The position numbers were made by a program, and so were the translations under genes. Shown here piece after piece: positions 1 through 64,000 of a DNA stretch of 64,000 bases; positions within the stretch are counted from its first letter, which is position 1, and each line of letters opens with the position of its first letter. This DNA is from Deltaproteobacteria bacterium. Lineage in GTDB: Bacteria > JAGRBM01 > JAHCIT01. Below the pieces are notes generated by a model. The model was not told the DNA's origin, made no database searches, and was given only the letters and a program-made list of their open reading frames with translations. The DNA lies in assembly GCA_026129095.1 (NCBI GenBank), contig JAHCIT010000006.1, positions 128,235 to 192,234 on the forward strand, read 5' to 3'.

Positions 1-394
1 CGGTTCCGCCCTCGTCAAACTCTTCCGGGGTGATGCGGGTCCGGTGTTCGGGGGTTTTCGCCGGGATGATCTCCAGATACCGCTCGCCCAGAAGCCCCTT
101 GCTCCGGGCGACCACGCGGGTAGTGTTGTCGATCGGGATATCGCTCCGGACAGAGATCGTCACCCTTGCGAGGCGGCCCTCAAGCTCGATCTTGCGGATC
201 ATGCCGACCTTGACGCCAGCCATGCGGACACCGGTGCTTTCGAACAGGCCCTCGGCCGTGTCCATATAGACGATCACGTCGCTCGTACGGGTGAACGACA
301 TGGGGCGCAATTTCACGGATGCAAAGACGAGCATCGCCAGCGCTGCCGCCGCGAACACCCCCACCTTTACGTTATTGGATAACGACTGCGCCAC
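1..394 (-). CDS. mlaD: MCE/MlaD family lipid-binding protein (3' end runs off the window; not in the supplied ORF track)
   Basis: Manual translation from GTG at 394: MAQSLSNNVKVGVFAAAALAMLVFASV...DTAEGLFESTGVRMAGVKVGMIRKI...KGLLGERYLEIIP. This has an N-terminal TM helix plus MCE motifs, and lies downstream of mlaE/mlaF. Confidence 0.9.
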   Translation of the reverse strand, partial: MAQSLSNNVKVGVFAAAALAMLVFASVKLRPMSFTRTSDVIVYMDTAEGLFESTGVRMAGVKVGMIRKIELEGRLARVTISVRSDIPIDNTTRVVARSKGLLGERYLEIIPAKTPEHRTRITPEEFDEGGT

Positions 395-490
395 CGGCTT
401 CCGCCTTCTTCACGTATCCTGACCATTATAGACCATACCTTGGCCCATAACGGCAACCAGATTTCTTCCGTATCCAGTTATATAGAGGCT

Positions 491-1252
491 TCAGACGGCA
501 ATAGGCCCCGCACGCTGGCCATCCAGGAACTGCCGGACCACCGGATCCCGGGAGGCCTTGAGCTCGTCGGCTGTGCCGGACAGGTGGATTTTCCCCCTGT
601 AAAGCACCGCAATCCGGTCCGCGATCTTGTAGGTCGCCTCGACATCGTGGCTGATGACCACGTTGGTCGTGTGGTATTCGGACTGGAGATCATTGATGAG
701 GGCCATGATCACGTCGGTCATGACGGGATCGAGCCCCGAACTCGGCTCATCCAGCAGCAGGATGCGGGGTCGCAGCACCATCGCCCGTGCCAGTCCGGCC
801 CGCTTGCGCATGCCGCCGGACAGTTCCGATGGCGCCTTGTGCCCCATCCCCTGGAGTCCCACCTGGGCAAGGACTTCCTCCACGCGAGCCTGGACCTCGG
901 CGGCGGACTGGCGGGTGTGCTCGCGCAGAGGAAGCGCCACATTGTCGAACAGGGACATGGAGTCGAGCAGCGCGCCGTCCTGGAACAGGAAACCGAACTT
1001 GAGCCGTATGCGGTACAACTCTTCGCCCGCAAGGCCGGTCACGTCCTCGCCGTCCACCCACACCTTCCCGGCATCGGGCTTGAGGAGTCCGATCATGTGC
1101 TTCAGCATGACGCTTTTCCCGGCGCCGGAAAGCCCCATGATCACGGTGGTCTGCCGGGGTTCGATTTCAAGATCGAGACTGTCCAGCACGGTCTGCGCGC
1201 CGAACCGCTTGCTGACTTCCTCCATCCGGATGATGGGGCCGGAACTGCTCAT
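491..1252 (-). CDS. mlaF: MlaF/Mkl ABC transporter ATP-binding protein
   Basis: Walker A GLSGAGKS, signature LSGGMRKRAGLARA, LLLDEPSSGLDP. The ATG at 1252 overlaps the mlaE stop (ATGA), so the 1447 start in the track is too long. Confidence 0.93.
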   Translation of the reverse strand: MSSSGPIIRMEEVSKRFGAQTVLDSLDLEIEPRQTTVIMGLSGAGKSVMLKHMIGLLKPDAGKVWVDGEDVTGLAGEELYRIRLKFGFLFQDGALLDSMSLFDNVALPLREHTRQSAAEVQARVEEVLAQVGLQGMGHKAPSELSGGMRKRAGLARAMVLRPRILLLDEPSSGLDPVMTDVIMALINDLQSEYHTTNVVISHDVEATYKIADRIAVLYRGKIHLSGTADELKASRDPVVRQFLDGQRAGPIAV

Positions 1253-2046
1253 GAGCGCGAACCGCCAATACCGAGATTCAGCAGCAACGACGTGATGAAA
1301 TAGTCGCCCACCAGTACCAGCACCGAGGCGGTAACGACCGATCGCGTGGTCGAACGCCCGACCCCCCGGGCGCCGCCCGTCGTGAAGAACCCCACATAGC
1401 AGCCGACCGTCGCGAGCGTGAACCCGAAGATCGTCGACTTGATCCACATGTTGTTCAGGTCACCCATGTCGATCAGCTCGATGACATTCTGCCACCAGCC
1501 GCCCGGCGATATGTTCAGTATGACCGTGGAAACGAAGTAGCTGCCCACGCCGCCCACAAACACGAAAATGAGCGTCAGCACCGGAACCACCAGTGTCGTG
1601 GCGATGACGCGGGGAACGACGAGATATTTCACCGGGTCGATGCCCATGGCCCCCAGCGCATCGATCTGCTCGGTAACGCGCATGGTGCCCAGTTCTGCTG
1701 CCATGGCGCTGCCACAGCGGCCTGTCACCATCAGGGCCGTCAGCACCGGCCCCAGTTCGCGCACCAGGGCGAGCATGGTGGCGCCCCCGATGAGTCCTTC
1801 AGCGCCAAACCGCTGGAATGCGCTCCCCAACTGGAGGGAAAATACCATCCCGGTAAAAAGGCTGGTCAGCAGGATAATGACCGACGAATTGACACCGACG
1901 CCTACTGCCTGCTCGATGATCATGTGGACCCGGAACGGACGGCGGAAGGCCATCGTGATGCTCGCCCCGCACATCCGCCCGTACCGGCCGAGTGTTTCCA
2001 GCAGGTAGAGGATATATCCGCCCAGTGCGTCCAGTGCCGCCAGCAT
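1249..2046 (-). CDS. mlaE: MlaE ABC transporter permease
   Basis: VRELGPVLTALMVTGRCGSAMAAELGTMRVTEQIDAL...DPVKYLVVPR, GGARGVGRSTTRSVV. Confidence 0.95.
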   Translation of the reverse strand: MLAALDALGGYILYLLETLGRYGRMCGASITMAFRRPFRVHMIIEQAVGVGVNSSVIILLTSLFTGMVFSLQLGSAFQRFGAEGLIGGATMLALVRELGPVLTALMVTGRCGSAMAAELGTMRVTEQIDALGAMGIDPVKYLVVPRVIATTLVVPVLTLIFVFVGGVGSYFVSTVILNISPGGWWQNVIELIDMGDLNNMWIKSTIFGFTLATVGCYVGFFTTGGARGVGRSTTRSVVTASVLVLVGDYFITSLLLNLGIGGSRS

Positions 2047-2049
2047 GAC

Positions 2050-3183
2050 CTATCGTGCCATTCCCGTGTGCACCCGGGCCACCCGGCGCGACACATTGCA
2101 GAAGATTTCGTACGGAATGGTCCCGAGCCAGTCGGCCCATTCCTCCACCGTGACCGACACTTCGCCGTCCCGGCCGATCAGCACAGCCTCCAGTCCCGGC
2201 CGGGCTTCCGGAATCCCGGTGACGTCCACCGCCACCAGATCCATTGATACACGCCCGGCCAGCGGCGCACGGCGGCCAGCCACGGCAACGTATCCCCGGT
2301 TCGAGAGCGCACGGCTGAATCCGTCGGCGTAACCGGCAGCCAGCACGGCGATGCGGGAATCCTGGCTGGCGGTCCAGGTTCCGCCATAACCCACGGTTTC
2401 GCCCGCCTTCACGGCCTTCACCTGCCGGATCCGCGCCTTCCAGGTGAAAGCCGGTTCCAGTTGCACAAGCGTTCGTGTCGCATCGGTCATGTGCGCTCCG
2501 TACAGCATGATCCCGGGCCGGACGAGATCGTGCCGGGCCGCAGGGATGAGCAGCGCCCCTGCTGAGTTACACAGGTGGCGCAGCAGCCGCCGCCCCAGCT
2601 TCGCCTCACAGAGGGCGGCGGCCTCGCTGAAACGCTCCAGCTGGAGCCGGGTGAGTTCGCCCGCCGGTTCCTCGGCCGAGGCGAAATGGCTCATGACGCC
2701 ATCCACCTCGACCCCCTCGCAGGCGACGAGCTGATCCAGAAGCGGCTCCAGTTCATCCATCCCGATACCGAGCCGGTGCATGCCGGTATCGATCTTGAGG
2801 TGTATCTGCACCGGCCGGTTCCACTTGCGGCCCTCCTCATTCAGAAACGCGATCATCTCGGCCGAACAGGCCGCCACGTGTATGCGGAACTCCCGGGCCG
2901 CTTCGGCCTCCTCCAGCTCCACGCCGCCCAGCAGCAGGATCGGCGCCTGGATGCCGGACATGCGGAGTTCCACCGCTTCCTCCAGCCGGGCGACACCGAG
3001 CCATTCAGCCCCGGCGCCAACCAGCGTCCGGGCCACGGGAACCGCGCCATGTCCATAAGCATCGGCCTTTACCACGCCCATGACCGCCACGTCGGGACCG
3101 AACTGCTCGCGCAGGCGATGATAGTTGTTCAGGATCGCCCGAAGGTTCACTTCGACATGGGTGGGGCGGCTCTGTTCATCCAT
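2050..3183 (-). CDS. alr: Alanine racemase
   Basis: VVKADAYGHG (PLP lysine), HLKIDTGMHRLG, GYADG, GRVSMD, GTIPYE. Start placed at MDEQSRPT. Confidence 0.96.
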   Translation of the reverse strand: MDEQSRPTHVEVNLRAILNNYHRLREQFGPDVAVMGVVKADAYGHGAVPVARTLVGAGAEWLGVARLEEAVELRMSGIQAPILLLGGVELEEAEAAREFRIHVAACSAEMIAFLNEEGRKWNRPVQIHLKIDTGMHRLGIGMDELEPLLDQLVACEGVEVDGVMSHFASAEEPAGELTRLQLERFSEAAALCEAKLGRRLLRHLCNSAGALLIPAARHDLVRPGIMLYGAHMTDATRTLVQLEPAFTWKARIRQVKAVKAGETVGYGGTWTASQDSRIAVLAAGYADGFSRALSNRGYVAVAGRRAPLAGRVSMDLVAVDVTGIPEARPGLEAVLIGRDGEVSVTVEEWADWLGTIPYEIFCNVSRRVARVHTGMAR

Positions 3184-3306
3184 AAGGGGAGTTGGAGGCG
3201 AGTCTACCACCCGCCGGACGAGAAACAATTTGCGGGAAGCGCGGCCGATTATCCAATTCATTCCCCACCGGCCCCCGGCTAGACTGTTTCCAGGACAGCT
3301 TTTCCG

Positions 3307-5430
3307 ATGCTTATGGAAGGAGCGCGGCGGCTCGTGCGGGCACTCGTGATCACCGGCAACACACGGCTTTCGGCCAAGCTGGCCGAAGTCCTGCGGACGC
3401 TTCCCGCAGAGGTGGACGAGCGCGGCGACGGAGAAACCGCCCTGCACGCATTCGGCTCGAACTCCTACCAGCTGGTCGTCACCGACCTGATGCTCACCAA
3501 GGTGAGCGGTTCCGAACTGATCCGGAAAATCCGGGGCACCGAACAGGGCCAGACTGTTCCCATCCTGTTCATGAGTGCGCCGCTCAAGGACAAGGAACTC
3601 CCGGCCCGCATGGCCCGGAGTCTCCGGATCGGTCCCTATCTCCAGATGCCGTTCCCCTTCGACCGGTTCCTGTCCGCGGCGAAGCAGGCGGTGAGCCAAA
3701 ACGGACGGTCAGCGGCTCCTGCAACAGGCAACCCGGCCCCAGCCGCCGCGCCGGTTCCGCCAACGGGCCCCGGCGGGCCAAGGACTTTCCGGTGGGGATC
3801 CAAGGCTACGGGCGGGTTCGCATCCTTTGAAGATGTCATGCACGCCCTCCGGCAGGAGGGATTCACGGGCAAGGGCCGGCTCCTGGGCGGCGGGAAGATC
3901 ATCACAGTCAATTTCCAGAACGGCCTTCCACACGCGGAGTTTACCGGCGCGGGACACCCCCTGATCGATGATCTGCTGAAGGAGCAGCTTCTCACCGATT
4001 CCGAGGCCGCCGCCCTCCGCCGCGTGGCGCCACCCGCCGAGGTTGAACGCCTGATCACCGGAGCGGGAGTCCTCACACCCGGCGATCTCGCCCGCCGCAG
4101 GGCGGAATATCTCGGCGTCAGGCTGAGCGAGGTCATGCGCTGGCCCGACGGCGCACTTACCGCCGAGAGCCGGGCCGATGCATCCGGGGCCGAAGGCCGC
4201 TACGGCGAGGTCGCCATCGCCCATGCCATCGCCCATGACGTGAAGGCGACCACCAATCCGCTCAAGCTCGCCACGCTTCAGAACCAGCTCAAGGGCACCT
4301 GGTTTGCCCCCGCGAAGGAACTCAAGCATTTCGCCCGGCTTCTGCCATTCACGAGCGAGGAGGAAGGCGTTGTCGATGCACTTCGCGAACCCTGCAAGCC
4401 GGAATATCTGGCCAGGCTCACTCGCCAGCCCGAAGACGCATGGAACGTGATTCGCGTGTTGCTGGCACTCCGGCTCGTCACCCGGCACTCGCAGCAACCG
4501 TCCGCCGCCGAGACCTTTCCCCTTGCCTTCCGTTCCATGCACAAGCGCGCGGCAACCGGAGCGGCTGCAGGCACCGGCGACAGTTCCGTTGAACTGATCG
4601 ACCTCAGCGGTGATCTCGCCGAGGAACTCGACGACTTCGTCACCGATCTCAGGGACAAGGGCGGTGAAGCCGCCCAGCAGATGGCCCAGGCCGGTACCGG
4701 CGACGCCCAGCGGCAGCTCGAAAACGAGCTGTTCGATGAACTGGAAAAGGTGAAGAAGCGCAACTACTACGAAATGCTCGGGACGAAGAAAAACGGCTTC
4801 AAGTTCCAGGATGCCAAGAAAACCTACTTCGACCTCCAGCGCAAGTTTTCCCCCGACAAGTTCATCATGTCATCGGGCGAGGTGATGTCGAAGGCGCAGG
4901 AACTGCTGGAAAAACTCTCGGCCGCGTTCGAGACGCTCTCCGACGTCCAGAAAAAACAGGCCTATGACCAGAAGCTCTCGAACCAGCAGATGCTGCAGGG
5001 TACCGGTGGCACCGGAGGCAAGGAGCTTCAGGCCGACGTCGCCTTCCAGAGCGGGCTCGCACTCATGGTGTCCGAGGAATGGGACTCGGCAATCCGGCAG
5101 TTTGAGATCGCCCGCCAGATCAAGCCTGGCGTCGCGCTCCATGAGGCAAGCCACGCCTGGGCCATGTACAATTCACCCAAACACCGGAAGAACGCCGTCT
5201 CGCTCGCGGAAGCCAAGAAGATGCTCAACTCGGTCTGCGTCCGCGACCCCCGGTGCGCGCCCGCATTCACCTACCGCGCCTGGATGCTGCTCGATGATGG
5301 CAAGCTGGACCTCGCCGCCATGGAGTTCGGCAAGGCGCTCCGGATCGACCCGAATCTGCGCCACGCCAGGCAGGGCCTCGACAAGGTGGAAATGCTGCGC
5401 AAAGGCCAGAAAAAAGGGCTGTTCGGATAG
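3307..5430 (+). CDS. Multidomain protein: atypical receiver domain, central DUF4388-like region, J-domain (SPD instead of HPD), C-terminal TPRs
   Basis: N-terminal VVTDLMLTKVSGSELIRKIR...PILFMSA; NYYEMLG...QRKFSPDKF...AFETLSD; TPR-like helices ending ALRIDP. Confidence 0.8.
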   Translation: MLMEGARRLVRALVITGNTRLSAKLAEVLRTLPAEVDERGDGETALHAFGSNSYQLVVTDLMLTKVSGSELIRKIRGTEQGQTVPILFMSAPLKDKELPARMARSLRIGPYLQMPFPFDRFLSAAKQAVSQNGRSAAPATGNPAPAAAPVPPTGPGGPRTFRWGSKATGGFASFEDVMHALRQEGFTGKGRLLGGGKIITVNFQNGLPHAEFTGAGHPLIDDLLKEQLLTDSEAAALRRVAPPAEVERLITGAGVLTPGDLARRRAEYLGVRLSEVMRWPDGALTAESRADASGAEGRYGEVAIAHAIAHDVKATTNPLKLATLQNQLKGTWFAPAKELKHFARLLPFTSEEEGVVDALREPCKPEYLARLTRQPEDAWNVIRVLLALRLVTRHSQQPSAAETFPLAFRSMHKRAATGAAAGTGDSSVELIDLSGDLAEELDDFVTDLRDKGGEAAQQMAQAGTGDAQRQLENELFDELEKVKKRNYYEMLGTKKNGFKFQDAKKTYFDLQRKFSPDKFIMSSGEVMSKAQELLEKLSAAFETLSDVQKKQAYDQKLSNQQMLQGTGGTGGKELQADVAFQSGLALMVSEEWDSAIRQFEIARQIKPGVALHEASHAWAMYNSPKHRKNAVSLAEAKKMLNSVCVRDPRCAPAFTYRAWMLLDDGKLDLAAMEFGKALRIDPNLRHARQGLDKVEMLRKGQKKGLFG

Positions 5431-5505
5431 GCAAGCCATGCACCTTCCGTTCCAGACCTTCTATCGTTGCAATGCCGCGGTTGCTTTGCCTACGGAGGCC
5501 CGTCC

Positions 5506-6228
5506 CTGATTTCCATCGTGATACCCGCCTATAACGAGGAAGCACGGTTGCCCCCGACGCTGGACAGCTTCCTCAGCCATTTCCGCCAGCGCGGGGAACC
5601 GTTCGAGATCATCGTCGTCAGCGACGGCTCCACCGACGGCACAGCCCGCGTGGTTAAAGAGCGTATAAAGTCTGCACCCGAGCTGCACCTCATCGAGCAG
5701 TCACCAAACCAGGGCAAGGGGGCGGCCGTGAAAACGGGGCTGCTGGCGGCACGCGGCGACATCTGGCTGTTCAGTGATGCTGACGAATCGACCCCGGCAG
5801 ACGATTTTGAAAGCCTCAAGTCCGCCCTTGATGCCGGTGCTGATTTTGTCATGGGCTCCCGCGCCATTCGTGGCGCGAAGCTGGAAGTCCGCCAGTCGCT
5901 GCCACGCGAACTGCTGGGCCGGTGCTTCAATCTCGTCGTGCGCCTGATTCTCTGGGTGCCGTTCCACGACACGCAGTGCGGCTTCAAGGCGTTCCGTGCC
6001 CGGACGATGCGGCCCGTGATCGAACGGCTTCAAACGCCGCACTTCGGCTTCGATTTCGAGATCGTCCACCGGACGCAAAAGGCGGGACTGAAGATCGCCG
6101 AAGTCCCTGTCCGCTGGCGCGACCGGGCCGGAAGCAAGGTGAACGTGCTGCGCGACGGCATCATCATGGTGATGAGCCTGTTCAGGGTCCGCCGGCTGGT
6201 AGCCCGTGACCTCCGGGGCGGTACCTGA
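5506..6228 (+). CDS. GT2 polyprenyl-phosphate glycosyltransferase (DPG/DPM synthase-like)
   Basis: ISIVIPAYNEE, DGSTDGT, NQGKGAAV, DAD, DTQCGFKAF. Start placed at CTG 5506 behind GGAGG (the track uses TTG 5467). Confidence 0.9.
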   Translation: MISIVIPAYNEEARLPPTLDSFLSHFRQRGEPFEIIVVSDGSTDGTARVVKERIKSAPELHLIEQSPNQGKGAAVKTGLLAARGDIWLFSDADESTPADDFESLKSALDAGADFVMGSRAIRGAKLEVRQSLPRELLGRCFNLVVRLILWVPFHDTQCGFKAFRARTMRPVIERLQTPHFGFDFEIVHRTQKAGLKIAEVPVRWRDRAGSKVNVLRDGIIMVMSLFRVRRLVARDLRGGT

Positions 6229-8954
6229 TGGAAACGGAACCCGGCGGAGCCGGACCGCCTGCCATGCAGCCGGCCGAGTTCGAGTCCATGGCCTCTGTCG
6301 AAGACCGTCACTGGTGGTTTCTCGGCAAGCGTTCGATCGTCATGCACCTGCTCAGGAAGGCGGGGGTCAGCGGTAAAATCCTCGACGCCGGTTGCGGAAC
6401 GGGCGGGAATCTTCCCCAACTCTCCGCCCTTGGCGAGGCTGTCGGCGCCGAGCCCAATCCGCTGGCATTCAAACTGGCGCAGCAGAAGTTCTCCGGAACG
6501 ATCGTCCAGGCGGAGCTGACCAATCTCCCCTTTCCTGACGGTGAATTTGGAGGCGCCATCACAACGGACGTCATGGAGCACGTCGCCGATGACCGGGCAG
6601 CGCTCGCCGAACTGACGCGGGTTCTGAAACCGGGCGGCACGCTCATCCTCACCGTGCCGGCACATCCCTTCATGTGGTCCGGCCATGACGTGGCCTTGGG
6701 TCACGTACGCCGCTACACGCTGCAGGGGTTCCGCGAACTGATGCGGTCGCAGCCGGAGCTGGAACTGGAAACTCTCTCTTACTTCAATGCCGTCTCGTTT
6801 CCCTTCGCGGCACTGCAGCGGTGGATCCGTGGCCGCCGGGAGCGGGCTCAGGGGTATCCCGATCTCGTTACCGATACCGCTTCCGTTCCGGCGGCTCCAG
6901 TGAACTGGATCGCCAGTCAGCTCTTTGCGGCCGAACGGTTCCTCCTTGGCTGGTTTCAGGTGCCGATGGGCGTTTCGATCATGGCCATCTTCCGCAAGAA
7001 GGAACCATCCGCGCCACCCCGCGAACTGCCAGAACCACTGACCCTGGGGAGTCTCCTTCTGGCGGCCCTGGGGCTTATTCTCGTTTCGCTTCCCTCCTTT
7101 ACAGGAGAGTGGCTCGACGGACACGAAGGCCCCTCCTACCTGTTCCGGCTGGCGGAGTTTCACCAGATGCTCGCCCAGGGCGAGTGGTACCCGCGCTGGA
7201 TGCCGGACTTCTACTGGGGGTACGGCTACCCGATCTTTGTTTTCTACTCGCCGGGCCTGTTTTTCGCGGGCAGCTTTCTGATGGAACTGGGCGCAAGCCC
7301 CATCTCCGCCCTGCATGCGCTCGTGGTGCTCAGTCACCTGCTGTTTTTGGCCGGCAGCTACCAGTTTGCCTCCCGCTTCACGCCGTCGCGGCCGGTTGCA
7401 CTGGCGGGAGCGACCATCGCTGCTCTCACCCACTACCGTTTCGTCCAGCCGTATATCCGGGCCGACCTCAGCGAGACGTTCGCCACGTCGTTCGTTCCAT
7501 GGGCACTGGCGGAAGCGGTCACGCTGGGACGCGGCTGGAACCACCGGGCATTTGTCCGGCTCGGTGTCTTCCTGGCCCTTGCCTGGTATTCCCACACACT
7601 GACCGGCTTTGCCCTGTCGGCCGCAATGCTCGTCATGGGCATTTACCAGCTGATACGCAGCCACTGGCGGGCATTTTTCAGAATTGGTCTCGCATCCTGG
7701 CTGGGGATGGGTCTGGCCGCCGTCTACTGGATGCCGGCTTCCCTCGAACGGCCCCATGTCAGCACCGAGCGGATGATCGAGGCTGATCACAATGGCGCAG
7801 AGATCGCCGACCATTTCGTCTATCCCCTCCAGCGCCTGAAGCCCGATTTTTACTACGGTGATTCCATACCCGGTGACGGCGACAGGATGTCCTTTGCAAC
7901 CTCCTGGGTATTCTGGCTGTTACTGGTGTCAATGCTGTTCTGGATGACCTCGGAACCCGGCTGGCGGAAAAGGGCGGGCCCCCTGCTGCTGGCCTGGGGA
8001 CTGATCAACTTCCTGATGATGAACGTCAGCAGACCCGTATGGGCCGCGCTACCGCTGATCGAGTTTTTCCAGTTCCCCTGGCGCCTCCTGCTAATAGATG
8101 CGGCCGTCATCGCACCAATTGCCGCACTTGCGCTGCACCGTCTCGCCCAGAAGCCGCTGAATCCCGCCATGACCGCCGCCGTCATCGCCGCCGCCCTCGG
8201 ACTATTCGCCTGGCAGTTCAGTATTGTCGTCCATAACGAATATTTCGACACACTCGTCGGCCGCTATGCTGGTCGCACGAAAATCGGCTGGTACTGGCCA
8301 TTGGCGATCGTGCTCGTGACGGGCGCCTATCTCGTCGTGTTTTCCCTGCTCTCCGCCCTTCGCGCGCCAGTCAAACTGGCCGCAGCAGCGGCCGTATTGT
8401 TCGCCATTCCGATGGCTGCCTCCACCTCCATGCGGGCCATGTACAACGGAGCGAGATTCGACCCCGGCCTGCTTGCCACGCTCGACAACCCGGCTGAAAT
8501 GCAGCGGTACGGACTGGTTCTTCCCACGGGAGAGATCATCCCGGTAAAAACGGCCGCACAAGACGAATATCTTCCCAGGACGGCGAACGTCCCCCGCGAC
8601 CGGCCGCCGGAACTCCCCGCCCGCATGCTGACGGGCAGCGGAATGGCCGTTCCCCTCTACCAGCGGGGCGATCTCCGGCACTATCGCGCAAAAATCGCCG
8701 AACCGGGCGTCCTTGAACTCGCCTATTTCTACTATCCCGGTGTGGAGGCATCTCTGAACGGGCTTCCCGCAGCCATCGCCATCAGTGAGCGCGGCCTCGT
8801 CTCGCTGGAGGTTCCTGCCGGTGAGCACCAGATCGACGTCTGGTACGGTTCCACGCCCGCGCAGGACGGTGGCGCGCTGGCTTCCATTCTGGCCCTGATT
8901 CTGGCCATCGCCATCTGGCAATGGGGCGGGAAGAAGAATGTCCGGTCCGCCTGA
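6228..8954 (+). CDS. Fusion of a class I SAM methyltransferase and a PTPS-related/YfhO-like multi-pass (GT-C-type) membrane protein
   Basis: Residues ~1-255: EDRHWWF, ILDAGCGTG, DVMEH, LKPGG, HD..LGHVRRY. Remainder: YPRWMPDFYWGYGYPIF.FY, RADLSE, QFPWR, DEYLP, and many TM segments. Confidence 0.85.
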   Translation: METEPGGAGPPAMQPAEFESMASVEDRHWWFLGKRSIVMHLLRKAGVSGKILDAGCGTGGNLPQLSALGEAVGAEPNPLAFKLAQQKFSGTIVQAELTNLPFPDGEFGGAITTDVMEHVADDRAALAELTRVLKPGGTLILTVPAHPFMWSGHDVALGHVRRYTLQGFRELMRSQPELELETLSYFNAVSFPFAALQRWIRGRRERAQGYPDLVTDTASVPAAPVNWIASQLFAAERFLLGWFQVPMGVSIMAIFRKKEPSAPPRELPEPLTLGSLLLAALGLILVSLPSFTGEWLDGHEGPSYLFRLAEFHQMLAQGEWYPRWMPDFYWGYGYPIFVFYSPGLFFAGSFLMELGASPISALHALVVLSHLLFLAGSYQFASRFTPSRPVALAGATIAALTHYRFVQPYIRADLSETFATSFVPWALAEAVTLGRGWNHRAFVRLGVFLALAWYSHTLTGFALSAAMLVMGIYQLIRSHWRAFFRIGLASWLGMGLAAVYWMPASLERPHVSTERMIEADHNGAEIADHFVYPLQRLKPDFYYGDSIPGDGDRMSFATSWVFWLLLVSMLFWMTSEPGWRKRAGPLLLAWGLINFLMMNVSRPVWAALPLIEFFQFPWRLLLIDAAVIAPIAALALHRLAQKPLNPAMTAAVIAAALGLFAWQFSIVVHNEYFDTLVGRYAGRTKIGWYWPLAIVLVTGAYLVVFSLLSALRAPVKLAAAAAVLFAIPMAASTSMRAMYNGARFDPGLLATLDNPAEMQRYGLVLPTGEIIPVKTAAQDEYLPRTANVPRDRPPELPARMLTGSGMAVPLYQRGDLRHYRAKIAEPGVLELAYFYYPGVEASLNGLPAAIAISERGLVSLEVPAGEHQIDVWYGSTPAQDGGALASILALILAIAIWQWGGKKNVRSA

Positions 8955-10854
8955 AAGCACGGTTCCTGAAGGCCGCCGGGAATGGCCCGTGGTCATTCTG
9001 GTATCCATCCTGGTTGCTATCGCTGCCAGTATCCCGGTGTTCTGTTTCCGCTGGTGGGCAACGCACGATTCGATTTCCTATCCGCTCAGGCTTGCCGAGT
9101 TCAGCCAGCATGTTTTCGAAGGCGAGTGGTATCCCCGCTGGGCGAGCAACTTTTACTGGGGATACGGCTATCCGCTGTTCAACTTCTACCCGCCTCTCGG
9201 CAACTACATCGGGACAGCCATTCATGCAGTGGGCGCACCTGTCCTGACGGCAACGAAATGCCTCGAACTTATCACCTGGCTCGTCGCCTTCGCCGGCCTG
9301 TACCGGCTCTGCCGTCTGCTGGTGACAGCCGATGCCGCCCTGCTGGCGGCAGCTACCGGAACACTGGCGCCCTACCGGTTCGTGGACATCTATGTCCGTG
9401 GCGATCTGGCTGAAACGCTCGCTTCCGCCCTCGTTCCGCTGGTTTTTGCGGAGGCGTTGCTGCTGGCACGGCAATCCTGCCGCGCAGCCGGCTTGAGGCT
9501 CGCAGTGCTGCTCGCGCTGGTATTCTATTCCCACACCCTGACGGCCTTCATGACCTCCATCGCGCTGGCCCTGTTCGGCCTCTGGCATCTGGCCCGGAAG
9601 AATCGCGCCGGGTTCATCCGTACGGCCCTCTGGAGCGGCCTCGGGCTCCTTTACTCGGCCGCCTACTGGTTTCCCGCCTTTGCCGAAAAGAAGTGGGTGA
9701 ATGTGTCGGTCATGACCCAGAGGCGGGACAGCTACACCTTCTTCTGGGGCGATCATTTCCTCGAATGGTGGCAGCGGCTCGATCTCACCTTCGGCTTCGG
9801 TCCGTCCCTGCCGGGCCCGGAAGACAGAATGAACTTCGCCGCGAGTTACCTGATTCTCGCCGCCGTGCCCTACGCACTCTGCCGCCTGCGCGAGGCCGGA
9901 GGCCGCCGCCGCTACGGGCCACCACTTCTGGCGCTGGCGGCCGTGCAGCTGATGATGCTGCCGGTCTCGTCGCCGCTCTGGGCGAACCTGCCGCTCATTG
10001 GCTTCTTCCAGTTCCCCTGGCGGTTCCTCATTCTCGACACGGTCATCGGCACCGCCATCTTTGCACTCGCGGCCGGCGAACTATGGGACGAACGGCAGCC
10101 GTGGCTGGTCGGGGGGACCGCTGCCGCCGCCTCCATCGCGTTTGTGACGGGTGTCATCCAGAACAGTCTCACGACGGTTCCGGCCCCTTCGGTGATTCCA
10201 TCGCTCTGGCTGCTGGCTGTCATTGCCGGAACCGCGCTCCTCTGCTGGAAAGCCGTACCCGGTCCTGCCGGGCGGCTCCTCCCCCTTCCCCTTCTGGCAG
10301 CCGCTCCCGTGCTGCTGGCGACCATCGTCCACGCACAGGCGACCGAATACCCGCGTAGCGTCACGGCGGATAACCCCGCTCTCTCCAGCGCGGCGGTCCG
10401 GCGCGATGCCTCCGTCCGGTTCTGGCAGGGAGCGCCGCGCCCCATTGAGACGACAGCACCGGACGAGTTCCTGCCCATCACCGTCCAGGAGATTCCGTCC
10501 TACAGGGAGCGGGGGCAGGTGCGTTTTGAATCGGGAACCGGCAGCTACGAGCTTCTGGAAACACGGGCCTCGCTCCGCCGCTGGCGGCTGGAAAGCCCCG
10601 GACCCCAGCCGGTCCGGCTGCCCGCGTTCTGGTTCCCCGGCTGGGAAACGATCCTGAACGGAACTCCCGTCCCCACTGCACCCGGCCGCGACGGACTGAT
10701 CCGGCTGGAGATACCGGCCGGCGAAAACCTGATCTCGATCCGTTATGCCGGCAGCCGGATATCGCTGCTGGCGGAACTCATCACCGCGCTCTCGCTGGCC
10801 GGAACGGGGCTTATCTGGCTGTGGACGCGGCGGCGGTCCGCCGCCGCGTCGTGA
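8938..10854 (+). CDS. PTPS-related/YfhO-like GT-C-type membrane protein (paralogue of the preceding domain)
   Basis: THD...YPRWASNFYWGYGYPLFNFYPP, RGDLAE, FYSH, QFPWR, DEFLP, FWFPGW. Confidence 0.85.
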   Translation: MSGPPESTVPEGRREWPVVILVSILVAIAASIPVFCFRWWATHDSISYPLRLAEFSQHVFEGEWYPRWASNFYWGYGYPLFNFYPPLGNYIGTAIHAVGAPVLTATKCLELITWLVAFAGLYRLCRLLVTADAALLAAATGTLAPYRFVDIYVRGDLAETLASALVPLVFAEALLLARQSCRAAGLRLAVLLALVFYSHTLTAFMTSIALALFGLWHLARKNRAGFIRTALWSGLGLLYSAAYWFPAFAEKKWVNVSVMTQRRDSYTFFWGDHFLEWWQRLDLTFGFGPSLPGPEDRMNFAASYLILAAVPYALCRLREAGGRRRYGPPLLALAAVQLMMLPVSSPLWANLPLIGFFQFPWRFLILDTVIGTAIFALAAGELWDERQPWLVGGTAAAASIAFVTGVIQNSLTTVPAPSVIPSLWLLAVIAGTALLCWKAVPGPAGRLLPLPLLAAAPVLLATIVHAQATEYPRSVTADNPALSSAAVRRDASVRFWQGAPRPIETTAPDEFLPITVQEIPSYRERGQVRFESGTGSYELLETRASLRRWRLESPGPQPVRLPAFWFPGWETILNGTPVPTAPGRDGLIRLEIPAGENLISIRYAGSRISLLAELITALSLAGTGLIWLWTRRRSAAAS

Positions 10855-10867
10855 CCAGGATGCCCTC

Positions 10868-13318
10868 TTAGACCGCCTCGATGCGGGTCGGCCACCAGGC
10901 CGCCGGGCTGGCGGGCGGTTTCATAAGCATCGGGATTTCTGCCTCGGGCACCAGCACGTGCTGGAACAGCTCTTCCATCCGGCTCACGAAGATGAACTCC
11001 ATATCCGCCTTGACCTGCGGATCCAGTTCCATGATATCCGGCTCGTTCCGCTTGCACAGGACGACCCGCTTGATGCCTGCGCGCCGGGCGGCGAGCATCT
11101 TTTCCTTGATGCCGCCCACCGGGAGCACCTGCCCGCGCAGCGTGATCTCGCCCGTCATGGCGGTATCGCTCCGCACGGGGCGGCCGGTCAGCAGCGAAGT
11201 GATTGCCGCCAGCATCGTCACGCCGGCCGATGGGCCATCCTTCGGGATCGCGCCCGCCGGCACGTGAATGTGAATGTCGTTTTTCTGGAACACCTCTTCA
11301 GTAATCCCCAGACGTGCTGCATTGGCACGGACGAACGACAGGGCCGCATGCGCCGACTCCTTCATCACGTCGCCCAGCTGTCCGGTCAGCTGGAGATTTC
11401 CCTTGCCGGACATGATCGTCGCCTCGATGAACAGAATGTCGCCGCCCACCGGCGTCCAGGCGAGGCCCGTCGCCACGCCGCTGGTTGACAGCCGCTCGGC
11501 CGTATCAAGGGTGAACTTCTTCTGGCCGAGATACTTGCTCAGCTCCGCCGGGGTGACGGTGATCTTTTCGGATGGAGCGCCTTCCTCGCGGCTCGCTACT
11601 TCCTTGGCGACTGCACGGCAGACCGAGGCGATTTCCCGCTCGAAGTTCCTCAGCCCGGCTTCCCGGGTGTAGGAGTGGATCACCTCGTTGATGGCATCGT
11701 CGGTGATCTCCAGCATGCCGGCAGTGAGGGCGTGATTCTCCATCTGCCGCGGGACGATGTATTTCTTCGCGATCTGGAGCTTCTCCTCGGACGTGTAACC
11801 GGGAATCTCGATCACCTCCATGCGGTCCCTGAGCGGAGCCGGAATCGGGTCGAGCTGGTTTGCCGTCGCGATGAAAAACACCTTCGACAGGTCGAACGGA
11901 ACGTCCAGATAGTGATCCTGGAACGAGTTGTTCTGCTCGGGGTCGAGCACTTCCAGAAGCGCCGAAGACGGATCGCCCCGGAAGTCGGCGCCAACCTTGT
12001 CCACCTCGTCCAGGATGAAGACCGGGTTATTCGAACCGGCCCGCTTGATCCCCTGAACAACCTTGCCGGGCAGCGCCCCGACATAGGTCCGCCGGTGGCC
12101 CCGTATCTCCGCCTCGTCGCGGACGCCGCCCAGCGACATCCGGACGAACTTCCGGTCGAGCGCCCGGGCGATCGACTTGCCAAGCGAGGTCTTTCCGACG
12201 CCCGGCGGCCCTACCAGACACAGGATCGGACCCTTCATGTCGGGTTTCAGCTTGCGGACAGCCAGGTATTCCAGAATGCGCCGCTTTACCTTGTCGAGGC
12301 CGTAGTGGTCCTCGTTCAGGATCGTCTCGGCAGCCTTGATCTCAAGGGTGTCCTTAGTCGTCACGCTCCACGGCATGTCGATGAGCCAGTCGAGGTACGT
12401 CCGGCTGACGGTATATTCACTGGAGGCCGGCGACATCCGCGACAGGCGCTTCAGTTCATTATCGGCCGCCGTGCGGGCGTCTTCCGGCATCCCGGCCTTT
12501 TCGATCTTGGCCCGGAGCTCGTCCATCTCGTCGGCGCGGTCGTCGCTCTCGCCCAGTTCCTTGCGGATCGCCTTGAGCTGCTCGCGCAGGTAGTACTCCC
12601 GCTGATTCTTATCCATCTCCGAGCGGACCTCGAAGTTGATCTTCTGGGTCAGTTCGAGGACATGCACTTCATTCTGAAGCAGCGTCATCACCTTCTGGAG
12701 CCGGGTCATCAGGTCCACGGTCTCCAGAATCTCCTGCCGCTTGTCGATGGCGATGTTGATATGCCCGGCAATGAGATAGGCGAGGTAGTTCGGATCCTCG
12801 ACGTTCTCAATCACCTGTCCGGCCTCGTCCGGAATGTTCGGCGACAGCTCGATGGCCTTCTGCGCGGCCTGCTTGAGGTTCCGCACGACGGCCTGGATAT
12901 GAGCCTCGTAGCCCTGCGGCACCGTGTCGGGAATCACCTCGATCCGGGCGAAGTGGTACGGCTCGGTCCGGAGTCCCTCGACGATCTTGAACCGCACGAG
13001 CCCTTCGACCACGAGGTTCTCGGTATCCTGGTTGACCTTGAAGGTCTTCACGATTTTCGCGGCTGTTCCGTAGGCGTATACATCGGTCCAGAGTGGGTCT
13101 TCGGTCATGGGCGACCGCTGCGTGATGACACCGATGATCTTGTCCTTCTTGAGGGCGTCCTCGACCAGCGTGACAGACTTCTTCCGCCCCACCGAGAGCG
13201 GAATGTAGGCTCCCGGATAAAGGACCGAGTTACGGAGCGGCAGGATCGGGATTTCCGACGGAATGGAATTGGGATCCAGCTTGCCCTGGCTCTTGAAATA
13301 CTGGTCGAATATTTTCAT
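10868..13318 (-). CDS. lon: ATP-dependent Lon protease
   Basis: LPLRN N-domain, GPPGVGKTS, HRRTYVGALPG, PKDGPSAG (Ser), GGIKEK (Lys). Confidence 0.98.
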   Translation of the reverse strand: MKIFDQYFKSQGKLDPNSIPSEIPILPLRNSVLYPGAYIPLSVGRKKSVTLVEDALKKDKIIGVITQRSPMTEDPLWTDVYAYGTAAKIVKTFKVNQDTENLVVEGLVRFKIVEGLRTEPYHFARIEVIPDTVPQGYEAHIQAVVRNLKQAAQKAIELSPNIPDEAGQVIENVEDPNYLAYLIAGHINIAIDKRQEILETVDLMTRLQKVMTLLQNEVHVLELTQKINFEVRSEMDKNQREYYLREQLKAIRKELGESDDRADEMDELRAKIEKAGMPEDARTAADNELKRLSRMSPASSEYTVSRTYLDWLIDMPWSVTTKDTLEIKAAETILNEDHYGLDKVKRRILEYLAVRKLKPDMKGPILCLVGPPGVGKTSLGKSIARALDRKFVRMSLGGVRDEAEIRGHRRTYVGALPGKVVQGIKRAGSNNPVFILDEVDKVGADFRGDPSSALLEVLDPEQNNSFQDHYLDVPFDLSKVFFIATANQLDPIPAPLRDRMEVIEIPGYTSEEKLQIAKKYIVPRQMENHALTAGMLEITDDAINEVIHSYTREAGLRNFEREIASVCRAVAKEVASREEGAPSEKITVTPAELSKYLGQKKFTLDTAERLSTSGVATGLAWTPVGGDILFIEATIMSGKGNLQLTGQLGDVMKESAHAALSFVRANAARLGITEEVFQKNDIHIHVPAGAIPKDGPSAGVTMLAAITSLLTGRPVRSDTAMTGEITLRGQVLPVGGIKEKMLAARRAGIKRVVLCKRNEPDIMELDPQVKADMEFIFVSRMEELFQHVLVPEAEIPMLMKPPASPAAWWPTRIEAV

Positions 13319-13495
13319 TTAGACTGTTTCTCCACGACATAGCCCGGCCCTTCCCGGCTACGTACAGCTTAGACTAACCACGGCCCGTGTCATTTCCACC
13401 CGGTAAAGTTCACATCCATAGGAAAATTCCGGATGACGCGCCGCACCGAAGCCGTGCTGCGCCAAATCACCATCAATTACAACCGGTATTCTGGC

Positions 13496-15034
13496 TTATT
13501 TCAGCCGGATCACCAGCAAACGTGGCTGTCCCTGCCGGAGCAGGCGCACCATGATCCGGCCCGACGGGCGGGCATCCTTGACCGCATCCACAAGATCCTT
13601 GCTGCTACGGATAGTCCGGTTTCCTGCATCGACAACCACATCACCTGGACGAATCCCGGCCTGGAAAGCTGCACTGCCCGGCTTCACGGAAGTGACGATC
13701 ACGCCCTCCACATCCGGTCCGACACCCGCACGGGAACGGAGCTCGGGTGTGAGGTTCTGCACCTCGATGCCGATAACATCCGTGGGGGCCGGGCCCTGAT
13801 CGGCTCCAGCACCCATTTCCACCGAGCCATCATCCTTCAGTTCCGTCAGGACCACATCCACCGTACGGACCTTCCCGTCACGAAGCACCTCGACCGGCAT
13901 CTTCTGGCCCATGGGCGAATGGGCAACCACCCGCGGCAGATCACTCTGTTTTTCCACCGGCTGATTATTGAACTTGAGGATCACGTCCTTGTCCTTGATG
14001 CCGGCCTTGTCGGCGGGCGAGTCCTTCACCACCTGGGAAACAAGCGCCCCCTTGGGTTCCGGAAGCCCCAGCACCTCGGCCAGATCCTTGTCCATCGCCT
14101 GGATGAACACGCCGAGCCAGGCACGGCGAACCCGGCCCTCTTTCAGTTGCGGGAGAAGATCCTTGACGATGTTGATGGGGATGGCGAAACCGATCCCCTG
14201 CGCGGCGGCATTGATCGCCGTATTGACACCGACCACCCGGCCGTCGAGCGAGATCAACGGCCCTCCGGAATTGCCCGGATTGATGGCTGTATCGGTCTGG
14301 ATGAAATCGTCATAGTTGCTCATGCCGATCTCGCGGCCCTTGGCCGACACGATGCCGAGCGTCACCGTGTTGGCGAGACCGAACGGGTTGCCGATGGCAA
14401 CCACCCAGTCGCCCGGCTCGATCTGGTCCGAATCCCCGAGATCAACCATCGGCAGACCGTCAGCGCCTTCTGCCTGGATCAGGGCCACGTCGATCTTGGG
14501 GTCACGGCCGATGATCTTCGCATGGAACTCCCGGCGGTCCCGGAGCACGACGGTGATATCCTCGGCATTCTCGACCACATGATTGTTCGTCAGGATCAGT
14601 CCCGACGGGTCAATGATGAATCCGGTCCCGAGACTGTCACGGGGAATCTCGCTGGGCATCTGCTCCATGAACCGGTCCATGAAACCCGGCCCGAAGAACT
14701 CGTCGAACGGGGTTCGCGGACGCTGCCGCTGGCCCACCTGTGCCCGGCGAATCTTGGTCTGGACCTTCAGGTTCACCACCGACGGGCCCACCGATTTCAC
14801 CAGTGGCGCCAGTGACGGCAGCCCCGCGGCTATGGACGGCGGCACCTGGGGGGCCTGTGCCGGAGCGGCAGGCGAGCCGCGGCGCTGCTGTGCCGAAGCG
14901 CTCTGGATTTCAGCCGGGCGTTCTGCCCCGGCCGGGACATCCGGCCTGTCAGAGCGGCTGAAGATCGCGGGGGAAAAGACCATCCCGGCCGCAAACACGC
15001 CAATAATACCAGCCAGTTGCAAGATTCTCCGCAT
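13496..15034 (-). CDS. degP: DegP/DegQ (Do) periplasmic serine protease with two PDZ domains
   Basis: Signal peptide, LTNNHVV, DVAL, INPGNSGGPL, two PDZ regions. Start placed at MRRILQ. Confidence 0.92.
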   Translation of the reverse strand: MRRILQLAGIIGVFAAGMVFSPAIFSRSDRPDVPAGAERPAEIQSASAQQRRGSPAAPAQAPQVPPSIAAGLPSLAPLVKSVGPSVVNLKVQTKIRRAQVGQRQRPRTPFDEFFGPGFMDRFMEQMPSEIPRDSLGTGFIIDPSGLILTNNHVVENAEDITVVLRDRREFHAKIIGRDPKIDVALIQAEGADGLPMVDLGDSDQIEPGDWVVAIGNPFGLANTVTLGIVSAKGREIGMSNYDDFIQTDTAINPGNSGGPLISLDGRVVGVNTAINAAAQGIGFAIPINIVKDLLPQLKEGRVRRAWLGVFIQAMDKDLAEVLGLPEPKGALVSQVVKDSPADKAGIKDKDVILKFNNQPVEKQSDLPRVVAHSPMGQKMPVEVLRDGKVRTVDVVLTELKDDGSVEMGAGADQGPAPTDVIGIEVQNLTPELRSRAGVGPDVEGVIVTSVKPGSAAFQAGIRPGDVVVDAGNRTIRSSKDLVDAVKDARPSGRIMVRLLRQGQPRLLVIRLK

Positions 15035-15154
15035 GGGGTCATTCCTCACATGAACAGAAAAGGCGCGGACCGCGGCCAAAGCACGTTCCGCTGCCAGTCA
15101 CTCTAATCATCCCGCCCGGGGGATCAACCTCAAGATACGCACTGTCCGTGCCGG

Positions 15155-16057
15155 TCACCATCCGGCCAGTGTCGCGGCAAACTCCCGCTCGACACCCAGC
15201 ATGTCCCGGCCGTCCACACCAGGAGCGCCGGCGGGCAGCCGGCCGTCCCGCTTCAGCGCAATCCGGTAGCCGGTAGCCGCCGCAAGGTTGTCCTTGCCTG
15301 TCGGGTCGTTCTTCAGCGCCGGGGCACGGTCGGGGTTGCGGAAGAAATCGCGGGTCGCCTTGAGCGCCAGATGCCGTGCGCGCTCGGCCATCTCCCGGTC
15401 GGGCTGTCTGGCCGATACACGGTCCTGCCGTTGCACCCACTGGATGAACTTCGGATGCGTGTTGGCAATCAGCATCCCGCGAAACAGGGACTTGTTCGCC
15501 GAGAACGGGAGCACCGGCGTCTCGATGATGCTCTCCAGCCAGGGATCGACCTCGCGGTAATGCTGGTCGTGGGCCTTGAGCGCCAGCGGGCCCAGTCTTT
15601 CGAGAAGCGGCGCATCGAAACGCATCTCCCAGTATGGATGTGACGCATTGGGCTGGTTCCACGCCTTCACGAGCTGGGTGGGAACGAAGTAGTTGTGCGC
15701 GACGGTATCGGCGGCCAGATGCGCGAGGTAGCCCCACGCGAATGCGCGCTGCACGTCGGTCCGGGCACGCTCCACCAGAGGGAAGGCAACATCCCAGTTG
15801 TGCACATGCTTGTCCCACTTCTTCGTGCGCTTCCAGACGCATATGTCGGCGCCAACCGTCCCATAGATGAAGGCAAGCGGATTGCGTTCCAGGACCGGCC
15901 GTATCGAAGCGTAAACGAATCCAATCTGGTCCAGAACCGACTGGCCGTAGTAGACATGCGCCCCGCCACCCCAGGCGAACGCATCGGCCGGGAAGAGGAA
16001 AACAGCGGCGGCGATACCAGCCGCGACAGCCCATAGCCGCGAATATCCCTTCGACAA
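15155..16057 (-). CDS. Secreted zinc-dependent phospholipase C / P1-nuclease superfamily protein
   Basis: Signal peptide ending ADAFA|WGGGAH (mature N-terminal Trp and His), GADI, H.W, GYLAHLAADTVAH, HPYWE. The TTG start at 16057 has a Shine-Dalgarno sequence (alternative start 16099). Confidence 0.8.
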   Translation of the reverse strand: MSKGYSRLWAVAAGIAAAVFLFPADAFAWGGGAHVYYGQSVLDQIGFVYASIRPVLERNPLAFIYGTVGADICVWKRTKKWDKHVHNWDVAFPLVERARTDVQRAFAWGYLAHLAADTVAHNYFVPTQLVKAWNQPNASHPYWEMRFDAPLLERLGPLALKAHDQHYREVDPWLESIIETPVLPFSANKSLFRGMLIANTHPKFIQWVQRQDRVSARQPDREMAERARHLALKATRDFFRNPDRAPALKNDPTGKDNLAAATGYRIALKRDGRLPAGAPGVDGRDMLGVEREFAATLAGW

Positions 16058-16297
16058 CTGGCCCCTCGCCTCCTGATGCTGCCTATAACCGCTGTTCAAT
16101 GAATTCTGCTCCCTCTTGCGGATGAAAATCCGCTCACCTTACCCCTGAATGCTGCTTTATTTAGTCTGTCCATGCTCTGACCTTTATCAAGGTGCCCGCC
16201 GCCCGGATTGAAAAAACCCGCTACCTCGCGTAACCGGTGGGATGACCGCCCGGGGTTTTGAGGACCAGCCACCCGGGACGGCTGGAGCCCGGTTTCC

Positions 16298-16546
16298 ATG
16301 TCCGAACTCGCCTCACCCACCCTGGCCGAAATGTGCGAAAAACAGGGCCAATGGCACAAGGCCGCCTCCATCTGGGCGCAACTTCTGGCCCGCGACCCCC
16401 TGGATGAAACCGTCCTCGCCCGCTTCCAGAAGGCCCGCGACCGGGCCCGCGCCGAACCGAAACCTGTACCCGCCGCAGCAGCCGAACTGGAACGCTGGCT
16501 CACGCGGCTCCGGGGCCGGTTCCCGGCACTGGCCGGGAGACGCTGA
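16298..16546 (+). CDS. Small TPR-like hypothetical protein
   Basis: SPTLAEMCEKQG.W.KAASIW.QLL helix motif. Its stop lies 2 nt before the aroQ start. Confidence 0.6.
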   Translation: MSELASPTLAEMCEKQGQWHKAASIWAQLLARDPLDETVLARFQKARDRARAEPKPVPAAAAELERWLTRLRGRFPALAGRR

Positions 16547-16548
16547 CA

Positions 16549-17067
16549 ATGCCGGTTGCCAGGCACACCACGGGCCGGGAAAAAACCGCCTCATCGCGCG
16601 GCCGCAAAAGTCCCCCTGGCGGCCTTCGCGTACTGGTTCTCAGCGGCCCTAACCTGAACCTCCTTGGAAAACGGGAACCCGGTATTTACGGAAACCTCAC
16701 GCTGGCGGAGATAATCGCCCGCCTGGTGGCCAAGGGGAAAAAGATGGGCGTGAGGGTCTCCCACTTCCAGTCGAACCATGAAGGTGCGCTGATCGACCGG
16801 ATTCAGAAATCCGGTCCTGCAGTGGACGGCATTCTGTTCAATCCGGGCGGCTATACCCACACGTCGGTGGCGCTCCGCGATGCACTGCTTGCGGTCGGAA
16901 CACCGTTTGTTGAGGTTCATCTTTCCGACCCCGAAAAGCGGGAACCCTTCCGCCGCCGCTCTTTTTTCACCGACATCGCCGTGGCCCAGGTGAAGGGCCT
17001 CGGCCCCGGTTCCTATCCGGAAGCCCTCGACCGGTTGCTTGCACACCTCAAGACCCGCCCCAAATGA
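16549..17067 (+). CDS. aroQ: Type II 3-dehydroquinate dehydratase
   Basis: GPNLNLLGKREPGIYG, QSNHEG, NPGGYTHTSVALRDA, VEVHLS, REPFR. Confidence 0.96.
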   Translation: MPVARHTTGREKTASSRGRKSPPGGLRVLVLSGPNLNLLGKREPGIYGNLTLAEIIARLVAKGKKMGVRVSHFQSNHEGALIDRIQKSGPAVDGILFNPGGYTHTSVALRDALLAVGTPFVEVHLSDPEKREPFRRRSFFTDIAVAQVKGLGPGSYPEALDRLLAHLKTRPK

Positions 17068-17203
17068 CTCATTCTGAAGCGGGTTCAGGCCGCCGGATGC
17101 GCCAGGCGGCACTTTCGCCGTAAAACAAATCCTTCCAGTCCCTGCACCAGCACCCTAATTCAGCCTATACTGCGCCCATCAACCTCAAGGGAACCGGTAC
17201 TGC

Positions 17204-20026
17204 TTGAACCTGCGCTCCCCCCATTCCAATGGCTCGCGCCTCAGGCCGATCATCGAGAAATTCGATGACCCGTATCCGTGGTCAGATGCTCAAAAATGCC
17301 TGCTGGTCGCAGCGCTCATGCTGCCGGTCAATCTCTCCATCGTTGCCTCGGCCTGGCACGCGCTGAAGGTTCCGGATTCCGCGCCATTCGTTGATCCCGT
17401 CTATCTGCCGGTATTCCTCTGGATGGTCACGCTGAGTGTCGCGCTGAACTTTGGTGTCCTGACGGCGGGTCTGGTGCTGAGAAAAGTACGCGAGCCCATG
17501 AACTGGCTTGTGCACACCACCGTTCAGGTGTTCTCTCTCTCGATTTCCTATCTCGCCTACGCCATCGGCCTGTATACGAGTCCGGTCGGCTTCGCGTTCG
17601 TGGCGGCGCTCGTGGGCGGCGGGCTTGTCTTCAACTGGAAACCCATTGCCGGCGCCACGGCATCCGCCCTCGTCATCGGGGCCGGAACCACCATCGCGTC
17701 CCAGGCGGGCTTTATTCCCTATGCGCCGCTGTTCCGCGGCCCGGTCGTACTCGACCAGCATCTGACCGGCTGGTGGCTGTCACGGGTGGCCTCTCCGGCG
17801 CTGTTCGTCGCCGTGCTATGTGTCTCGCTTTTTTTCCATATCCTATCCAAGTGGCGGACCCGTGAGGACCGGCTGCAGGCGGCTTACGCCGAACTCCGCG
17901 ACCGGGAAGAGCAGCTTGCCGCCGCCTATGCCGAACTCCGCGAGTCGCATGGACAACTTGCCCAGCTCGAAAAGGCCATCGCCACCGCCCAGGTCGGCAT
18001 CACCATCACCGATCTCGACGGCAAGATCGCCTACACCAACAGGGCCGAGGCGGAGATGCACGGCTACCGCCCGGAGGAACTGCTGGGCCAGCCCGTTCGT
18101 ATCCTCGCCCCGCCCGTTTCCGCACGGCCGATGACGAAGGAGGAACTCCGTCGTGCCAGAACGCTACGCCGGGAAAGCGTGAACGTGCGGAAGAACGGTT
18201 CACAGTTCCCCGTGCATCTGGTCTCAGACGTCATCAGCGATGCGGACGGAGAGCCCGTGGGCCTTGTGACCATCTCGGAGGATATCACCAGCCGAAAACA
18301 GATCGAGGAAGCCCTGCGCCGGAGCGAGGAACGATATGCACTCGCCATCCGGGGCGCGGCCGACGGCATCTGGGACTGGGACATCGAACGCGACGAGGTT
18401 TTTTACTCCGACCGCTGGAAGGCGATGCTCGGCTTCGAGGATCACGAGATCGGCTCCACCCCGGACGACTGGCTGAACCGCATCCACCCCGACGAACGCG
18501 AAAGCGTGAAACTGAGGATTACGGCCCACCTTGAAGGCCATACGCCCCAGTTCGAATGTGAATACCGGGCTCTCCACAAGGACGGCGACTACCGTTGGAT
18601 GCTGGCCCGCGGGCTAGCGGTGCGGGATGAGCGCGGCAACGCCCGCCGGATGGCCGGATCGCAAACCGACATCACCGAACGGAGCCTGCTGGATCCGCTC
18701 ACCGGGCTCCCCAACCGGACGCTGTTTATGGACCGGCTTCACCGGGCGTTCGAGAGGGCATCGCAGCCGGACCGGCCGCCGTTCGCGCTCCTGCTCCTGG
18801 GCCTCAACCGGTTCAACAACGTCAACGAGACTCTCGGCCGTCAGGTGGGTGACCAGCTCCTGTTCATGGTCGCCGCACGTCTCCAGCAACGCGTCGGGAA
18901 AGGCAATTCCGTCGCCCGCCTGGGCGGAGACGAATTCACGATTCTCCTCGAAGACCTGACCGAACACGGCCGCGTGGCACGGGTGGCCGACCAGATCCTC
19001 GAGGAACTGAAAAACCCGTTCAAGCTGTATGGCCGGGAGCTGTTCATCACCGGCAGCATCGGCATCGCCCTGTACGACGGCAAGGCCGAAACGCCCGAGG
19101 TGATGCTGCGGGATGCCGACACGGCCCTTCGCCGCGCCAAGCGGTCCGGCACCGGCCGCCATGAACTGTTCGACGCTGACATGCGGCGCGTGGCGCTCAC
19201 CCGGTTCGAGCTGGAATCGGACCTCCGCCGAGCGGTCCAGCGCGGGGAACTCATCCTCGAATACCAGCCGATCGTCCAGACCCGGGACAGCCGGGTGGCG
19301 GGGTTCGAGGCCCTGGTCCGCTGGCGCCATCCCGTTCGCGGCCTCCTGGCACCAGCGGAGTTCATCTCGCTTGCCGAGGAGACCGGCCAGATCAACGCCG
19401 TCGGACAGTGGGTTCTCCAGGAAGCCTGCCGCCAGATGCAGATCTGGTATGTCCGATACCCCGAGCAGTGGCCCATGTCCGTGAGCGTGAACCTTTCAGG
19501 GATCCAGTTTACGCAGCCCGACCTTGTGCAGCGGATCGACGATGTGCTTCGGGAAACCCGGCTCGACCGCAGGAGCCTGCGAATGGAGATTACCGAGAGC
19601 GTGCTGATGCACGATGCCGATTCGGCCGCGCTCACGCTGACCCGGCTGAAGGAGCTGGGCATCACGCTCTGCATGGACGACTTCGGGACCGGCTACTCGT
19701 CGCTGAGCTATCTCAACCGCTTTCCCTTCAACACGATGAAGATCGACAAGAGTTTCGTCCAGAAGATCGGCGAGACCGAGTCGGACATCGAGATCGTCCG
19801 CGCCATGATTGACCTCGCGCATAATCTCAGGATGGACGTGGTGGCCGAAGGGGTGGAGACCGAGGAACAACTTCTGGCGCTTGCCGAATGCGGGTGCGAC
19901 GCGATCCAGGGGTTCTACTACTACCGGCCCCTCAGCGCCATTGAAGCTGAAAAGCTGCTTGCCCGGCGTCAGGGACGGCCTACGGTCGAGGTCAGCTCCA
20001 CCACGCGCAAGCGGCTGGAGGAATAG
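17204..20026 (+). CDS. Membrane sensor, two PAS domains, GGDEF-EAL c-di-GMP protein
   Basis: About 6 TM helices, two PAS/PAC domains (DITSRK, DGIWDWD), DPLTGLPNR, LGGDEF, FEALVRW, DDFGTGYSSL, VAEGVET. Confidence 0.93.
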   Translation: MNLRSPHSNGSRLRPIIEKFDDPYPWSDAQKCLLVAALMLPVNLSIVASAWHALKVPDSAPFVDPVYLPVFLWMVTLSVALNFGVLTAGLVLRKVREPMNWLVHTTVQVFSLSISYLAYAIGLYTSPVGFAFVAALVGGGLVFNWKPIAGATASALVIGAGTTIASQAGFIPYAPLFRGPVVLDQHLTGWWLSRVASPALFVAVLCVSLFFHILSKWRTREDRLQAAYAELRDREEQLAAAYAELRESHGQLAQLEKAIATAQVGITITDLDGKIAYTNRAEAEMHGYRPEELLGQPVRILAPPVSARPMTKEELRRARTLRRESVNVRKNGSQFPVHLVSDVISDADGEPVGLVTISEDITSRKQIEEALRRSEERYALAIRGAADGIWDWDIERDEVFYSDRWKAMLGFEDHEIGSTPDDWLNRIHPDERESVKLRITAHLEGHTPQFECEYRALHKDGDYRWMLARGLAVRDERGNARRMAGSQTDITERSLLDPLTGLPNRTLFMDRLHRAFERASQPDRPPFALLLLGLNRFNNVNETLGRQVGDQLLFMVAARLQQRVGKGNSVARLGGDEFTILLEDLTEHGRVARVADQILEELKNPFKLYGRELFITGSIGIALYDGKAETPEVMLRDADTALRRAKRSGTGRHELFDADMRRVALTRFELESDLRRAVQRGELILEYQPIVQTRDSRVAGFEALVRWRHPVRGLLAPAEFISLAEETGQINAVGQWVLQEACRQMQIWYVRYPEQWPMSVSVNLSGIQFTQPDLVQRIDDVLRETRLDRRSLRMEITESVLMHDADSAALTLTRLKELGITLCMDDFGTGYSSLSYLNRFPFNTMKIDKSFVQKIGETESDIEIVRAMIDLAHNLRMDVVAEGVETEEQLLALAECGCDAIQGFYYYRPLSAIEAEKLLARRQGRPTVEVSSTTRKRLEE

Positions 20027-20869
20027 TCAGGCCGCTGTCTTGACGGCAGCGGCGGAGCTGCCGGAGAGCGCCGGCACCGCGAGTCCCAGCTCCTTCGCCC
20101 GCTGCTCCCACACGACGTGGGCCTCAGCCCGGAGCCGCCCGATTTCCGCACGCACGCAGTCAGCCAGGGCATCGATCTGGTCTTCGCTATAACCCGTGGT
20201 TTCGATCGGTTTGCCCACGTTGATGACGATGTGTCCCTTCCACTGCCGGGCGAACCACCCGTGTCCGTAGATTTCAGCCGACCCCGCAATGCCCACCGGC
20301 AGGATCGGAACCCCGCCTTTCTGGGCCATGATGAAGCCACCCTTCTTGAAGTGGAGCATCTCGCTTCCGTCCAGACCGCGGCTCCGCGTCCCCTCCGGGA
20401 ACACGACCACGTTCCCGCCGCGGGCGACCCGTTTCACCACGTTATCAATGGATTTCCGGGCCGACTCCCGGTTGCCGCGCTTCACGAACACCATCCCGAT
20501 GGCCCAGAAACCCGCGCCGATGAATGGCACGTAGGCCAGTTCCCATTTCACCAGGAACCGGAAGCTGACCGGTTTCAGTGTGACGAGCAGCGCCGGGCCG
20601 TCCAGATGCGAGCGGTGGTTCGACATGATGATGAAGGGCGAGGCTTTCTCCGGCAGGTGACCGATGCGCTCGAAGGTCGTGTTGCCCGCCCAGAGCAGCC
20701 CCCGGCTCCAGTGCCGCGTCGGAAAGTCACCGAAATAGGTCATCGACGGCGACCACCCGAGCCTGTCCAGCATGCTGAGAATGACTGCCGCCGTCACGCA
20801 TACGGGCGTCCACAGGGCAAGGTAAACCCACAGGCAGAATGTGCGAATAATGGCGGAAATGCTGACCAC
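20027..20869 (-). CDS. plsC: 1-acyl-sn-glycerol-3-phosphate acyltransferase family protein
   Basis: NHRSHLD (HX4D), VFPEGTRS, FKKGGF. Confidence 0.85.
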   Translation of the reverse strand: MVSISAIIRTFCLWVYLALWTPVCVTAAVILSMLDRLGWSPSMTYFGDFPTRHWSRGLLWAGNTTFERIGHLPEKASPFIIMSNHRSHLDGPALLVTLKPVSFRFLVKWELAYVPFIGAGFWAIGMVFVKRGNRESARKSIDNVVKRVARGGNVVVFPEGTRSRGLDGSEMLHFKKGGFIMAQKGGVPILPVGIAGSAEIYGHGWFARQWKGHIVINVGKPIETTGYSEDQIDALADCVRAEIGRLRAEAHVVWEQRAKELGLAVPALSGSSAAAVKTAA

Positions 20870-20939
20870 GGCTACCGGGGAGCCATTCTGGACAGTTTTT
20901 CCGATTTTTGTCCAGTTCTGGCCGGGTAACCCGTGAAAT

Positions 20940-21749
20940 TTAGTTCCGCTTGAGGATTTTCACCGCTTGCGGTCCCAGCCGGCGGAGCACCGGCCCGGCG
21001 GCCGGACCCAGAAGGGGTGCGACTCCATAAACCGCCGGATAATGGAGCGAATCCCGGCCCTTTTCGAGCGCCTCGCGGAGCTTGCGGGCCAGTTCCACCG
21101 GGGTTCCGGTTGGCACTGGCGGCAGGCCGTCGGAACCCAGGGCTTTCGCCGTACCGCGAAGCATGTCCGTATCAACCGGACCGGGATAAACGCTGAGAAT
21201 CCCGACCCCCGTCCCGTGGGTTTCGGCGCGAAGCACGTCGTCCAGCATCGACAGCGCCCGCTTGGTCGCGCAGTAGATCGCCGATCCCGGCACGGCCACG
21301 AACGCAAAGCCCGATGAAACCGACACGATCACCCCCTTGCGGCGGGAGATCATTCCCGGCAGAACGGCGCGGGCCAGTTCCACCGGCGCGGCGAAGTTCA
21401 CCTCGATCGCGTCGCGGAGATCTTTCGGGTTCGCGTCGGCAAAGGTCGAAACCCCGCCCGAAATCCCGGCATTATTAACGAGAATATCAACCGCTCCGGC
21501 GGCCTGCTCAATTCCGGTGCCGAGGGGCCCGGCCGTCCCCGCCCTGGAAAGATCCGCCGGGAACACGGACGCCGAGGGAGCCCCCAGGTTCCGGGCCTCG
21601 GCGGCGAGTGCCTCCAGCCGCTCCTTCCGGCGTGCCACCAGCGAGAGCTTGGCTCCGGCTCGGGCCAGTTCACGTGCCACTGCCTCGCCTATTCCGGACG
21701 ACGCACCGGTGACAACGACATGCAGGCCGGACAGGTTGAGCTTGGGCAT
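20940..21749 (-). CDS. Short-chain dehydrogenase/reductase
   Basis: TGASSGIG, NNAG, YCATK. Confidence 0.9.
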   Translation of the reverse strand: MPKLNLSGLHVVVTGASSGIGEAVARELARAGAKLSLVARRKERLEALAAEARNLGAPSASVFPADLSRAGTAGPLGTGIEQAAGAVDILVNNAGISGGVSTFADANPKDLRDAIEVNFAAPVELARAVLPGMISRRKGVIVSVSSGFAFVAVPGSAIYCATKRALSMLDDVLRAETHGTGVGILSVYPGPVDTDMLRGTAKALGSDGLPPVPTGTPVELARKLREALEKGRDSLHYPAVYGVAPLLGPAAGPVLRRLGPQAVKILKRN

Positions 21750-21813
21750 GACAGGAACTCCTGAAACACGGGATAGTGCGGGTACGCCGCAGTAAGCAGG
21801 GATATACGGCCTG

Positions 21814-24084
21814 CTATCTCAGTGCCCGCTGGGCGGCCTTGACGATATCGGCCACAGCGAGGCCGTACCGGTCGTAGATCACGAGCGGGCTCTCGCTCAT
21901 GGTCTGGCCGTGGGGACTACCGGTCTTCCCAAGGCCGGGGAGTTTCTTCTTCCCCTTGCGCCCCGAAAGGATTTTCGCCGCGTTCTGGGCAAGGCAGCCA
22001 GCCACAAGGCCCGCCAGCCCCCTTGCCGAATCGCTGCCGCCCACAAATCCGTCCTCCACCGTCACCACCGAGTCGTACGACTGGAGGATCTTCACGATTC
22101 TGGAGATGGGGAACGGCTTCACCTGCCCGACGAAGTAGACATCCACCGGCTGTTTCTTCTTTTCCAGCGCCTCGCGGGCCATCAGCGCACGGTAGAGAAC
22201 CGGGCCCGTGACCACTATTGCCGTCTTCGCCTTCGGCGACGACCGCACCAGCGTCACCGGCTCGAACTTCCAGCCGGGACCAAAAAGCGGCTCGCCGGGT
22301 TTCCCCTGCCTGGAAACCGTCGGGACCACATCCCGCGGACCGATATACAGGGCGAAGTCGTTGAGCCGGTACATCTCGCGAATCACATGGACAGCATGGT
22401 TGGCATCGGCCGGAACGAACGCACGCCGCAGTCGCGGCAGCTCGAACGCCAGATCAATCCCGTGAAGGGCATGGGCCGTGATGCCGTCCTTGCCGGGATT
22501 GAGGCCGTTGTGGCTGGAGATCACCTTCACCGGAACGCCGACGGTCAGGCCCGGCTCGTCGTGGCCGGAAATGTCCTGCTGGTAGTCGGCGAACTCAAGT
22601 CCCTCGCGCCCCACGCCCTGGATGAAGGCAGCGAACGTCGAGGCCGCCACGGTGGGCAGCTTGCCCTTGCCTCCGCCATTGGCAAGCTGCGTGAGTCCTT
22701 CGTAGATATACCCCGCCGCCGCGAGGAATGCCCCGCGCTCGCGGATGCCGGCCTGGATGAATCGCCTGCCGAGCGGCTTTTCCAGCACGCCGAGCTGGGT
22801 CGAGCCGCCAAGGTCCATGTCAACCGCGGCCATGTGCTCCGCGTTTTTTGCGGCGAGCGCTTTCAGTGCCACATTCACGCCCTTTCGCGGCGATACCCAG
22901 TCGGCCCCGTGATCTCCCTTCACCAGCAGTTCGCTCGCCGACGGCGGGAATGTCTCCGGCCAGTCGAACTCGTAGTTCGTGGCCGACGACGGTGCCGGGC
23001 GGGCGCGGAACGTCACTTTCCGGGCAGGCGGCGCGGAGAGCGCCTCTTCCCCGGATGTCAGCGCCAGCGCGGCCCGGATCGCCTGCACGTTTTCCTTCTT
23101 GAGATTGCCGTCATGGTGATTGACCGGCTTCTCCAGCGGTTTGCCCTTCCGCTCGGCGTTGATCGTGGCGATGATCCCGTCTTCCCAGGCGCGGATACCG
23201 CGCCCCATGATCGAACCGGGGACCCACAGTTCCTCGTCCGGCGAGAACCCCCACTTCGACGGATTTTCCAGGACCTGCCTTGCCGGTTTCGTCTCACCGG
23301 CCGGGTAGATGAAAACCGGCCCCTCGCCCTTGCGGCACAGGAGTGCCGCCTCGCGGAGCGCACGGTAGAACCCCTCGAAATCGTGCAGTGAAACCGTTTC
23401 GATCACCTGCACACCGGCCGCCCTCGCCTTGGCGGCAGGATTGCCGCACGGGTCCACCGACTGCGTGGTGCCGGAAAGCTGCATGGCATTCAGCGCCGGG
23501 ATGAACACGCACGGGGCGCGGCGGTTTGCCGCGATCTCCAGCGCCTCCATCGCCGACCCCTCCTGCATGGAGCCATCGCTCGTGAAAACGTAGGTTACTC
23601 CGTCCCGGCCCGCTCCCTGGTTCCACAGCGCCATCCCGACGCCGCCTGCATCGTTCCCAAGGCGGCCCGTGTTCATGCTCCCGCCTGCAATCGGCGTCAC
23701 ATGGCCGCCGATGGGCTCCGAGGTTCGGAAACCGTTGATGACGTCTTCCGGCGTGATGTAGCCATGCTGGGAGAGCGCGGCGAAATAGCCCGCCGCCACG
23801 TGGCCCTGGGCGATGAAGAAGTCGTCTCCGCGGGAGCGGTCCATCACCGAGAGGACCAGTTCCAGCGGGTCGATGATCTCCAGCGCGCCGCCCAGGTGGT
23901 CCTCGCCCACGCGGGCCACGCAATCGACCGCCGTAAGGCGCGCCCTCTTGGCGCGAGCCGTGAGTTCCGTCACCAGGGACGGGGACAGTGACGGAGTTTC
24001 CTCAAGGCGGATGCGAGGATCGATGATCTCACGGACAAGCGCGGCACCGGTATTGCGGCGGGTGATCGGATCGCTGGTGTTCAT
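21814..24084 (-). CDS. Divergent single-chain transketolase-family ThDP enzyme
   Basis: HLGG, QGH, GHVTP, SDGSMQEG...N ThDP motif, DLGGST, GIRE, STFAAF, KDGITAH, C-terminal VTVEDG. Confidence 0.8.
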   Translation of the reverse strand: MNTSDPITRRNTGAALVREIIDPRIRLEETPSLSPSLVTELTARAKRARLTAVDCVARVGEDHLGGALEIIDPLELVLSVMDRSRGDDFFIAQGHVAAGYFAALSQHGYITPEDVINGFRTSEPIGGHVTPIAGGSMNTGRLGNDAGGVGMALWNQGAGRDGVTYVFTSDGSMQEGSAMEALEIAANRRAPCVFIPALNAMQLSGTTQSVDPCGNPAAKARAAGVQVIETVSLHDFEGFYRALREAALLCRKGEGPVFIYPAGETKPARQVLENPSKWGFSPDEELWVPGSIMGRGIRAWEDGIIATINAERKGKPLEKPVNHHDGNLKKENVQAIRAALALTSGEEALSAPPARKVTFRARPAPSSATNYEFDWPETFPPSASELLVKGDHGADWVSPRKGVNVALKALAAKNAEHMAAVDMDLGGSTQLGVLEKPLGRRFIQAGIRERGAFLAAAGYIYEGLTQLANGGGKGKLPTVAASTFAAFIQGVGREGLEFADYQQDISGHDEPGLTVGVPVKVISSHNGLNPGKDGITAHALHGIDLAFELPRLRRAFVPADANHAVHVIREMYRLNDFALYIGPRDVVPTVSRQGKPGEPLFGPGWKFEPVTLVRSSPKAKTAIVVTGPVLYRALMAREALEKKKQPVDVYFVGQVKPFPISRIVKILQSYDSVVTVEDGFVGGSDSARGLAGLVAGCLAQNAAKILSGRKGKKKLPGLGKTGSPHGQTMSESPLVIYDRYGLAVADIVKAAQRALR

Positions 24085-24166
24085 GGGGCCCCTTTGGATG
24101 CTGAAGGACTACCGGCCGGGGGAAGTAATACTCCCGGACGGGCGCAATCAAGGGCAATGGGACCGC

Positions 24167-25057
24167 TTACTGGACGCCGAGCAGCTCGACCTCGAAATGG
24201 AGGTTTGAGTAGGCCTTGATCTTGGGGCCCATCGCCCGTTCGCCGTAGGCGAGCCCCGCCGGGATAAGCAGCAGGCGCTTTTCGCCCACCTTCATCCCCT
24301 TCACGCCCATGTCCCAGCCCTGGATAACCTGGCCCTGCCCGAGCTGGAACTCGAACGGCTGGCCGCGGTCCAGGGAGGAGTCGAACTTGTCACCAAGCTG
24401 CCCGTTTTCCCAGATCCTGCCGGTATAGTGGACCGACACCTTCTGGCCCAGTTGCGCCTCCGCGCCGGAACCCTTCTTCACGGTCTGCCAGAAAAGACCG
24501 CTTTCCTCGACCGTCCATTTGGACTTTTCCTTTTCATCCATCGTGATGGGCTTGGCATTGGCCGCGAGCTTGGCTGCCCGTTCTTCCATCATCCGCTGGC
24601 GGGCCGCCTCGCGTTCCTTTTTCACTTCTTCCTGGTTTTTCACCGCCACCAGCTCGGTCTCGAAGAACAGGGTCGAGTTGGCCGGTATCTTGGGCCGGCC
24701 CTGCGGTCCGTAGGCGATATCCGGCGGGATGATGAGAAGACGCTGCTCCCCCACCTTCATCCCGGCAATCCCCTCATCCCATCCCTTGATCACCCGCCCG
24801 GTGCCGACGGTGAACTGGAGCGGCTGCCCCCGGTCACGGGACGTATCGAACTGGTCGCCCTTCTTCCCGCCAACCCAGAGCCAGCCGGTGTAGTGAACCG
24901 ACACCTGATCGCCCTTTTCGGCCACGCGGTCGCCCGTTCCGGGCTTTGCGATCTTTATCTTGAGGCCGCTCGGACGGGTCTCGAAACCGTCGGAGCAGGC
25001 AGCCATGAGGGCCAGTGAACCGATGACAGCAATCGAACGAACCAGAATCCTGCGCAT
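24167..25057 (-). CDS. Lipoprotein FKBP-type peptidyl-prolyl isomerase with two FKBP domains
   Basis: Lipobox LMAAC. Two copies of VHYTG...FD(T/S)S.DRG.P..F..G.G.VI.GWD.G..GMKVGE.R.L.IP...AYG. Confidence 0.92.
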   Translation of the reverse strand: MRRILVRSIAVIGSLALMAACSDGFETRPSGLKIKIAKPGTGDRVAEKGDQVSVHYTGWLWVGGKKGDQFDTSRDRGQPLQFTVGTGRVIKGWDEGIAGMKVGEQRLLIIPPDIAYGPQGRPKIPANSTLFFETELVAVKNQEEVKKEREAARQRMMEERAAKLAANAKPITMDEKEKSKWTVEESGLFWQTVKKGSGAEAQLGQKVSVHYTGRIWENGQLGDKFDSSLDRGQPFEFQLGQGQVIQGWDMGVKGMKVGEKRLLLIPAGLAYGERAMGPKIKAYSNLHFEVELLGVQ

Positions 25058-25278
25058 GTGGGGTCTTTTCCTCTCAGGCGGCATGCGTTTGGTTGCAAAG
25101 GCACGCCACCATCAAACCGGTGTGGATTTCATCAACGGACGCCGGAATCAGTAGGTGGCCGGAACGGGCGATTGCAAGAAGCCCCCCCCTCTCGCCTTCC
25201 CGCGTCAAAACGGATAAGGGAGTGACGGCTGCGGGCACCGTCACCACCAAAGACGGGCTCGACCGGAAGGAAACCACC

Positions 25279-26100
25279 ATGAGCCTCAAGGGGAAAACGC
25301 TGTTCATAACGGGTGCAAGCCGCGGCATCGGGCTCGCCATCGCCGTCAGGGCGGCCAGGGACGGAGCCAACGTGGCCGTTGCGGCCAAAACCACCGAGCC
25401 GCACCCCAAGCTGGCCGGGACGATCTACACGGCTGCCAAGGAGATCGAGGCAGCCGGTGGCAAGGCGCTGCCGCTCGTTGTGGACGTGCGGAACGAGGAA
25501 GAAGTCGAGGCGGCCGTGAAAAAGACGGCCGAAACCTTCGGCGGCATTGATATCCTCGTCAACAATGCCAGCGCGATCAGCCTGACCGGCACGCTCCAGA
25601 CGCCGATGAAAAAATTCGACCTCATGCACCAGATCAACCTGCGTGGCACGTTCCTTTGTTCGCAGAAGTGCATCCCCTTCCTGAAGAAAGGCAACAACCC
25701 CCACGTCCTCAACCTCGCTCCCCCGCTCAACATGGAAGAAAAGTGGTTCCGTCCGCACGTGGCCTATACGATGGCCAAGTTTGGCATGAGCGAGTGCGTG
25801 CTTGGCATGGCAGGCGAGTTCCGGTCTGACGGCATCGCGTTCAACGCCCTGTGGCCCCGGACGGCCATCGCCACGGCCGCCATCGGCAACATGCCGGGCG
25901 GCGAGATGATGATGAAAAGCTCGCGCAAGCCGGAGATCATGGCCGACGCCGCCTACATCATCTTCAACCGGCCCAGCCGCGAATGCACGGGCAAGTTCTT
26001 CATTGACGATGAAGTGCTCGCCTCCGCCGGAATCACCGACCTGGAGAAATACTCCGTCACACCGGGCGCGAAGCTGATGCCGGATTTCTTCATCGACTGA
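25279..26100 (+). CDS. HSDL2/AtuG-like SDR oxidoreductase
   Basis: MSLKGKTLFITGASRGIG, AAKTTEPHPKL.GTI, NNASAI, YTMAK, ALWPRT, LMPDFF. Shine-Dalgarno AAGGA before ATG 25279. Confidence 0.9.
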   Translation: MSLKGKTLFITGASRGIGLAIAVRAARDGANVAVAAKTTEPHPKLAGTIYTAAKEIEAAGGKALPLVVDVRNEEEVEAAVKKTAETFGGIDILVNNASAISLTGTLQTPMKKFDLMHQINLRGTFLCSQKCIPFLKKGNNPHVLNLAPPLNMEEKWFRPHVAYTMAKFGMSECVLGMAGEFRSDGIAFNALWPRTAIATAAIGNMPGGEMMMKSSRKPEIMADAAYIIFNRPSRECTGKFFIDDEVLASAGITDLEKYSVTPGAKLMPDFFID

Positions 26101-26113
26101 AAGGGGATTACCC

Positions 26114-26641
26114 ATGCGCCTCAAGCCCGGCACCAGGGCCCCCGACTTCACAGCCGATGTGTGGAACGGAACCACACTGAAGCTGTCGGACTACGCCGGC
26201 AAGAGGGTCTGGCTCGCGTTCTTCCGCTATGCGTCCTGCCCGCTCTGCAACCTGCGGGTTCATGACATCATCAGGCGTCATGACGAGTTCACGTCGAAAG
26301 GCGTACAGGTGCTGGCCGTGTTCCAGTCGCCGAAGGAGTCGATCTCCGGGTATGTGGGCAAGCAGGCCCCGCCCTTCCCGCTCATCAGCGACCCGGAGGA
26401 AAAGCTCTACAGGATATACGGGCTGGAGTCGGGCCTTGGCGCATATCTCTCGCCCGGCAACCTGCCGCACCTCGCCCGTGCCGCAAAAGAAGGCTTCATG
26501 AGCACCTACTCCGAGGGAACCCGGACCCGGATCCCCGGCGATTTCCTGATCGGGCCTGATGGGGTGATCCAGGCGGTGTTCTACGGGGAGAAAATCTCCG
26601 ACCACATCCCGTTCGAAACCGTCGAAAAGTGGATGGGCTGA
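26114..26641 (+). CDS. Peroxiredoxin-like (AhpC/TSA family) protein
   Basis: APDF, FFRYASCPLC (CxxC), ISDPE, PGDFLI. Confidence 0.85.
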   Translation: MRLKPGTRAPDFTADVWNGTTLKLSDYAGKRVWLAFFRYASCPLCNLRVHDIIRRHDEFTSKGVQVLAVFQSPKESISGYVGKQAPPFPLISDPEEKLYRIYGLESGLGAYLSPGNLPHLARAAKEGFMSTYSEGTRTRIPGDFLIGPDGVIQAVFYGEKISDHIPFETVEKWMG

Positions 26642-26642
26642 G

Positions 26643-29600
26643 TCAGCCTGTTCCCTGCCGGGAAGCGATCAGTTCCCGTATCCGCTCGTCGGACTTGCGG
26701 AGCCGTGCCGTGAGAACGGCAAAAACCCCGCGGGAAATCTCGGGCCGGTCGACGAGGATCTCGAAAAAATCCTCCTGCGTGATGCGAAGCGCGAGCAGCG
26801 GTTCGGTGGCCGCCACGGATGCCGAGCGCATGGCATTGTCCAGGATCGCCATCTCGCCGAAGCACTCGCCGGGACCGAGCTCGGCGAGGTCGTTCCCGCC
26901 CAGATAGACCCGGACCTTGCCGTGTACAATGAGGTACAGCGCATCGCCGGGATCGCCCGCCTCGAATACGGTCTGGCCCGCCTCGTAGGTGACGGCATGG
27001 GCCGCCTCTGCCAGGCCGACGAGATCATCTCCGGCGACCTGCTGGAACAGCGATACGCCCTTCAGGAACAGGACCCGTTCAAGAGTGGTAAGCATGCGGT
27101 ATGGACCTCCAGGCAGGCTGCGGGACTGATCGTGCTCGATCACCCGCCGGACGCGCCATTTCCGGGCGGCCTCCAGCAGGGAACCGGCCGAACTGCCGTC
27201 ACCGGCAGCGGCAAAATAGAGTTCTTCGATGACAAGCGGCGACAGGAAACTGTCATCTGCCGGCAACCCTGACTGCGCCGCACGGGGCAGGGAACGTACC
27301 CAGACAGCCGCCAGATATGGATCGCTGCCGCCCGTCAGGAACCGGCGTGCCGCCGCCTCATCCTCGGCAAACCGGGGATACCTGTCCCGAAGCGCCTCGT
27401 ATGCTTCACCGCGCGACTGGGGATCAATCAGCGGAACGATCCAGCTCCGGTCGTCCTGATCGAGCAGGTTGTCGAGTGCCTCAATGGCCGTGCCGGCACG
27501 GATGCGGTCGCCGCTCTCGATCCCGTACCGTATCCTCGATATCGATTCATAAGGATATTTCAGCCTGAGCAGGGAGAATACCCGCCGCCAGCAGAAGCGG
27601 ATCCGCTGCTCGACCGCTTCCGACAGGAGCCTGTCACCATCCTCCAGATACTGCATGCGGGACAGCCAGCGGCAGGCCGTTTCACCCTCCAGAGACAGAA
27701 GACGGTTGATCTCGGCCCGCGCCACCGGGAGTTTCCATCTTTCACGAAGACGCGCGACATGGTGGAGCACTTGGGTGCGGAGACTCTCGTCCGGTGTACC
27801 TGCAACATTCCACAGGATTTCGGCGGCGCCCGGCCGGTCAATCCGGCGGATGAGCTGCGGTATCCGGAGCCGCGTGTCGACCGGGAGGCTGTTATCCTGC
27901 AGTGCTCCGCCCAGTCCGTCCATCGCCGCCTCGCCATACCGTTCGATTGCCCCGGCAGCGACCGAACGCAGGTGGAAATCCCCCAGCGCGTCGATAAGGC
28001 GGGGAAGCAGTCTCGGATTGGCGAGTTTTCCGGCGGCAGCGAAAGCCTCCCGGCGGACGACGGTGGATGCGTCATCCATCAGTCCGAGCAACGAACGGCC
28101 GAAGGCCTTCACCTCCGATTCGCCGATGATCCGGGCAGCCCGGATTCTCTCGTTGTCGCCTCCCGACAGCAGCCGCCGGATGTGGTCGGCCGAGGCCAGG
28201 ACTCCCTCCAGTCCGGCATTCCGGATCAGGGAAACCACGGCGGCATCGATTTCACCGGGATCGCCTTTCAGAAAGATGCGGCCAAACCGCTCGATTGCCT
28301 CCTCGCTCCGCAAGGCACCATAGGCCGCGATGGCCGCAAGGCGGACTTCTGGATCGGGGTCATCCAGAAACGGTTCGACCCTTGCTGGCGGGACATCAGC
28401 CCCCTGTATCCGGCGAAGGGCGAATCCTCTCCGGGCGGGATCGCCCAGCAGGGATTCCAGCACAGGGCCCGCCTGCGCCGGCGCGATTTCCCTCAGTTCG
28501 TCCAGGGCGAAGCCGGCCTGGAAATCGTTTCCGGTCCTGATGCTCGCCGTCAGCTCGCGGATGATCTCGGGTGTCGCTGCCAGATGAATCTCCCCGGTTT
28601 CCAGCCGCCGCCGGGCGAGCGACTGGACCAGCGAATCGAGATACCGCTTCCGGAGGACCGCCACCGTCACGATCCACAGGGCGATGAGTGGCAGGGCCAC
28701 CCAGGCGAGCCGGACCGGGCCAAGACCCACGCCGATCGCGGCCACGAGGAGCCCGCCCACGCCGTAGCCCACCGGCTTCACGACGCCCTCGATCAGCGAT
28801 TTCAGCCGGGCCTTCACCTGCGGACCGAACGGATAGTACAGAAGCTGGATCGCCGAATCGTTGATCGTGAACTGGAATGCATTGTCGCTGAACTTGATGG
28901 CGGTCGCCGCCGCAAGGCTCCCTGCCGTGAGCCACAGCCAGAGGTTCCCCGCCCCCATGAGGACCGGCATCACGATCAGGCCCGCCGCCATGCCGAACGC
29001 CGCCAGCAGCCGGGACGAGACAAAAAACTGGAACACGAACGCCAGCGCGCCAGTGGCCCCGTTAAAGAGGGCGAAGTAGGCGGCCAGCTTCTCGCCCGTA
29101 TAGTGCTCCCGTGCGATCACCTTGAACTGGTAATCGCCGATGGTGGCGACCGTGTAGGTGACGATGAACAGCGCCACGATCCATCCGACATAGGCCGATC
29201 GCCAGAGGGCTGCTGCCGGGGCTGCTCCACTCACCCGCGTGGCCGGTGCGGCCCGGACAAACCGCCGGCCGGTCACGGTGATGGTCCAGGCGGTGAGCAC
29301 CAGCAGTCCGGCGATGATAAGCAGGATGGCGCTCGTGCCGGTCATGCCGACCACGGCTCCGACCGCGAGACCACAGAAGACGGTCCCGATCATCCGCCCG
29401 CTGCCAATCACGCCAAACAGCCGTTTGGCTTCCCTGGGGTCGTGCAAGTCGCCCGACAGGGTCCAGAACTGCACAAGCAGGAGATTCGAGCTGATCTCCA
29501 CGAACACGTACAGTCCCGCCACCGCCGGACGGAACCCGATCAGTTCGATCAGCGCCCAGGCCAGCCCGTATACGCCCGCGACGGCGAGCGCGAATCCGGC

Positions 29601-29873
29601 ATTGAGACGGTCCCGGCGGTACCGGTCCGCCACCGCGGCGTAAAGCGGCACCACTGCCGCTGATACTGCGGCATAGGCCACCGACATCCACGGGAGCCAT
29701 CGCGTCGGGTAGGTGTCGAGGAAAAGGGCGTCCCGGGCGGTCCTGCCGGCCGTGAAAATCACTCCGACCAGAAACAGGTACAGGAACAGCAATAGTGTCC
29801 GGGGGAGTTCTCCCGGCCGGATGTTGAGCCTTTCAGTCAGGCCGGAATGCGTACCCGGCGGGTGCTGGTTCAC
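26643..29873 (-). CDS. Npt/TLC (nucleotide-transporter-like) MFS domain, HEAT repeats and cyclic-nucleotide-binding domain
   Basis: NIRPGE..R, ARDALFL, QFW......REAKRLFG, DYQFK, LLY.P, HEAT-like DPDPEVRLAA repeats, FGEMAILD...RSAS. Confidence 0.88.
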   Translation of the reverse strand: MNQHPPGTHSGLTERLNIRPGELPRTLLLFLYLFLVGVIFTAGRTARDALFLDTYPTRWLPWMSVAYAAVSAAVVPLYAAVADRYRRDRLNAGFALAVAGVYGLAWALIELIGFRPAVAGLYVFVEISSNLLLVQFWTLSGDLHDPREAKRLFGVIGSGRMIGTVFCGLAVGAVVGMTGTSAILLIIAGLLVLTAWTITVTGRRFVRAAPATRVSGAAPAAALWRSAYVGWIVALFIVTYTVATIGDYQFKVIAREHYTGEKLAAYFALFNGATGALAFVFQFFVSSRLLAAFGMAAGLIVMPVLMGAGNLWLWLTAGSLAAATAIKFSDNAFQFTINDSAIQLLYYPFGPQVKARLKSLIEGVVKPVGYGVGGLLVAAIGVGLGPVRLAWVALPLIALWIVTVAVLRKRYLDSLVQSLARRRLETGEIHLAATPEIIRELTASIRTGNDFQAGFALDELREIAPAQAGPVLESLLGDPARRGFALRRIQGADVPPARVEPFLDDPDPEVRLAAIAAYGALRSEEAIERFGRIFLKGDPGEIDAAVVSLIRNAGLEGVLASADHIRRLLSGGDNERIRAARIIGESEVKAFGRSLLGLMDDASTVVRREAFAAAGKLANPRLLPRLIDALGDFHLRSVAAGAIERYGEAAMDGLGGALQDNSLPVDTRLRIPQLIRRIDRPGAAEILWNVAGTPDESLRTQVLHHVARLRERWKLPVARAEINRLLSLEGETACRWLSRMQYLEDGDRLLSEAVEQRIRFCWRRVFSLLRLKYPYESISRIRYGIESGDRIRAGTAIEALDNLLDQDDRSWIVPLIDPQSRGEAYEALRDRYPRFAEDEAAARRFLTGGSDPYLAAVWVRSLPRAAQSGLPADDSFLSPLVIEELYFAAAGDGSSAGSLLEAARKWRVRRVIEHDQSRSLPGGPYRMLTTLERVLFLKGVSLFQQVAGDDLVGLAEAAHAVTYEAGQTVFEAGDPGDALYLIVHGKVRVYLGGNDLAELGPGECFGEMAILDNAMRSASVAATEPLLALRITQEDFFEILVDRPEISRGVFAVLTARLRKSDERIRELIASRQGTG

Positions 29874-29921
29874 GAGGGTTCAGGCTAGGAGGTTTGCCAC
29901 GGGTCGCCAATGACCGGCGTC

Positions 29922-31049
29922 CTATTCCCCGACCCGGTTCCTGCCCGCGTTCTTGGCCCGGTAGAGTCCCTGATCGGCCAGTTCCAGAAGTGCCTCCGGA
30001 TCGTTGTGCTCACCCGTATGCTGGGCGACCCCGAGGCTGATGGTCTGGCGCAGTTCAAGGCCGTTCTGGCTGAAGACCGTCTCCTCGACAGCCCTGCGGA
30101 GACGCTCGGCGAGGCGGCGGCCGCCAGTGATGTCAGTTGAGGGAAGCAGGATGACAAACTCCTCGCCGCCGTACCGGGCGAACACATCGCCCGTCCGGAG
30201 GAGTGGACGGATCACCTGCGATACCCCTTTCAGGATTTCGTCCCCCGTCCGGTGGCCGAATTCGTCATTGACCCGCTTGAAGTGGTCCAGGTCCAGCATG
30301 ATCAGGCTGAGCGGCTGCCGGTGCCGTCCGGCGAGGCGGAACTGCTCCTCCAACCGCTCGCTGAAGTAGCGCCGGTTCCCGGCCCCTGTCAGGGGATCAT
30401 AGTGCGCCGAACGCTTGAGGATCTCATTCTGGTCAAGGATCTGCTTTTGCGCGTCGTATTCCCGGTGGCGATGGAGTTCGAGAACATGCATGCCGGCAAC
30501 GGCCAGCCCGAAAAGGACCGGCATCGGCTCGTTCGCCTGCAGAATCTGGTACACTGTAAACGGGTTTGGCCAGAAGATCTGCGGTATGAGATTGGCGCAA
30601 AGCATGGCCGCAAAGTAGAGAAAATTGTCGCGGGCGCCGCCCGGCATCATGATCATCCAGCCGAGGAAGACGGCCGCCGTGTGCCCGGCTGCGGCTCCCA
30701 TGACGCCGCTCGTGATGTAGATCCAGCGGTCATAGCCAAGCAGCATCAGCAGCATCATCACCAGTCCCCAGCGCCGGGACTGGAACTGTCCCAGCGGAAC
30801 GGTGCTGGCCCGCCAGGCGAGCAGGAAGAAGCAGGCCGATATCGCAATCCGGTACAGGGTTGCCTTGTCGTGCCCCGCAGACGGGATTTCAGGATAAAGG
30901 AATCGCCCGGTCAGTGCGATGAACAGGTAGCCAACGCCACCGATGGCCGAAAAAATGCGGAACCGCTCCTGCGCCACTCGGCGGGAGTAGTCATCGAACG
31001 TGGAGGGTAGGTCGTCCCCCTCCGGGACGATTTCGCCAGTCGGGACCAT
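29922..31049 (-). CDS. Membrane-anchored diguanylate cyclase
   Basis: 5-6 TM helices, DPLTG, MLDLDHFKRVND, RTGD I-site, RYGGEEF, GRNR. Start uncertain. Confidence 0.9.
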   Translation of the reverse strand: MVPTGEIVPEGDDLPSTFDDYSRRVAQERFRIFSAIGGVGYLFIALTGRFLYPEIPSAGHDKATLYRIAISACFFLLAWRASTVPLGQFQSRRWGLVMMLLMLLGYDRWIYITSGVMGAAAGHTAAVFLGWMIMMPGGARDNFLYFAAMLCANLIPQIFWPNPFTVYQILQANEPMPVLFGLAVAGMHVLELHRHREYDAQKQILDQNEILKRSAHYDPLTGAGNRRYFSERLEEQFRLAGRHRQPLSLIMLDLDHFKRVNDEFGHRTGDEILKGVSQVIRPLLRTGDVFARYGGEEFVILLPSTDITGGRRLAERLRRAVEETVFSQNGLELRQTISLGVAQHTGEHNDPEALLELADQGLYRAKNAGRNRVGE

Positions 31050-31092
31050 TCGGTTTGGAGAAACTGTAACCGGTTCCGGTGCAGGGCTCCAG

Positions 31093-31563
31093 CTATTTCT
31101 GCGTATCCCCGCCGTACCGGTGCAGGCGCGGGAAGTTGAGCACATGCACCAGAACCCCGGCACCGAGATAGGGAAGGAACAGGGGGAAGTTCCCGGCAAG
31201 AATCATCATGACAAACCCCATGAGAACCCCGGCCTCGCCAAGCCCCCAGCTGACGGCAAGCACCATTTTGCCTGTCTTCACCTGCTCCTCCGGAGTCTGG
31301 TGCAGGGCCCTGACCTTCTCGGGTGACTTGAGATAACGCGGAAGGGCCAGCGCCAGCAGCCAGAGCACAAGGGCTGACACGTTGAGCGTTGACTGCACCG
31401 CGGGAGCCAGCCGGACTTCCGTACCCGCCAGTCCCTGGCTGACCACAAACCAGCCCACTACGGCAAAAAGAAGCATGCTGGAGAGGATTGCTCCCCAGAG
31501 GATGATCTCGACATTCGGCTGCATTGCCGGGATGGGGCTTCCGGGACGATGCCTGTCGTTCAT
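31093..31563 (-). CDS. Hypothetical 4-TM membrane protein
   Basis: Four hydrophobic segments, W.LGE motif, co-oriented within the operon. Confidence 0.65.
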   Translation of the reverse strand: MNDRHRPGSPIPAMQPNVEIILWGAILSSMLLFAVVGWFVVSQGLAGTEVRLAPAVQSTLNVSALVLWLLALALPRYLKSPEKVRALHQTPEEQVKTGKMVLAVSWGLGEAGVLMGFVMMILAGNFPLFLPYLGAGVLVHVLNFPRLHRYGGDTQK

Positions 31564-31575
31564 GGGACCCGCCTC

Positions 31576-31926
31576 TCAGCGTTTTTTCCGGTTCAGGGGT
31601 CTTCCGTCTTCGTCCAGCGGCTCGAACAGCCCTATGAACTGCTGCACCCGGGCCTCGAGCCCGGTCTCCCGGTAGATGGCGCTCACCTGCCGCACCGTAA
31701 CCCGGGCGAGGAGTTCCTGCGGGATGGCGAGGTTCGACACTTCCTTCAGCTCACGGGCTGCACCGTCGGAATCGCCTTCCGTGTAAAGCCGCCGCGCCCG
31801 GTCGAGCTTGCGGTTGATCACCGCCTCGGCCAGCCGGTGCCGGAATATCCAGTAACCCGCCGTCGCCGCCACGAGGCCGGCAGCGAATGCGGCACCCATC
31901 ACACTCCACGAGCAGGTTCCCGTCAT
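31576..31926 (-). CDS. Hypothetical single-TM protein
   Basis: N-terminal TM then helical region; fills the gap in the operon. Confidence 0.55.
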   Translation of the reverse strand: MTGTCSWSVMGAAFAAGLVAATAGYWIFRHRLAEAVINRKLDRARRLYTEGDSDGAARELKEVSNLAIPQELLARVTVRQVSAIYRETGLEARVQQFIGLFEPLDEDGRPLNRKKR

Positions 31927-31968
31927 GGCGTCCTTATATCACATGCTGCAGAAGCAGTAACAGCAGTC

Positions 31969-33174
31969 CTACTCGTACCGCAGTGCCTCGATCGGATCGA
32001 GCGATGCGGCCTCCCTCGCCGGATAGACGCCCGATATGAGGCCGACGGCGATGGAAAATCCGAGCGCAAGCGCCACATGGCCCGCCGACATGGTCGCCGG
32101 AAATGCAGGTGCTGCCAGCGCGAGAATGCCTATACCGATGCCACCCACCATAACGCCGATCAGTCCGCCCACGCCGCTGATGGTGGCGGCTTCGATCACG
32201 AACTGGATCATGATATCGCGCCGGGATGCACCGACCGCCTTCCGGACGCCGATCTCCCGGGTCCGCTCGGTGACTGACACCAGCATGATGTTCATGATCC
32301 CGATGCCGCCGACGATGAGCGAGATCGAAGCGACTCCCGCCAGCAGGTAGGTGAGCACCTTCATCACGCGATCCATTGCGCCCAGGATCGCATCCTGCGT
32401 CGTGATCGTGAAATCCTCCTTGTTGCGGTGCCGGTCCATGAGCACCCGGCGGATATCCTCGATCGCCGTGGGCATCATCTCCTTGGACGCCGCCTTGGCA
32501 AATATCTGCGTGACCGAATCGGTCTTGAAGACGGTCATCGCCGCACCGACTGGAATAAGTGCGATCTCGTCCATGTCGAATCCGAGGGATGTTCCCTTGG
32601 GCTGCATGATTCCGATCACCCGGAACTTGGTCTCTCCGATCTTGATGAACTGTCCGAGCACCTGCCCGGTGCCGAACAGTTCCTGGGCCAGCTTGTAGCC
32701 GATCGCCACGTAGTTCCGGCCGGCATCCACCTCCTCCTTCGTGAAAAACCGGCCCTGCGCCACATAAAAATCGCGGATGTCGGGATAGTCCTCGCTCGCG
32801 CCGACGATCCGTGTCGTCCGGCCCCGGTTTTCCACTTTGACGTCGGTTGACGAAAAGATGATCGGCGTGGACTTGATCACCGAACGGGTCCGCTGGGTGA
32901 GCGCCCACGAATCCTCAAGGGTCAGCTTTTCCGGCGCAAGCCCTGTCACCGGAGGCCCGCCGGTTGTCTCGCGCTTACCCGGAGAAATGATGATCAGGTT
33001 CGTCCCCAGGTTGGCGAACTTCTCCTGGACAAAGATCCGCGCCCCGTCGCCGAGGGAGACGAGCCACAGGACGCTGGTGACGCCAATAATGACGCCGAGC
33101 ATGTTGAGTCCTGACCGGAGCCGGTTCGACGTGATCGAATCGGTCGCCATGTTCACGCTCTCGAAAATGTCCAC
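31969..33174 (-). CDS. MacB/FtsX-type ABC transporter permease
   Basis: NRLRS.L.MLG.IIG, LGTNLI, VGGIGIMNIMLVSVTERTREIGVRKAVGA, LDPIEALRYE. Confidence 0.93.
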   Translation of the reverse strand: MDIFESVNMATDSITSNRLRSGLNMLGVIIGVTSVLWLVSLGDGARIFVQEKFANLGTNLIIISPGKRETTGGPPVTGLAPEKLTLEDSWALTQRTRSVIKSTPIIFSSTDVKVENRGRTTRIVGASEDYPDIRDFYVAQGRFFTKEEVDAGRNYVAIGYKLAQELFGTGQVLGQFIKIGETKFRVIGIMQPKGTSLGFDMDEIALIPVGAAMTVFKTDSVTQIFAKAASKEMMPTAIEDIRRVLMDRHRNKEDFTITTQDAILGAMDRVMKVLTYLLAGVASISLIVGGIGIMNIMLVSVTERTREIGVRKAVGASRRDIMIQFVIEAATISGVGGLIGVMVGGIGIGILALAAPAFPATMSAGHVALALGFSIAVGLISGVYPAREAASLDPIEALRYE

Positions 33175-33194
33175 CGTCCGCGATACTCCGTCCG

Positions 33195-34403
33195 CTATTC
33201 GTATCTCAGGGCTTCAACGGGGTCTTTCGCCGCCGCCGACCAGGCCGGATAAACCCCGGCGATAACTCCGATGGCCCCCGTGAAGCCCATCGCCAGCGTC
33301 ACGTTCCAGACGCTGACCTGAACGGGAAGCCCCGGTATGTACAGGAAGAACGCACCCACCACCAGCGCGGCGCCTGCCAGTCCGATCAGGCCGCCCACGG
33401 CCGAAACGGTCATCGATTCGACCAGGAACTGCATGAGAATATCCCGGCGTGAGGCTCCCACTGCCTTGCGAAGCCCGATCTCCAGTGTCCGGCGCTTCAC
33501 CGAAACGAGCATGATGTTCATGATCCCGACTCCGCCCACCAGCAGGGATATCGAGGCGATGCCGAACAGGACGTAGGTGAGGTAGCGGGTAATCTCGTCC
33601 AGCCGGTCGATCATGTCCTTCTGGGTATCGATCGTGAAGTCTTCCTTGCCGTCATGGCGTTCCATCAGCACCCGCCGGATATCGGCCGCCGCCCGGTCAA
33701 TAGCGGCCGCCGAACTGGACCGTGCGCTCGCCTGGATCGACATGATCTTGTCGGTCTGGAAAATCCGCATCGCCGCCCGCACCGGTACCAGCACCAGATC
33801 GTCCATGTCGAAACCCATGTGCTCGCCCTTGGGCTCCATCAGGCCGATTACCCGGAACTTCACGTCGCCCACCTTGACGTGCTCGCCCAGGGGATTGCGC
33901 CGGCCGAACAGCTCGCGAGCGGCCGTCTGGCCGAGCAGGACGAAATTTCTTCCGGAGTCCGACTCCGCCTTGTTGAAGAACCGCCCCACGGACGGACCGA
34001 AATCCCTGACTGCCGGCCAGTGCTCGTTGGCCCCGATCACGAACAGGTTGCGCGACCGGTTGCCGTATTTGACCTCGACGGCGCCGATCACGATCGGCGT
34101 CACGCCGCTCAGGGACGGGACGCGCATCAGCATGTCGGAATCCTCGATGGTTAGCTGCTCCGGCGTGGAGGCGATGATCGGCGGGCCGCCCCGGGTCTCA
34201 AACTTGCCCGGCGTCACGATGATGAGATTGGTTCCGACGCCCGAAAACTCGTTGATGACGAACTGGCGGGCGCCTTCACCGATGGAGATGAGCAGGATAA
34301 CGCTCATCACGCCAACGATGATGCCAAGCATGTTGAGCAGCGACCGCCCCTTGTTCGCAGACAGGGACTGGGTAGCCATCGAGAAGGATTCGAATACGTC
34401 CAC
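33195..34403 (-). CDS. MacB/FtsX-type ABC transporter permease (paralogue)
   Basis: Same motifs, ending DPVEALRYE. GTG start at 34403 gives MDVFESFSMA, parallel to MDIFESVNMA in the neighbour. Confidence 0.92.
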   Translation of the reverse strand: MDVFESFSMATQSLSANKGRSLLNMLGIIVGVMSVILLISIGEGARQFVINEFSGVGTNLIIVTPGKFETRGGPPIIASTPEQLTIEDSDMLMRVPSLSGVTPIVIGAVEVKYGNRSRNLFVIGANEHWPAVRDFGPSVGRFFNKAESDSGRNFVLLGQTAARELFGRRNPLGEHVKVGDVKFRVIGLMEPKGEHMGFDMDDLVLVPVRAAMRIFQTDKIMSIQASARSSSAAAIDRAAADIRRVLMERHDGKEDFTIDTQKDMIDRLDEITRYLTYVLFGIASISLLVGGVGIMNIMLVSVKRRTLEIGLRKAVGASRRDILMQFLVESMTVSAVGGLIGLAGAALVVGAFFLYIPGLPVQVSVWNVTLAMGFTGAIGVIAGVYPAWSAAAKDPVEALRYE

Positions 34404-34425
34404 TTCCGGTCCGGCTCTCCCCCGC

Positions 34426-35418
34426 CTACCCAAGCCGCTGGCGGGCGGTTTCAAAAATGCGGGCCTCGCTCTCGTGAATCGACCGGAGCATTCCCGCCGC
34501 CTCGGCAAGGAGCGCTTCCGGACTGGCGCCTTCCAGCGCGGAGACAGTCTTGAACACCCCGGACAGCCGGGTCCACTGGGCCGCGACTTCACTCATCTCT
34601 GCGGAAAGCCCCGCCAGTTCCGGCACCAGACACCCGGCCTCCTCAAGGAAATCCGCATACATCTTCCGGAATGCTCCGCCGCCAGTCCCGCGCTTTTCGA
34701 TAATCTGGTAGGCGAAACGGGCCGACCACGAAAGGTCCGGGATCGCCGCCCACCCCGGAAGATCTGCCGCAGCCCGCTCCATGGCCGCCAGGCTGTCCGG
34801 ATGCCTGGGGTCCAGGAGCATCTCCGCCTGCGCCCGCACCGCCTCGCGCACGGGGCCGCTCCAGTCCGGCGGCGGATCCGGAAAGGCGATCTCGAACCAC
34901 GGGCTTCCGGCACCCATCGACGGCTGCGCCCTGGAACCACGGGCGCGGGCGAGCGATTCGAGCGGTTCCTCCTGTACCTCGTCGAACTCCGAATCGCTGA
35001 TCACGGCCGACTGTTTTTCCTCGTCGTAACCGAACACCACGATCTTGTGGGCGTTGAAGTGGGTCTTCGACTGGAAATAGCCAAGATCGAAGATATCGCA
35101 GTTCACGATCACCGGATGCCCATGGTCCAGTTCGTCACGCACCGGTTTCCACGGATCGCCGTCGGTGCAAACACGCAGCTTCCATTTCGCCCCGGAACGC
35201 CGGAGGAAGTCCTGCTCAAGCGAGTGATTTCGGGGGAAAAATGCCCGTGAGGGGCTCATGCCGGGCAGCACCACATACCGGAACGCAAGGCCCGCGCCGA
35301 GTCCGAGACAAAACGGTTCGGACAGTTTGAGGCCCCAGAACCGGCAGACGTTGGACAGCGCCGTCGAACCGCAGTGGTTGCCAGGGTGATGAACGTAGTT
35401 CCCGATGACTTTCCGCAA
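34426..35418 (-). CDS. BtrH-like (papain/C39-like fold) protein with DUF4872-like C-terminus
   Basis: HCGSTALSN (Cys), LSE...GLG.GL.F.Y, HFNAH.IVV.GYD, IEKRGTGGGAFR.MY..FL. Confidence 0.75.
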   Translation of the reverse strand: MRKVIGNYVHHPGNHCGSTALSNVCRFWGLKLSEPFCLGLGAGLAFRYVVLPGMSPSRAFFPRNHSLEQDFLRRSGAKWKLRVCTDGDPWKPVRDELDHGHPVIVNCDIFDLGYFQSKTHFNAHKIVVFGYDEEKQSAVISDSEFDEVQEEPLESLARARGSRAQPSMGAGSPWFEIAFPDPPPDWSGPVREAVRAQAEMLLDPRHPDSLAAMERAAADLPGWAAIPDLSWSARFAYQIIEKRGTGGGAFRKMYADFLEEAGCLVPELAGLSAEMSEVAAQWTRLSGVFKTVSALEGASPEALLAEAAGMLRSIHESEARIFETARQRLG

Positions 35419-35500
35419 CGGTTTTCCGGCCTCCGGAGGCAGTCTAGCGGCCCTTGACGGGGCTTCCCAATACGAAACGCTTTGCGCCGGCTGCCCGCTC

Positions 35501-35537
35501 TTGACAGACGGGACGCACTATTTCATCTTGCGCCCCG
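35501..35537 (+). promoter_or_regulatory. sigma70-type promoter for tRNA-Ala with a GC-rich discriminator
   Basis: TTGACA (35501-35506), 17 nt, CATCTT (35524-35529), then GCGCCCCG. Confidence 0.55.
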
Positions 35538-35587
35538 GCCGGAGGCACCTGTTCAAAGGTTCCTCCCGGTTCTCCCGCGTTAACGAT

Positions 35588-35664
35588 GGGGCTGTAGCTC
35601 AGTTTGGGAGAGCGCCACAATGGCATTGTGGAGGTCGTCGGTTCGATCCCGATCAGCTCCACCA
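35588..35664 (+). tRNA. tRNA-Ala (GGC)
   Basis: GGGGCTG/CAGCTCC acceptor stem, anticodon arm CCACA-ATGGCAT-TGTGG, GTTCGA T-loop, encoded CCA. Confidence 0.97.
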
Positions 35665-35709
35665 TCCTCTGATTATGTTTCTGGCCAGCCCCTCAGATAC
35701 ACTTTGCCC

Positions 35710-36750
35710 ATGAACTTCCACACGGGCTTCGACAATTTCGTCGGAATCATCACTGCGGCGCAGCAGAAAACCCTCAGCCGGAAGACGAACACCCTCCACT
35801 GGATAGACCGGTACCTGAACCGGAACCGTGAGGAACTCTTCCCGGCTCCGCGCCCGGAACCGGCCGTGCGAACCGGGCACACCCGCTCAATCGCCGGCTT
35901 TGACTACCAGACGCTCTTTTTTGAAAGCGACCATCTGCCGCTCGTCGAGGAAACCCTCGGCGACTACCGCAGGCATCACGGACCGCTGCACACGTTCAAG
36001 GCCCGCAAGGTGTCGCGCCGCGGTTTCAGTCCCCGGCGGGCCATTGTCCATGTCCACGGCTGGATGGAACCCGGCTCCATCCTGGAAGACGTGCTGGTGG
36101 GGCCGCTCATGTGCCGCGGCCTCGACGCTGACCTCTACCATTTCCAGTTGCCGCATCACGGCGAACGCCAGATCCGCGAATCGCGCTACGACGGGGCGAT
36201 GTTCGTCACGGCCGACCTGATGCTGACCTTTGAAGCGATCCGGCAGTCGGTCATGGATACCCGGACGGTCATCCAGCATGTGCTGAACCTGGGCATTTAT
36301 GACGAGGTGGGCGTCACCGGCATCAGTCTCGGGGCGATGGTCACGAAACTCACGGCCTGCACCGAGTCACGGATCTCCTGGGCCGTGCCGATCATCGGAC
36401 ATCTCGACCTGACCGACGTGATCGACAAGGCGCCCATCCTCGACGAGGTGAGAAAAGAGATGGCCTCCTTCGGCATCTCGACGCAGAAACTCGGTGAACT
36501 GATCGAACTGGTGGGCTTTACCCGCGTCATGCCGGTGATCCCCCACGAGCGGATCATCGTCGTCGCCGCCAGGGATGACGTGTTTGTCCGGGCCGACTCC
36601 ATGCGTCGGCAACTCGACCGCTGGCCCGGTGTGCAGGAGGTGTGGATCCCCGGCGGACACCTGACCTCGCTCATCCGCCTGCCCGGCCTCTTGCCGGACC
36701 TGCGCCGCCGCCTGGACCGCCTGCCAGCGAGGGCGGCGGGAAAACTGTAG
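35710..36750 (+). CDS. Alpha/beta hydrolase
   Basis: HVHGW, LPHHGER, GISLG nucleophile elbow, RDD, PGGH. Confidence 0.85.
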   Translation: MNFHTGFDNFVGIITAAQQKTLSRKTNTLHWIDRYLNRNREELFPAPRPEPAVRTGHTRSIAGFDYQTLFFESDHLPLVEETLGDYRRHHGPLHTFKARKVSRRGFSPRRAIVHVHGWMEPGSILEDVLVGPLMCRGLDADLYHFQLPHHGERQIRESRYDGAMFVTADLMLTFEAIRQSVMDTRTVIQHVLNLGIYDEVGVTGISLGAMVTKLTACTESRISWAVPIIGHLDLTDVIDKAPILDEVRKEMASFGISTQKLGELIELVGFTRVMPVIPHERIIVVAARDDVFVRADSMRRQLDRWPGVQEVWIPGGHLTSLIRLPGLLPDLRRRLDRLPARAAGKL

Positions 36751-36752
36751 GA

Positions 36753-37472
36753 TTATCTCAGCTCGACATCCCGCATGGCGTCTTCGATCTGCTTCTGGGT
36801 GTCGACCATCTGCGGACGCGCGTAGGCTGGCAGCTCCATCATCGGCGGATTGGCCTCCTTCACGCGGTCCCGGATGCGGGTGATCACGGCCGGGAGCACC
36901 GTCTCGGTCAGCCAGTCGGCGCCGGTGTCGAGCAGCGGATTGCCGATCTCGAAATAGAGCTGGTAGGTGAGTTTGGTGCGGTTGCCATTGGCATCCGGAA
37001 ACGGCGCCAGATCGTAGCTGCCATAGGTGTTCTTGATGTCGCCCTCCACCTGCTGCCAGTCGATGTGGTAGATCCCCGGATTGTGGTTGTAACGGAGGAT
37101 GCACCAGTAGATCACCGGAATGGGCTTGATCTGGAACTGGAGCCGCGCATCGGCCTTGTTCCCCTCCGAACCGATGAGATCGCTCTCCCAGATGAGCGGC
37201 ATGAAATGCTTGTACGATCCGTAATCGACGACTACCTTCCAGACATCGTCAACCGGCGCATCGACAACGCCGATCACCTTGCCGAGCCGCGAGGGCGTGC
37301 CACCGATCGGAAGGGCAGAGGTGTAGATCTTCCCCTTGGCGAGGTTTTCCTGGAAGTTCGGCTGCTGTTCGGGAATGAGCGAATGGTCAATCGACTTCGC
37401 ACAGCCGGTTGCGAACAGCAGCAGGCAGGCTGAAGATGCGGCGATTCCCCTGAGCACGGCTGAAGACCCCAT
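36753..37472 (-). CDS. SRPBCC (polyketide cyclase/START-like) lipoprotein
   Basis: Lipobox FATGC, VDAPVDDVWKVVVDY..Y..FMP, W..VEGD.K...GS. Confidence 0.8.
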   Translation of the reverse strand: MGSSAVLRGIAASSACLLLFATGCAKSIDHSLIPEQQPNFQENLAKGKIYTSALPIGGTPSRLGKVIGVVDAPVDDVWKVVVDYGSYKHFMPLIWESDLIGSEGNKADARLQFQIKPIPVIYWCILRYNHNPGIYHIDWQQVEGDIKNTYGSYDLAPFPDANGNRTKLTYQLYFEIGNPLLDTGADWLTETVLPAVITRIRDRVKEANPPMMELPAYARPQMVDTQKQIEDAMRDVELR

Positions 37473-37589
37473 GCCCGTATTATGGGGTGCCGGACCGTCC
37501 GGGGGAAAGCCTTTCTACCAGTGATTGCCGGAGGCATCTGAACGACGCTCATTCTGAAACGGCACCATGACGGGCGGTGCCAGGATGCT

Positions 37590-37952
37590 TCAGGAAAGGC
37601 CCATCAGCTTCGAAACCCGCGCCTTCAGGTCGCTCGGGCTATAGGGCTTGGCAAGGAAGTCGTCCGCACCCGCCCGCTGGGCTTCCTTCTGGTCCCCAGT
37701 GGCCGTCAGGATCAGGACCGGGATGTGCCGCGTTTCAGGACTGGACTTGATCGCCCGCGTGGCGTCGTAGCCGTTGATTTTGGGCATGCCCACATCCATG
37801 ATGATGAGGTCGGGATGCTCCGAACCGGCCTTGCTGATCGCCTCTTGGCCATCTGACGCCTCGATGAAATCGGCGTCAAGCGACCTGAGAGAGTTCCGAA
37901 TGAGTTTCGAGAGGGTTTCGAAATCTTCCGCAATGAGGATCCGTTTGCGCAC
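37590..37952 (-). CDS. Single-domain response regulator
   Basis: ILIAED, LIIMDVGMP..NGY, LTA, AKPY. GGGAG Shine-Dalgarno before GTG 37952. Confidence 0.92.
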   Translation of the reverse strand: MRKRILIAEDFETLSKLIRNSLRSLDADFIEASDGQEAISKAGSEHPDLIIMDVGMPKINGYDATRAIKSSPETRHIPVLILTATGDQKEAQRAGADDFLAKPYSPSDLKARVSKLMGLS

Positions 37953-38004
37953 GGCAACTCCCAGCCCGTTCCGTTTAAGCACAGGCTACCATGCAGAATT
38001 ACGC

Positions 38005-39114
38005 CTGCAAGCGGCGCGCATTCTGGCCGTCCTCGTGATCATGCTGGCCACCGCCTGCGCGCCCCGGACCCAGCCCTCGGCGCCGCCGGTGAACCCCGAC
38101 GACCTCATCTCCGACGGCCGTCTCTACGAGGCGATCGTATTCCTCAAGGAAAATCCCGGTTATGCCGATGCCGCCGGGCGGACCCAGCGCGCCGAGACGA
38201 TGCTCGCCCGCGAGGTCGGCAGCCGTGTCACCCAGGCGAAGGATCTCGCCTCCAAGGGGCGGCTCGCCGAATCGATCCGCCTCTACCGCGAGGCGCTCAA
38301 GCTCGACCCCCGCCGTTCGGACCTCGCTGAAACCGTTGCCAGCCTGAACGCCGAGCTGGATAGCCGCCGCCGCGGCCTCTTTACAGTGCTGAACACCCAG
38401 ATCGAAAAGAAGAACTACACCGAAGCCCACACGACGCTCCTCAAGCTGGAACGGCTCGACCCGTTCCACGATGAGGTGGGCACCCGCCTGAACGAGGTCG
38501 AGACCCAGATCGCCGCGCAGTATTCGAAATCCATGGAAGAGGGTATCGCACTCTACCGCAAGCGCGAGTACCAGAAGGCGCTCGCCGTCTTCAACCGGGT
38601 GCTACGCACCTGGCCCGCCCACCCGCAGGCGCAGAACTACAAGAACCGGATCACCGAACTCTACGCCGAGGCGGCGAAGGTCAGTCCGAAGAAGTCCGCC
38701 GCCAGGACTCCCGCCGGCAAGACGGCAGCCGCCCCGGCGCCGGCTGAACCGGCCGCCGCATCGTTCGATCAGATCACCGCCGTTCGCCTCAGCGAGGGGC
38801 AGGGCTATCTCGCCAGAGGCGAGAACGCCAAGGCGCTGGAGCGGTTCAACAAGGCGCTCGACCTGGATCCCAACAATGAGGCCGCCCAGAAAGGCCGCCA
38901 GCAGGCGATCGCGAAGATCGGCAAGACAACCGAAGACTTGTTCCGCGAGGGCGTCAATTTCTACCGGAACGAACAGCTCGACCGGGCCATCGAACGCTGG
39001 AACCTCGTCCTCCTCATGGACCCCGCCCACGACCGCGCCCAGAAATACCTGGAGCGGGCCCAGCGGCTCCTGGACAAGTTCCGGGAGGTCACGGGCGGCA
39101 GCGGCTCGGGCTGA
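38005..39114 (+). CDS. TPR-repeat lipoprotein (start uncertain: CTG 38005, GTG 38035 or ATG 38041)
   Basis: Lipobox LATAC, multiple TPRs (ALKLDP, ALDLDPNN), Ala/Pro/Lys linker. Confidence 0.82.
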   Translation: MQAARILAVLVIMLATACAPRTQPSAPPVNPDDLISDGRLYEAIVFLKENPGYADAAGRTQRAETMLAREVGSRVTQAKDLASKGRLAESIRLYREALKLDPRRSDLAETVASLNAELDSRRRGLFTVLNTQIEKKNYTEAHTTLLKLERLDPFHDEVGTRLNEVETQIAAQYSKSMEEGIALYRKREYQKALAVFNRVLRTWPAHPQAQNYKNRITELYAEAAKVSPKKSAARTPAGKTAAAPAPAEPAAASFDQITAVRLSEGQGYLARGENAKALERFNKALDLDPNNEAAQKGRQQAIAKIGKTTEDLFREGVNFYRNEQLDRAIERWNLVLLMDPAHDRAQKYLERAQRLLDKFREVTGGSGSG

Positions 39115-39273
39115 CCTTTTCCCCTTCAGGCTTTTCCAGCAGCTTTCCCGCGTCAGTTTTCCCTGCCGGTTTTCGTCGCTTTTTTTTGCTGGCCTTCGTC
39201 ATCGCCGTCGCGTTAGGCTGACGCCCGCGTCAGTCTTGCGCTTAATCTTCTGACAGCGGGGGACAAAAGGATC

Positions 39274-40248
39274 ATGGCTGCATTCGTGCCCGAACAGTAC
39301 AAGCCCGAGGACGACACCACCCACGAACCGGGGCCGGAGTCCAACTACAACGAGTCGATGTATTTCAACTTCTACGACCGCCGTGAGAAGACTGGCGGCT
39401 GGTTCCGGATCGGCAACCGCGTGAACGAGGGCTACGCGGAGATGACCTGCACGATCTATCTCCCCAACGGCCATGTCCTGTTCCGGTTCGACCGGCCGAA
39501 GATCGCCACCAACCGGGCCTATGACGCCAGCGGCATGAAGTTCGAGACGATCACCCCCTGGCGCCACCAGCGAATCACCTTCTCCGGCAAGCTGCACCGG
39601 CTCACCCAGCCGATGGAGATGGTGGACCCGAAGAAGGCATTGTCGCAGTCGGAGCGCATCCCCGCCGAACTTGTCCTCGACGTGAAGGGCTGGAGCCCGA
39701 TCCAGCGGTCCGAGCGCGAGGACACGGCGGCGGCGAAGATGGATTTCTACAAGGAACACTACGAACAGCACTGCGCCGTCACCGGGACACTCTCCTTTGA
39801 CGGAAAGACCATCAGCCTGGAGGGTGTTGGCCTGCGCGACCACTCCTGGGGGCCGCGATACTGGCAGGGGCCGAAATGGTACCGCTGGTACACCATCGAC
39901 TTCAGCCCCACGTTCGGTGGCATGATCACGGTGATCTGCTTTCCCGACGGCTCGGTCCACCGCTACGGAAAGTTCTACCGGGGTGAGACCGAAGCCTTTA
40001 CCGTCACCGATTTCACCGCCGAGGAGATCTGGGACGATGACGGCCCGGAGAAGATCATCAAGGCGTTCACGCTGAGGGCCCAGACCACCGCCGGCCCCAG
40101 GGAGATCACCGGGAAAGTCCTTAGCATGCTCCCTTTGAGGAACCGGCGCGAGGGCATGGTCACGCGCATCACCGAGGGGATGACCGAATACCGCCTTGGC
40201 GACGAGGTGGGTTACGGGCTCGCCGAATACCTGGATCAGATGCAGTGA
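39274..40248 (+). CDS. Conserved hypothetical protein, tocopherol-cyclase/AttH-like beta-barrel (DUF7064/7065-like)
   Basis: NESMYFNFYD, HYEQ, GLRDHSWGPR, GYGLAEYL. Confidence 0.65.
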   Translation: MAAFVPEQYKPEDDTTHEPGPESNYNESMYFNFYDRREKTGGWFRIGNRVNEGYAEMTCTIYLPNGHVLFRFDRPKIATNRAYDASGMKFETITPWRHQRITFSGKLHRLTQPMEMVDPKKALSQSERIPAELVLDVKGWSPIQRSEREDTAAAKMDFYKEHYEQHCAVTGTLSFDGKTISLEGVGLRDHSWGPRYWQGPKWYRWYTIDFSPTFGGMITVICFPDGSVHRYGKFYRGETEAFTVTDFTAEEIWDDDGPEKIIKAFTLRAQTTAGPREITGKVLSMLPLRNRREGMVTRITEGMTEYRLGDEVGYGLAEYLDQMQ

Positions 40249-40319
40249 TATTCCGGGGCCTGGAAACGGCCACCCGAATCCAGATGACCTTGGCCCGCCA
40301 GCAGGACTAGACTGGGGGA

Positions 40320-41093
40320 ATGACCCGGCCCGCATTTTTTCTGCTCACGGCGGCCTTCATGGCCGTTTCGGCCGCCTGTACGGCCCCGCGGCCCGCCACC
40401 GAGGCCCAGCCGCTGGCCTCCACCGGCCCCCGCTGGCCCGAAGGGGGGTTGTCATCCGAAGAAACAGACTTAGCTAGAAGGCGTATGATCGAGACGCAGA
40501 TCATGAGCAGGGGAGTAAAGGACGCCCGGGTGCTGGAAGCCCTGGAGCGGGTGCCCCGGCACGATTTCGTGCCGCCCTCGCTCCGGCAGCAGGCCTACAC
40601 CGACCGGCCGCTTCCGATCGGCCTCGACCAGACGATCAGTCAGCCCTACATCGTCGCCCTGATGAGCGAACTGGCCGGGGTGAAACCGGGGAGCCGCGTG
40701 CTGGAGATCGGTACCGGCTCCGGCTACCAGGCGGCCGTGCTGGCCGAGATGGGCGCCGAGGTCTACTCGGTCGAGATACTGGAACCCCTCGCCCGCCAGG
40801 CCGCCGGCATCCTGGAGCGGCTCGGCTACCGGAACGTCCATGTCCGCCACGGCGATGGCTATCTGGGCTGGCCCGAGGCCGCCCCGTTCGACGCCGTGCT
40901 GATCACCGCCGCCCCGCCCCGTGTGCCGGAACCCCTGAAGGAGCAGCTGAAAACCGGCGGCAAGCTGATCGCCCCCGTCGGCGTGGGGGAGCAGGAACTC
41001 ATCGTCATCACCCGCACCGGCGAAAAGACCTTCGACACCCGCCCCGTCATCCCCGTCCGCTTCGTCCCCATGACCGGCAAGGCGCAGGAGTAG
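40320..41093 (+). CDS. pcm: Protein-L-isoaspartate O-methyltransferase with N-terminal signal/lipobox
   Basis: VPRH.F, QTISQPYIVA, LEIGTGSGYQAA, GDG..GWP..APFD, VRFVPM. Confidence 0.95.
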   Translation: MTRPAFFLLTAAFMAVSAACTAPRPATEAQPLASTGPRWPEGGLSSEETDLARRRMIETQIMSRGVKDARVLEALERVPRHDFVPPSLRQQAYTDRPLPIGLDQTISQPYIVALMSELAGVKPGSRVLEIGTGSGYQAAVLAEMGAEVYSVEILEPLARQAAGILERLGYRNVHVRHGDGYLGWPEAAPFDAVLITAAPPRVPEPLKEQLKTGGKLIAPVGVGEQELIVITRTGEKTFDTRPVIPVRFVPMTGKAQE

Positions 41094-41124
41094 GTGTGCT
41101 TTACAGCCGCCCGTAATCTTCCCC

Positions 41125-41952
41125 CTACAGCCTCTTCTCCAGCCAGTCGGCGATCCACTCCAGCTCGTCCTCGCTGATGCCGTGGGCGACGGGGAACTCG
41201 CGGTAGGTGAAGTCGGGATGGAAACCCTCGAAGGCGGCCTTCGTCCGGCGGCCGTTTTCCACCGGCAGCACCTCGTCATAAAGGCCGTGGGCGGCGAGCA
41301 CCGGGACACGGGCAATGGCCTCCCGGCCAGCGGCGAGGGGAAAAAGATCCTCCGAATGGCGGCCGCTGAGAAGCATCACCCCGGCGAGCCTTCCGGGTGC
41401 CGTGTGGAGCGCGCCGAGGCTCATCATCGCCCCCTGGCTGAAGCCGAGCACGAATGTCCGGGCAGGGTCGGTCCCGAACAGGGCGGGGGCCATCTCCAGC
41501 GCGCTCACGAGTTCAGAGAGCGATGCCCGCGCCTGCCCGGTGTCCGGTATGACGGTGCCGTCCGGCCGCCATTCGATCTGAAACCATGCGCGGCCGGTGT
41601 AGTAGCCGTGCGGGGCGCGGAGGCTCACGACTTTCAGCTGGGGTGGCAGCATCCCCGCGAGCGGAGCGAGGTCGTTCTCGTCGGCGCCGATCCCGTGCAA
41701 CAGGAGAAGGAGCGGCGGCCTTTGGTCCGGATTGCTGCCTGAAATACCGGACGACAGATCGCGGGGTTCGATGACCCGGTGGTGGAAGGGGAACGGCATC
41801 CCCCCTTTTGTGGCCGGAGCCGTGGGGCGCTGGCAACCGGCGGCTGCTACGAGTGCCAGCAGCGGCACGAGGGACGCCAGCACTCCAGACGCGGAAAGGA
41901 CAGCCCGCCAGTTTCGCCCGGCCGGCTGTCCTCCCGCCATCCTGATGGTCAC
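41125..41952 (-). CDS. Phospholipase/carboxylesterase
   Basis: LLHG.GADE.DL, GFSQGA, HG.YD, VAH.I. Possible lipobox AAAGC; start uncertain. Confidence 0.88.
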   Translation of the reverse strand: MTIRMAGGQPAGRNWRAVLSASGVLASLVPLLALVAAAGCQRPTAPATKGGMPFPFHHRVIEPRDLSSGISGSNPDQRPPLLLLLHGIGADENDLAPLAGMLPPQLKVVSLRAPHGYYTGRAWFQIEWRPDGTVIPDTGQARASLSELVSALEMAPALFGTDPARTFVLGFSQGAMMSLGALHTAPGRLAGVMLLSGRHSEDLFPLAAGREAIARVPVLAAHGLYDEVLPVENGRRTKAAFEGFHPDFTYREFPVAHGISEDELEWIADWLEKRL

Positions 41953-41985
41953 GCCCCGGCCGGAGACGCCCGGCGCGTGCGTGCC

Positions 41986-42369
41986 CTACCCCGCCTTGCG
42001 GACAGAGCGGACGCGGGTCTGGAGCGACTGGATGTAGTGGTTCACGCCATCCACGAGCCGGGTCGCCGCCTGGCGGACGCCGTCGGCGCCGGGGTTGTTC
42101 TGGAACGACAGGGCATCGCGGAAGCCGCTGAACGCGCCGAGCAGGTTCCGGGATGACGAGACGACGGTCGCCTGGAAGTGCGACAGCTCGCCGCGCAGCT
42201 CGTGGAGCGACTTCTCAAGACCGCGAAGCTGCGCCTCAAGCGCGGTACGCGGATCCTGCTTCGTGACGGCGCGCTTGGCCGGAGCCTTTTTCGCGGCCGT
42301 CTTTTTGACCGGCTTCTTCGCGGGTGACTTCTTCACTGCCTTCTTCTTTGCGGGGGCTTTCTTCGCCAT
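41986..42369 (-). CDS. Small basic protein: histone-H1-like K/A/P-rich N-terminus plus coiled-coil C-terminus
   Basis: MAKKAPAKKKAVKKSPAKKPVKKTAAKKAPAKR, then a heptad-rich helix. AAGGAG Shine-Dalgarno. Confidence 0.8.
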   Translation of the reverse strand: MAKKAPAKKKAVKKSPAKKPVKKTAAKKAPAKRAVTKQDPRTALEAQLRGLEKSLHELRGELSHFQATVVSSSRNLLGAFSGFRDALSFQNNPGADGVRQAATRLVDGVNHYIQSLQTRVRSVRKAG

Positions 42370-42507
42370 GACTATCGGTTCTCCTTGGCTGTTGTTGACT
42401 CTTATGGTTATGAACGCTTGGGCTGCGGCGGCCCGTCTTTGACTTACTGCGTTATAACACCGGGTGCAAGGAAAAAGTGACAGGCCTAGAACGTTTTATT
42501 AAAACGG

Positions 42508-42625
42508 CCACGCCTCGCCACGGCTCACCACGCCTCGATAGTGGTCCAGCCAGTTGTCATCAGGGATCGTTGATAGTCCAACCACGATAGTCCAACCACG
42601 CTTCACCACGGCTCACCACGCCTCA
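42508..42625. repeat. Phased direct-repeat array: two triplets of a 10-bp CCACG(c/g)(c/t)tc(a/g) unit, with a 14-bp tandem GATAGTCCAACCAC between them (overlapping the second triplet)
   Basis: CCACG at 42508, 42518, 42528, 42582, 42596, 42606, 42616. GATAGTCCAACCAC twice at 42572-42599. Confidence 0.9.
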
Positions 42626-42804
42626 ACTTTGGGACTGGCTGCCGTTTTTCGGCTCTGGCCGCAACGGTTGCACGCAAAGTTTTGCTTAAAGTGTGATATA
42701 GAGCACAAACTAGCCCACCGAAGGCGCAATCCGTCGCACGAGTGCATACGTCACATCCGGTAAAACAACGCTATTACAGTTAGTTAGATCAATTACCCCA
42801 CCGA

Positions 42805-42820
42805 TGGCATGGACCGTGCG
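42805..42820 (+). promoter_or_regulatory. Putative sigma54 (-24/-12) promoter
   Basis: TGGCATG-GACC-GTGCG has the correct GG-N10-GC spacing. AT-rich IHF-like TTACAGTTAGTTA at 42774-42786. Confidence 0.5.
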
Positions 42821-42877
42821 TAACCAGTTTCAGAGAACGTACCGGGCAGCACCCGGCGCGTTCGGGACCAGCAGATC

Positions 42878-43129
42878 ATGAAGACGAAAGGGAACAAGCA
42901 GGTGTCAACCGTGACGAGCCTCCACCAGACGGAACCGGGGGAGATTCCCCAAAAGTCAGCCAAACCCGCACGCAACTACCGTGACCGTTTCGTGCGCTAC
43001 TCCAGGGCCCGCGAGCAGAACCGGAAAGCGGCCTGCCGCACGGCGGGCGAAAAACTGCGGGAAGCGGTCGCGGGCGGCGCGAACCTCCGCGGCGACGGCA
43101 GCGCAGCCACGGGCGGCGCGGCTCGCTGA
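42878..43129 (+). CDS. Small basic hypothetical protein (83 aa)
   Basis: R/K-rich ORF directly downstream of the sigma54-like promoter, followed by a GCCGGG-N6-CCCGGC hairpin. No recognisable family. Confidence 0.45.
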   Translation: MKTKGNKQVSTVTSLHQTEPGEIPQKSAKPARNYRDRFVRYSRAREQNRKAACRTAGEKLREAVAGGANLRGDGSAATGGAAR

Positions 43130-43329
43130 TGACCTGACGACGGCCGGGGCACCTTTAAGGAGAAAAAGCGCGCCGGGTTTCTTCCCGGCCCTTGTTCCCG
43201 CCCCGGTCTTTCTGACTGTCTCTTTCCGGCCCGCCAGTTCCCCGGACCGGGCCATCCAAAAAAATCGCCGAAAGCCCGTGGACGTGTTTACAACCGGTTA
43301 CGACCCGGATAATTAACCCCGTAACCCTT

Positions 43330-43890
43330 ATGGAAAATCCGCCCGTCATCTACCGTGCGCGGCTGCATCCGCTGGAGATCGCCACTCCGCTGGCGGTCCT
43401 GTTCACGTTCCTGGCGTTCACGATGCCCAACTACCTGTCATTCGCGCCAGGGGCCGCGCTGGATCAGGCCTCGGCCCGGATCGGCCAGCTCATCGTCGCC
43501 GCACGCCGGGCCTCGGTCGACAGCGGACGGGCGCGGCTCGTTTTCGATGCCGGCAAGCGGCAGGTGGTCCTCACCTCCGGCAGGCCCGGTTCGGAGAAGA
43601 CCGAGGGCACCTACTCGCTCCCCGGCGGCGTGCGGTTCGGTTACGACCAGAACGTGACGCCCTACCCCGGCCTCAAGCTCCCCAACGGGACGGACCTCGC
43701 CGCCACGGAAAACGGCATCACCTTCGACAACGACACGCTGGTGATGGAGGATGGCCTGCTGACGGGGTTTCCCGGGCTCGTCTACCTCAGGAACGACCAG
43801 GGGCAGGTCCATGCCATTTATGTCCGCATTTCCGGGGACTACGACCTCAAGGCCTGGCAAAGCGGCGGCTGGACAACAATCCGGAACTGA
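43330..43890 (+). CDS. GspH/FimT-like pseudopilin-type protein
   Basis: Hydrophobic N-terminal helix ending MPNY, then L..A...I......AR..(S/A)V, Y.LP.GV and ITF, typical of GspH/FimT. Confidence 0.6.
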   Translation: MENPPVIYRARLHPLEIATPLAVLFTFLAFTMPNYLSFAPGAALDQASARIGQLIVAARRASVDSGRARLVFDAGKRQVVLTSGRPGSEKTEGTYSLPGGVRFGYDQNVTPYPGLKLPNGTDLAATENGITFDNDTLVMEDGLLTGFPGLVYLRNDQGQVHAIYVRISGDYDLKAWQSGGWTTIRN

Positions 43891-43958
43891 TATTTGCGGT
43901 CCGCTCCGCGGTCCGTTATTGACTCGGACGGGCGCAGGCGGATAGACAACCGCTCCCC

Positions 43959-44034
43959 GGGCGGTTAGCTCAGCTGGTAGAGCACCGGTTTTACACGCCG
44001 GGGGTCACAGGTTCGAGCCCTGTACCGCCTACCA
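43959..44034 (+). tRNA. tRNA-Val (TAC)
   Basis: GGGCGGT/ACCGCCT acceptor, CCGGT-TTTACAC-GCCGG anticodon arm, GTTCGA, CCA. Confidence 0.97.
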
Positions 44035-44092
44035 GATGCAGCAAATGGCGGCCCGCAAGGCCGCCCGTCCCCTCGCTAATGATGAACTGAAC

Positions 44093-44169
<77 letters not shown>

Positions 44170-44189
44170 ACTTTTGTCTTCCTGAAGAC

Positions 44190-44221
44190 ACGAAAAGCCC
44201 CCGGTAAGGGGGCTTTTCGTT
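44190..44221. terminator. Bidirectional intrinsic terminator between the tRNA pair and the convergent catabolic operon
   Basis: ACGAAAAGCCCCC-GGTAA-GGGGGCTTTTCGT, a perfect 13-bp stem with A/T tracts on both sides. Confidence 0.9.
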
Positions 44222-44273
44222 GCCGGGGAAGCTGGTCGCCCGGCTAACCGGCACCGCCTGTACGGGATGCGGG

Positions 44274-45095
44274 CTACTCCCGCCACCTCGCATGGCCCCG
44301 GCTAATCACAGTAACGCCGTTCTGGTTCACGACGTCGAACTCGCATACCCCCGCCCCGGTCTTCCGGATCCGGGTCGTCACAGTGTCGCCGGGCAGCACC
44401 ATTTTCGAGAACCGTGCGCCGAACTCCGCCAGGCGCGGCGCCTCACCACGCATGCAGCTATCGACCACTGCCTGCGCCGCGAACGACAGCGTGCATAGCC
44501 CGTGCAGGATGACGCCGGGAAGCCCGGAGGCCTTCGCCGCGTCGTTGTTCATATGGATGGGATTCTTGTCGCCCGAAGCATTCCCGAACCGGGTCGCCTG
44601 ATCTGGAGCCACCTTCATCGGGACTTCAAAGTCGAACTTCGCAGGTTCTGGAACCGGTTCCGCCGGAGCACTTTTCCCGGAACCGGAGCCACGGATAAAG
44701 AACAGTGCCTCCGACTGGCTGACCTCTTTCCCCTCGCTGTCTTCGCTCGTCACCAGAATAGTGACTGTCTCGCCAGTGGGTTTTTCCTCGATGGAGAGGA
44801 TTTTTCCCCTGGACACCAGTCTCTCGCCAGCCTTCACCGGCCGCCGGTACCGGAACACATGTTCGCCGTGGACGAGCCGCATGATATTCGCACCGAGTTT
44901 CGGATGGAACATGCACTTGCCCATGGCGGGCAGACCGACCGTGAAGGCGAAACACGGCGGTGCGACCGGATTCTCCCCAAGGAAAAGAGGGTTGCCCTCG
45001 TTGACGGCCGCGGCGTAGGCCCGCACCTGATTGGCCTCGACCACAAATTCAACGGGCTTTCCTTCGTATCCTGCCAGTTCGCGGTTCATTCCCAT
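44274..45095 (-). CDS. Double hot-dog MaoC (R)-specific enoyl-CoA hydratase
   Basis: LVHGEH N-domain; SGDKNPIH (D-X4-H catalytic dyad), GLPGVILHGLCT, RFSKMVLPGD. Confidence 0.9.
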   Translation of the reverse strand: MGMNRELAGYEGKPVEFVVEANQVRAYAAAVNEGNPLFLGENPVAPPCFAFTVGLPAMGKCMFHPKLGANIMRLVHGEHVFRYRRPVKAGERLVSRGKILSIEEKPTGETVTILVTSEDSEGKEVSQSEALFFIRGSGSGKSAPAEPVPEPAKFDFEVPMKVAPDQATRFGNASGDKNPIHMNNDAAKASGLPGVILHGLCTLSFAAQAVVDSCMRGEAPRLAEFGARFSKMVLPGDTVTTRIRKTGAGVCEFDVVNQNGVTVISRGHARWRE

Positions 45096-45116
45096 GCCCA
45101 TCTGCCTCCCTTGTGC

Positions 45117-45932
45117 CTACTGGACCTTTCGCGGCAGGAACATCGGATGCGCCCACCGTGCGCCGCCATCGACCGTGAAGGTTTCGCCCGTGCAGAAATC
45201 GCAGGCCGGAGAGGCCAGGAACGTGATCACCTCGGCGATCTCCTCCGGTGTCCCGAACCGCCCCCACGGAATGCCCTTGCGGAGCGATTCGATCAGCGGC
45301 GGCGGATACTGCTTCAGGCCGCCCGTGTCGATCGTTCCCGGCGCCAGACTCACGACCCGAATGCCAAACTGCGCCCATTCGGTTGCAAGCGATTTTGTTA
45401 GGTTTGATACGGCCGCCCGCGCCGCCGAGGTGTGTGACACCCCTGGCATCCCCCGGTCGGTCGGCACGATGATGTTGATGATCACCCCGCCACGCCTGAG
45501 CATGCATGCCTTGGCCACCGCCTGCGTCATGTTCCAGGTGCCGTTCAGGTTGGTGTCAATCACCGCCCGCCAGCCCTTTTCTTCCATGACCGCCGCCGGA
45601 GCCGGAAACTGGCCACCCGCGTTATTGATCAGGATGTCGACAGTGCCATAGGCGTCCAGAACGGCCTTGATAAATCCGTCTACTGAAGCCCGGTCGCGGA
45701 TATCGAGAATGGCTCCGAGAGATTCCACTCCCGCTTCGCGGAGCTTCTCCAGACCGGCGTCCACATGGTTCTGCTTGCGCGATCCGATGGCGATTCGCGC
45801 TCCGAGACGTCCCATTTCAAGCGCCGCCGCCAGCCCGATCCCCGTGCCGCCGCCAGTCACGATCACCACCTTGCCCTTGAACAGGCCGGGCGCGAACAGG
45901 CGGGATGGCGGACCGGAATGGGACAACGGCAC
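45117..45932 (-). CDS. SDR of the trans-2-enoyl-CoA / 2,4-dienoyl-CoA reductase (PECR/AtuB-like) group
   Basis: LFAPGLF.GKV.IVTGGGTGIG, NNAGGQFPAP, KGWRAVIDTNL, HTSAARAAV (no YxxxK). Confidence 0.85.
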   Translation of the reverse strand: MPLSHSGPPSRLFAPGLFKGKVVIVTGGGTGIGLAAALEMGRLGARIAIGSRKQNHVDAGLEKLREAGVESLGAILDIRDRASVDGFIKAVLDAYGTVDILINNAGGQFPAPAAVMEEKGWRAVIDTNLNGTWNMTQAVAKACMLRRGGVIINIIVPTDRGMPGVSHTSAARAAVSNLTKSLATEWAQFGIRVVSLAPGTIDTGGLKQYPPPLIESLRKGIPWGRFGTPEEIAEVITFLASPACDFCTGETFTVDGGARWAHPMFLPRKVQ

Positions 45933-45939
45933 TTTCCTT

Positions 45940-47148
45940 TCAGTCGATCTCGAGTCCCGGCATCATCCGCCGGGCGATGATGAGCCGCTGGATCTGGCCC
46001 GTGCCCTCGAAGATATCAAACACCTGGATGTCGCGGAACAGTTTTTCGACGAGTTGTTCCTGTTCAGTGCCCGTGCCGCGCATGAGATCAAGAATTTCCC
46101 TCAGAATCTCCTTGGCGTGCTTGCAGGCATATGACTTGGACATCGATGCCTCGCGGGTATTGGGGATGCCGAGATCCGCCATGGATGCTGCATTCCAGAT
46201 CAGGAGCCTCGCTGCATGGATACGGCGGTCAAATTCAGCCACCTTCCGGCGCAAATGGGCTGACCAAGGAGCCGCTGTCCGGTGTTCACGCCGGACCCAG
46301 TCGGCAAACTCCTCATAGCCAGCCCGCGCCACTCCAAGTCCCATGGCCGCAACAAAAGGCCGGGTGGAGTCAAACGTCTTCATGGCTGTCCGGAATCCAC
46401 CCTTGGACGTTTCCGAATAGCGGCCCGGCCCTCCAAGAAGGTTTTCTTCCGGTACGCGGACGTCATCGAATACGAGTTCCGCCGTCTCCGAGGCACGGAG
46501 CCCGAGCTTCTTTTCGATCTTGCCAATGCTGAAACCGGGAGTCCCCTTCTCGACGATGAATGCACGGTGCCCGGCGCGGCCCAGTTTCGCATCCATCGAG
46601 GCGAACACAATCACCCAGCTCGCCCGGCCGCCGTTGGTGATAAAGCATTTACGGCCGTTAATTACCCACTCGTTCCCTTCCTTCCGGCAGGTGCTCCGGA
46701 TCCCGGCGACATCAGAACCGGCGCCAGGCTCCGTAAGTCCGTACGCTCCCCACCGGGCCGGTTCCTTCTTGCTGAAGATGCTGAAATACTTCTCCCGCTG
46801 CGCCTCGGTCCCCATGAAACCGAGCGGCGGGCCGCCAAGGCCAGGCCCTGGCAGGCTCATCAGGAGCGCCGCATCCCCCCACGAAAGCTCCTCGGCGGCA
46901 AGCGCACTCAGGCGGTTCACATCCGAGGGTCCTTTGGGTTTTTCCGATACCGCCTTTTTCTTCCTCGGTGCAGCATCCGCGCCAGTTCGCATGGTGATGC
47001 CCATCTTGTTCATTTTTTCGAGGAAAGCGTCATCGGCACGGCTCTCCCGGTCGCACCTGAGCGAGAGTGGACGAAAATCGTTCCTGGCGAGCTGGTGAAA
47101 CATGTCCCGCATCATCTTCTGCTGCGGGGAAAGCTCCAGATCGATCAT
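45940..47148 (-). CDS. Acyl-CoA dehydrogenase (FadE23-like)
   Basis: LPGPGLG, YGLTEPGAGSD, NGRKCFITNG, KLGLRASET, FDSTRP, FDIFEGTGQIQR. Confidence 0.93.
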   Translation of the reverse strand: MIDLELSPQQKMMRDMFHQLARNDFRPLSLRCDRESRADDAFLEKMNKMGITMRTGADAAPRKKKAVSEKPKGPSDVNRLSALAAEELSWGDAALLMSLPGPGLGGPPLGFMGTEAQREKYFSIFSKKEPARWGAYGLTEPGAGSDVAGIRSTCRKEGNEWVINGRKCFITNGGRASWVIVFASMDAKLGRAGHRAFIVEKGTPGFSIGKIEKKLGLRASETAELVFDDVRVPEENLLGGPGRYSETSKGGFRTAMKTFDSTRPFVAAMGLGVARAGYEEFADWVRREHRTAAPWSAHLRRKVAEFDRRIHAARLLIWNAASMADLGIPNTREASMSKSYACKHAKEILREILDLMRGTGTEQEQLVEKLFRDIQVFDIFEGTGQIQRLIIARRMMPGLEID

Positions 47149-47181
47149 TTTGCAAGTCTCCTGGCGGCTGAACGCGCTGGT

Positions 47182-47607
47182 TCAGTCCACCGGCGTGAAC
47201 GAATGGGTATGCAGCTTGCCGGAGATCGGGCACGGAACGAACTTGAGTTTCTGACCGATCCGGAGATCGCCGAACTTTCCATTGATCTTGGAAAGGATCC
47301 GGCCCGGACCCGGAAGTGCGGGCAGCTCCACGAGGCCGATCACTTCCGGCGCCATAAACCGGACCGACCTCGCCTGCGTGGTAAAGGCATAGAGAGTGGC
47401 GCTTTCATGAATATCAATCCACTGGACGCTGACTCCCCAGCATCTCGTACAGAACGCCCGGGGCGGATAGTCTACATGTCCGCACTTTTTGCACTTCGTT
47501 GAACAGAGCCGCTTTTCATCACGGAGAAGCCGTACATATTCGCCGAACATTGAATCGGCGTCATTGTTCATCGCCTGCCAGGAAAACTTGTCAATCAGGT
47601 CTTTCAT
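47182..47607 (-). CDS. DUF35 (Zn-ribbon plus OB-fold) protein
   Basis: CKKCG...YPPR..CTRC, then LYAFT...IGLVEL...LRIGQKL. Confidence 0.9.
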   Translation of the reverse strand: MKDLIDKFSWQAMNNDADSMFGEYVRLLRDEKRLCSTKCKKCGHVDYPPRAFCTRCWGVSVQWIDIHESATLYAFTTQARSVRFMAPEVIGLVELPALPGPGRILSKINGKFGDLRIGQKLKFVPCPISGKLHTHSFTPVD

Positions 47608-47613
47608 TGGCCG

Positions 47614-48819
47614 CTACGCCCCCATCCGTTCGAAAGTCATCACGATCGAGCCGTTGAGGCAGCCATGCTCGGCATGGATCAGCCCGAGGCGTGCATCCGG
47701 AACCTGCCGGCCGGGCGCCCGCGCCGTCAGGTGGCGGGTCACTTCGACCACTTCCATGAGCGGCGTCGCTCCAGCCGGGTGGCCATAGCAGATACGCCCG
47801 CCCGTCGGATTGACGACGATATCTCCACCCCAGGTATTGCGTCCTTCTGCAACCCAGCGGGCAGCCTTCCCCTTTGCGCACCAGCCCAGATCCTCATACA
47901 GCATCAGTTCTGTAGGCGCGAAAACGCCGTAAACCTCGGCCACATCCACATCGGTGGACTTGATACCCGCCTGGGTGCATGCCTCGGCAACGGCCATCTG
48001 CGCGGATTTGTATTCCGACATGGAACCAGTGACCGGACAGAAATGCTCCGGCTCGTGCCATTCGCCGACGCCGGTTACTCTTGCCACGGGTTTTTTCAGC
48101 CCTTTGGCGACGTCGAGCGAGGTTACCACCGCTGCCGCCGCTCCAGAGCTGAACGGACAGCACATGGGCAACGTCAGGGGCGGCGACTGCATCGGTGCAT
48201 TCAGGATGTCATCCTGCGTGGCCGGCTCCCGGAACTGGGCCCCCGGATGCTGGGCCGCGTGCTCGCGCAATCGCACCACACAATCAGCGACCTGTTCGAT
48301 CGTCGTGCCGGTTTCATGCATGTAACGCTGCCCGCTCATGGCATAGAACGGGATGGGCGCGCCGGCGCCGAATGCCCCGTCATAGGATCCCTGCAGACTC
48401 ACCTGCGCGTAGGCTCCCTGCCGCAGCGTCTGCTGGAAATCACTGGTATCGACGACGCTGGTACGGTGATCAGCGGCGATGACGAGCGCCGCACGGCAAC
48501 GGCCAAGCGTCACTTCGTCAACTGCGAACCTCAACGCCAGCGCCGCCGTGACCCCGCCGTTTTCCACCAGCGTCAGCGTTTTCGTGGGGATGCCCAGGTA
48601 TTTCCCCATATGCGCCGCGAACATCATGAACAGCTCCGGGTTGAGCCCCGGTGGCGTCAGAAAGAGTCCATCGATGTCTTTCGGATCGAGACCCGAGTCC
48701 TCCACCGCTTCCCGGGCCATCTCGAACATGACGTCCCGTATGGGCCGTGGGCCTTTCTTCGTAACCGGAGTTGCGGCCACCCCGGCAATTACAGCATCAA
48801 TACTGGCGCGTACAACCAT
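47614..48819 (-). CDS. SCP2/Ltp2-type thiolase-fold protein lacking the nucleophilic Cys
   Basis: IAGV..TP, ENGGVTA at the usual ACASG position, CCPFSSGAAA, DVAEVY, NPTGG...GHPAGAT, RQVPDA. Confidence 0.88.
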   Translation of the reverse strand: MVVRASIDAVIAGVAATPVTKKGPRPIRDVMFEMAREAVEDSGLDPKDIDGLFLTPPGLNPELFMMFAAHMGKYLGIPTKTLTLVENGGVTAALALRFAVDEVTLGRCRAALVIAADHRTSVVDTSDFQQTLRQGAYAQVSLQGSYDGAFGAGAPIPFYAMSGQRYMHETGTTIEQVADCVVRLREHAAQHPGAQFREPATQDDILNAPMQSPPLTLPMCCPFSSGAAAAVVTSLDVAKGLKKPVARVTGVGEWHEPEHFCPVTGSMSEYKSAQMAVAEACTQAGIKSTDVDVAEVYGVFAPTELMLYEDLGWCAKGKAARWVAEGRNTWGGDIVVNPTGGRICYGHPAGATPLMEVVEVTRHLTARAPGRQVPDARLGLIHAEHGCLNGSIVMTFERMGA

Positions 48820-49060
48820 GATTTAATGAGCTACCAAATATAGCTATTTATCGTCAAGATATATTTACTGAGCTTTATTCATATTAAGTGCAAAATTTCA
48901 AAATATATGACTATTTTATTAATAAAATCAGAATATTATATTACAAATCTCTCCGTGATCAGAACTTCTATAAATTATTTTCTTGTGTTACTTCGTATAC
49001 TATGTATTATTTGGGTCAATCGAGGGAGCACGAAGGCGGGCTCCTTCCGGAGGCGACCAC
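48820..49060. promoter_or_regulatory. AT-rich divergent promoter region with candidate operators
   Basis: Strongly AT-rich against the GC-rich background. Perfect palindrome ATTTTATTAATAAAAT (48913-48928), imperfect palindrome TACTTCGTATACTATGTA (48989-49006), TTGTGT-N16-TATTAT. Confidence 0.75.
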
Positions 49061-49062
49061 TG

Positions 49063-50634
49063 GTGGCGGTTCTGGTGCCCGATATCCTGCGCGAACAGGC
49101 GGCCAAGACCACGGGCCAGACAGCCATCGATATCATCGGTTCTGCCTCGATGACCTATGGAGAATGGGAAGCGCGCAGCAACCGGCTCGCCCGCGCCCTG
49201 GTCAAGGCTGGCCTCAAGCCGGATGACCGGGTCGCCCTCTGGTTCACCAATGAGGATGCACTCGATTATGCGGTCGGCTACTTCGCCATCCAGAAAGCTG
49301 GCGGCGTTACGGTGCCCGTAAATGCCCGGCTCACGGCCCGCGAGTCGGCCTGGATCCTGGAGCATTCGGCCTCCCGTTTTCTGCTCGCCCAGAGCCGCCA
49401 GTCCCCGGAACTCGCTGCCATCCTGAAGCTCGCCCCGGCAGGACTGAAAGCAGTCACCCGAGGGGGGCTCCCCGGCACATTCGGCTGGGATTCCTTCGAG
49501 TCCGGACAGAGCACGGATACCATTCAGGTGGAGCGCGCCCCCGACGATCTCGCCGATATTCTTTATACCTCCGGAACCACCGGGTTTCCCAAAGGTGTCG
49601 CCAGCACTCATGCCAACGTAGCTCTTGTCACCAAAGGACGTCTCGGTGCGATGTTCGCCGGACAGACGTTCCTGCATGCTGTCCCCTACTACACCTTCGC
49701 CGGCACCCACGCGATGCTGATGCTTCCGCTTACAGGTGGCATGACATCCGTAGTCCTGCCGAGGTTCGATGCGGCCCTGTTTCTGGAACTGATCGCCGAA
49801 CGCAAGGCGGCCTTGCTATATGCGGTACCTTCGATGCTGATGCTGATGCTCCGCGATCCATCCATCGGCGAATACGACTACCGCTCGCTCAAAATGATTC
49901 TCTACGGAACGGCGCCAATGCCGCCTGAGGGTATCCGCGGACTCGCCCAGAGGTTCCCGCAGGCGATGCAAATCAATGTCTATGGTCTCACCGAAGCCGG
50001 TGGAGCGGGTTGCACACTGCCGCCCACCGAGGCCCTCAAGCGGCCGGGCAGCATCGGCAAGCCTCTGCCTCCGACCGAAATCAGGATCTGTGACGGAAAC
50101 GGCCACGAACTCCCCGCCGGCGAGCAGGGTGAAATCTGGCTTCGCACACCGGGAAACCGCCGCCGCTATTTCAACAACGAGCAGGCGACGCGAGAAACCT
50201 GGACCGAAGACGGCTGGCTGAAAACAGGCGATGTGGGTCACTTTGACACCGACGGTTATCTCTATATCGACGACCGGCTCAAGGACATGATCATCCGGGG
50301 TGGGCACAACATCTTCGCCCTAGAGGTGGAAAACGTGCTCTATGAGCATCCGGCTGTCGCCGAGGTGGCCGTGGTCGGAGTACCGCACACGATCCTGGGT
50401 GAGGACGTGAAGGCATTCATCGTTCTGCGCGACGGCTCCAGTCCAGATGCCGATGAACTGCAGGCGTTCTGTGCCGGGCGGCTCGCCGATTACAAGCGCC
50501 CCCGTCAGATCGAATTTGTACGTGAGCTTCCACGCAATGCTCTTGGCAAGGTCTTGAAACGCGTCCTGCGAGGCGGCGATACAGCCGGTGCCCAGACCGG
50601 AAGCCAGCCGCCGGAAGGGGCTGCCCATGCCTGA
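49063..50634 (+). CDS. Acyl-CoA synthetase (AMP-forming)
   Basis: YTSGTTGFPKG, YGLTE, WLKTGD, DRLKDMIIRGG.N, LPRNALGK. GGAGG 9 nt before GTG 49063. Confidence 0.95.
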   Translation: MAVLVPDILREQAAKTTGQTAIDIIGSASMTYGEWEARSNRLARALVKAGLKPDDRVALWFTNEDALDYAVGYFAIQKAGGVTVPVNARLTARESAWILEHSASRFLLAQSRQSPELAAILKLAPAGLKAVTRGGLPGTFGWDSFESGQSTDTIQVERAPDDLADILYTSGTTGFPKGVASTHANVALVTKGRLGAMFAGQTFLHAVPYYTFAGTHAMLMLPLTGGMTSVVLPRFDAALFLELIAERKAALLYAVPSMLMLMLRDPSIGEYDYRSLKMILYGTAPMPPEGIRGLAQRFPQAMQINVYGLTEAGGAGCTLPPTEALKRPGSIGKPLPPTEIRICDGNGHELPAGEQGEIWLRTPGNRRRYFNNEQATRETWTEDGWLKTGDVGHFDTDGYLYIDDRLKDMIIRGGHNIFALEVENVLYEHPAVAEVAVVGVPHTILGEDVKAFIVLRDGSSPDADELQAFCAGRLADYKRPRQIEFVRELPRNALGKVLKRVLRGGDTAGAQTGSQPPEGAAHA

Positions 50635-51418
50635 CGCCCTTTCCGGCCTCCACCGCATTCACTACACCGATGCAGGGTCCGGTTATCCCGTTCTGTTCGG
50701 GCATTCCCTCACTTTCGATGGCACGATGTTCGAGGCCCAAACAGCCGTCCTGTCGAAGAAGTTCCGGTGCATTTCCATCGACTTCCGGGGACACGGCAAG
50801 AGCTCGAAACTGGACGAACCCTATACGCTGGACGACAACGCCGCCGACGTGCTGGCTGTGGCCGACACCATTGGTGCGAAGCGGTTTCACTACGTGGGCC
50901 TTTCCATGGGCGGAATGACCGGCATGCGGGTGGTGCTCCGGGCACCGGAACGGATGACGGCACTCGCGCTTCTCGACACCAGCGCTGGCGAGGAAGACCC
51001 GGCAAAACGAGCAGCTTATTCGGACTACGCAAAACAGTCCCGGGACAAGCCGCCCATGCCCCCCATGATCGAAATGACCCTCGGCCTCATGTTTTCACCT
51101 GCCTTCATGAAGCGCGAACCGGCTGTAACGGATCGCTACCGTAAGATTCTTCTTTCCAATGACGTAAATGCCATCTCGCAGGCAACCCTGGCCGTCACAA
51201 ACCGCGACAGCATTCTGGAGCGTATTGGCTCGATCAAGTGTCCAGTGCTCGTTATCGTGGGATCACAGGATATCGCCACGCCGCCAGCCCAGGCCCGTGC
51301 CATCGCCAGTTCGATTCCCAATGCCGCACTCGAAGTCATTGAAGGTGCTGGTCACATGACCCCGGTCGAAGCCCCCGAACAGGTCACACGTCTCTTACTG
51401 GAATTCCTGGGAGAATAG
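50627..51418 (+). CDS. Alpha/beta hydrolase (PcaD enol-lactone hydrolase-like)
   Basis: DFRGHG.S, GLSMGG, GSQD, GAGH. Overlaps the ligase stop. Confidence 0.9.
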   Translation: MPDALSGLHRIHYTDAGSGYPVLFGHSLTFDGTMFEAQTAVLSKKFRCISIDFRGHGKSSKLDEPYTLDDNAADVLAVADTIGAKRFHYVGLSMGGMTGMRVVLRAPERMTALALLDTSAGEEDPAKRAAYSDYAKQSRDKPPMPPMIEMTLGLMFSPAFMKREPAVTDRYRKILLSNDVNAISQATLAVTNRDSILERIGSIKCPVLVIVGSQDIATPPAQARAIASSIPNAALEVIEGAGHMTPVEAPEQVTRLLLEFLGE

Positions 51419-51421
51419 CGC

Positions 51422-52219
51422 ATGGACGATGCAGTCATCCTTGAGCGGCAGGGCCATCTGGCGGTTCTCACCTTGAACCGTCCTGATAACCGGAACGCCA
51501 TGACTGTGGAACTCCTCGATGCCTTCAGAACTCGCGTCGCGGAGGTTAAAGGGGACAATGCAGTCCGGGTACTCATTGTCACTGGCAGTGGCAAGAACTT
51601 CTGCTCCGGCGCCGATTTCAAGGCCACGGCAGATCTCATGACCCGGAGCGGCATGGCGGGCACTCCCGGCATGCGTGAATCGGCCAAATGGGTCTACGGA
51701 TCGTTCCTAGCACTTCTCGAACTGGACATCCCGGTCATCGCTGCCATGAATGGACATGCCATCGGGGGCGGACTGGGGCTGGCGCTTGCCTGCGATCTTC
51801 GTGTTGCTGCTGTAAGTGCCAGGATAGGCGCGAACTTTGTCCGGCTGGGGCTGCATCCCGGCATGGCAGTTTCCTATCTTCTGCCAAGACTTACTGGCCT
51901 ACCCATTGCCGCGGAACTGCTCTTCACCGGCCGGATCATTAACGGTGACGAAGCGGCCCGGTTCGGTCTGGTCAACTACGCCGTTCCGGAAGCTGAAGTC
52001 ATGGACCGGGCAAAAGCCCTCGCCACGGAAATCGCAGCGTGCGCCCCCTACGCCGTCAGGCTGACCAAGCGATCCCTTTACAACGGGCTTCAGATGAACC
52101 CGGCGGCTGCGCTCGAAACCGAAGCCTACGCGCAGGCCCTGTGCAGCCAGACCGACGACGCCAAGGAAGGCGTTATGGCCCTCATGCAGAAGCGCGAACC
52201 GGTGTTCAAGGGGAAGTAG
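51422..52219 (+). CDS. Enoyl-CoA hydratase/isomerase (crotonase) family protein
   Basis: LNRPD.RNA, FCSGAD, NGHAIGGGLG, F..LGLHPGMA, KR.P.F.G. Confidence 0.92.
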   Translation: MDDAVILERQGHLAVLTLNRPDNRNAMTVELLDAFRTRVAEVKGDNAVRVLIVTGSGKNFCSGADFKATADLMTRSGMAGTPGMRESAKWVYGSFLALLELDIPVIAAMNGHAIGGGLGLALACDLRVAAVSARIGANFVRLGLHPGMAVSYLLPRLTGLPIAAELLFTGRIINGDEAARFGLVNYAVPEAEVMDRAKALATEIAACAPYAVRLTKRSLYNGLQMNPAAALETEAYAQALCSQTDDAKEGVMALMQKREPVFKGK

Positions 52220-52228
52220 GGAACGGGC

Positions 52229-53266
52229 ATGTTCGGCTTTGCACTAAGCGATGAAGAGGAAATGATACGGTCGACCGCCGAGGCGTTCGCCCGCTCCGAA
52301 CTGCTTCCCAAGGTACGCGACCACGAAGCGGCCCAAGCCCTTCCCGCTCACCTCTCGAAGAAGTTCGACGACACCGGTCTTGGGCTGGCCGGTGTTCCGG
52401 AAACCGCTGGTGGCGCGGGACTCGGTGCATTTGCCGATACACTGGTTTACTACGAACTGTCCCGCGCCGATGCCGGTGCCGCCTTCGCCCTAGGACTTTC
52501 CGGTCTTGGGTTACGGATTTTTGGCCTGAATACCGGCCCTGTCCATCTGGCGAGCGACATTGACCAGAGGCTGGAGGCCTCTGGCGGCTTTGTCAGCGGG
52601 AAGTGGCCCCTTTCGTTCGGACGCGAAACGGGCCGGGCACTTGTACTTCTGTCAGGTTCCGACTCCGCCGTGTTCATCGAGACCGGAGTTTCAGCCACTC
52701 CCTGCCGGCCAGCGGCACTGGATACGGCACAGGGATGGACACTCTCGTTCGACAAGGCCCCAGTCAAGAAAACAGTTCCTGCGGCCGCATTCCAGAACCA
52801 CACCCGCCAGCTTGCCGCCACACTGCTGGCAGGCCTTTCGGCCTGCGCACTGGAATATGCCCGCGCCTATACGATGGAACGCAAGACCTTCGGGCGCACA
52901 CTGGCACACCATCAGGGAGTCGCCTTTGTTCTGGCTGAGATGGCCATGCGGACCGAGGCATCAAGACTGGCTGTCTGGCGATCGGCATGGCGCATGGACA
53001 GCGGGAAAGAGGCCCGGTTCGACACGGCTGCTGCCTTTGTCGAAGCGGCACAGAACGCCCTGTTCGTCTGCGATCAGGCCCTTCAGCTCCTCGGCGGTCA
53101 TGGCTACATGAAGGACCATTTCGTGGAGAAATATTTCCGCGAGGCACGTGTCCTTTCGCAGCTTTGGGGCGGCGTGGACGGCGCCCTGATGACAGCCGGG
53201 GCTTTCTCAACCTCGCTGAGCACCGAAATCGGGTTTCCGGAGCTGGTAGAGGGTCGAACCCCATGA
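52229..53266 (+). CDS. Degenerate acyl-CoA dehydrogenase subunit (FadE24-like partner)
   Basis: ACAD N-terminus and C-terminus (RKTFG...HQGVAF.LAEM, QLLGGHGYMKD..VEKY.R) are present. The middle TEP..GSD FAD motif and the C-terminal EG are lost. ATGA overlap with the next gene. Confidence 0.85.
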   Translation: MFGFALSDEEEMIRSTAEAFARSELLPKVRDHEAAQALPAHLSKKFDDTGLGLAGVPETAGGAGLGAFADTLVYYELSRADAGAAFALGLSGLGLRIFGLNTGPVHLASDIDQRLEASGGFVSGKWPLSFGRETGRALVLLSGSDSAVFIETGVSATPCRPAALDTAQGWTLSFDKAPVKKTVPAAAFQNHTRQLAATLLAGLSACALEYARAYTMERKTFGRTLAHHQGVAFVLAEMAMRTEASRLAVWRSAWRMDSGKEARFDTAAAFVEAAQNALFVCDQALQLLGGHGYMKDHFVEKYFREARVLSQLWGGVDGALMTAGAFSTSLSTEIGFPELVEGRTP

Positions 53267-54495
53267 TCGACCTTTCCCTCGACAATGCCAGCCGCGCACA
53301 GCTCACCATGCTGAAATGGCTGGGGGAAAAGTATCTCCGGCCCCTAGGGATAGAGGCGGACCGGCTGGAGCGTCCCATTCCACCGGACCATGAGTTCTTC
53401 CTGAAAGTGCTCGAGATGGGCCTGGGTGGACGCGGGCTGAATGATGAGGAGGACAACGGGAAAAAGAGCCGCGATCCAGACAAGCCTTCCTCGGGCGCCC
53501 GGCGGGGAGTAATTTTCGCTGAGGAAGCTTCCTACTGGGATCGTGGCTCTGCCGTTGCCTTGCCGGGACCGGGTCTTGGTGGCGCACCCATTCACCACAT
53601 GGGAACGCCCGAGCAAAAGGAGCGGTTCCTGGGGCCATTCCGCCAGAAAGACCGCCCTCGCTGGGGTGCTTTTGGAATGACCGAGGCAGGTGCGGGCTCG
53701 GATGTGGCCGGCATACGCACGACGGCGGTGAAAGACGGAGATCACTATGTCCTGAACGGGTCGAAGACCTTCATATCCAACTCGCAGCGGGCTGAATGGG
53801 TTGTGGTTTTCGCTACGGTGGACCCGTCGAAGGGACGCGATGCTCACCGCGCCTTTGTTGTTGAAAAGGGAACGCCGGGATTTTCCATCACACGCGTGGA
53901 AAAGAAGATCGGCCTGCGGGCCTATGAAACCTGCAGCTTCACGCTGGACAACTGCCGCATCCCGGTGGCGAACTTGCTGGGTGGCGAGGCGTTCTACGAA
54001 GGCCGGGCAGGATTCAAGGGTGCCATGAAATCATTCGATTCCACCCGCCCCATTGTCGCCGTTATGTCGGTCGGCATCGCCCGTGCAGCGTGGGAACATG
54101 CCCGCGATTTCATCCGGCAGAACTACGTTACAGATCGCCCAGTTCCCCGCTATCAGCGAATTCTTGAGCGGCTGGCGCTCATGCGGATGAAAATAGACCA
54201 TGCCCGGCTTCTCTGCTGGCGTGCCGCCTGGCTCGCTGACCACAAGAAACCCAATACGCTGGAAGCCTCCATCGCAAAGGCCTACGCGCCGCCGGTAGCA
54301 CTCGAAGCAACCCGTCTTGGCCTGGAGATAATGGCCGACGCCGGTATCACTGGCGATGCGTATCTCGACAAGCTGTACCGCGATGTGAAGGTACTCGACA
54401 TCGTCGAAGGCACCCAGCAGATCCAGAGAATCGTGATCGCGAGACGGATCGTGGATTATCCCGGCGTGTCCGGAGAACCAGCCGACAAGGAGTAA
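53263..54495 (+). CDS. Acyl-CoA dehydrogenase (FadE23-like)
   Basis: LPGPGLG, FGMTEAGAGSD, KIGLRA.ET, FDSTRP, LDIVEGTQQIQR. Confidence 0.93.
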   Translation: MIDLSLDNASRAQLTMLKWLGEKYLRPLGIEADRLERPIPPDHEFFLKVLEMGLGGRGLNDEEDNGKKSRDPDKPSSGARRGVIFAEEASYWDRGSAVALPGPGLGGAPIHHMGTPEQKERFLGPFRQKDRPRWGAFGMTEAGAGSDVAGIRTTAVKDGDHYVLNGSKTFISNSQRAEWVVVFATVDPSKGRDAHRAFVVEKGTPGFSITRVEKKIGLRAYETCSFTLDNCRIPVANLLGGEAFYEGRAGFKGAMKSFDSTRPIVAVMSVGIARAAWEHARDFIRQNYVTDRPVPRYQRILERLALMRMKIDHARLLCWRAAWLADHKKPNTLEASIAKAYAPPVALEATRLGLEIMADAGITGDAYLDKLYRDVKVLDIVEGTQQIQRIVIARRIVDYPGVSGEPADKE

Positions 54496-54502
54496 CATTT
54501 CC

Positions 54503-55627
54503 ATGCCCGAAAAAGGCCGCGCCGCCATATTCCGTGAAGCCCAGAAACCGATGGAGATCCGGGAGTTCGACGCTCCGGAACCCAAGGAAGGCGAGCTGCT
54601 CGTCCGGAATCTTGTCGCCAATATCTGCGGGTCCGATCTCCACATCTGGCTCGGCCATACACCCATTGGTACCCAGCTCAAGATGGACATGGTACTGGGA
54701 CACGAGATGGTGAGCCGGGTCGTGAAATCCGGGAAAGGCCGGAGCCGGGACGCATTGGGCCGGTCCCTCAAGGAAGGCGACCGGGTGGTATTCGCCTATT
54801 ACAAGCCTTGCGGTCACTGCTATGCCTGTCTGGATGGCGCCTTTCACACCTGCGAGATATCCCTCAACACTGTCTTCATGCCAGTGAGCCCCCAGAACGC
54901 CTTCGTAGGCGGTTATGCAGACTACTACCTCATCTCGCCCAAGCAGGTGGTCCTGAAGGTACCCGACGAACTCGGCGACGATGAGGTGGCCGGCGTCAAC
55001 TGCGCCTTGAGCCAGGTGATCCACGGACTTCTGGACGCCGATTTGAGGTTTGGCGAAACGGTAGTCATCCAGGGTGCCGGCGGGCTTGGCCAGTATGCCA
55101 CCGCCGTCGCCCGTGAGATGGGAGCTTCCCGGGTTATCGTGATAGACGGCATCGACAGCCGGATAGACATGGCGAAAAAGATGGGGGCCGACGCGATTAT
55201 TGATATCCGGCAGTTCCCGGACGGACAGGCCCGCGTCAAGGAGATCAAGAAGCTCACCGATAACTGGGGTGCCGATCTCGTGGTCGAAGTGGTTGGAATA
55301 CCGGATGTCATGCCCGAAGGCGTCCGCATGATGGGCCGCCGGGGACGCTACCTGACGATGGGAAACGTGATGCCGCGGGCCTCCTACAAGGAAGACCCAT
55401 CAATCCTGGTAGGCGGCAACCGCTCGATCCTGGGCCGCTCGCTCTATCCCGCCTCGGTGCTCCGTAAGGCGCTCGATTTCCTCGTCCGGGCAAAAAACCG
55501 GTATCCGTTCTCGACAGTGCCGGTCCATTACCCGCTGGAAAAGATCAACGATGCGTTTTCCGACGCTGAAACGTTCGGCAAGAGCCACAAGGACATTACT
55601 CGCGCCGCCATCAAGCTGGCTGCCTGA
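54503..55627 (+). CDS. Zn-dependent alcohol dehydrogenase (MDR, TM0436/CamD-like)
   Basis: ICGSD, LGHE, CGHCYAC......C structural Zn site, QGAGGLG. Confidence 0.92.
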   Translation: MPEKGRAAIFREAQKPMEIREFDAPEPKEGELLVRNLVANICGSDLHIWLGHTPIGTQLKMDMVLGHEMVSRVVKSGKGRSRDALGRSLKEGDRVVFAYYKPCGHCYACLDGAFHTCEISLNTVFMPVSPQNAFVGGYADYYLISPKQVVLKVPDELGDDEVAGVNCALSQVIHGLLDADLRFGETVVIQGAGGLGQYATAVAREMGASRVIVIDGIDSRIDMAKKMGADAIIDIRQFPDGQARVKEIKKLTDNWGADLVVEVVGIPDVMPEGVRMMGRRGRYLTMGNVMPRASYKEDPSILVGGNRSILGRSLYPASVLRKALDFLVRAKNRYPFSTVPVHYPLEKINDAFSDAETFGKSHKDITRAAIKLAA

Positions 55628-55637
55628 AAGGACAGAA

Positions 55638-57110
55638 ATGCCGCTCGATCACGCTGCCGCCATCCAGGAACTGGACGCTACACGTCCCGGCCGCCTTTAT
55701 ATCAATGGGGAGTGGAGAGACGCCAGCGACGGCCTTGCGGTCACCGACCCGGCCACCGGAAAACTATTTGGCCAGATAGGCCAGGCATCACCCGAAAACG
55801 TGTCCGATGCCGTAGCCGCCGCCCGCGAGGCGTACTGCGGCAGCTGGCGCAAGCTTTCACCGGGAAAACGCCGTGAAGCGATTCTCAGGCTGGCTGCTCT
55901 CACCGAACAGCACGCTGCCGAACTAAACAGACTACTCACGCTGGAAATGGGCGTACCGGCCCAGATCACGTCCCGGCTGGGAGCCATCTCGCTACAGAAA
56001 AACCTCGAGTATTTCGCCGGGTGGATGGACAAGATCTATGGCGAAGTGATCCCGGTTCCGGGAGCGTTCGATTATGCGGTCCGGGAACCCATCGGTGTCG
56101 TCGGGGCAATCATTCCCTGGAACACGCCGCTCCTGTTCGTCGGCAGCAAGCTTGGGCCGGCTCTGGCAACCGGGAACACTGTGGTACTCAAACCCAGTGA
56201 ACTGGCCTCACTCGCCATACTCCGCTGGGCAGAAAAATGCCTTGCCGAGTCGGGTATTCCGCCCGGCGTCGTGAATATCGTTACCGGTGACGGACGTACT
56301 GGTTCCGCCCTGGCAGGTCATCCTGGCATCGACAAACTCTCTTTCACCGGCTCGGTGGACACCGGCCGGAAGGTGGCCGAACTGGCTGGCAGAAACCTCA
56401 CCAAGGTGCACATGGAACTCGGCGGCAAGTCACCCACGATCATTTTCAAGGACGCCAACCTTACCAAGGCGACCATGCAGACCTCTTTCGGCATTTTCGG
56501 GCTGTCCGGCCAGACATGTGCCGCCTGCAGCCGGGTATATGTGGAAGATCCGGTCTATGAGCAGATGGTGGGCAACATCGCCTCATTCTCGAAGGGGCTG
56601 GCACCAGGCGACCCACTAAAAAAGTCCACCATCCTGGGCCCGCTTGCCGCCGAGCGGCAGCTCCAGCGCGTTCAGGCCTACATTGAGGCAGGGAAAAAAG
56701 ATGCACGGCTCGTTGCCGGCGGCGAGCGGCTCGGCGGAGATCTTTCAGAAGGATTTTTCCTCGGACCGACAGTATTCGCCGATGTGAAATCCGATTCAGT
56801 GATTTCCCGGGAGGAGATATTCGGACCGGTAGTGGCGGTAACTCCGTTCAAGAAGACGGACGAAGCCATCGAACTGGCCAACGGGACCGAATACGGTCTC
56901 GCTGCCGGAATCTGGACGGAAAACATCACGACAGCGCTCAAGACATCGCAGGCGATCGATGCTGGTGTCATCTGGATCAACAGCTACGGAAGCCTTCCGG
57001 CTGCTGCGCCATTCGGAGGCATGAAAAAATCCGGTTACGGCCGCGACGGCGGTCGTGATGCATTGCTGGAATACACCCAGGTCAAGAACGTCTTTGTCGA
57101 TCTGGCCTGA
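55638..57110 (+). CDS. Aldehyde dehydrogenase
   Basis: IPWN, KPSE, FTGS, ELGGKSP, GQTC, EEIFGP, PFGG.K.SG.GR. Confidence 0.96.
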   Translation: MPLDHAAAIQELDATRPGRLYINGEWRDASDGLAVTDPATGKLFGQIGQASPENVSDAVAAAREAYCGSWRKLSPGKRREAILRLAALTEQHAAELNRLLTLEMGVPAQITSRLGAISLQKNLEYFAGWMDKIYGEVIPVPGAFDYAVREPIGVVGAIIPWNTPLLFVGSKLGPALATGNTVVLKPSELASLAILRWAEKCLAESGIPPGVVNIVTGDGRTGSALAGHPGIDKLSFTGSVDTGRKVAELAGRNLTKVHMELGGKSPTIIFKDANLTKATMQTSFGIFGLSGQTCAACSRVYVEDPVYEQMVGNIASFSKGLAPGDPLKKSTILGPLAAERQLQRVQAYIEAGKKDARLVAGGERLGGDLSEGFFLGPTVFADVKSDSVISREEIFGPVVAVTPFKKTDEAIELANGTEYGLAAGIWTENITTALKTSQAIDAGVIWINSYGSLPAAAPFGGMKKSGYGRDGGRDALLEYTQVKNVFVDLA

Positions 57111-57133
57111 GAACCAAGGGAGGGAATGAAACC

Positions 57134-58177
57134 ATGAAAAGCGGAATGTTCTATCTGTTCGAAACCCTGGGAAAGAAAAGCGTCACGGATCTCTACCATC
57201 AGGCACTGAGCGAATGCTGCTATGGCGAGGAACTGGGCTTCACGGGCGCACATCCCGCCGAGCACCATTTCTCGACCCATTACGGGATCATGCCGCGAGT
57301 CGAACTGTTCCTGGCGGCGCTTTCCACCCGGACGACAAGGCTCCGTCTCATCCCCAGCGTCATTGTGGCAGCGCTCTCCGATCCTGTCCGGCTTGCCGAA
57401 GATTCCGCCATGCTGGACATCCTCAGCAACGGGAGGTTCACCTACTCCATCGGCGCGGGTTACCGGAAATACGAATTCGCCAAGCTGGGTGTGGACGTGG
57501 AGGAAAACAGGTCACGTCTCCGCGAAGCCGCCGAGATCGCTGAACTCGCCTGGAAACAGGAGAAGTTCTCTTACAAGGGTCACCACCACCAGATCGAGGA
57601 TCTGCAGATCGTCCCCAAGCCCGAACGGAAAGACGGCTCGGTCCCTGAAATCTGGATCAATACCGGCACTCCGGACCAACTCGTCTGGGCGGCACAGCGG
57701 GGTTATGTGGTCCTGCCAACGGCGGGGTTTTCGGTCGCCTCGTTCAAAAAGGACCGCGATACCTATGTCGCCGAATCGAAACAGGCGGGGCACAACCCGG
57801 CAAAAATAGAGGCCCCGTTCTTCAAGTGGATCTATGTGGGGGAGACCGACCAGAAGGCTCAGGAAACTGGCCAAAAAGCTTTCCTTGAAACCATTCAGGC
57901 GTTCTTTGTCGGTGGGGAAAGGCTCATTGCCCAGCTCACCAAGCGTATCCAGCTTCCGCCCGAAATGATGGGGGATCCGAACAAGTTGCTTCTGTCGCCG
58001 GATCTGGGCGCTTTCGTTTGCGGGTCGCCAGAAACGGTCGCCAGGCAGTTGCGTTCCTTCAGGGATGCGGGGGCAACCTACTTCATCGGTGGATTCAATA
58101 TCGGTGCGCTGCCCACCGAGAAAGTGCGGCGTTCCATGGAACTGTATGCTAAGGAGGTCGCACCAGCGCTGGCATAG
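57134..58177 (+). CDS. Luciferase-like (LLM) flavin-dependent oxidoreductase/monooxygenase
   Basis: EELGF....AEHHF, DPVRLAED.AMLD.LSNGR, GAGY, GSPETV, SMELYAKEV.P. Confidence 0.92.
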   Translation: MKSGMFYLFETLGKKSVTDLYHQALSECCYGEELGFTGAHPAEHHFSTHYGIMPRVELFLAALSTRTTRLRLIPSVIVAALSDPVRLAEDSAMLDILSNGRFTYSIGAGYRKYEFAKLGVDVEENRSRLREAAEIAELAWKQEKFSYKGHHHQIEDLQIVPKPERKDGSVPEIWINTGTPDQLVWAAQRGYVVLPTAGFSVASFKKDRDTYVAESKQAGHNPAKIEAPFFKWIYVGETDQKAQETGQKAFLETIQAFFVGGERLIAQLTKRIQLPPEMMGDPNKLLLSPDLGAFVCGSPETVARQLRSFRDAGATYFIGGFNIGALPTEKVRRSMELYAKEVAPALA

Positions 58178-58209
58178 TTACCCCAGCCCGATGCCAGGAT
58201 TTGAACCCG

Positions 58210-58731
58210 ATGGCCAATAGCCCAGACAGCACCACGCCGCGAAGCCGCTCCGAGACCGAGGAAGCTCTGGTTGACGGGGTTATTCGCATCGTCGCCGAAG
58301 TCCGCAAGCGTGCCGACCGGATGGGCCGGGAACACGGCGCAACGATGCTCCAGATACAGGCGGTCAAGATCCTGCACGAAAAGGGGTCAATCACCATTTC
58401 CGAGCTTGCACAGGAACTTCACCTGAACCAGAGCACCGTGAGCAGTCTCGTTGACCGCATGGAGGCGAACGGGCTGGTCCGACGGCTCACAGCCAACGAC
58501 GACCGCCGCAAGGTCAAGCTGCGGATTACGGAAAAGGCGGACGACCTGGCCATGACCACACCGGTATCGCCGATCGACATGTTCCGTCAGATCCTCAAGC
58601 CGTTAACCGGCGACGAGATGGCCCATCTTTCACGGATGCTCGCCAAGATCGAAAAAGCCTTCTTCGAAAGCGTCGAGGCAATCGACCGGGAAAAACCGGC
58701 CAGGCAGAAGAAACAGTCCGCAGGGGGCTGA
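58210..58731 (+). CDS. MarR family transcriptional regulator
   Basis: Q...L.....ITISELA..L.L..STVS.LVDRME..GLV.R....DDRR...L.IT. Confidence 0.93.
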   Translation: MANSPDSTTPRSRSETEEALVDGVIRIVAEVRKRADRMGREHGATMLQIQAVKILHEKGSITISELAQELHLNQSTVSSLVDRMEANGLVRRLTANDDRRKVKLRITEKADDLAMTTPVSPIDMFRQILKPLTGDEMAHLSRMLAKIEKAFFESVEAIDREKPARQKKQSAGG

Positions 58732-58735
58732 ACTT

Positions 58736-60379
58736 CTAGATCGATATCGCGCCCTTGCGGAAATCGCTGCCGCCAATCTTGACGTTGACCAGCGCCGGCC
58801 TGGGACTCTCGAAAGCGCGTTTCAGTGCCGGATGGATCTGGTCCGGAGCTTCCACCCACTCCCCGTGACAGCCCAGCCCCTCGGCAACCTTGTCGTAGCG
58901 CGTGTAGTCGAGTGTCGTCGCAAACAGCCGGTCCTTCCCGTACAAATCGCGCTGCCCCCGGAGTATCTGCGTCCAAGCAGCATCGTTGCCAATCACGCCG
59001 ACAATCTTGATTCCCTGCCGTGCCATTGATTCGAACTCGAACCCGTTAAGGCCGAAACTCCCATCTCCGTACACAATGATGACGTCATGGTCCGGGCGGG
59101 CGAGCTTGGCTGCGATGGCATAGCCGGGACCAACGCCAAGTGTCCCAAGGGGGCCGGGATCCATCCAGTGCCCGGCACCCCGCACTTTCAGCGTATAGGC
59201 CGCCGTCGCCACGAAATCGCCGCCGTCTCCAACAACAATTGTCTTGTCGCCGATAAAGCGGTTCAGCTCGTGACACACCCGGAGCGGGTTGATCGGATTA
59301 TCATTGGAAGTGAGTTCCGCCTCCATCTTGGCAAGATGTGCCGCCTCGATGGAGCGCATCGATTCCAGCCACTTGGCTACATCCGTCCGCTGGCGGCCTT
59401 TCAGCGCCTTCGCCAGTGCATCCAGCACCCAGCCGGTATCGCCGACAATCCCCACTTCAACGCCCCGGTTGTGGCCAATGATTCCCCCGTCGAGGTCGAC
59501 CTGAATCAGCTTGGCGTTCTTGTTGAACGTTCCATCGCGGCCATAGTTGAGCCGGAAGTCGAGCGGCGTCCCAAAAATCAGGATGACATCGGCCTGTTTG
59601 AGCGCGTCCTTGCGCGACCGGGAGAAAAACGACGGATGATCCGGACCGAGCGCGCCCCGCGCCATGCCGTTCAGGAAGCACGGGACGCGGAGCACATCCA
59701 GAAACTCGTCCAGCGCCTCGCGCCTGTCAGACCAGTACCATTGGGAACCGACGATCACCATCGGTTTTTCGGCGGTGGAAAGGAGATCAGCTGCTGCATC
59801 TATAAAGACCGGCTCGCCAGCGGGCCGCGCCTTTGTTCGGTAATTCCTGGGAAACACGCAGGTCGCCTCGTTCACCGGGCTGATGAGATAGTCGACCGGC
59901 ATCTCCAGGAATACCGGACCCGGCACGCCGCTCGTCGACACCCGGAATGCCATTGCCACATATTCAGCAAGACGCCGTGGCTCCGGAACCGACGTGGACC
60001 ACTTGGTGATGGGTCGCATCAGTTCCACATGGTTCATGTCCTGCAAGCTGCCCATGTCCTGGAGTGCACGGGGCCCCTGTCCGCCAATCACAATCATCGG
60101 CACCGCTGCCCGCCAGGCGTTCGCCACGGCCGTCACTGCATCGGTGACGCCGGGGCCGGCCGTGACGACGGCAACGCCGGGCGTCCCCGTCACCCGCGCC
60201 CAGCCATCGGCCGCATGGGCGGCTGACTGCTCATGCCGGAAATCCACGGTACGAATTCCCTCGTCATGGCAACCGTCATAAATGGCCATGACATGACCAC
60301 CGCACAAGGTGAAAATATGCGAGATGCCCTCAGCCTTGAGCGCCTTGGCGACTACCCGGCCCCCGTGAATCATTCCCAT
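58736..60379 (-). CDS. ThDP-dependent enzyme, ILVBL/HACL2-IlvG-like (candidate 2-hydroxyacyl-CoA lyase)
   Basis: HGG, FTLCGGH, RHEQSA, TAGPG, DGGDFV, WMDPGPLGTLGVG, GDGSFG...GND, C-terminal DFRKGAISI. Confidence 0.85.
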   Translation of the reverse strand: MGMIHGGRVVAKALKAEGISHIFTLCGGHVMAIYDGCHDEGIRTVDFRHEQSAAHAADGWARVTGTPGVAVVTAGPGVTDAVTAVANAWRAAVPMIVIGGQGPRALQDMGSLQDMNHVELMRPITKWSTSVPEPRRLAEYVAMAFRVSTSGVPGPVFLEMPVDYLISPVNEATCVFPRNYRTKARPAGEPVFIDAAADLLSTAEKPMVIVGSQWYWSDRREALDEFLDVLRVPCFLNGMARGALGPDHPSFFSRSRKDALKQADVILIFGTPLDFRLNYGRDGTFNKNAKLIQVDLDGGIIGHNRGVEVGIVGDTGWVLDALAKALKGRQRTDVAKWLESMRSIEAAHLAKMEAELTSNDNPINPLRVCHELNRFIGDKTIVVGDGGDFVATAAYTLKVRGAGHWMDPGPLGTLGVGPGYAIAAKLARPDHDVIIVYGDGSFGLNGFEFESMARQGIKIVGVIGNDAAWTQILRGQRDLYGKDRLFATTLDYTRYDKVAEGLGCHGEWVEAPDQIHPALKRAFESPRPALVNVKIGGSDFRKGAISI

Positions 60380-60453
60380 AGATTGCTTTCTCCCGTCGAG
60401 GAACTGCGGTCAGCCTAGCAGCCTTCCGCCCATATCCGGAAGCCGCGGATTTT

Positions 60454-61380
60454 CTATGCGGCATTCCGTTTCAGGTCCGATGCAGCCTGGCGAGCTGACG
60501 CGGATCGCTTGATGTGGTTCAACCCGGCATTCAGGACGTCGCGATTATCCACACCCAGCCGGATTGGCGGAGTGAACGATGGATCGTTGGGGTTCCCGAA
60601 GGCATCGCACGCCTCGATGCAGTCACCGCACCGGATGCAGCGGTCGAAATCGGTGGCCGCGAACGGATAGAACATCGGCTCCCCCGACTTTTCCAGCAGC
60701 CGTACCGGATCCAGCTCCATGGGGCATACCTTGGCGCATATTCCGCAATCGGTGCAGTCAGCACCCCGGATCAGATGCACCCCGCCCCTTGCGCTCGATG
60801 AGGTAAGGGAAAAATAGATTCCGGACGGGCAAAGCCCTACACAAAAATTGTGGCCCAGCCATAGAATCTGCCCCGCCACCGAAATCGTGAGGAATACCCA
60901 TACCCCCACAAATGCGGCCATCTGGCCGGCCGTCAGAAATGGGACATGAATCGGATCGAACATCCAGGTGATCATTCCCAGTCCGATCGCAACTCCCAGC
61001 GCCCCGGCCACCCCTATCCGTGCCCATTTCGGCAGATTCCGGCGGCCCCACTCGCCAATCCGGTTCAGTGTCGCCACCGGACAGAACCATCCGCACAGGA
61101 ACCGCCCCATCGTCGCATTCACGACCAGAATCACAACATTGACGATGATAAATCCGATGACGAACGCGCGAATGGATTCAGCGAGCGTAACCGGTTCCCC
61201 GAGAACCCAGTATCGGCCGGTATAGATATCCATGTGCCAAAGATCGAACGCCGGGCCAAACACAATCAGCAGGGTGGCGAAGCTGAGCATGATGACCCGG
61301 ATATTCCGGTACCGGCCACCCTGCATACGGGCCCGGATCCGCTCCCGCGCCCGCTGCGAGACCATCCAGTCGAATGTCAC
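60454..61380 (-). CDS. Membrane polyferredoxin (NapH/CcoG/MauN-like)
   Basis: About 4 TM helices, GRFLCGWFCP, FCVGLCP, CTDCGICAKVCP, CIRCGDCIEAC. GTGA overlap with the upstream ORF. Confidence 0.88.
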   Translation of the reverse strand: MTFDWMVSQRARERIRARMQGGRYRNIRVIMLSFATLLIVFGPAFDLWHMDIYTGRYWVLGEPVTLAESIRAFVIGFIIVNVVILVVNATMGRFLCGWFCPVATLNRIGEWGRRNLPKWARIGVAGALGVAIGLGMITWMFDPIHVPFLTAGQMAAFVGVWVFLTISVAGQILWLGHNFCVGLCPSGIYFSLTSSSARGGVHLIRGADCTDCGICAKVCPMELDPVRLLEKSGEPMFYPFAATDFDRCIRCGDCIEACDAFGNPNDPSFTPPIRLGVDNRDVLNAGLNHIKRSASARQAASDLKRNAA

Positions 61381-61673
61381 GTCACCCGCCCCCAGGCGAT
61401 GGCGACCCAAGCCATCAGGGAGGCGACAACCATCCCGCTCACGACAATGGCAAGAGCAAGAAAAAACCGCCGCCGCCGGAGCAGTTCCATGTCGGATGCT
61501 TCGCCGGTAAAGTCCGCAGATGCCAGGACTGGCTGCCTGGCGATGGCTTCGCCGCCTGCACGGAGCCCCTGCCGCTTGCTGCGAACAGCCAGAGCAACAG
61601 CCACAAGAGAGGTAAACAGGACCACTTCAAGCACGATCGTGAGCATATTAAAGGCCGTCTCGGTATCCGGCAT
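61377..61673 (-). CDS. Small 2-TM hypothetical protein
   Basis: GGAGGA Shine-Dalgarno before ATG 61673, two hydrophobic helices, translationally coupled to the polyferredoxin. Confidence 0.7.
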   Translation of the reverse strand: MPDTETAFNMLTIVLEVVLFTSLVAVALAVRSKRQGLRAGGEAIARQPVLASADFTGEASDMELLRRRRFFLALAIVVSGMVVASLMAWVAIAWGRVT

Positions 61674-61779
61674 GGTCCGGTCCTCCCATAGGTGGCAGCG
61701 CGCAGGGAATGCCCGCCCTTTATTCTCTAACCTCTTGGTACCACTGGCACTATGACCATGCTCATAGGCTGCACCCAGC

Positions 61780-62346
61780 ATGGCCGTTCATAGTGACATC
61801 CCTGTGCAGCGGAGGGATACCACCCTGTTTCGCCTGTTCCAGCCATACTTCCAGTGCCTATCAACACTTGCTGCCAGCCTGTTGCTGACTGCTTTCACCG
61901 CACGGGCAGCAGCACCGGCTATCAGCCTGTCAGTAATACCGGAACAGCCCGCCATTTTTGCGCCAGTGCAACTGATTCTGGAAGCCACGGGTTCCACTGC
62001 CCGGGCTCCCGGTGAGGGCCAGTTTCACGTCGAAATCCGGCCGGACGATCCCGCGCTCCGCACCCTGCCTGCTGAAAAGCACCCTGTCACCGAGCGGCTC
62101 AGTAACGGTAAATTCCGGTTGATCCACAACTTCCGGATTGCCGGCACCTACCAGATCACTGCCCATTTCAATGGTACTGACGGCCAATCGGCTACCTTGA
62201 GCCAAACGGTCCAGGTGCAAGAACAGGCAGGCATAGGGTTCTGGTCCGAAACCATCCTGAAAAGTATCCTCTTTGTTCTGGCTGTTCTCGTGCTTATTAT
62301 CGCAATCCGCCGAATGACCCGTCACGATGATGGCACTCCCTCATGA
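61780..62346 (+). CDS. Hypothetical exported Ig-like protein with C-terminal TM anchor (FixH/YtkA-like)
   Basis: Signal-like segment, beta-rich core (F..AGTY.IT..F), C-terminal TM followed by RR. Start uncertain. Confidence 0.55.
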   Translation: MAVHSDIPVQRRDTTLFRLFQPYFQCLSTLAASLLLTAFTARAAAPAISLSVIPEQPAIFAPVQLILEATGSTARAPGEGQFHVEIRPDDPALRTLPAEKHPVTERLSNGKFRLIHNFRIAGTYQITAHFNGTDGQSATLSQTVQVQEQAGIGFWSETILKSILFVLAVLVLIIAIRRMTRHDDGTPS

Positions 62347-62496
62347 CCAGCCAATTGACCATCAATGGCAGGTTATTGCCAAAACTGCCGGTTTATCCGG
62401 CACCCTGCACGGTTGAGCAGCAAAACGCTATCGGCCGCATTTCACTGTAATCATATAACTATTTGTAATTATTGGATAAAAATACGTGTTATGGTG

Positions 62497-62513
62497 TGGA
62501 ACCACGCTTGCTT
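62497..62513 (+). promoter_or_regulatory. Putative sigma54 (-24/-12) promoter
   Basis: TGGAACC-ACGC-TTGCTT. IHF-like AT tract at 62449-62480; inverted repeats upstream at 62366-62402. Confidence 0.65.
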
Positions 62514-62582
62514 TACCGTGACGGGGCTGGGAAACCGTATCGCGGTAATGACTAGGCGCGTCACAGACATGCTACGGGAAGG

Positions 62583-63344
62583 GTGGAAGGAGCGTACGAC
62601 CAAGTGTCAAAATTAGCGGCAGCCTGTGCCAACCCCATAATGTCTACACTGGAAACCGAAATACCCGCTGACGAATCCCGGCGAATCCATGACCGGGAAC
62701 TCGGCTTTATGCCATCCGACTACCTCCGGCGCGTCAGCCCCGAACGGATGAGCCGGCACATGAACCTCATCTGCAGCCATCCGGGTTATCCCCTGAAAAC
62801 CTTCGTACAGCATCCGGTGTCATGGGACGTGACCCGGATGGGCAGAAGTGCACGGCTCATGACGTTTTCAATGAACTCACCCCGTGCACTGGTCCATGTT
62901 ACAGCCGCCATTGCGCTCACGGGTGGCTCGATTCAGGCAGCAGAGCTTTACCCGCGAACCGATGGCACCCTGCTGATCGACGTCGAGTTTCATGGCCCCG
63001 CAAGCCCGGAAGCGGTTGGAGACTCTCTCGTCACCCAGTTCCAGGCCCGGATCGCCGACGCTCCGGCGCCGGACTGCGAAGCGGTGCGTGAACTGGAACT
63101 CACCACCCGCACCGATACGGCAACCTCGGCGAATGTGATCGAATTAAGGGCGGCGGATACCAGAGGGCTTCTTTACCGGACTGCCCGGGCCTTCGCCATG
63201 CTTGGCATCAAGATCGTGCGATGCGACATCCGCACAACTGGCGGAAAGGCCTACGACACGTTCCAAGTAACCGACAGGCTCGGCCGACCGCTGGACCTCG
63301 ACCGCGAGATGAACTTCCTGCGCCGGGAAATAGAGGGGGGCTAA
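62583..63344 (+). CDS. Stand-alone GlnD C-terminal-like tandem ACT domain protein
   Basis: MP.DYL......H, I..A....R.DG...D..F, VIELRAADTRGLLY..A......GI.I....I.T.G..AYDTF.V. No NTase or HD domain. Confidence 0.75.
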   Translation: MEGAYDQVSKLAAACANPIMSTLETEIPADESRRIHDRELGFMPSDYLRRVSPERMSRHMNLICSHPGYPLKTFVQHPVSWDVTRMGRSARLMTFSMNSPRALVHVTAAIALTGGSIQAAELYPRTDGTLLIDVEFHGPASPEAVGDSLVTQFQARIADAPAPDCEAVRELELTTRTDTATSANVIELRAADTRGLLYRTARAFAMLGIKIVRCDIRTTGGKAYDTFQVTDRLGRPLDLDREMNFLRREIEGG

Positions 63345-63349
63345 AAACC

Positions 63350-64000
63350 CTATTTCAGCATTCCGGACCGGTTCAGGATATCGTCGAGGATTTTCTCCTG
63401 CTCCGGCGTGGCCGGGACCATCGGCAGGCGGTGCTCGTTCGACGCCAGCAGGCCCATCCGTTTCATCATGTATTTCATCGGGATCGGGTTCGTATCGAGG
63501 AATACGGCCTTGTTCAGATCAAACAGCTCGTAATGAATGCGGCGGGCCCCTTCCAGATCGCCCGCAAACACCCGGTTACAGAGCTCGGCCACCTGTCCCG
63601 GAGCGATATTCCCCACGGCATTCATCAGCCCCTGCGCCCCCACAGCCATCATCGGGAAACTGAGGCTCTCCAGCCCCACGAATACCCGGAAGTCCGGCCC
63701 CATTTTCACAAACAGTTCCGACACATATTCCAGATCATTCACGGCGTGCTTCATCCCCACCAGCGTCGGAACCTTCTCGGCAATGCGCGCAACCGTTTCC
63801 ACCGTGACGTTCACCACCGCCCGCCCGGGTATATGGTAAATCATGAGCGGCAGACCGGTTTCGCGTCCCAGTGCCGAATAATACTCAACCAGTCCGCGCT
63901 GTGGCGGCTTGATGTAATAGGGCGTCACGACAAGGAGCGCATCCGCGCCCAGCTTTTCGGCACGCTTCGTCAGTTCCAGGGTCGATGCCCACGACTCGCA
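63350..64000 (-). CDS. DapA/HpaI-family class I aldolase (5' part beyond the window)
   Basis: The frame stays open to the window edge: AEKLGADALLVVTPYY, IYHIPGR, GMKHA (Schiff-base Lys), TNPIPMK, RLPM. Confidence 0.88.
   Translation of the reverse strand, partial: CESWASTLELTKRAEKLGADALLVVTPYYIKPPQRGLVEYYSALGRETGLPLMIYHIPGRAVVNVTVETVARIAEKVPTLVGMKHAVNDLEYVSELFVKMGPDFRVFVGLESLSFPMMAVGAQGLMNAVGNIAPGQVAELCNRVFAGDLEGARRIHYELFDLNKAVFLDTNPIPMKYMMKRMGLLASNEHRLPMVPATPEQEKILDDILNRSGMLK

Follow-up and report, generated by a model that had tools for sequence, protein, structure and literature searches.

Peroxisomal alpha- and beta-oxidation of phytol employs an alcohol dehydrogenase (ADH), an aldehyde dehydrogenase (ALDH), ACS, PECR, PHYH, HACL1, MFE-2 and SCPx. 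The Atu pathway, through which Pseudomonas degrades acyclic terpenes, includes geranyl-CoA carboxylase (AtuC/F), AtuA and AtuB. The HACL1 substrate in the phytol pathway has been described (PMC13327070). In bile-acid side-chain removal, the enzymes are ordered as ligase, heteromeric acyl-CoA dehydrogenase (ACAD), MaoC, aldolase and ALDH, and a tertiary hydroxyl precludes thiolysis (PMC8399759).

We analysed a stretch of 64,000 nucleotides from a Deltaproteobacteria contig (the window, to which all positions refer) and identified a 15-gene locus that is a real bacterial lipid-degrading gene set common to several lineages. No published description of such a lipid-catabolic cluster was found in the literature. 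All 15 open reading frames are present, and Pfam and NCBIfam profile searches confirmed their families. The minus-strand operon runs from a thiolase-like gene (48819-47614) through DUF35, ACAD1 and an SDR to a double hot-dog MaoC gene ending at 44274, with intergenic gaps of 6-33 nt. The plus-strand operon encodes, in order, a ligase, a hydrolase, a crotonase, ACAD2, ACAD3, ADH, ALDH, a luciferase-like monooxygenase (LLM) and MarR, the spacing between genes ranging from -8 to 29 nt. A ThDP gene converges on this operon, 4 nt from the MarR stop. The 243-nt divergent spacer, at 24% GC, marks the GC minimum of the 64 kb in 200-nt windows (mean 62%) and has no match to the sigma-70 consensus. The features are as follows (fractions of 17 refer to LLM-containing loci, including the syntenic copy L001).

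44274-45101, minus: double hot-dog (MaoC/MFE-2-type) R-hydratase, candidate feeder of the aldolase; Asp178-x4-His183 dyad intact
45117-45932, minus: PECR/AtuB-type SDR, enoyl-CoA reductase-like, auxiliary; no YxxxK
45940-47148, minus: ACAD1, catalytic-type acyl-CoA dehydrogenase; 44% identical to the L001 ACAD3 orthologue
47182-47607, minus: DUF35 (zinc ribbon and OB fold, by Pfam), partner of the thiolase-fold protein
47614-48819, minus: Cys-less SCP2-thiolase-fold protein, probable retro-aldolase; Gly89, Tyr297, His255, His347, Glu384-His385
48820-49062, no strand: AT-rich divergent spacer, presumed promoter/operator region; likewise AT-rich in L001
49063-50634, plus: acyl-CoA ligase, start taken from the L001 orthologue; 4/17
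50627-51418, plus: PcaD-like alpha/beta hydrolase, probable esterase; triad Ser93/Asp215/His243; 5/17
51422-52219, plus: crotonase-fold protein without both hydratase Glu, His145 kept; 4/17
52229-53266, plus: ACAD2, short non-catalytic ACAD subunit; no catalytic Glu in 19/19, no Pfam middle-domain match; 16/17
53263-54495, plus: ACAD3, catalytic subunit (Glu382), overlapping ACAD2 by 4 nt; 8/17
54503-55627, plus: zinc alcohol dehydrogenase, TIGR03366-like but below cut-off, zinc ligands intact; 15/17
55638-57110, plus: aldehyde dehydrogenase (Glu260, Cys294); 7/17
57134-58177, plus: LuxA-type LLM, probably of Baeyer-Villiger type acting on a carbonyl; Glu43-His44-His45
58201-58731, plus: MarR regulator (Pfam), lineage-specific; 2/17
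58736-60379, minus: ThDP enzyme, PRK05858/HACL2-like (NCBIfam, PDB), a neighbour that is not co-conserved; 0/17

A reading made from the sequence alone had described 15 genes in a divergent layout around an AT-rich spacer, in tightly packed and partly overlapping operons on which the ThDP gene converges; the reading frames, profile searches, GC scan and measured gaps bear out each of these points. It had also proposed a co-ordinated lipid-catabolic cluster, which is supported by the recurrence of the core, in shuffled order, across about six lineages. This recurrence indicates that the grouping is more than chance.

Conservation was assessed in 17 genome loci retrieved by an LLM-centred search, in which locus edges limit what the counts for MaoC and the PECR-type SDR can show. 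Neighbours of the LLM are ACAD2 (16 loci), ADH (15), ACAD3 (8), ALDH (7) and the thiolase-like/DUF35 pair (4). Close orthologues of the hydrolase (5), ligase (4), crotonase (4), MarR (2) and PECR-type SDR (1) are also present. LLM-ADH-ACAD2 is the most constant trio and, in seven loci of one lineage, all that stays together. The thiolase-like gene adjoins DUF35 in 4/4 loci that hold it, and the pair recurs with the LLM in three lineages. With 60 clusters for the LLM and 79 for the aldolase-like protein, the two subfamilies are of comparable size. Their hits include 6 contigs of the same printed size, 5 of them big enough for both genes; among 20000 jittered sets, none gave as many as 6 and two gave 5. 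For 60 LLM and 120 ThDP hits, the only shared contig (matched by size) is a 99%-identical copy of this locus. Synteny does not extend to everything the sequence-only reading had placed in one pathway: the LLM, ADH, ACADs, ALDH and thiolase-like/DUF35 pair travel together, and the ThDP gene (0/17) does not, nor, within the limits set by locus edges, do the MaoC (0/17) and PECR-type (1/17) genes.

The surroundings of the LLM loci include lipases, long-chain ligases, thioesterases and a FadL-type gene. In L004 and L005, endoglycoceramidase-like GH5 genes lie inside the module (profile E-values 7e-27 and 9e-30, far below the cut-off; PDB EGCase II, 7e-28), and the EGCase-like PDB matches include SglA, which is associated with steryl glucosides. 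A GMC oxidase gene was identified in L009 and 3-beta-HSD-like genes in both L004 and L006; a MerR-type gene takes the place of MarR in L004, L005, L009 and L015.

The thiolase-like protein has the SCP2-thiolase fold (Z 46-55 to SCP2-type entries versus about 39 to classical thiolases). At its nucleophile position, Gly is found in 76/76 covering homologues, and Gly89 occupies the alignment column of the 6esq Cys, where CtSal also has a Gly. Other Cys in the family occur at positions 87 (18/79) and 220 (55/79). Where SCP2/SCPx has HDCF with an acid/base Cys, this protein reads YGVF. We rejected an SCP2/SCPx thiolase identity on the loss of both Cys. Because the nucleophilic Cys is missing, SCPx-type thiolysis is not possible, and neither the cluster nor any of the 143 other ORFs called in the loci encodes a recognised 3-hydroxyacyl-CoA dehydrogenase that would make a 3-keto intermediate; the SCPx-like thiolase step proposed earlier does not stand. 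The aldolase-type Tyr297 is present in 78/79 homologues, and His255, His347, Glu384 and His385 are invariant (79/79), the Glu-His motif being the subfamily's own. Sal, with the same Gly plus Tyr, produces acetyl-CoA and an aldehyde (PMC12329534). The third motif position is Val in 77/79 homologues, neither the His of Ltp2 nor the essential Cys of Sal, and the position of the Ltp2 acid Tyr344 (345 here) is variable (Tyr in 17/79); thus none of the known general acids is retained. In the fold search, true thiolases score higher (Z 54.7) than Sal (50.1) and Ltp2 (47.7). Judged by these residues, the protein probably works like the Ltp2/Sal aldolases but falls outside their membership, as it keeps neither of their general acids.

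The Glu-His-His motif of the LLM is invariant in 58/58 homologues. Its TIM-barrel fold gives TM 0.85-0.87 to RslO1, LuxA and E. salina LuxA, and the PKS/NRPS oxygenase domain 6ket is a further structural neighbour (TM 0.83). The LLM is nearest to carbonyl-oxygenating LuxA-type enzymes; its 20-24% identity to solved enzymes is a range compatible with Baeyer-Villiger oxidation or hydroxylation alike. No flavin reductase was detected among the 15 genes by Pfam search or near the LLM. Another LLM turns a methyl ketone into an acetate ester, with progesterone as substrate (PMC12239570).

The SDR best matches human PECR (1yxm, E 9e-60), then AtuB (6lln, 6e-52), in agreement with its earlier assignment; its close orthologue (45%) lies beside a second ACAD pair in L015. 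ACAD2 and ACAD3 are tandem genes with Glu in ACAD3 only, resemble a tandem pair in Nocardia farcinica and probably form a heteromer. The crotonase has Gly and Phe at the two catalytic Glu positions. We rejected a canonical enoyl-CoA hydratase identity for it, and isomerase, decarboxylase or non-canonical hydratase are candidate roles. The family assignments of three ACADs and a crotonase hold, but one ACAD is non-catalytic and the crotonase lacks its glutamates. The hydrolase, ADH and ALDH retain all catalytic residues.

From the observed gene identities, active-site residues and co-conservation, we infer every reaction and the substrate of a CoA-dependent lipid-shortening cycle in which retro-aldol cleavage replaces thiolysis and the carbonyl product is recycled, our preferred reading, whose chances we consider evenly balanced. 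The ligase would form an acyl-CoA, an ACAD2/ACAD3 heteromer (or ACAD1) would desaturate it, and MaoC or the non-canonical crotonase would hydrate the product. The Cys-less thiolase-fold protein with DUF35 would then cleave the 3-hydroxyacyl-CoA into acetyl- or propionyl-CoA and an aldehyde or ketone. Aldehydes would pass to ALDH. Ketones would form at a beta-branch, where thiolysis is barred because a tertiary alcohol is not oxidisable, and the LLM would insert oxygen to give an ester. The hydrolase may release an alcohol from this ester, which ADH and ALDH would oxidise to an acid for re-ligation. The Gly/Tyr aldolase signature, the missing 3-hydroxyacyl-CoA dehydrogenase, the intact hydrolase, ADH and ALDH residues and the co-conservation argue for this cycle. 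Against it, no hydratase emerges as conserved (MaoC 0/17, crotonase Glu-less), the aldolase pair occurs in only 4/17 loci, the known general acid is not kept, the fold ranking favours true thiolases, the LLM is distant from solved enzymes and has no flavin reductase nearby, and a PECR-type reductase opposes enoyl-CoA hydration.

As substrates, we tentatively rank methyl-branched acyclic isoprenoid chains first and sphingolipid-derived 3-hydroxy acids, which are unlikely, second. Somewhat more plausible than either, yet still short of probable, is the broader proposal of a beta-methyl-branch bypass without a carboxylase (Atu) or alpha-oxidation, or else of a CoA-dependent retro-aldol ceramide route. 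In the bypass, a new His/Glu-type retro-aldolase would act on phytol- or isoprenoid-derived acyl-CoA to yield a methyl ketone along with acetyl-CoA; the cycle would then be closed by a Baeyer-Villiger enzyme of LuxA type together with the esterase, ADH and ALDH. If true, either version would mean that thiolase-fold aldolases serve outside steroid metabolism in uncultured Myxococcota, Bdellovibrionota and hot-spring lineages.

The same retro-aldol core could, with low probability, act on sphingolipids. An acid formed by ADH and ALDH at C1 of the ceramide or sphingoid would be activated by the ligase, and the aldolase would cut the pre-existing 3-hydroxy acyl-CoA into N-acylglycyl-CoA and hexadec(en)al. 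ALDH or the LuxA-like LLM would oxidise the aldehyde, PECR would reduce hexadecenoyl-CoA, and the HACL2-like neighbour would take 2-hydroxy acyl chains. The PECR and HACL2-like roles come from the mammalian sphingolipid pathway, and both enzymes are thereby accounted for. A hydratase would be unnecessary, in keeping with the MaoC count, and the two loci with GH5 genes inside the module fit this substrate; however, the window and 15/17 loci have no GH5 gene, EGCase-like enzymes act on steryl glucosides too, and no ceramidase was recognised. In Pseudomonas sphBCD, a predicted PLP aldolase accompanies a sphingosine oxidase, but SphD was dispensable (PMC11893366). The tight LLM-ADH-ACAD2 link is explained no better than by the preferred reading.

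Less probable still, the module could remove side chains from steroids or triterpenoids in the manner of Shy/Sal/Sad or ChsH/Ltp2, and the LLM would then be a Baeyer-Villiger enzyme of the progesterone type. The bile-acid enzyme order, the progesterone precedent and the 3-beta-HSD-like and GMC oxidase genes are consistent with such a role. Against it, neither the cluster nor the 143 other ORFs include a recognised ring-degradation gene, and a Pfam/NCBIfam scan found no steroid catabolic gene context in the cluster and loci. Steroid-specific models score far below cut-off (CasG 289/750, FadD3 346/657, EchA19 217/400, HsaD 62/400), DUF35 is free-standing rather than fused to MaoC, and the YDHF and YDCY motifs are absent.

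The ThDP enzyme is HACL2-like by residues and looks like a neighbour, not a fixed part of the module. Its best NCBIfam model is PRK05858 (540 bits, below the cut-off of 587) and its best PDB matches are HACL/HACS (287 bits versus 183 for AHAS I), placing it in the HACL/OXC group over AHAS, as the ILVBL/HACL-like label had implied. It carries HACL-type Gln113. Its Ile472 (in 120/120 closest hits) corresponds to E493 of AcHACL, an assignment made through the AcHACL-like L022 protein as a stand-in; human HACL2 has I554 there (table in PMC13327070). We rejected AHAS (TIGR00118 336/538; no regulatory subunit or ilvC among scanned genes), actinobacterial HACL (Ile472, not the catalytic Glu493; NF058623 383/600) and oxalyl-CoA decarboxylase (Gln113, not Glu, at the Q128 equivalent; PRK09259 296/557). 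Plasmid relatives (44-48%) that share the residue pair sit with formyl-CoA transferase (frc) genes, one also with oxlT. In the window, the ThDP gene follows a co-oriented NapH-like 4Fe-4S gene at a distance of 74 nt and so may belong to another transcript.

These data bear on the peroxisome-like alpha- and beta-oxidation proposed from sequence, in which the LLM would 2-hydroxylate a branched acyl-CoA, the ThDP lyase would free formyl-CoA, and MaoC and an SCPx-like thiolase would complete beta-oxidation. PECR is the best SDR match, the ThDP enzyme has HACL2-type residues and the cluster's low GC3 (0.73), and it could work from elsewhere in other genomes. However, its gene is missing from all 17 loci, including L001 (79% identical) and the 14 that continue for 3.1 kb or more past the downstream end of the LLM, an outcome that the sequence-only reading had itself named as grounds for rejection; the sole contig shared with the LLM is the near-identical copy, and the family is huge (7639/8000 scored), with relatives beside formyl-CoA transferase genes. 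LLMs can alpha-hydroxylate thioesters, as MupA does and as the 6ket resemblance might suggest, but MupA requires a beta-keto thioester on an ACP (PMC10952193) and thus is no precedent for the suggested replacement of PHYH, no Pfam match to which occurs among the 15 genes. With the nucleophilic Cys and the dehydrogenase also missing, we regard this route as very improbable.

Least probable of all is a loose lipid-scavenging island (an oxygenase-ADH-ALDH-ligase entry for alkanes, wax esters or mid-chain alcohols, with beta-oxidation completed elsewhere and a non-catalytic or unrelated thiolase-fold protein), which fits the constant trio, the surrounding lipid genes and the scarcity of the aldolase pair, but not the four invariant polar residues, which favour catalysis, or the pair's recurrence with the LLM in three lineages.

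The cluster shares family-level ADH, ALDH, ligase, PECR and hot-dog hydratase with the peroxisomal phytol pathway, with a HACL-group enzyme next door, but has no 2OG hydroxylase, no co-conserved lyase, no nucleophile in its SCP2 fold and no dehydrogenase domain. The ThDP enzyme shares Gln113 and Ile472 with HACL2/ILVBL and PRK05858 (IlvG-like) enzymes (residue equivalence from the table in PMC13327070) and differs from the latter in its score under the cut-off. The LLM shares the TIM barrel and Glu-His-His with class C flavin monooxygenases (LuxA, E. salina LuxA, RslO1 and, likened by description rather than by sequence, the Caenibius progesterone LLM and MupA), but forms its own subfamily of ~60 clusters at 21-24% identity, with no lux or PKS genes nearby. 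The thiolase-fold protein has the Gly, Tyr base and DUF35 partner gene of the Ltp2/Sal steroid aldolases, with YGVF in place of YDHF (Ltp2) or YDCY (Sal). Retro-aldol side-chain removal (StdA/Scd/Shy/Sal/Sad; ChsE/ChsH/Ltp2) shares the ligase, heteromeric ACAD, MaoC, DUF35 with a Cys-less, Tyr-bearing thiolase fold, ALDH and the lack of a hydroxyacyl-CoA dehydrogenase; the cluster differs in its YGVF and Glu-His motifs, free DUF35 and lack of ring genes, and adds the LLM, esterase, ADH, PECR-like SDR and Glu-less crotonase. The Atu pathway shares an AtuB-like SDR, ligase, ACAD, crotonase and the same beta-methyl block. Neither a carboxylase Pfam (cluster and loci) nor AtuA (15 genes) was found, and the cluster would instead clear the block by retro-aldol cleavage and oxygen insertion.

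Scans with ORF and family models recovered the 15 genes of the cluster (window positions 44274 to 60379) with the coordinates and families assigned by the sequence-only reading. Five genes run leftward and nine rightward from a 243-nt spacer, which at 24% GC is the most AT-rich 200-nt stretch in the window. The description of tight operons diverging from this spacer also holds, with intra-operon gaps of −8 to 33 nt. The remaining gene, for an HACL2-like ThDP lyase (58736 to 60379, minus strand), does converge on the cluster, its end lying 4 nt from the stop codon of MarR. A promoter/terminator scan showed no excess of sites over shuffled sequences (4 versus 5.0 and 16 versus 15.0). No clear operator emerged from a repeat search of the spacer or from its alignment with the spacer of L001, the closest syntenic locus.

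A tRNA-Val/tRNA-Asp pair (43959 to 44169) lies to the left of the cluster, which starts 105 nt to the right of the pair, and a 13-bp perfect hairpin (44190 to 44220) lies between tRNA-Asp and the stop codon of MaoC. The 3′ end of tRNA-Asp is not repeated elsewhere in the window, and thus no island boundary is demonstrated. Mean GC3 is 0.71 for the 15 cluster genes, whereas the 24 genes to the left of the tRNA pair average 0.81 (p = 6e-7). Genes right of the cluster are also low (0.61–0.76), so GC3 gives no particular tie of the ThDP gene to the cluster. The flanks of the window also contain:

21814 to 24084, minus strand: 756-aa fused E1-alpha/beta or transketolase-like ThDP protein with weak Pfam matches
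35620 to 40248, left of the tRNAs: ABHD18-like hydrolase, polyketide-cyclase/lipid-binding protein and DUF7064/7065 protein
60454 to 61781, minus strand: small membrane protein and NapH/CcoG-like 4Fe-4S membrane protein, separated from the ThDP gene by 74 nt and possibly on one transcript with it
62583 to 63344, plus strand: stand-alone protein like the C-terminal ACT part of GlnD alone
63350 to 64000, minus strand: DapA-family aldolase truncated at the edge of the window (HpaI model TIGR02313, 228 bits for the partial protein, versus DapA, 205); an aromatic catabolic cluster may follow beyond that edge

The subfamily of the LuxA-type luciferase-like monooxygenase (LLM; 57134 to 58177, plus strand) is narrow, with 60 of 87 matches at 40% identity or more. 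We identified 17 LLM loci in one LLM-centred genome scan with a 58-member alignment; they are not independent and represent about six lineages. Their labels include Myxococcales, Bdellovibrionota, Deltaproteobacteria, Planctomycetota, Ca. Calescibacterium and HR19, among others. Four Rickettsiales/Enterobacterales labels are doubtful because the LLMs concerned are 61–74% identical to the Deltaproteobacteria/Planctomycetota group.

By tblastn and blastp, the window genes most often present are the acyl-CoA dehydrogenase ACAD2 (16 loci), ADH (15), ACAD3 (8) and ALDH (7), followed by the hydrolase (5), ligase (4), crotonase (4) and the thiolase-like/DUF35 pair (4). MarR (2) and the PECR-like SDR (1) are rarest, and MaoC and the ThDP lyase gave no match; the counts for ACAD3, hydrolase, ligase, crotonase and PECR are of matches above a bit-score threshold, with weaker paralogues in further loci. 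The lack of a MaoC match in the 17 loci (tblastn) is of limited weight, since all four loci with the thiolase-like/DUF35 pair end within 1.2 kb of it on one side. Pfam searches of the 143 ORFs without a window match found no TPP enzyme, 3-hydroxyacyl-CoA dehydrogenase, MaoC or flavin reductase; these ORFs come from a crude gene caller, of which the tblastn tests for ThDP and MaoC are independent. In L001, 10 of 11 genes are 67–84% identical to those of the window (ACAD2, 47%), and order is conserved from DUF35 to MarR. Seven loci in which LLM, ADH and ACAD2 alone are kept together form one lineage (LLM identity 66–97%). Gene order is shuffled among lineages, which points to functional linkage.

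Other genes accompany this module. A MerR-family regulator of 225–250 aa heads or lies within it in four loci, replacing MarR, and a 385–455 aa protein with no Pfam or NCBIfam match (in L012, no Pfam match) lies near it in four loci of one lineage:

L004 17565 to 18290: MerR regulator
L005 7892 to 8569: MerR regulator
L009 11194 to 11946: MerR regulator
L015 2669 to 3409: MerR regulator
L004 11509 to 12873: 385–455 aa protein
L007 570 to 1727: 385–455 aa protein
L009 13427 to 14731: 385–455 aa protein
L012 2 to 1078: 385–455 aa protein

A second ACAD2/ACAD3-type pair lies beside the LLM gene in L007 (7166 to 9932), L009 (6868 to 9840) and L015 (17837 to 20901), accompanied by a second hydrolase (L007, L009) or a PECR-like SDR (L015). 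This arrangement suggests two chain-type-specific dehydrogenases. ABHD18-like genes adjoin the module in L004 and L005, as does a cyclase-fold gene in L012, and an alpha/beta hydrolase gene follows MarR in L003. Past MarR in L001 (11640 to 19216), we read by eye a tRNA-Pro-like 3′ half (ARAGORN found no whole tRNA there), then mobile-type genes: a small pair resembling a toxin-antitoxin system, and several Rhs-like C-terminal cassettes accompanied by immunity-like genes.

The ThDP lyase had been proposed as part of the pathway. In the window its gene lies 0.56–2.2 kb downstream of LLM; it is absent from the at least 3.1 kb downstream of LLM in all 14 loci that span that distance. Because none of the 17 loci from the LLM-centred scan contains it, we rejected the gene as part of the unit; its membership in the module is not supported, and it may act from elsewhere in the other genomes. 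Judged by printed contig sizes, a weak test, the match lists for LLM (60) and the thiolase-like protein (79) apparently share six contigs, one of them too short for both genes. Those for LLM and the ThDP enzyme (best 120 of 7639) apparently share one, a 99%-identical copy of the window locus.

By sequence, the ThDP enzyme falls within the formyl-CoA-releasing group, and this chemistry is plausible for it. Model scores against cut-offs are 540/587 (PRK05858), 383/600 (AcHACL) and 336/538 (AHAS), and the best PDB matches are HACL/HACS; the earlier HACL-like reading is supported over AHAS. Assignments as AHAS, AcHACL or OXC were discarded for sub-cut-off scores or wrong residues. Gln113 and Ile472, the latter placed via a proxy protein, match the human HACL2 row in Table 1 of PMC13327070. 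Plasmid relatives (44–48% identity) have the same Gln and Ile; a formyl-CoA transferase adjoins them in both annotated regions (two more are unannotated), and an oxalate/formate antiporter also adjoins one. The two annotated regions, L018 (5980 to 11054) and L020 (3736 to 11187), encode PRK05858-like ThDP proteins labelled just as TPP-binding, grouped with formyl-CoA transferase, acetate-CoA ligase and succinate-CoA ligase. They contain Gln, not the Glu of OXC, and are possibly an unrecognised type of oxalyl-CoA decarboxylase.

The product of 47614 to 48819 (minus strand), first read as an SCP2-type thiolase, has the SCP2-thiolase fold (pLDDT 93.5, Z 46–55) but neither the nucleophilic Cys nor the HDCF motif. 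Gly89 aligns with the nucleophilic Cys of archaeal thiolase, and YGVF replaces HDCF. Aligned with CtSal, Gly stands opposite Gly and Tyr opposite Tyr. In Sal (PMC12329534), Gly at the nucleophile position rules out thiolysis; Tyr serves as base, and cleavage yields acetyl-CoA plus an aldehyde. Retro-aldol cleavage is the probable reaction of the window protein.

Among 79 close homologues, Gly88 and Gly89 occur in all 76 that cover these positions, His255, His347, Glu384 and His385 are invariant, and Tyr297 occurs in 78. The two known general acids are not conserved (Val299 in 77, Tyr345 in 17); Cys occurs at position 87 in 18 and at position 220 in 55. We infer that the protein is an aldolase in which His385 or His255 serves as the acid. 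Thiolases score slightly above Sal and Ltp2 in the fold search, which did not separate aldolase from thiolase. FastTree analysis of 140 of 151 representatives (11 fragments excluded) placed 16 of 18 Glu-His sequences in a 17-member clade (support 0.996), enclosed by a 28-member clade (0.999) that contains all 18. Of 287 plasmid matches to the thiolase-like protein, the 20 listed are distant, with 36% identity at most.

The catalytic Glu is absent from ACAD2 in 19 of 19 sequences and present in ACAD3 and ACAD1, and ACAD2/ACAD3 would form a heteromeric ACAD. Nocardia farcinica has a comparable tandem, and the window pair may resemble FadE23/FadE24. Plasmid searches with ACAD2 gave partial matches alone. 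The crotonase is not a standard hydratase because Gly and Phe replace both hydratase glutamates; its His145 is conserved (5 of 5 orthologues). The Asp-His dyad of MaoC is intact, as are the catalytic residues of the hydrolase, ADH and ALDH.

The LuxA Glu-His-His motif is present in all 58 LLM sequences, and the LLM model is nearest to RslO1, LuxA and E. salina LuxA (TM 0.85–0.87, 21–24% identity). Atlas searches with LLM and the crotonase returned generic family names alone. Two reactions are described for other LLMs: one enzyme converts the methyl ketone of progesterone to an acetate ester (PMC12239570), and the alpha-hydroxylation by MupA is restricted to a beta-keto thioester on its ACP (PMC10952193). 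Baeyer-Villiger-type action is slightly favoured for the window LLM.

In the cycle we propose, the ligase, heteromeric ACAD, a hydratase and the retro-aldolase would act in turn. Aldehydes would then pass to ALDH, and ketones to LLM, esterase, ADH and ALDH. This second half would handle the residue left by a beta-branch, and would account for the missing hydroxyacyl-CoA dehydrogenase. We consider the cycle as a whole an even proposition. The peroxisome-like alpha-oxidation suggested earlier is wrong on present evidence, given the ThDP gene's absence from the LLM loci and a thiolase without nucleophilic Cys; the region does deserve study as a lipid-catabolic cluster.

Methyl-branched isoprenoid chains rank first as substrate. 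Marine organic geochemistry describes a bacterial route from phytol through 6,10,14-trimethylpentadecan-2-one to an acetate ester; the literature searched contained neither a primary paper on it nor the genes involved. Sphingolipids rank second: two of the 17 loci have endoglycoceramidase-like genes inside the module, and an analogue is the Pseudomonas oxidase/aldolase system, whose aldolase was dispensable (PMC11893366). Steroids rank third, as no ring genes were recognised in the cluster or the 143 other ORFs and steroid models score far below cut-off; a gene-for-gene aromatic or steroid pathway was rejected on sub-cut-off scores for PcaD (188/256), StyD, BbsA (44/250), BbsB (153/750) and CasG.

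With this cluster, four soluble proteins would be enough to test the phytol-ketone-ester question. The analysis also calls for caution with annotation, since homologues of the thiolase-like protein are labelled acetyl-CoA acetyltransferase or BbsB and the ThDP family acetolactate synthase. Neither this gene set nor the aldolase-like clade was found described in the literature searched (few subscription journals). We regard the cluster as a variant of retro-aldol chain shortening, and the first half of the proposed cycle would follow the enzyme order of bile-acid side-chain removal (PMC8399759). The characterised thiolase-fold aldolases Ltp2 and Sal act on steroid side chains (for Sal, PMC12329534). 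The window protein probably works like them but is a member of neither group. If so, retro-aldol shortening would reach non-steroid lipids through a clade of its own, whose active site differs and whose genes accompany an oxygenase-esterase-ADH-ALDH set but no steroid ring genes.
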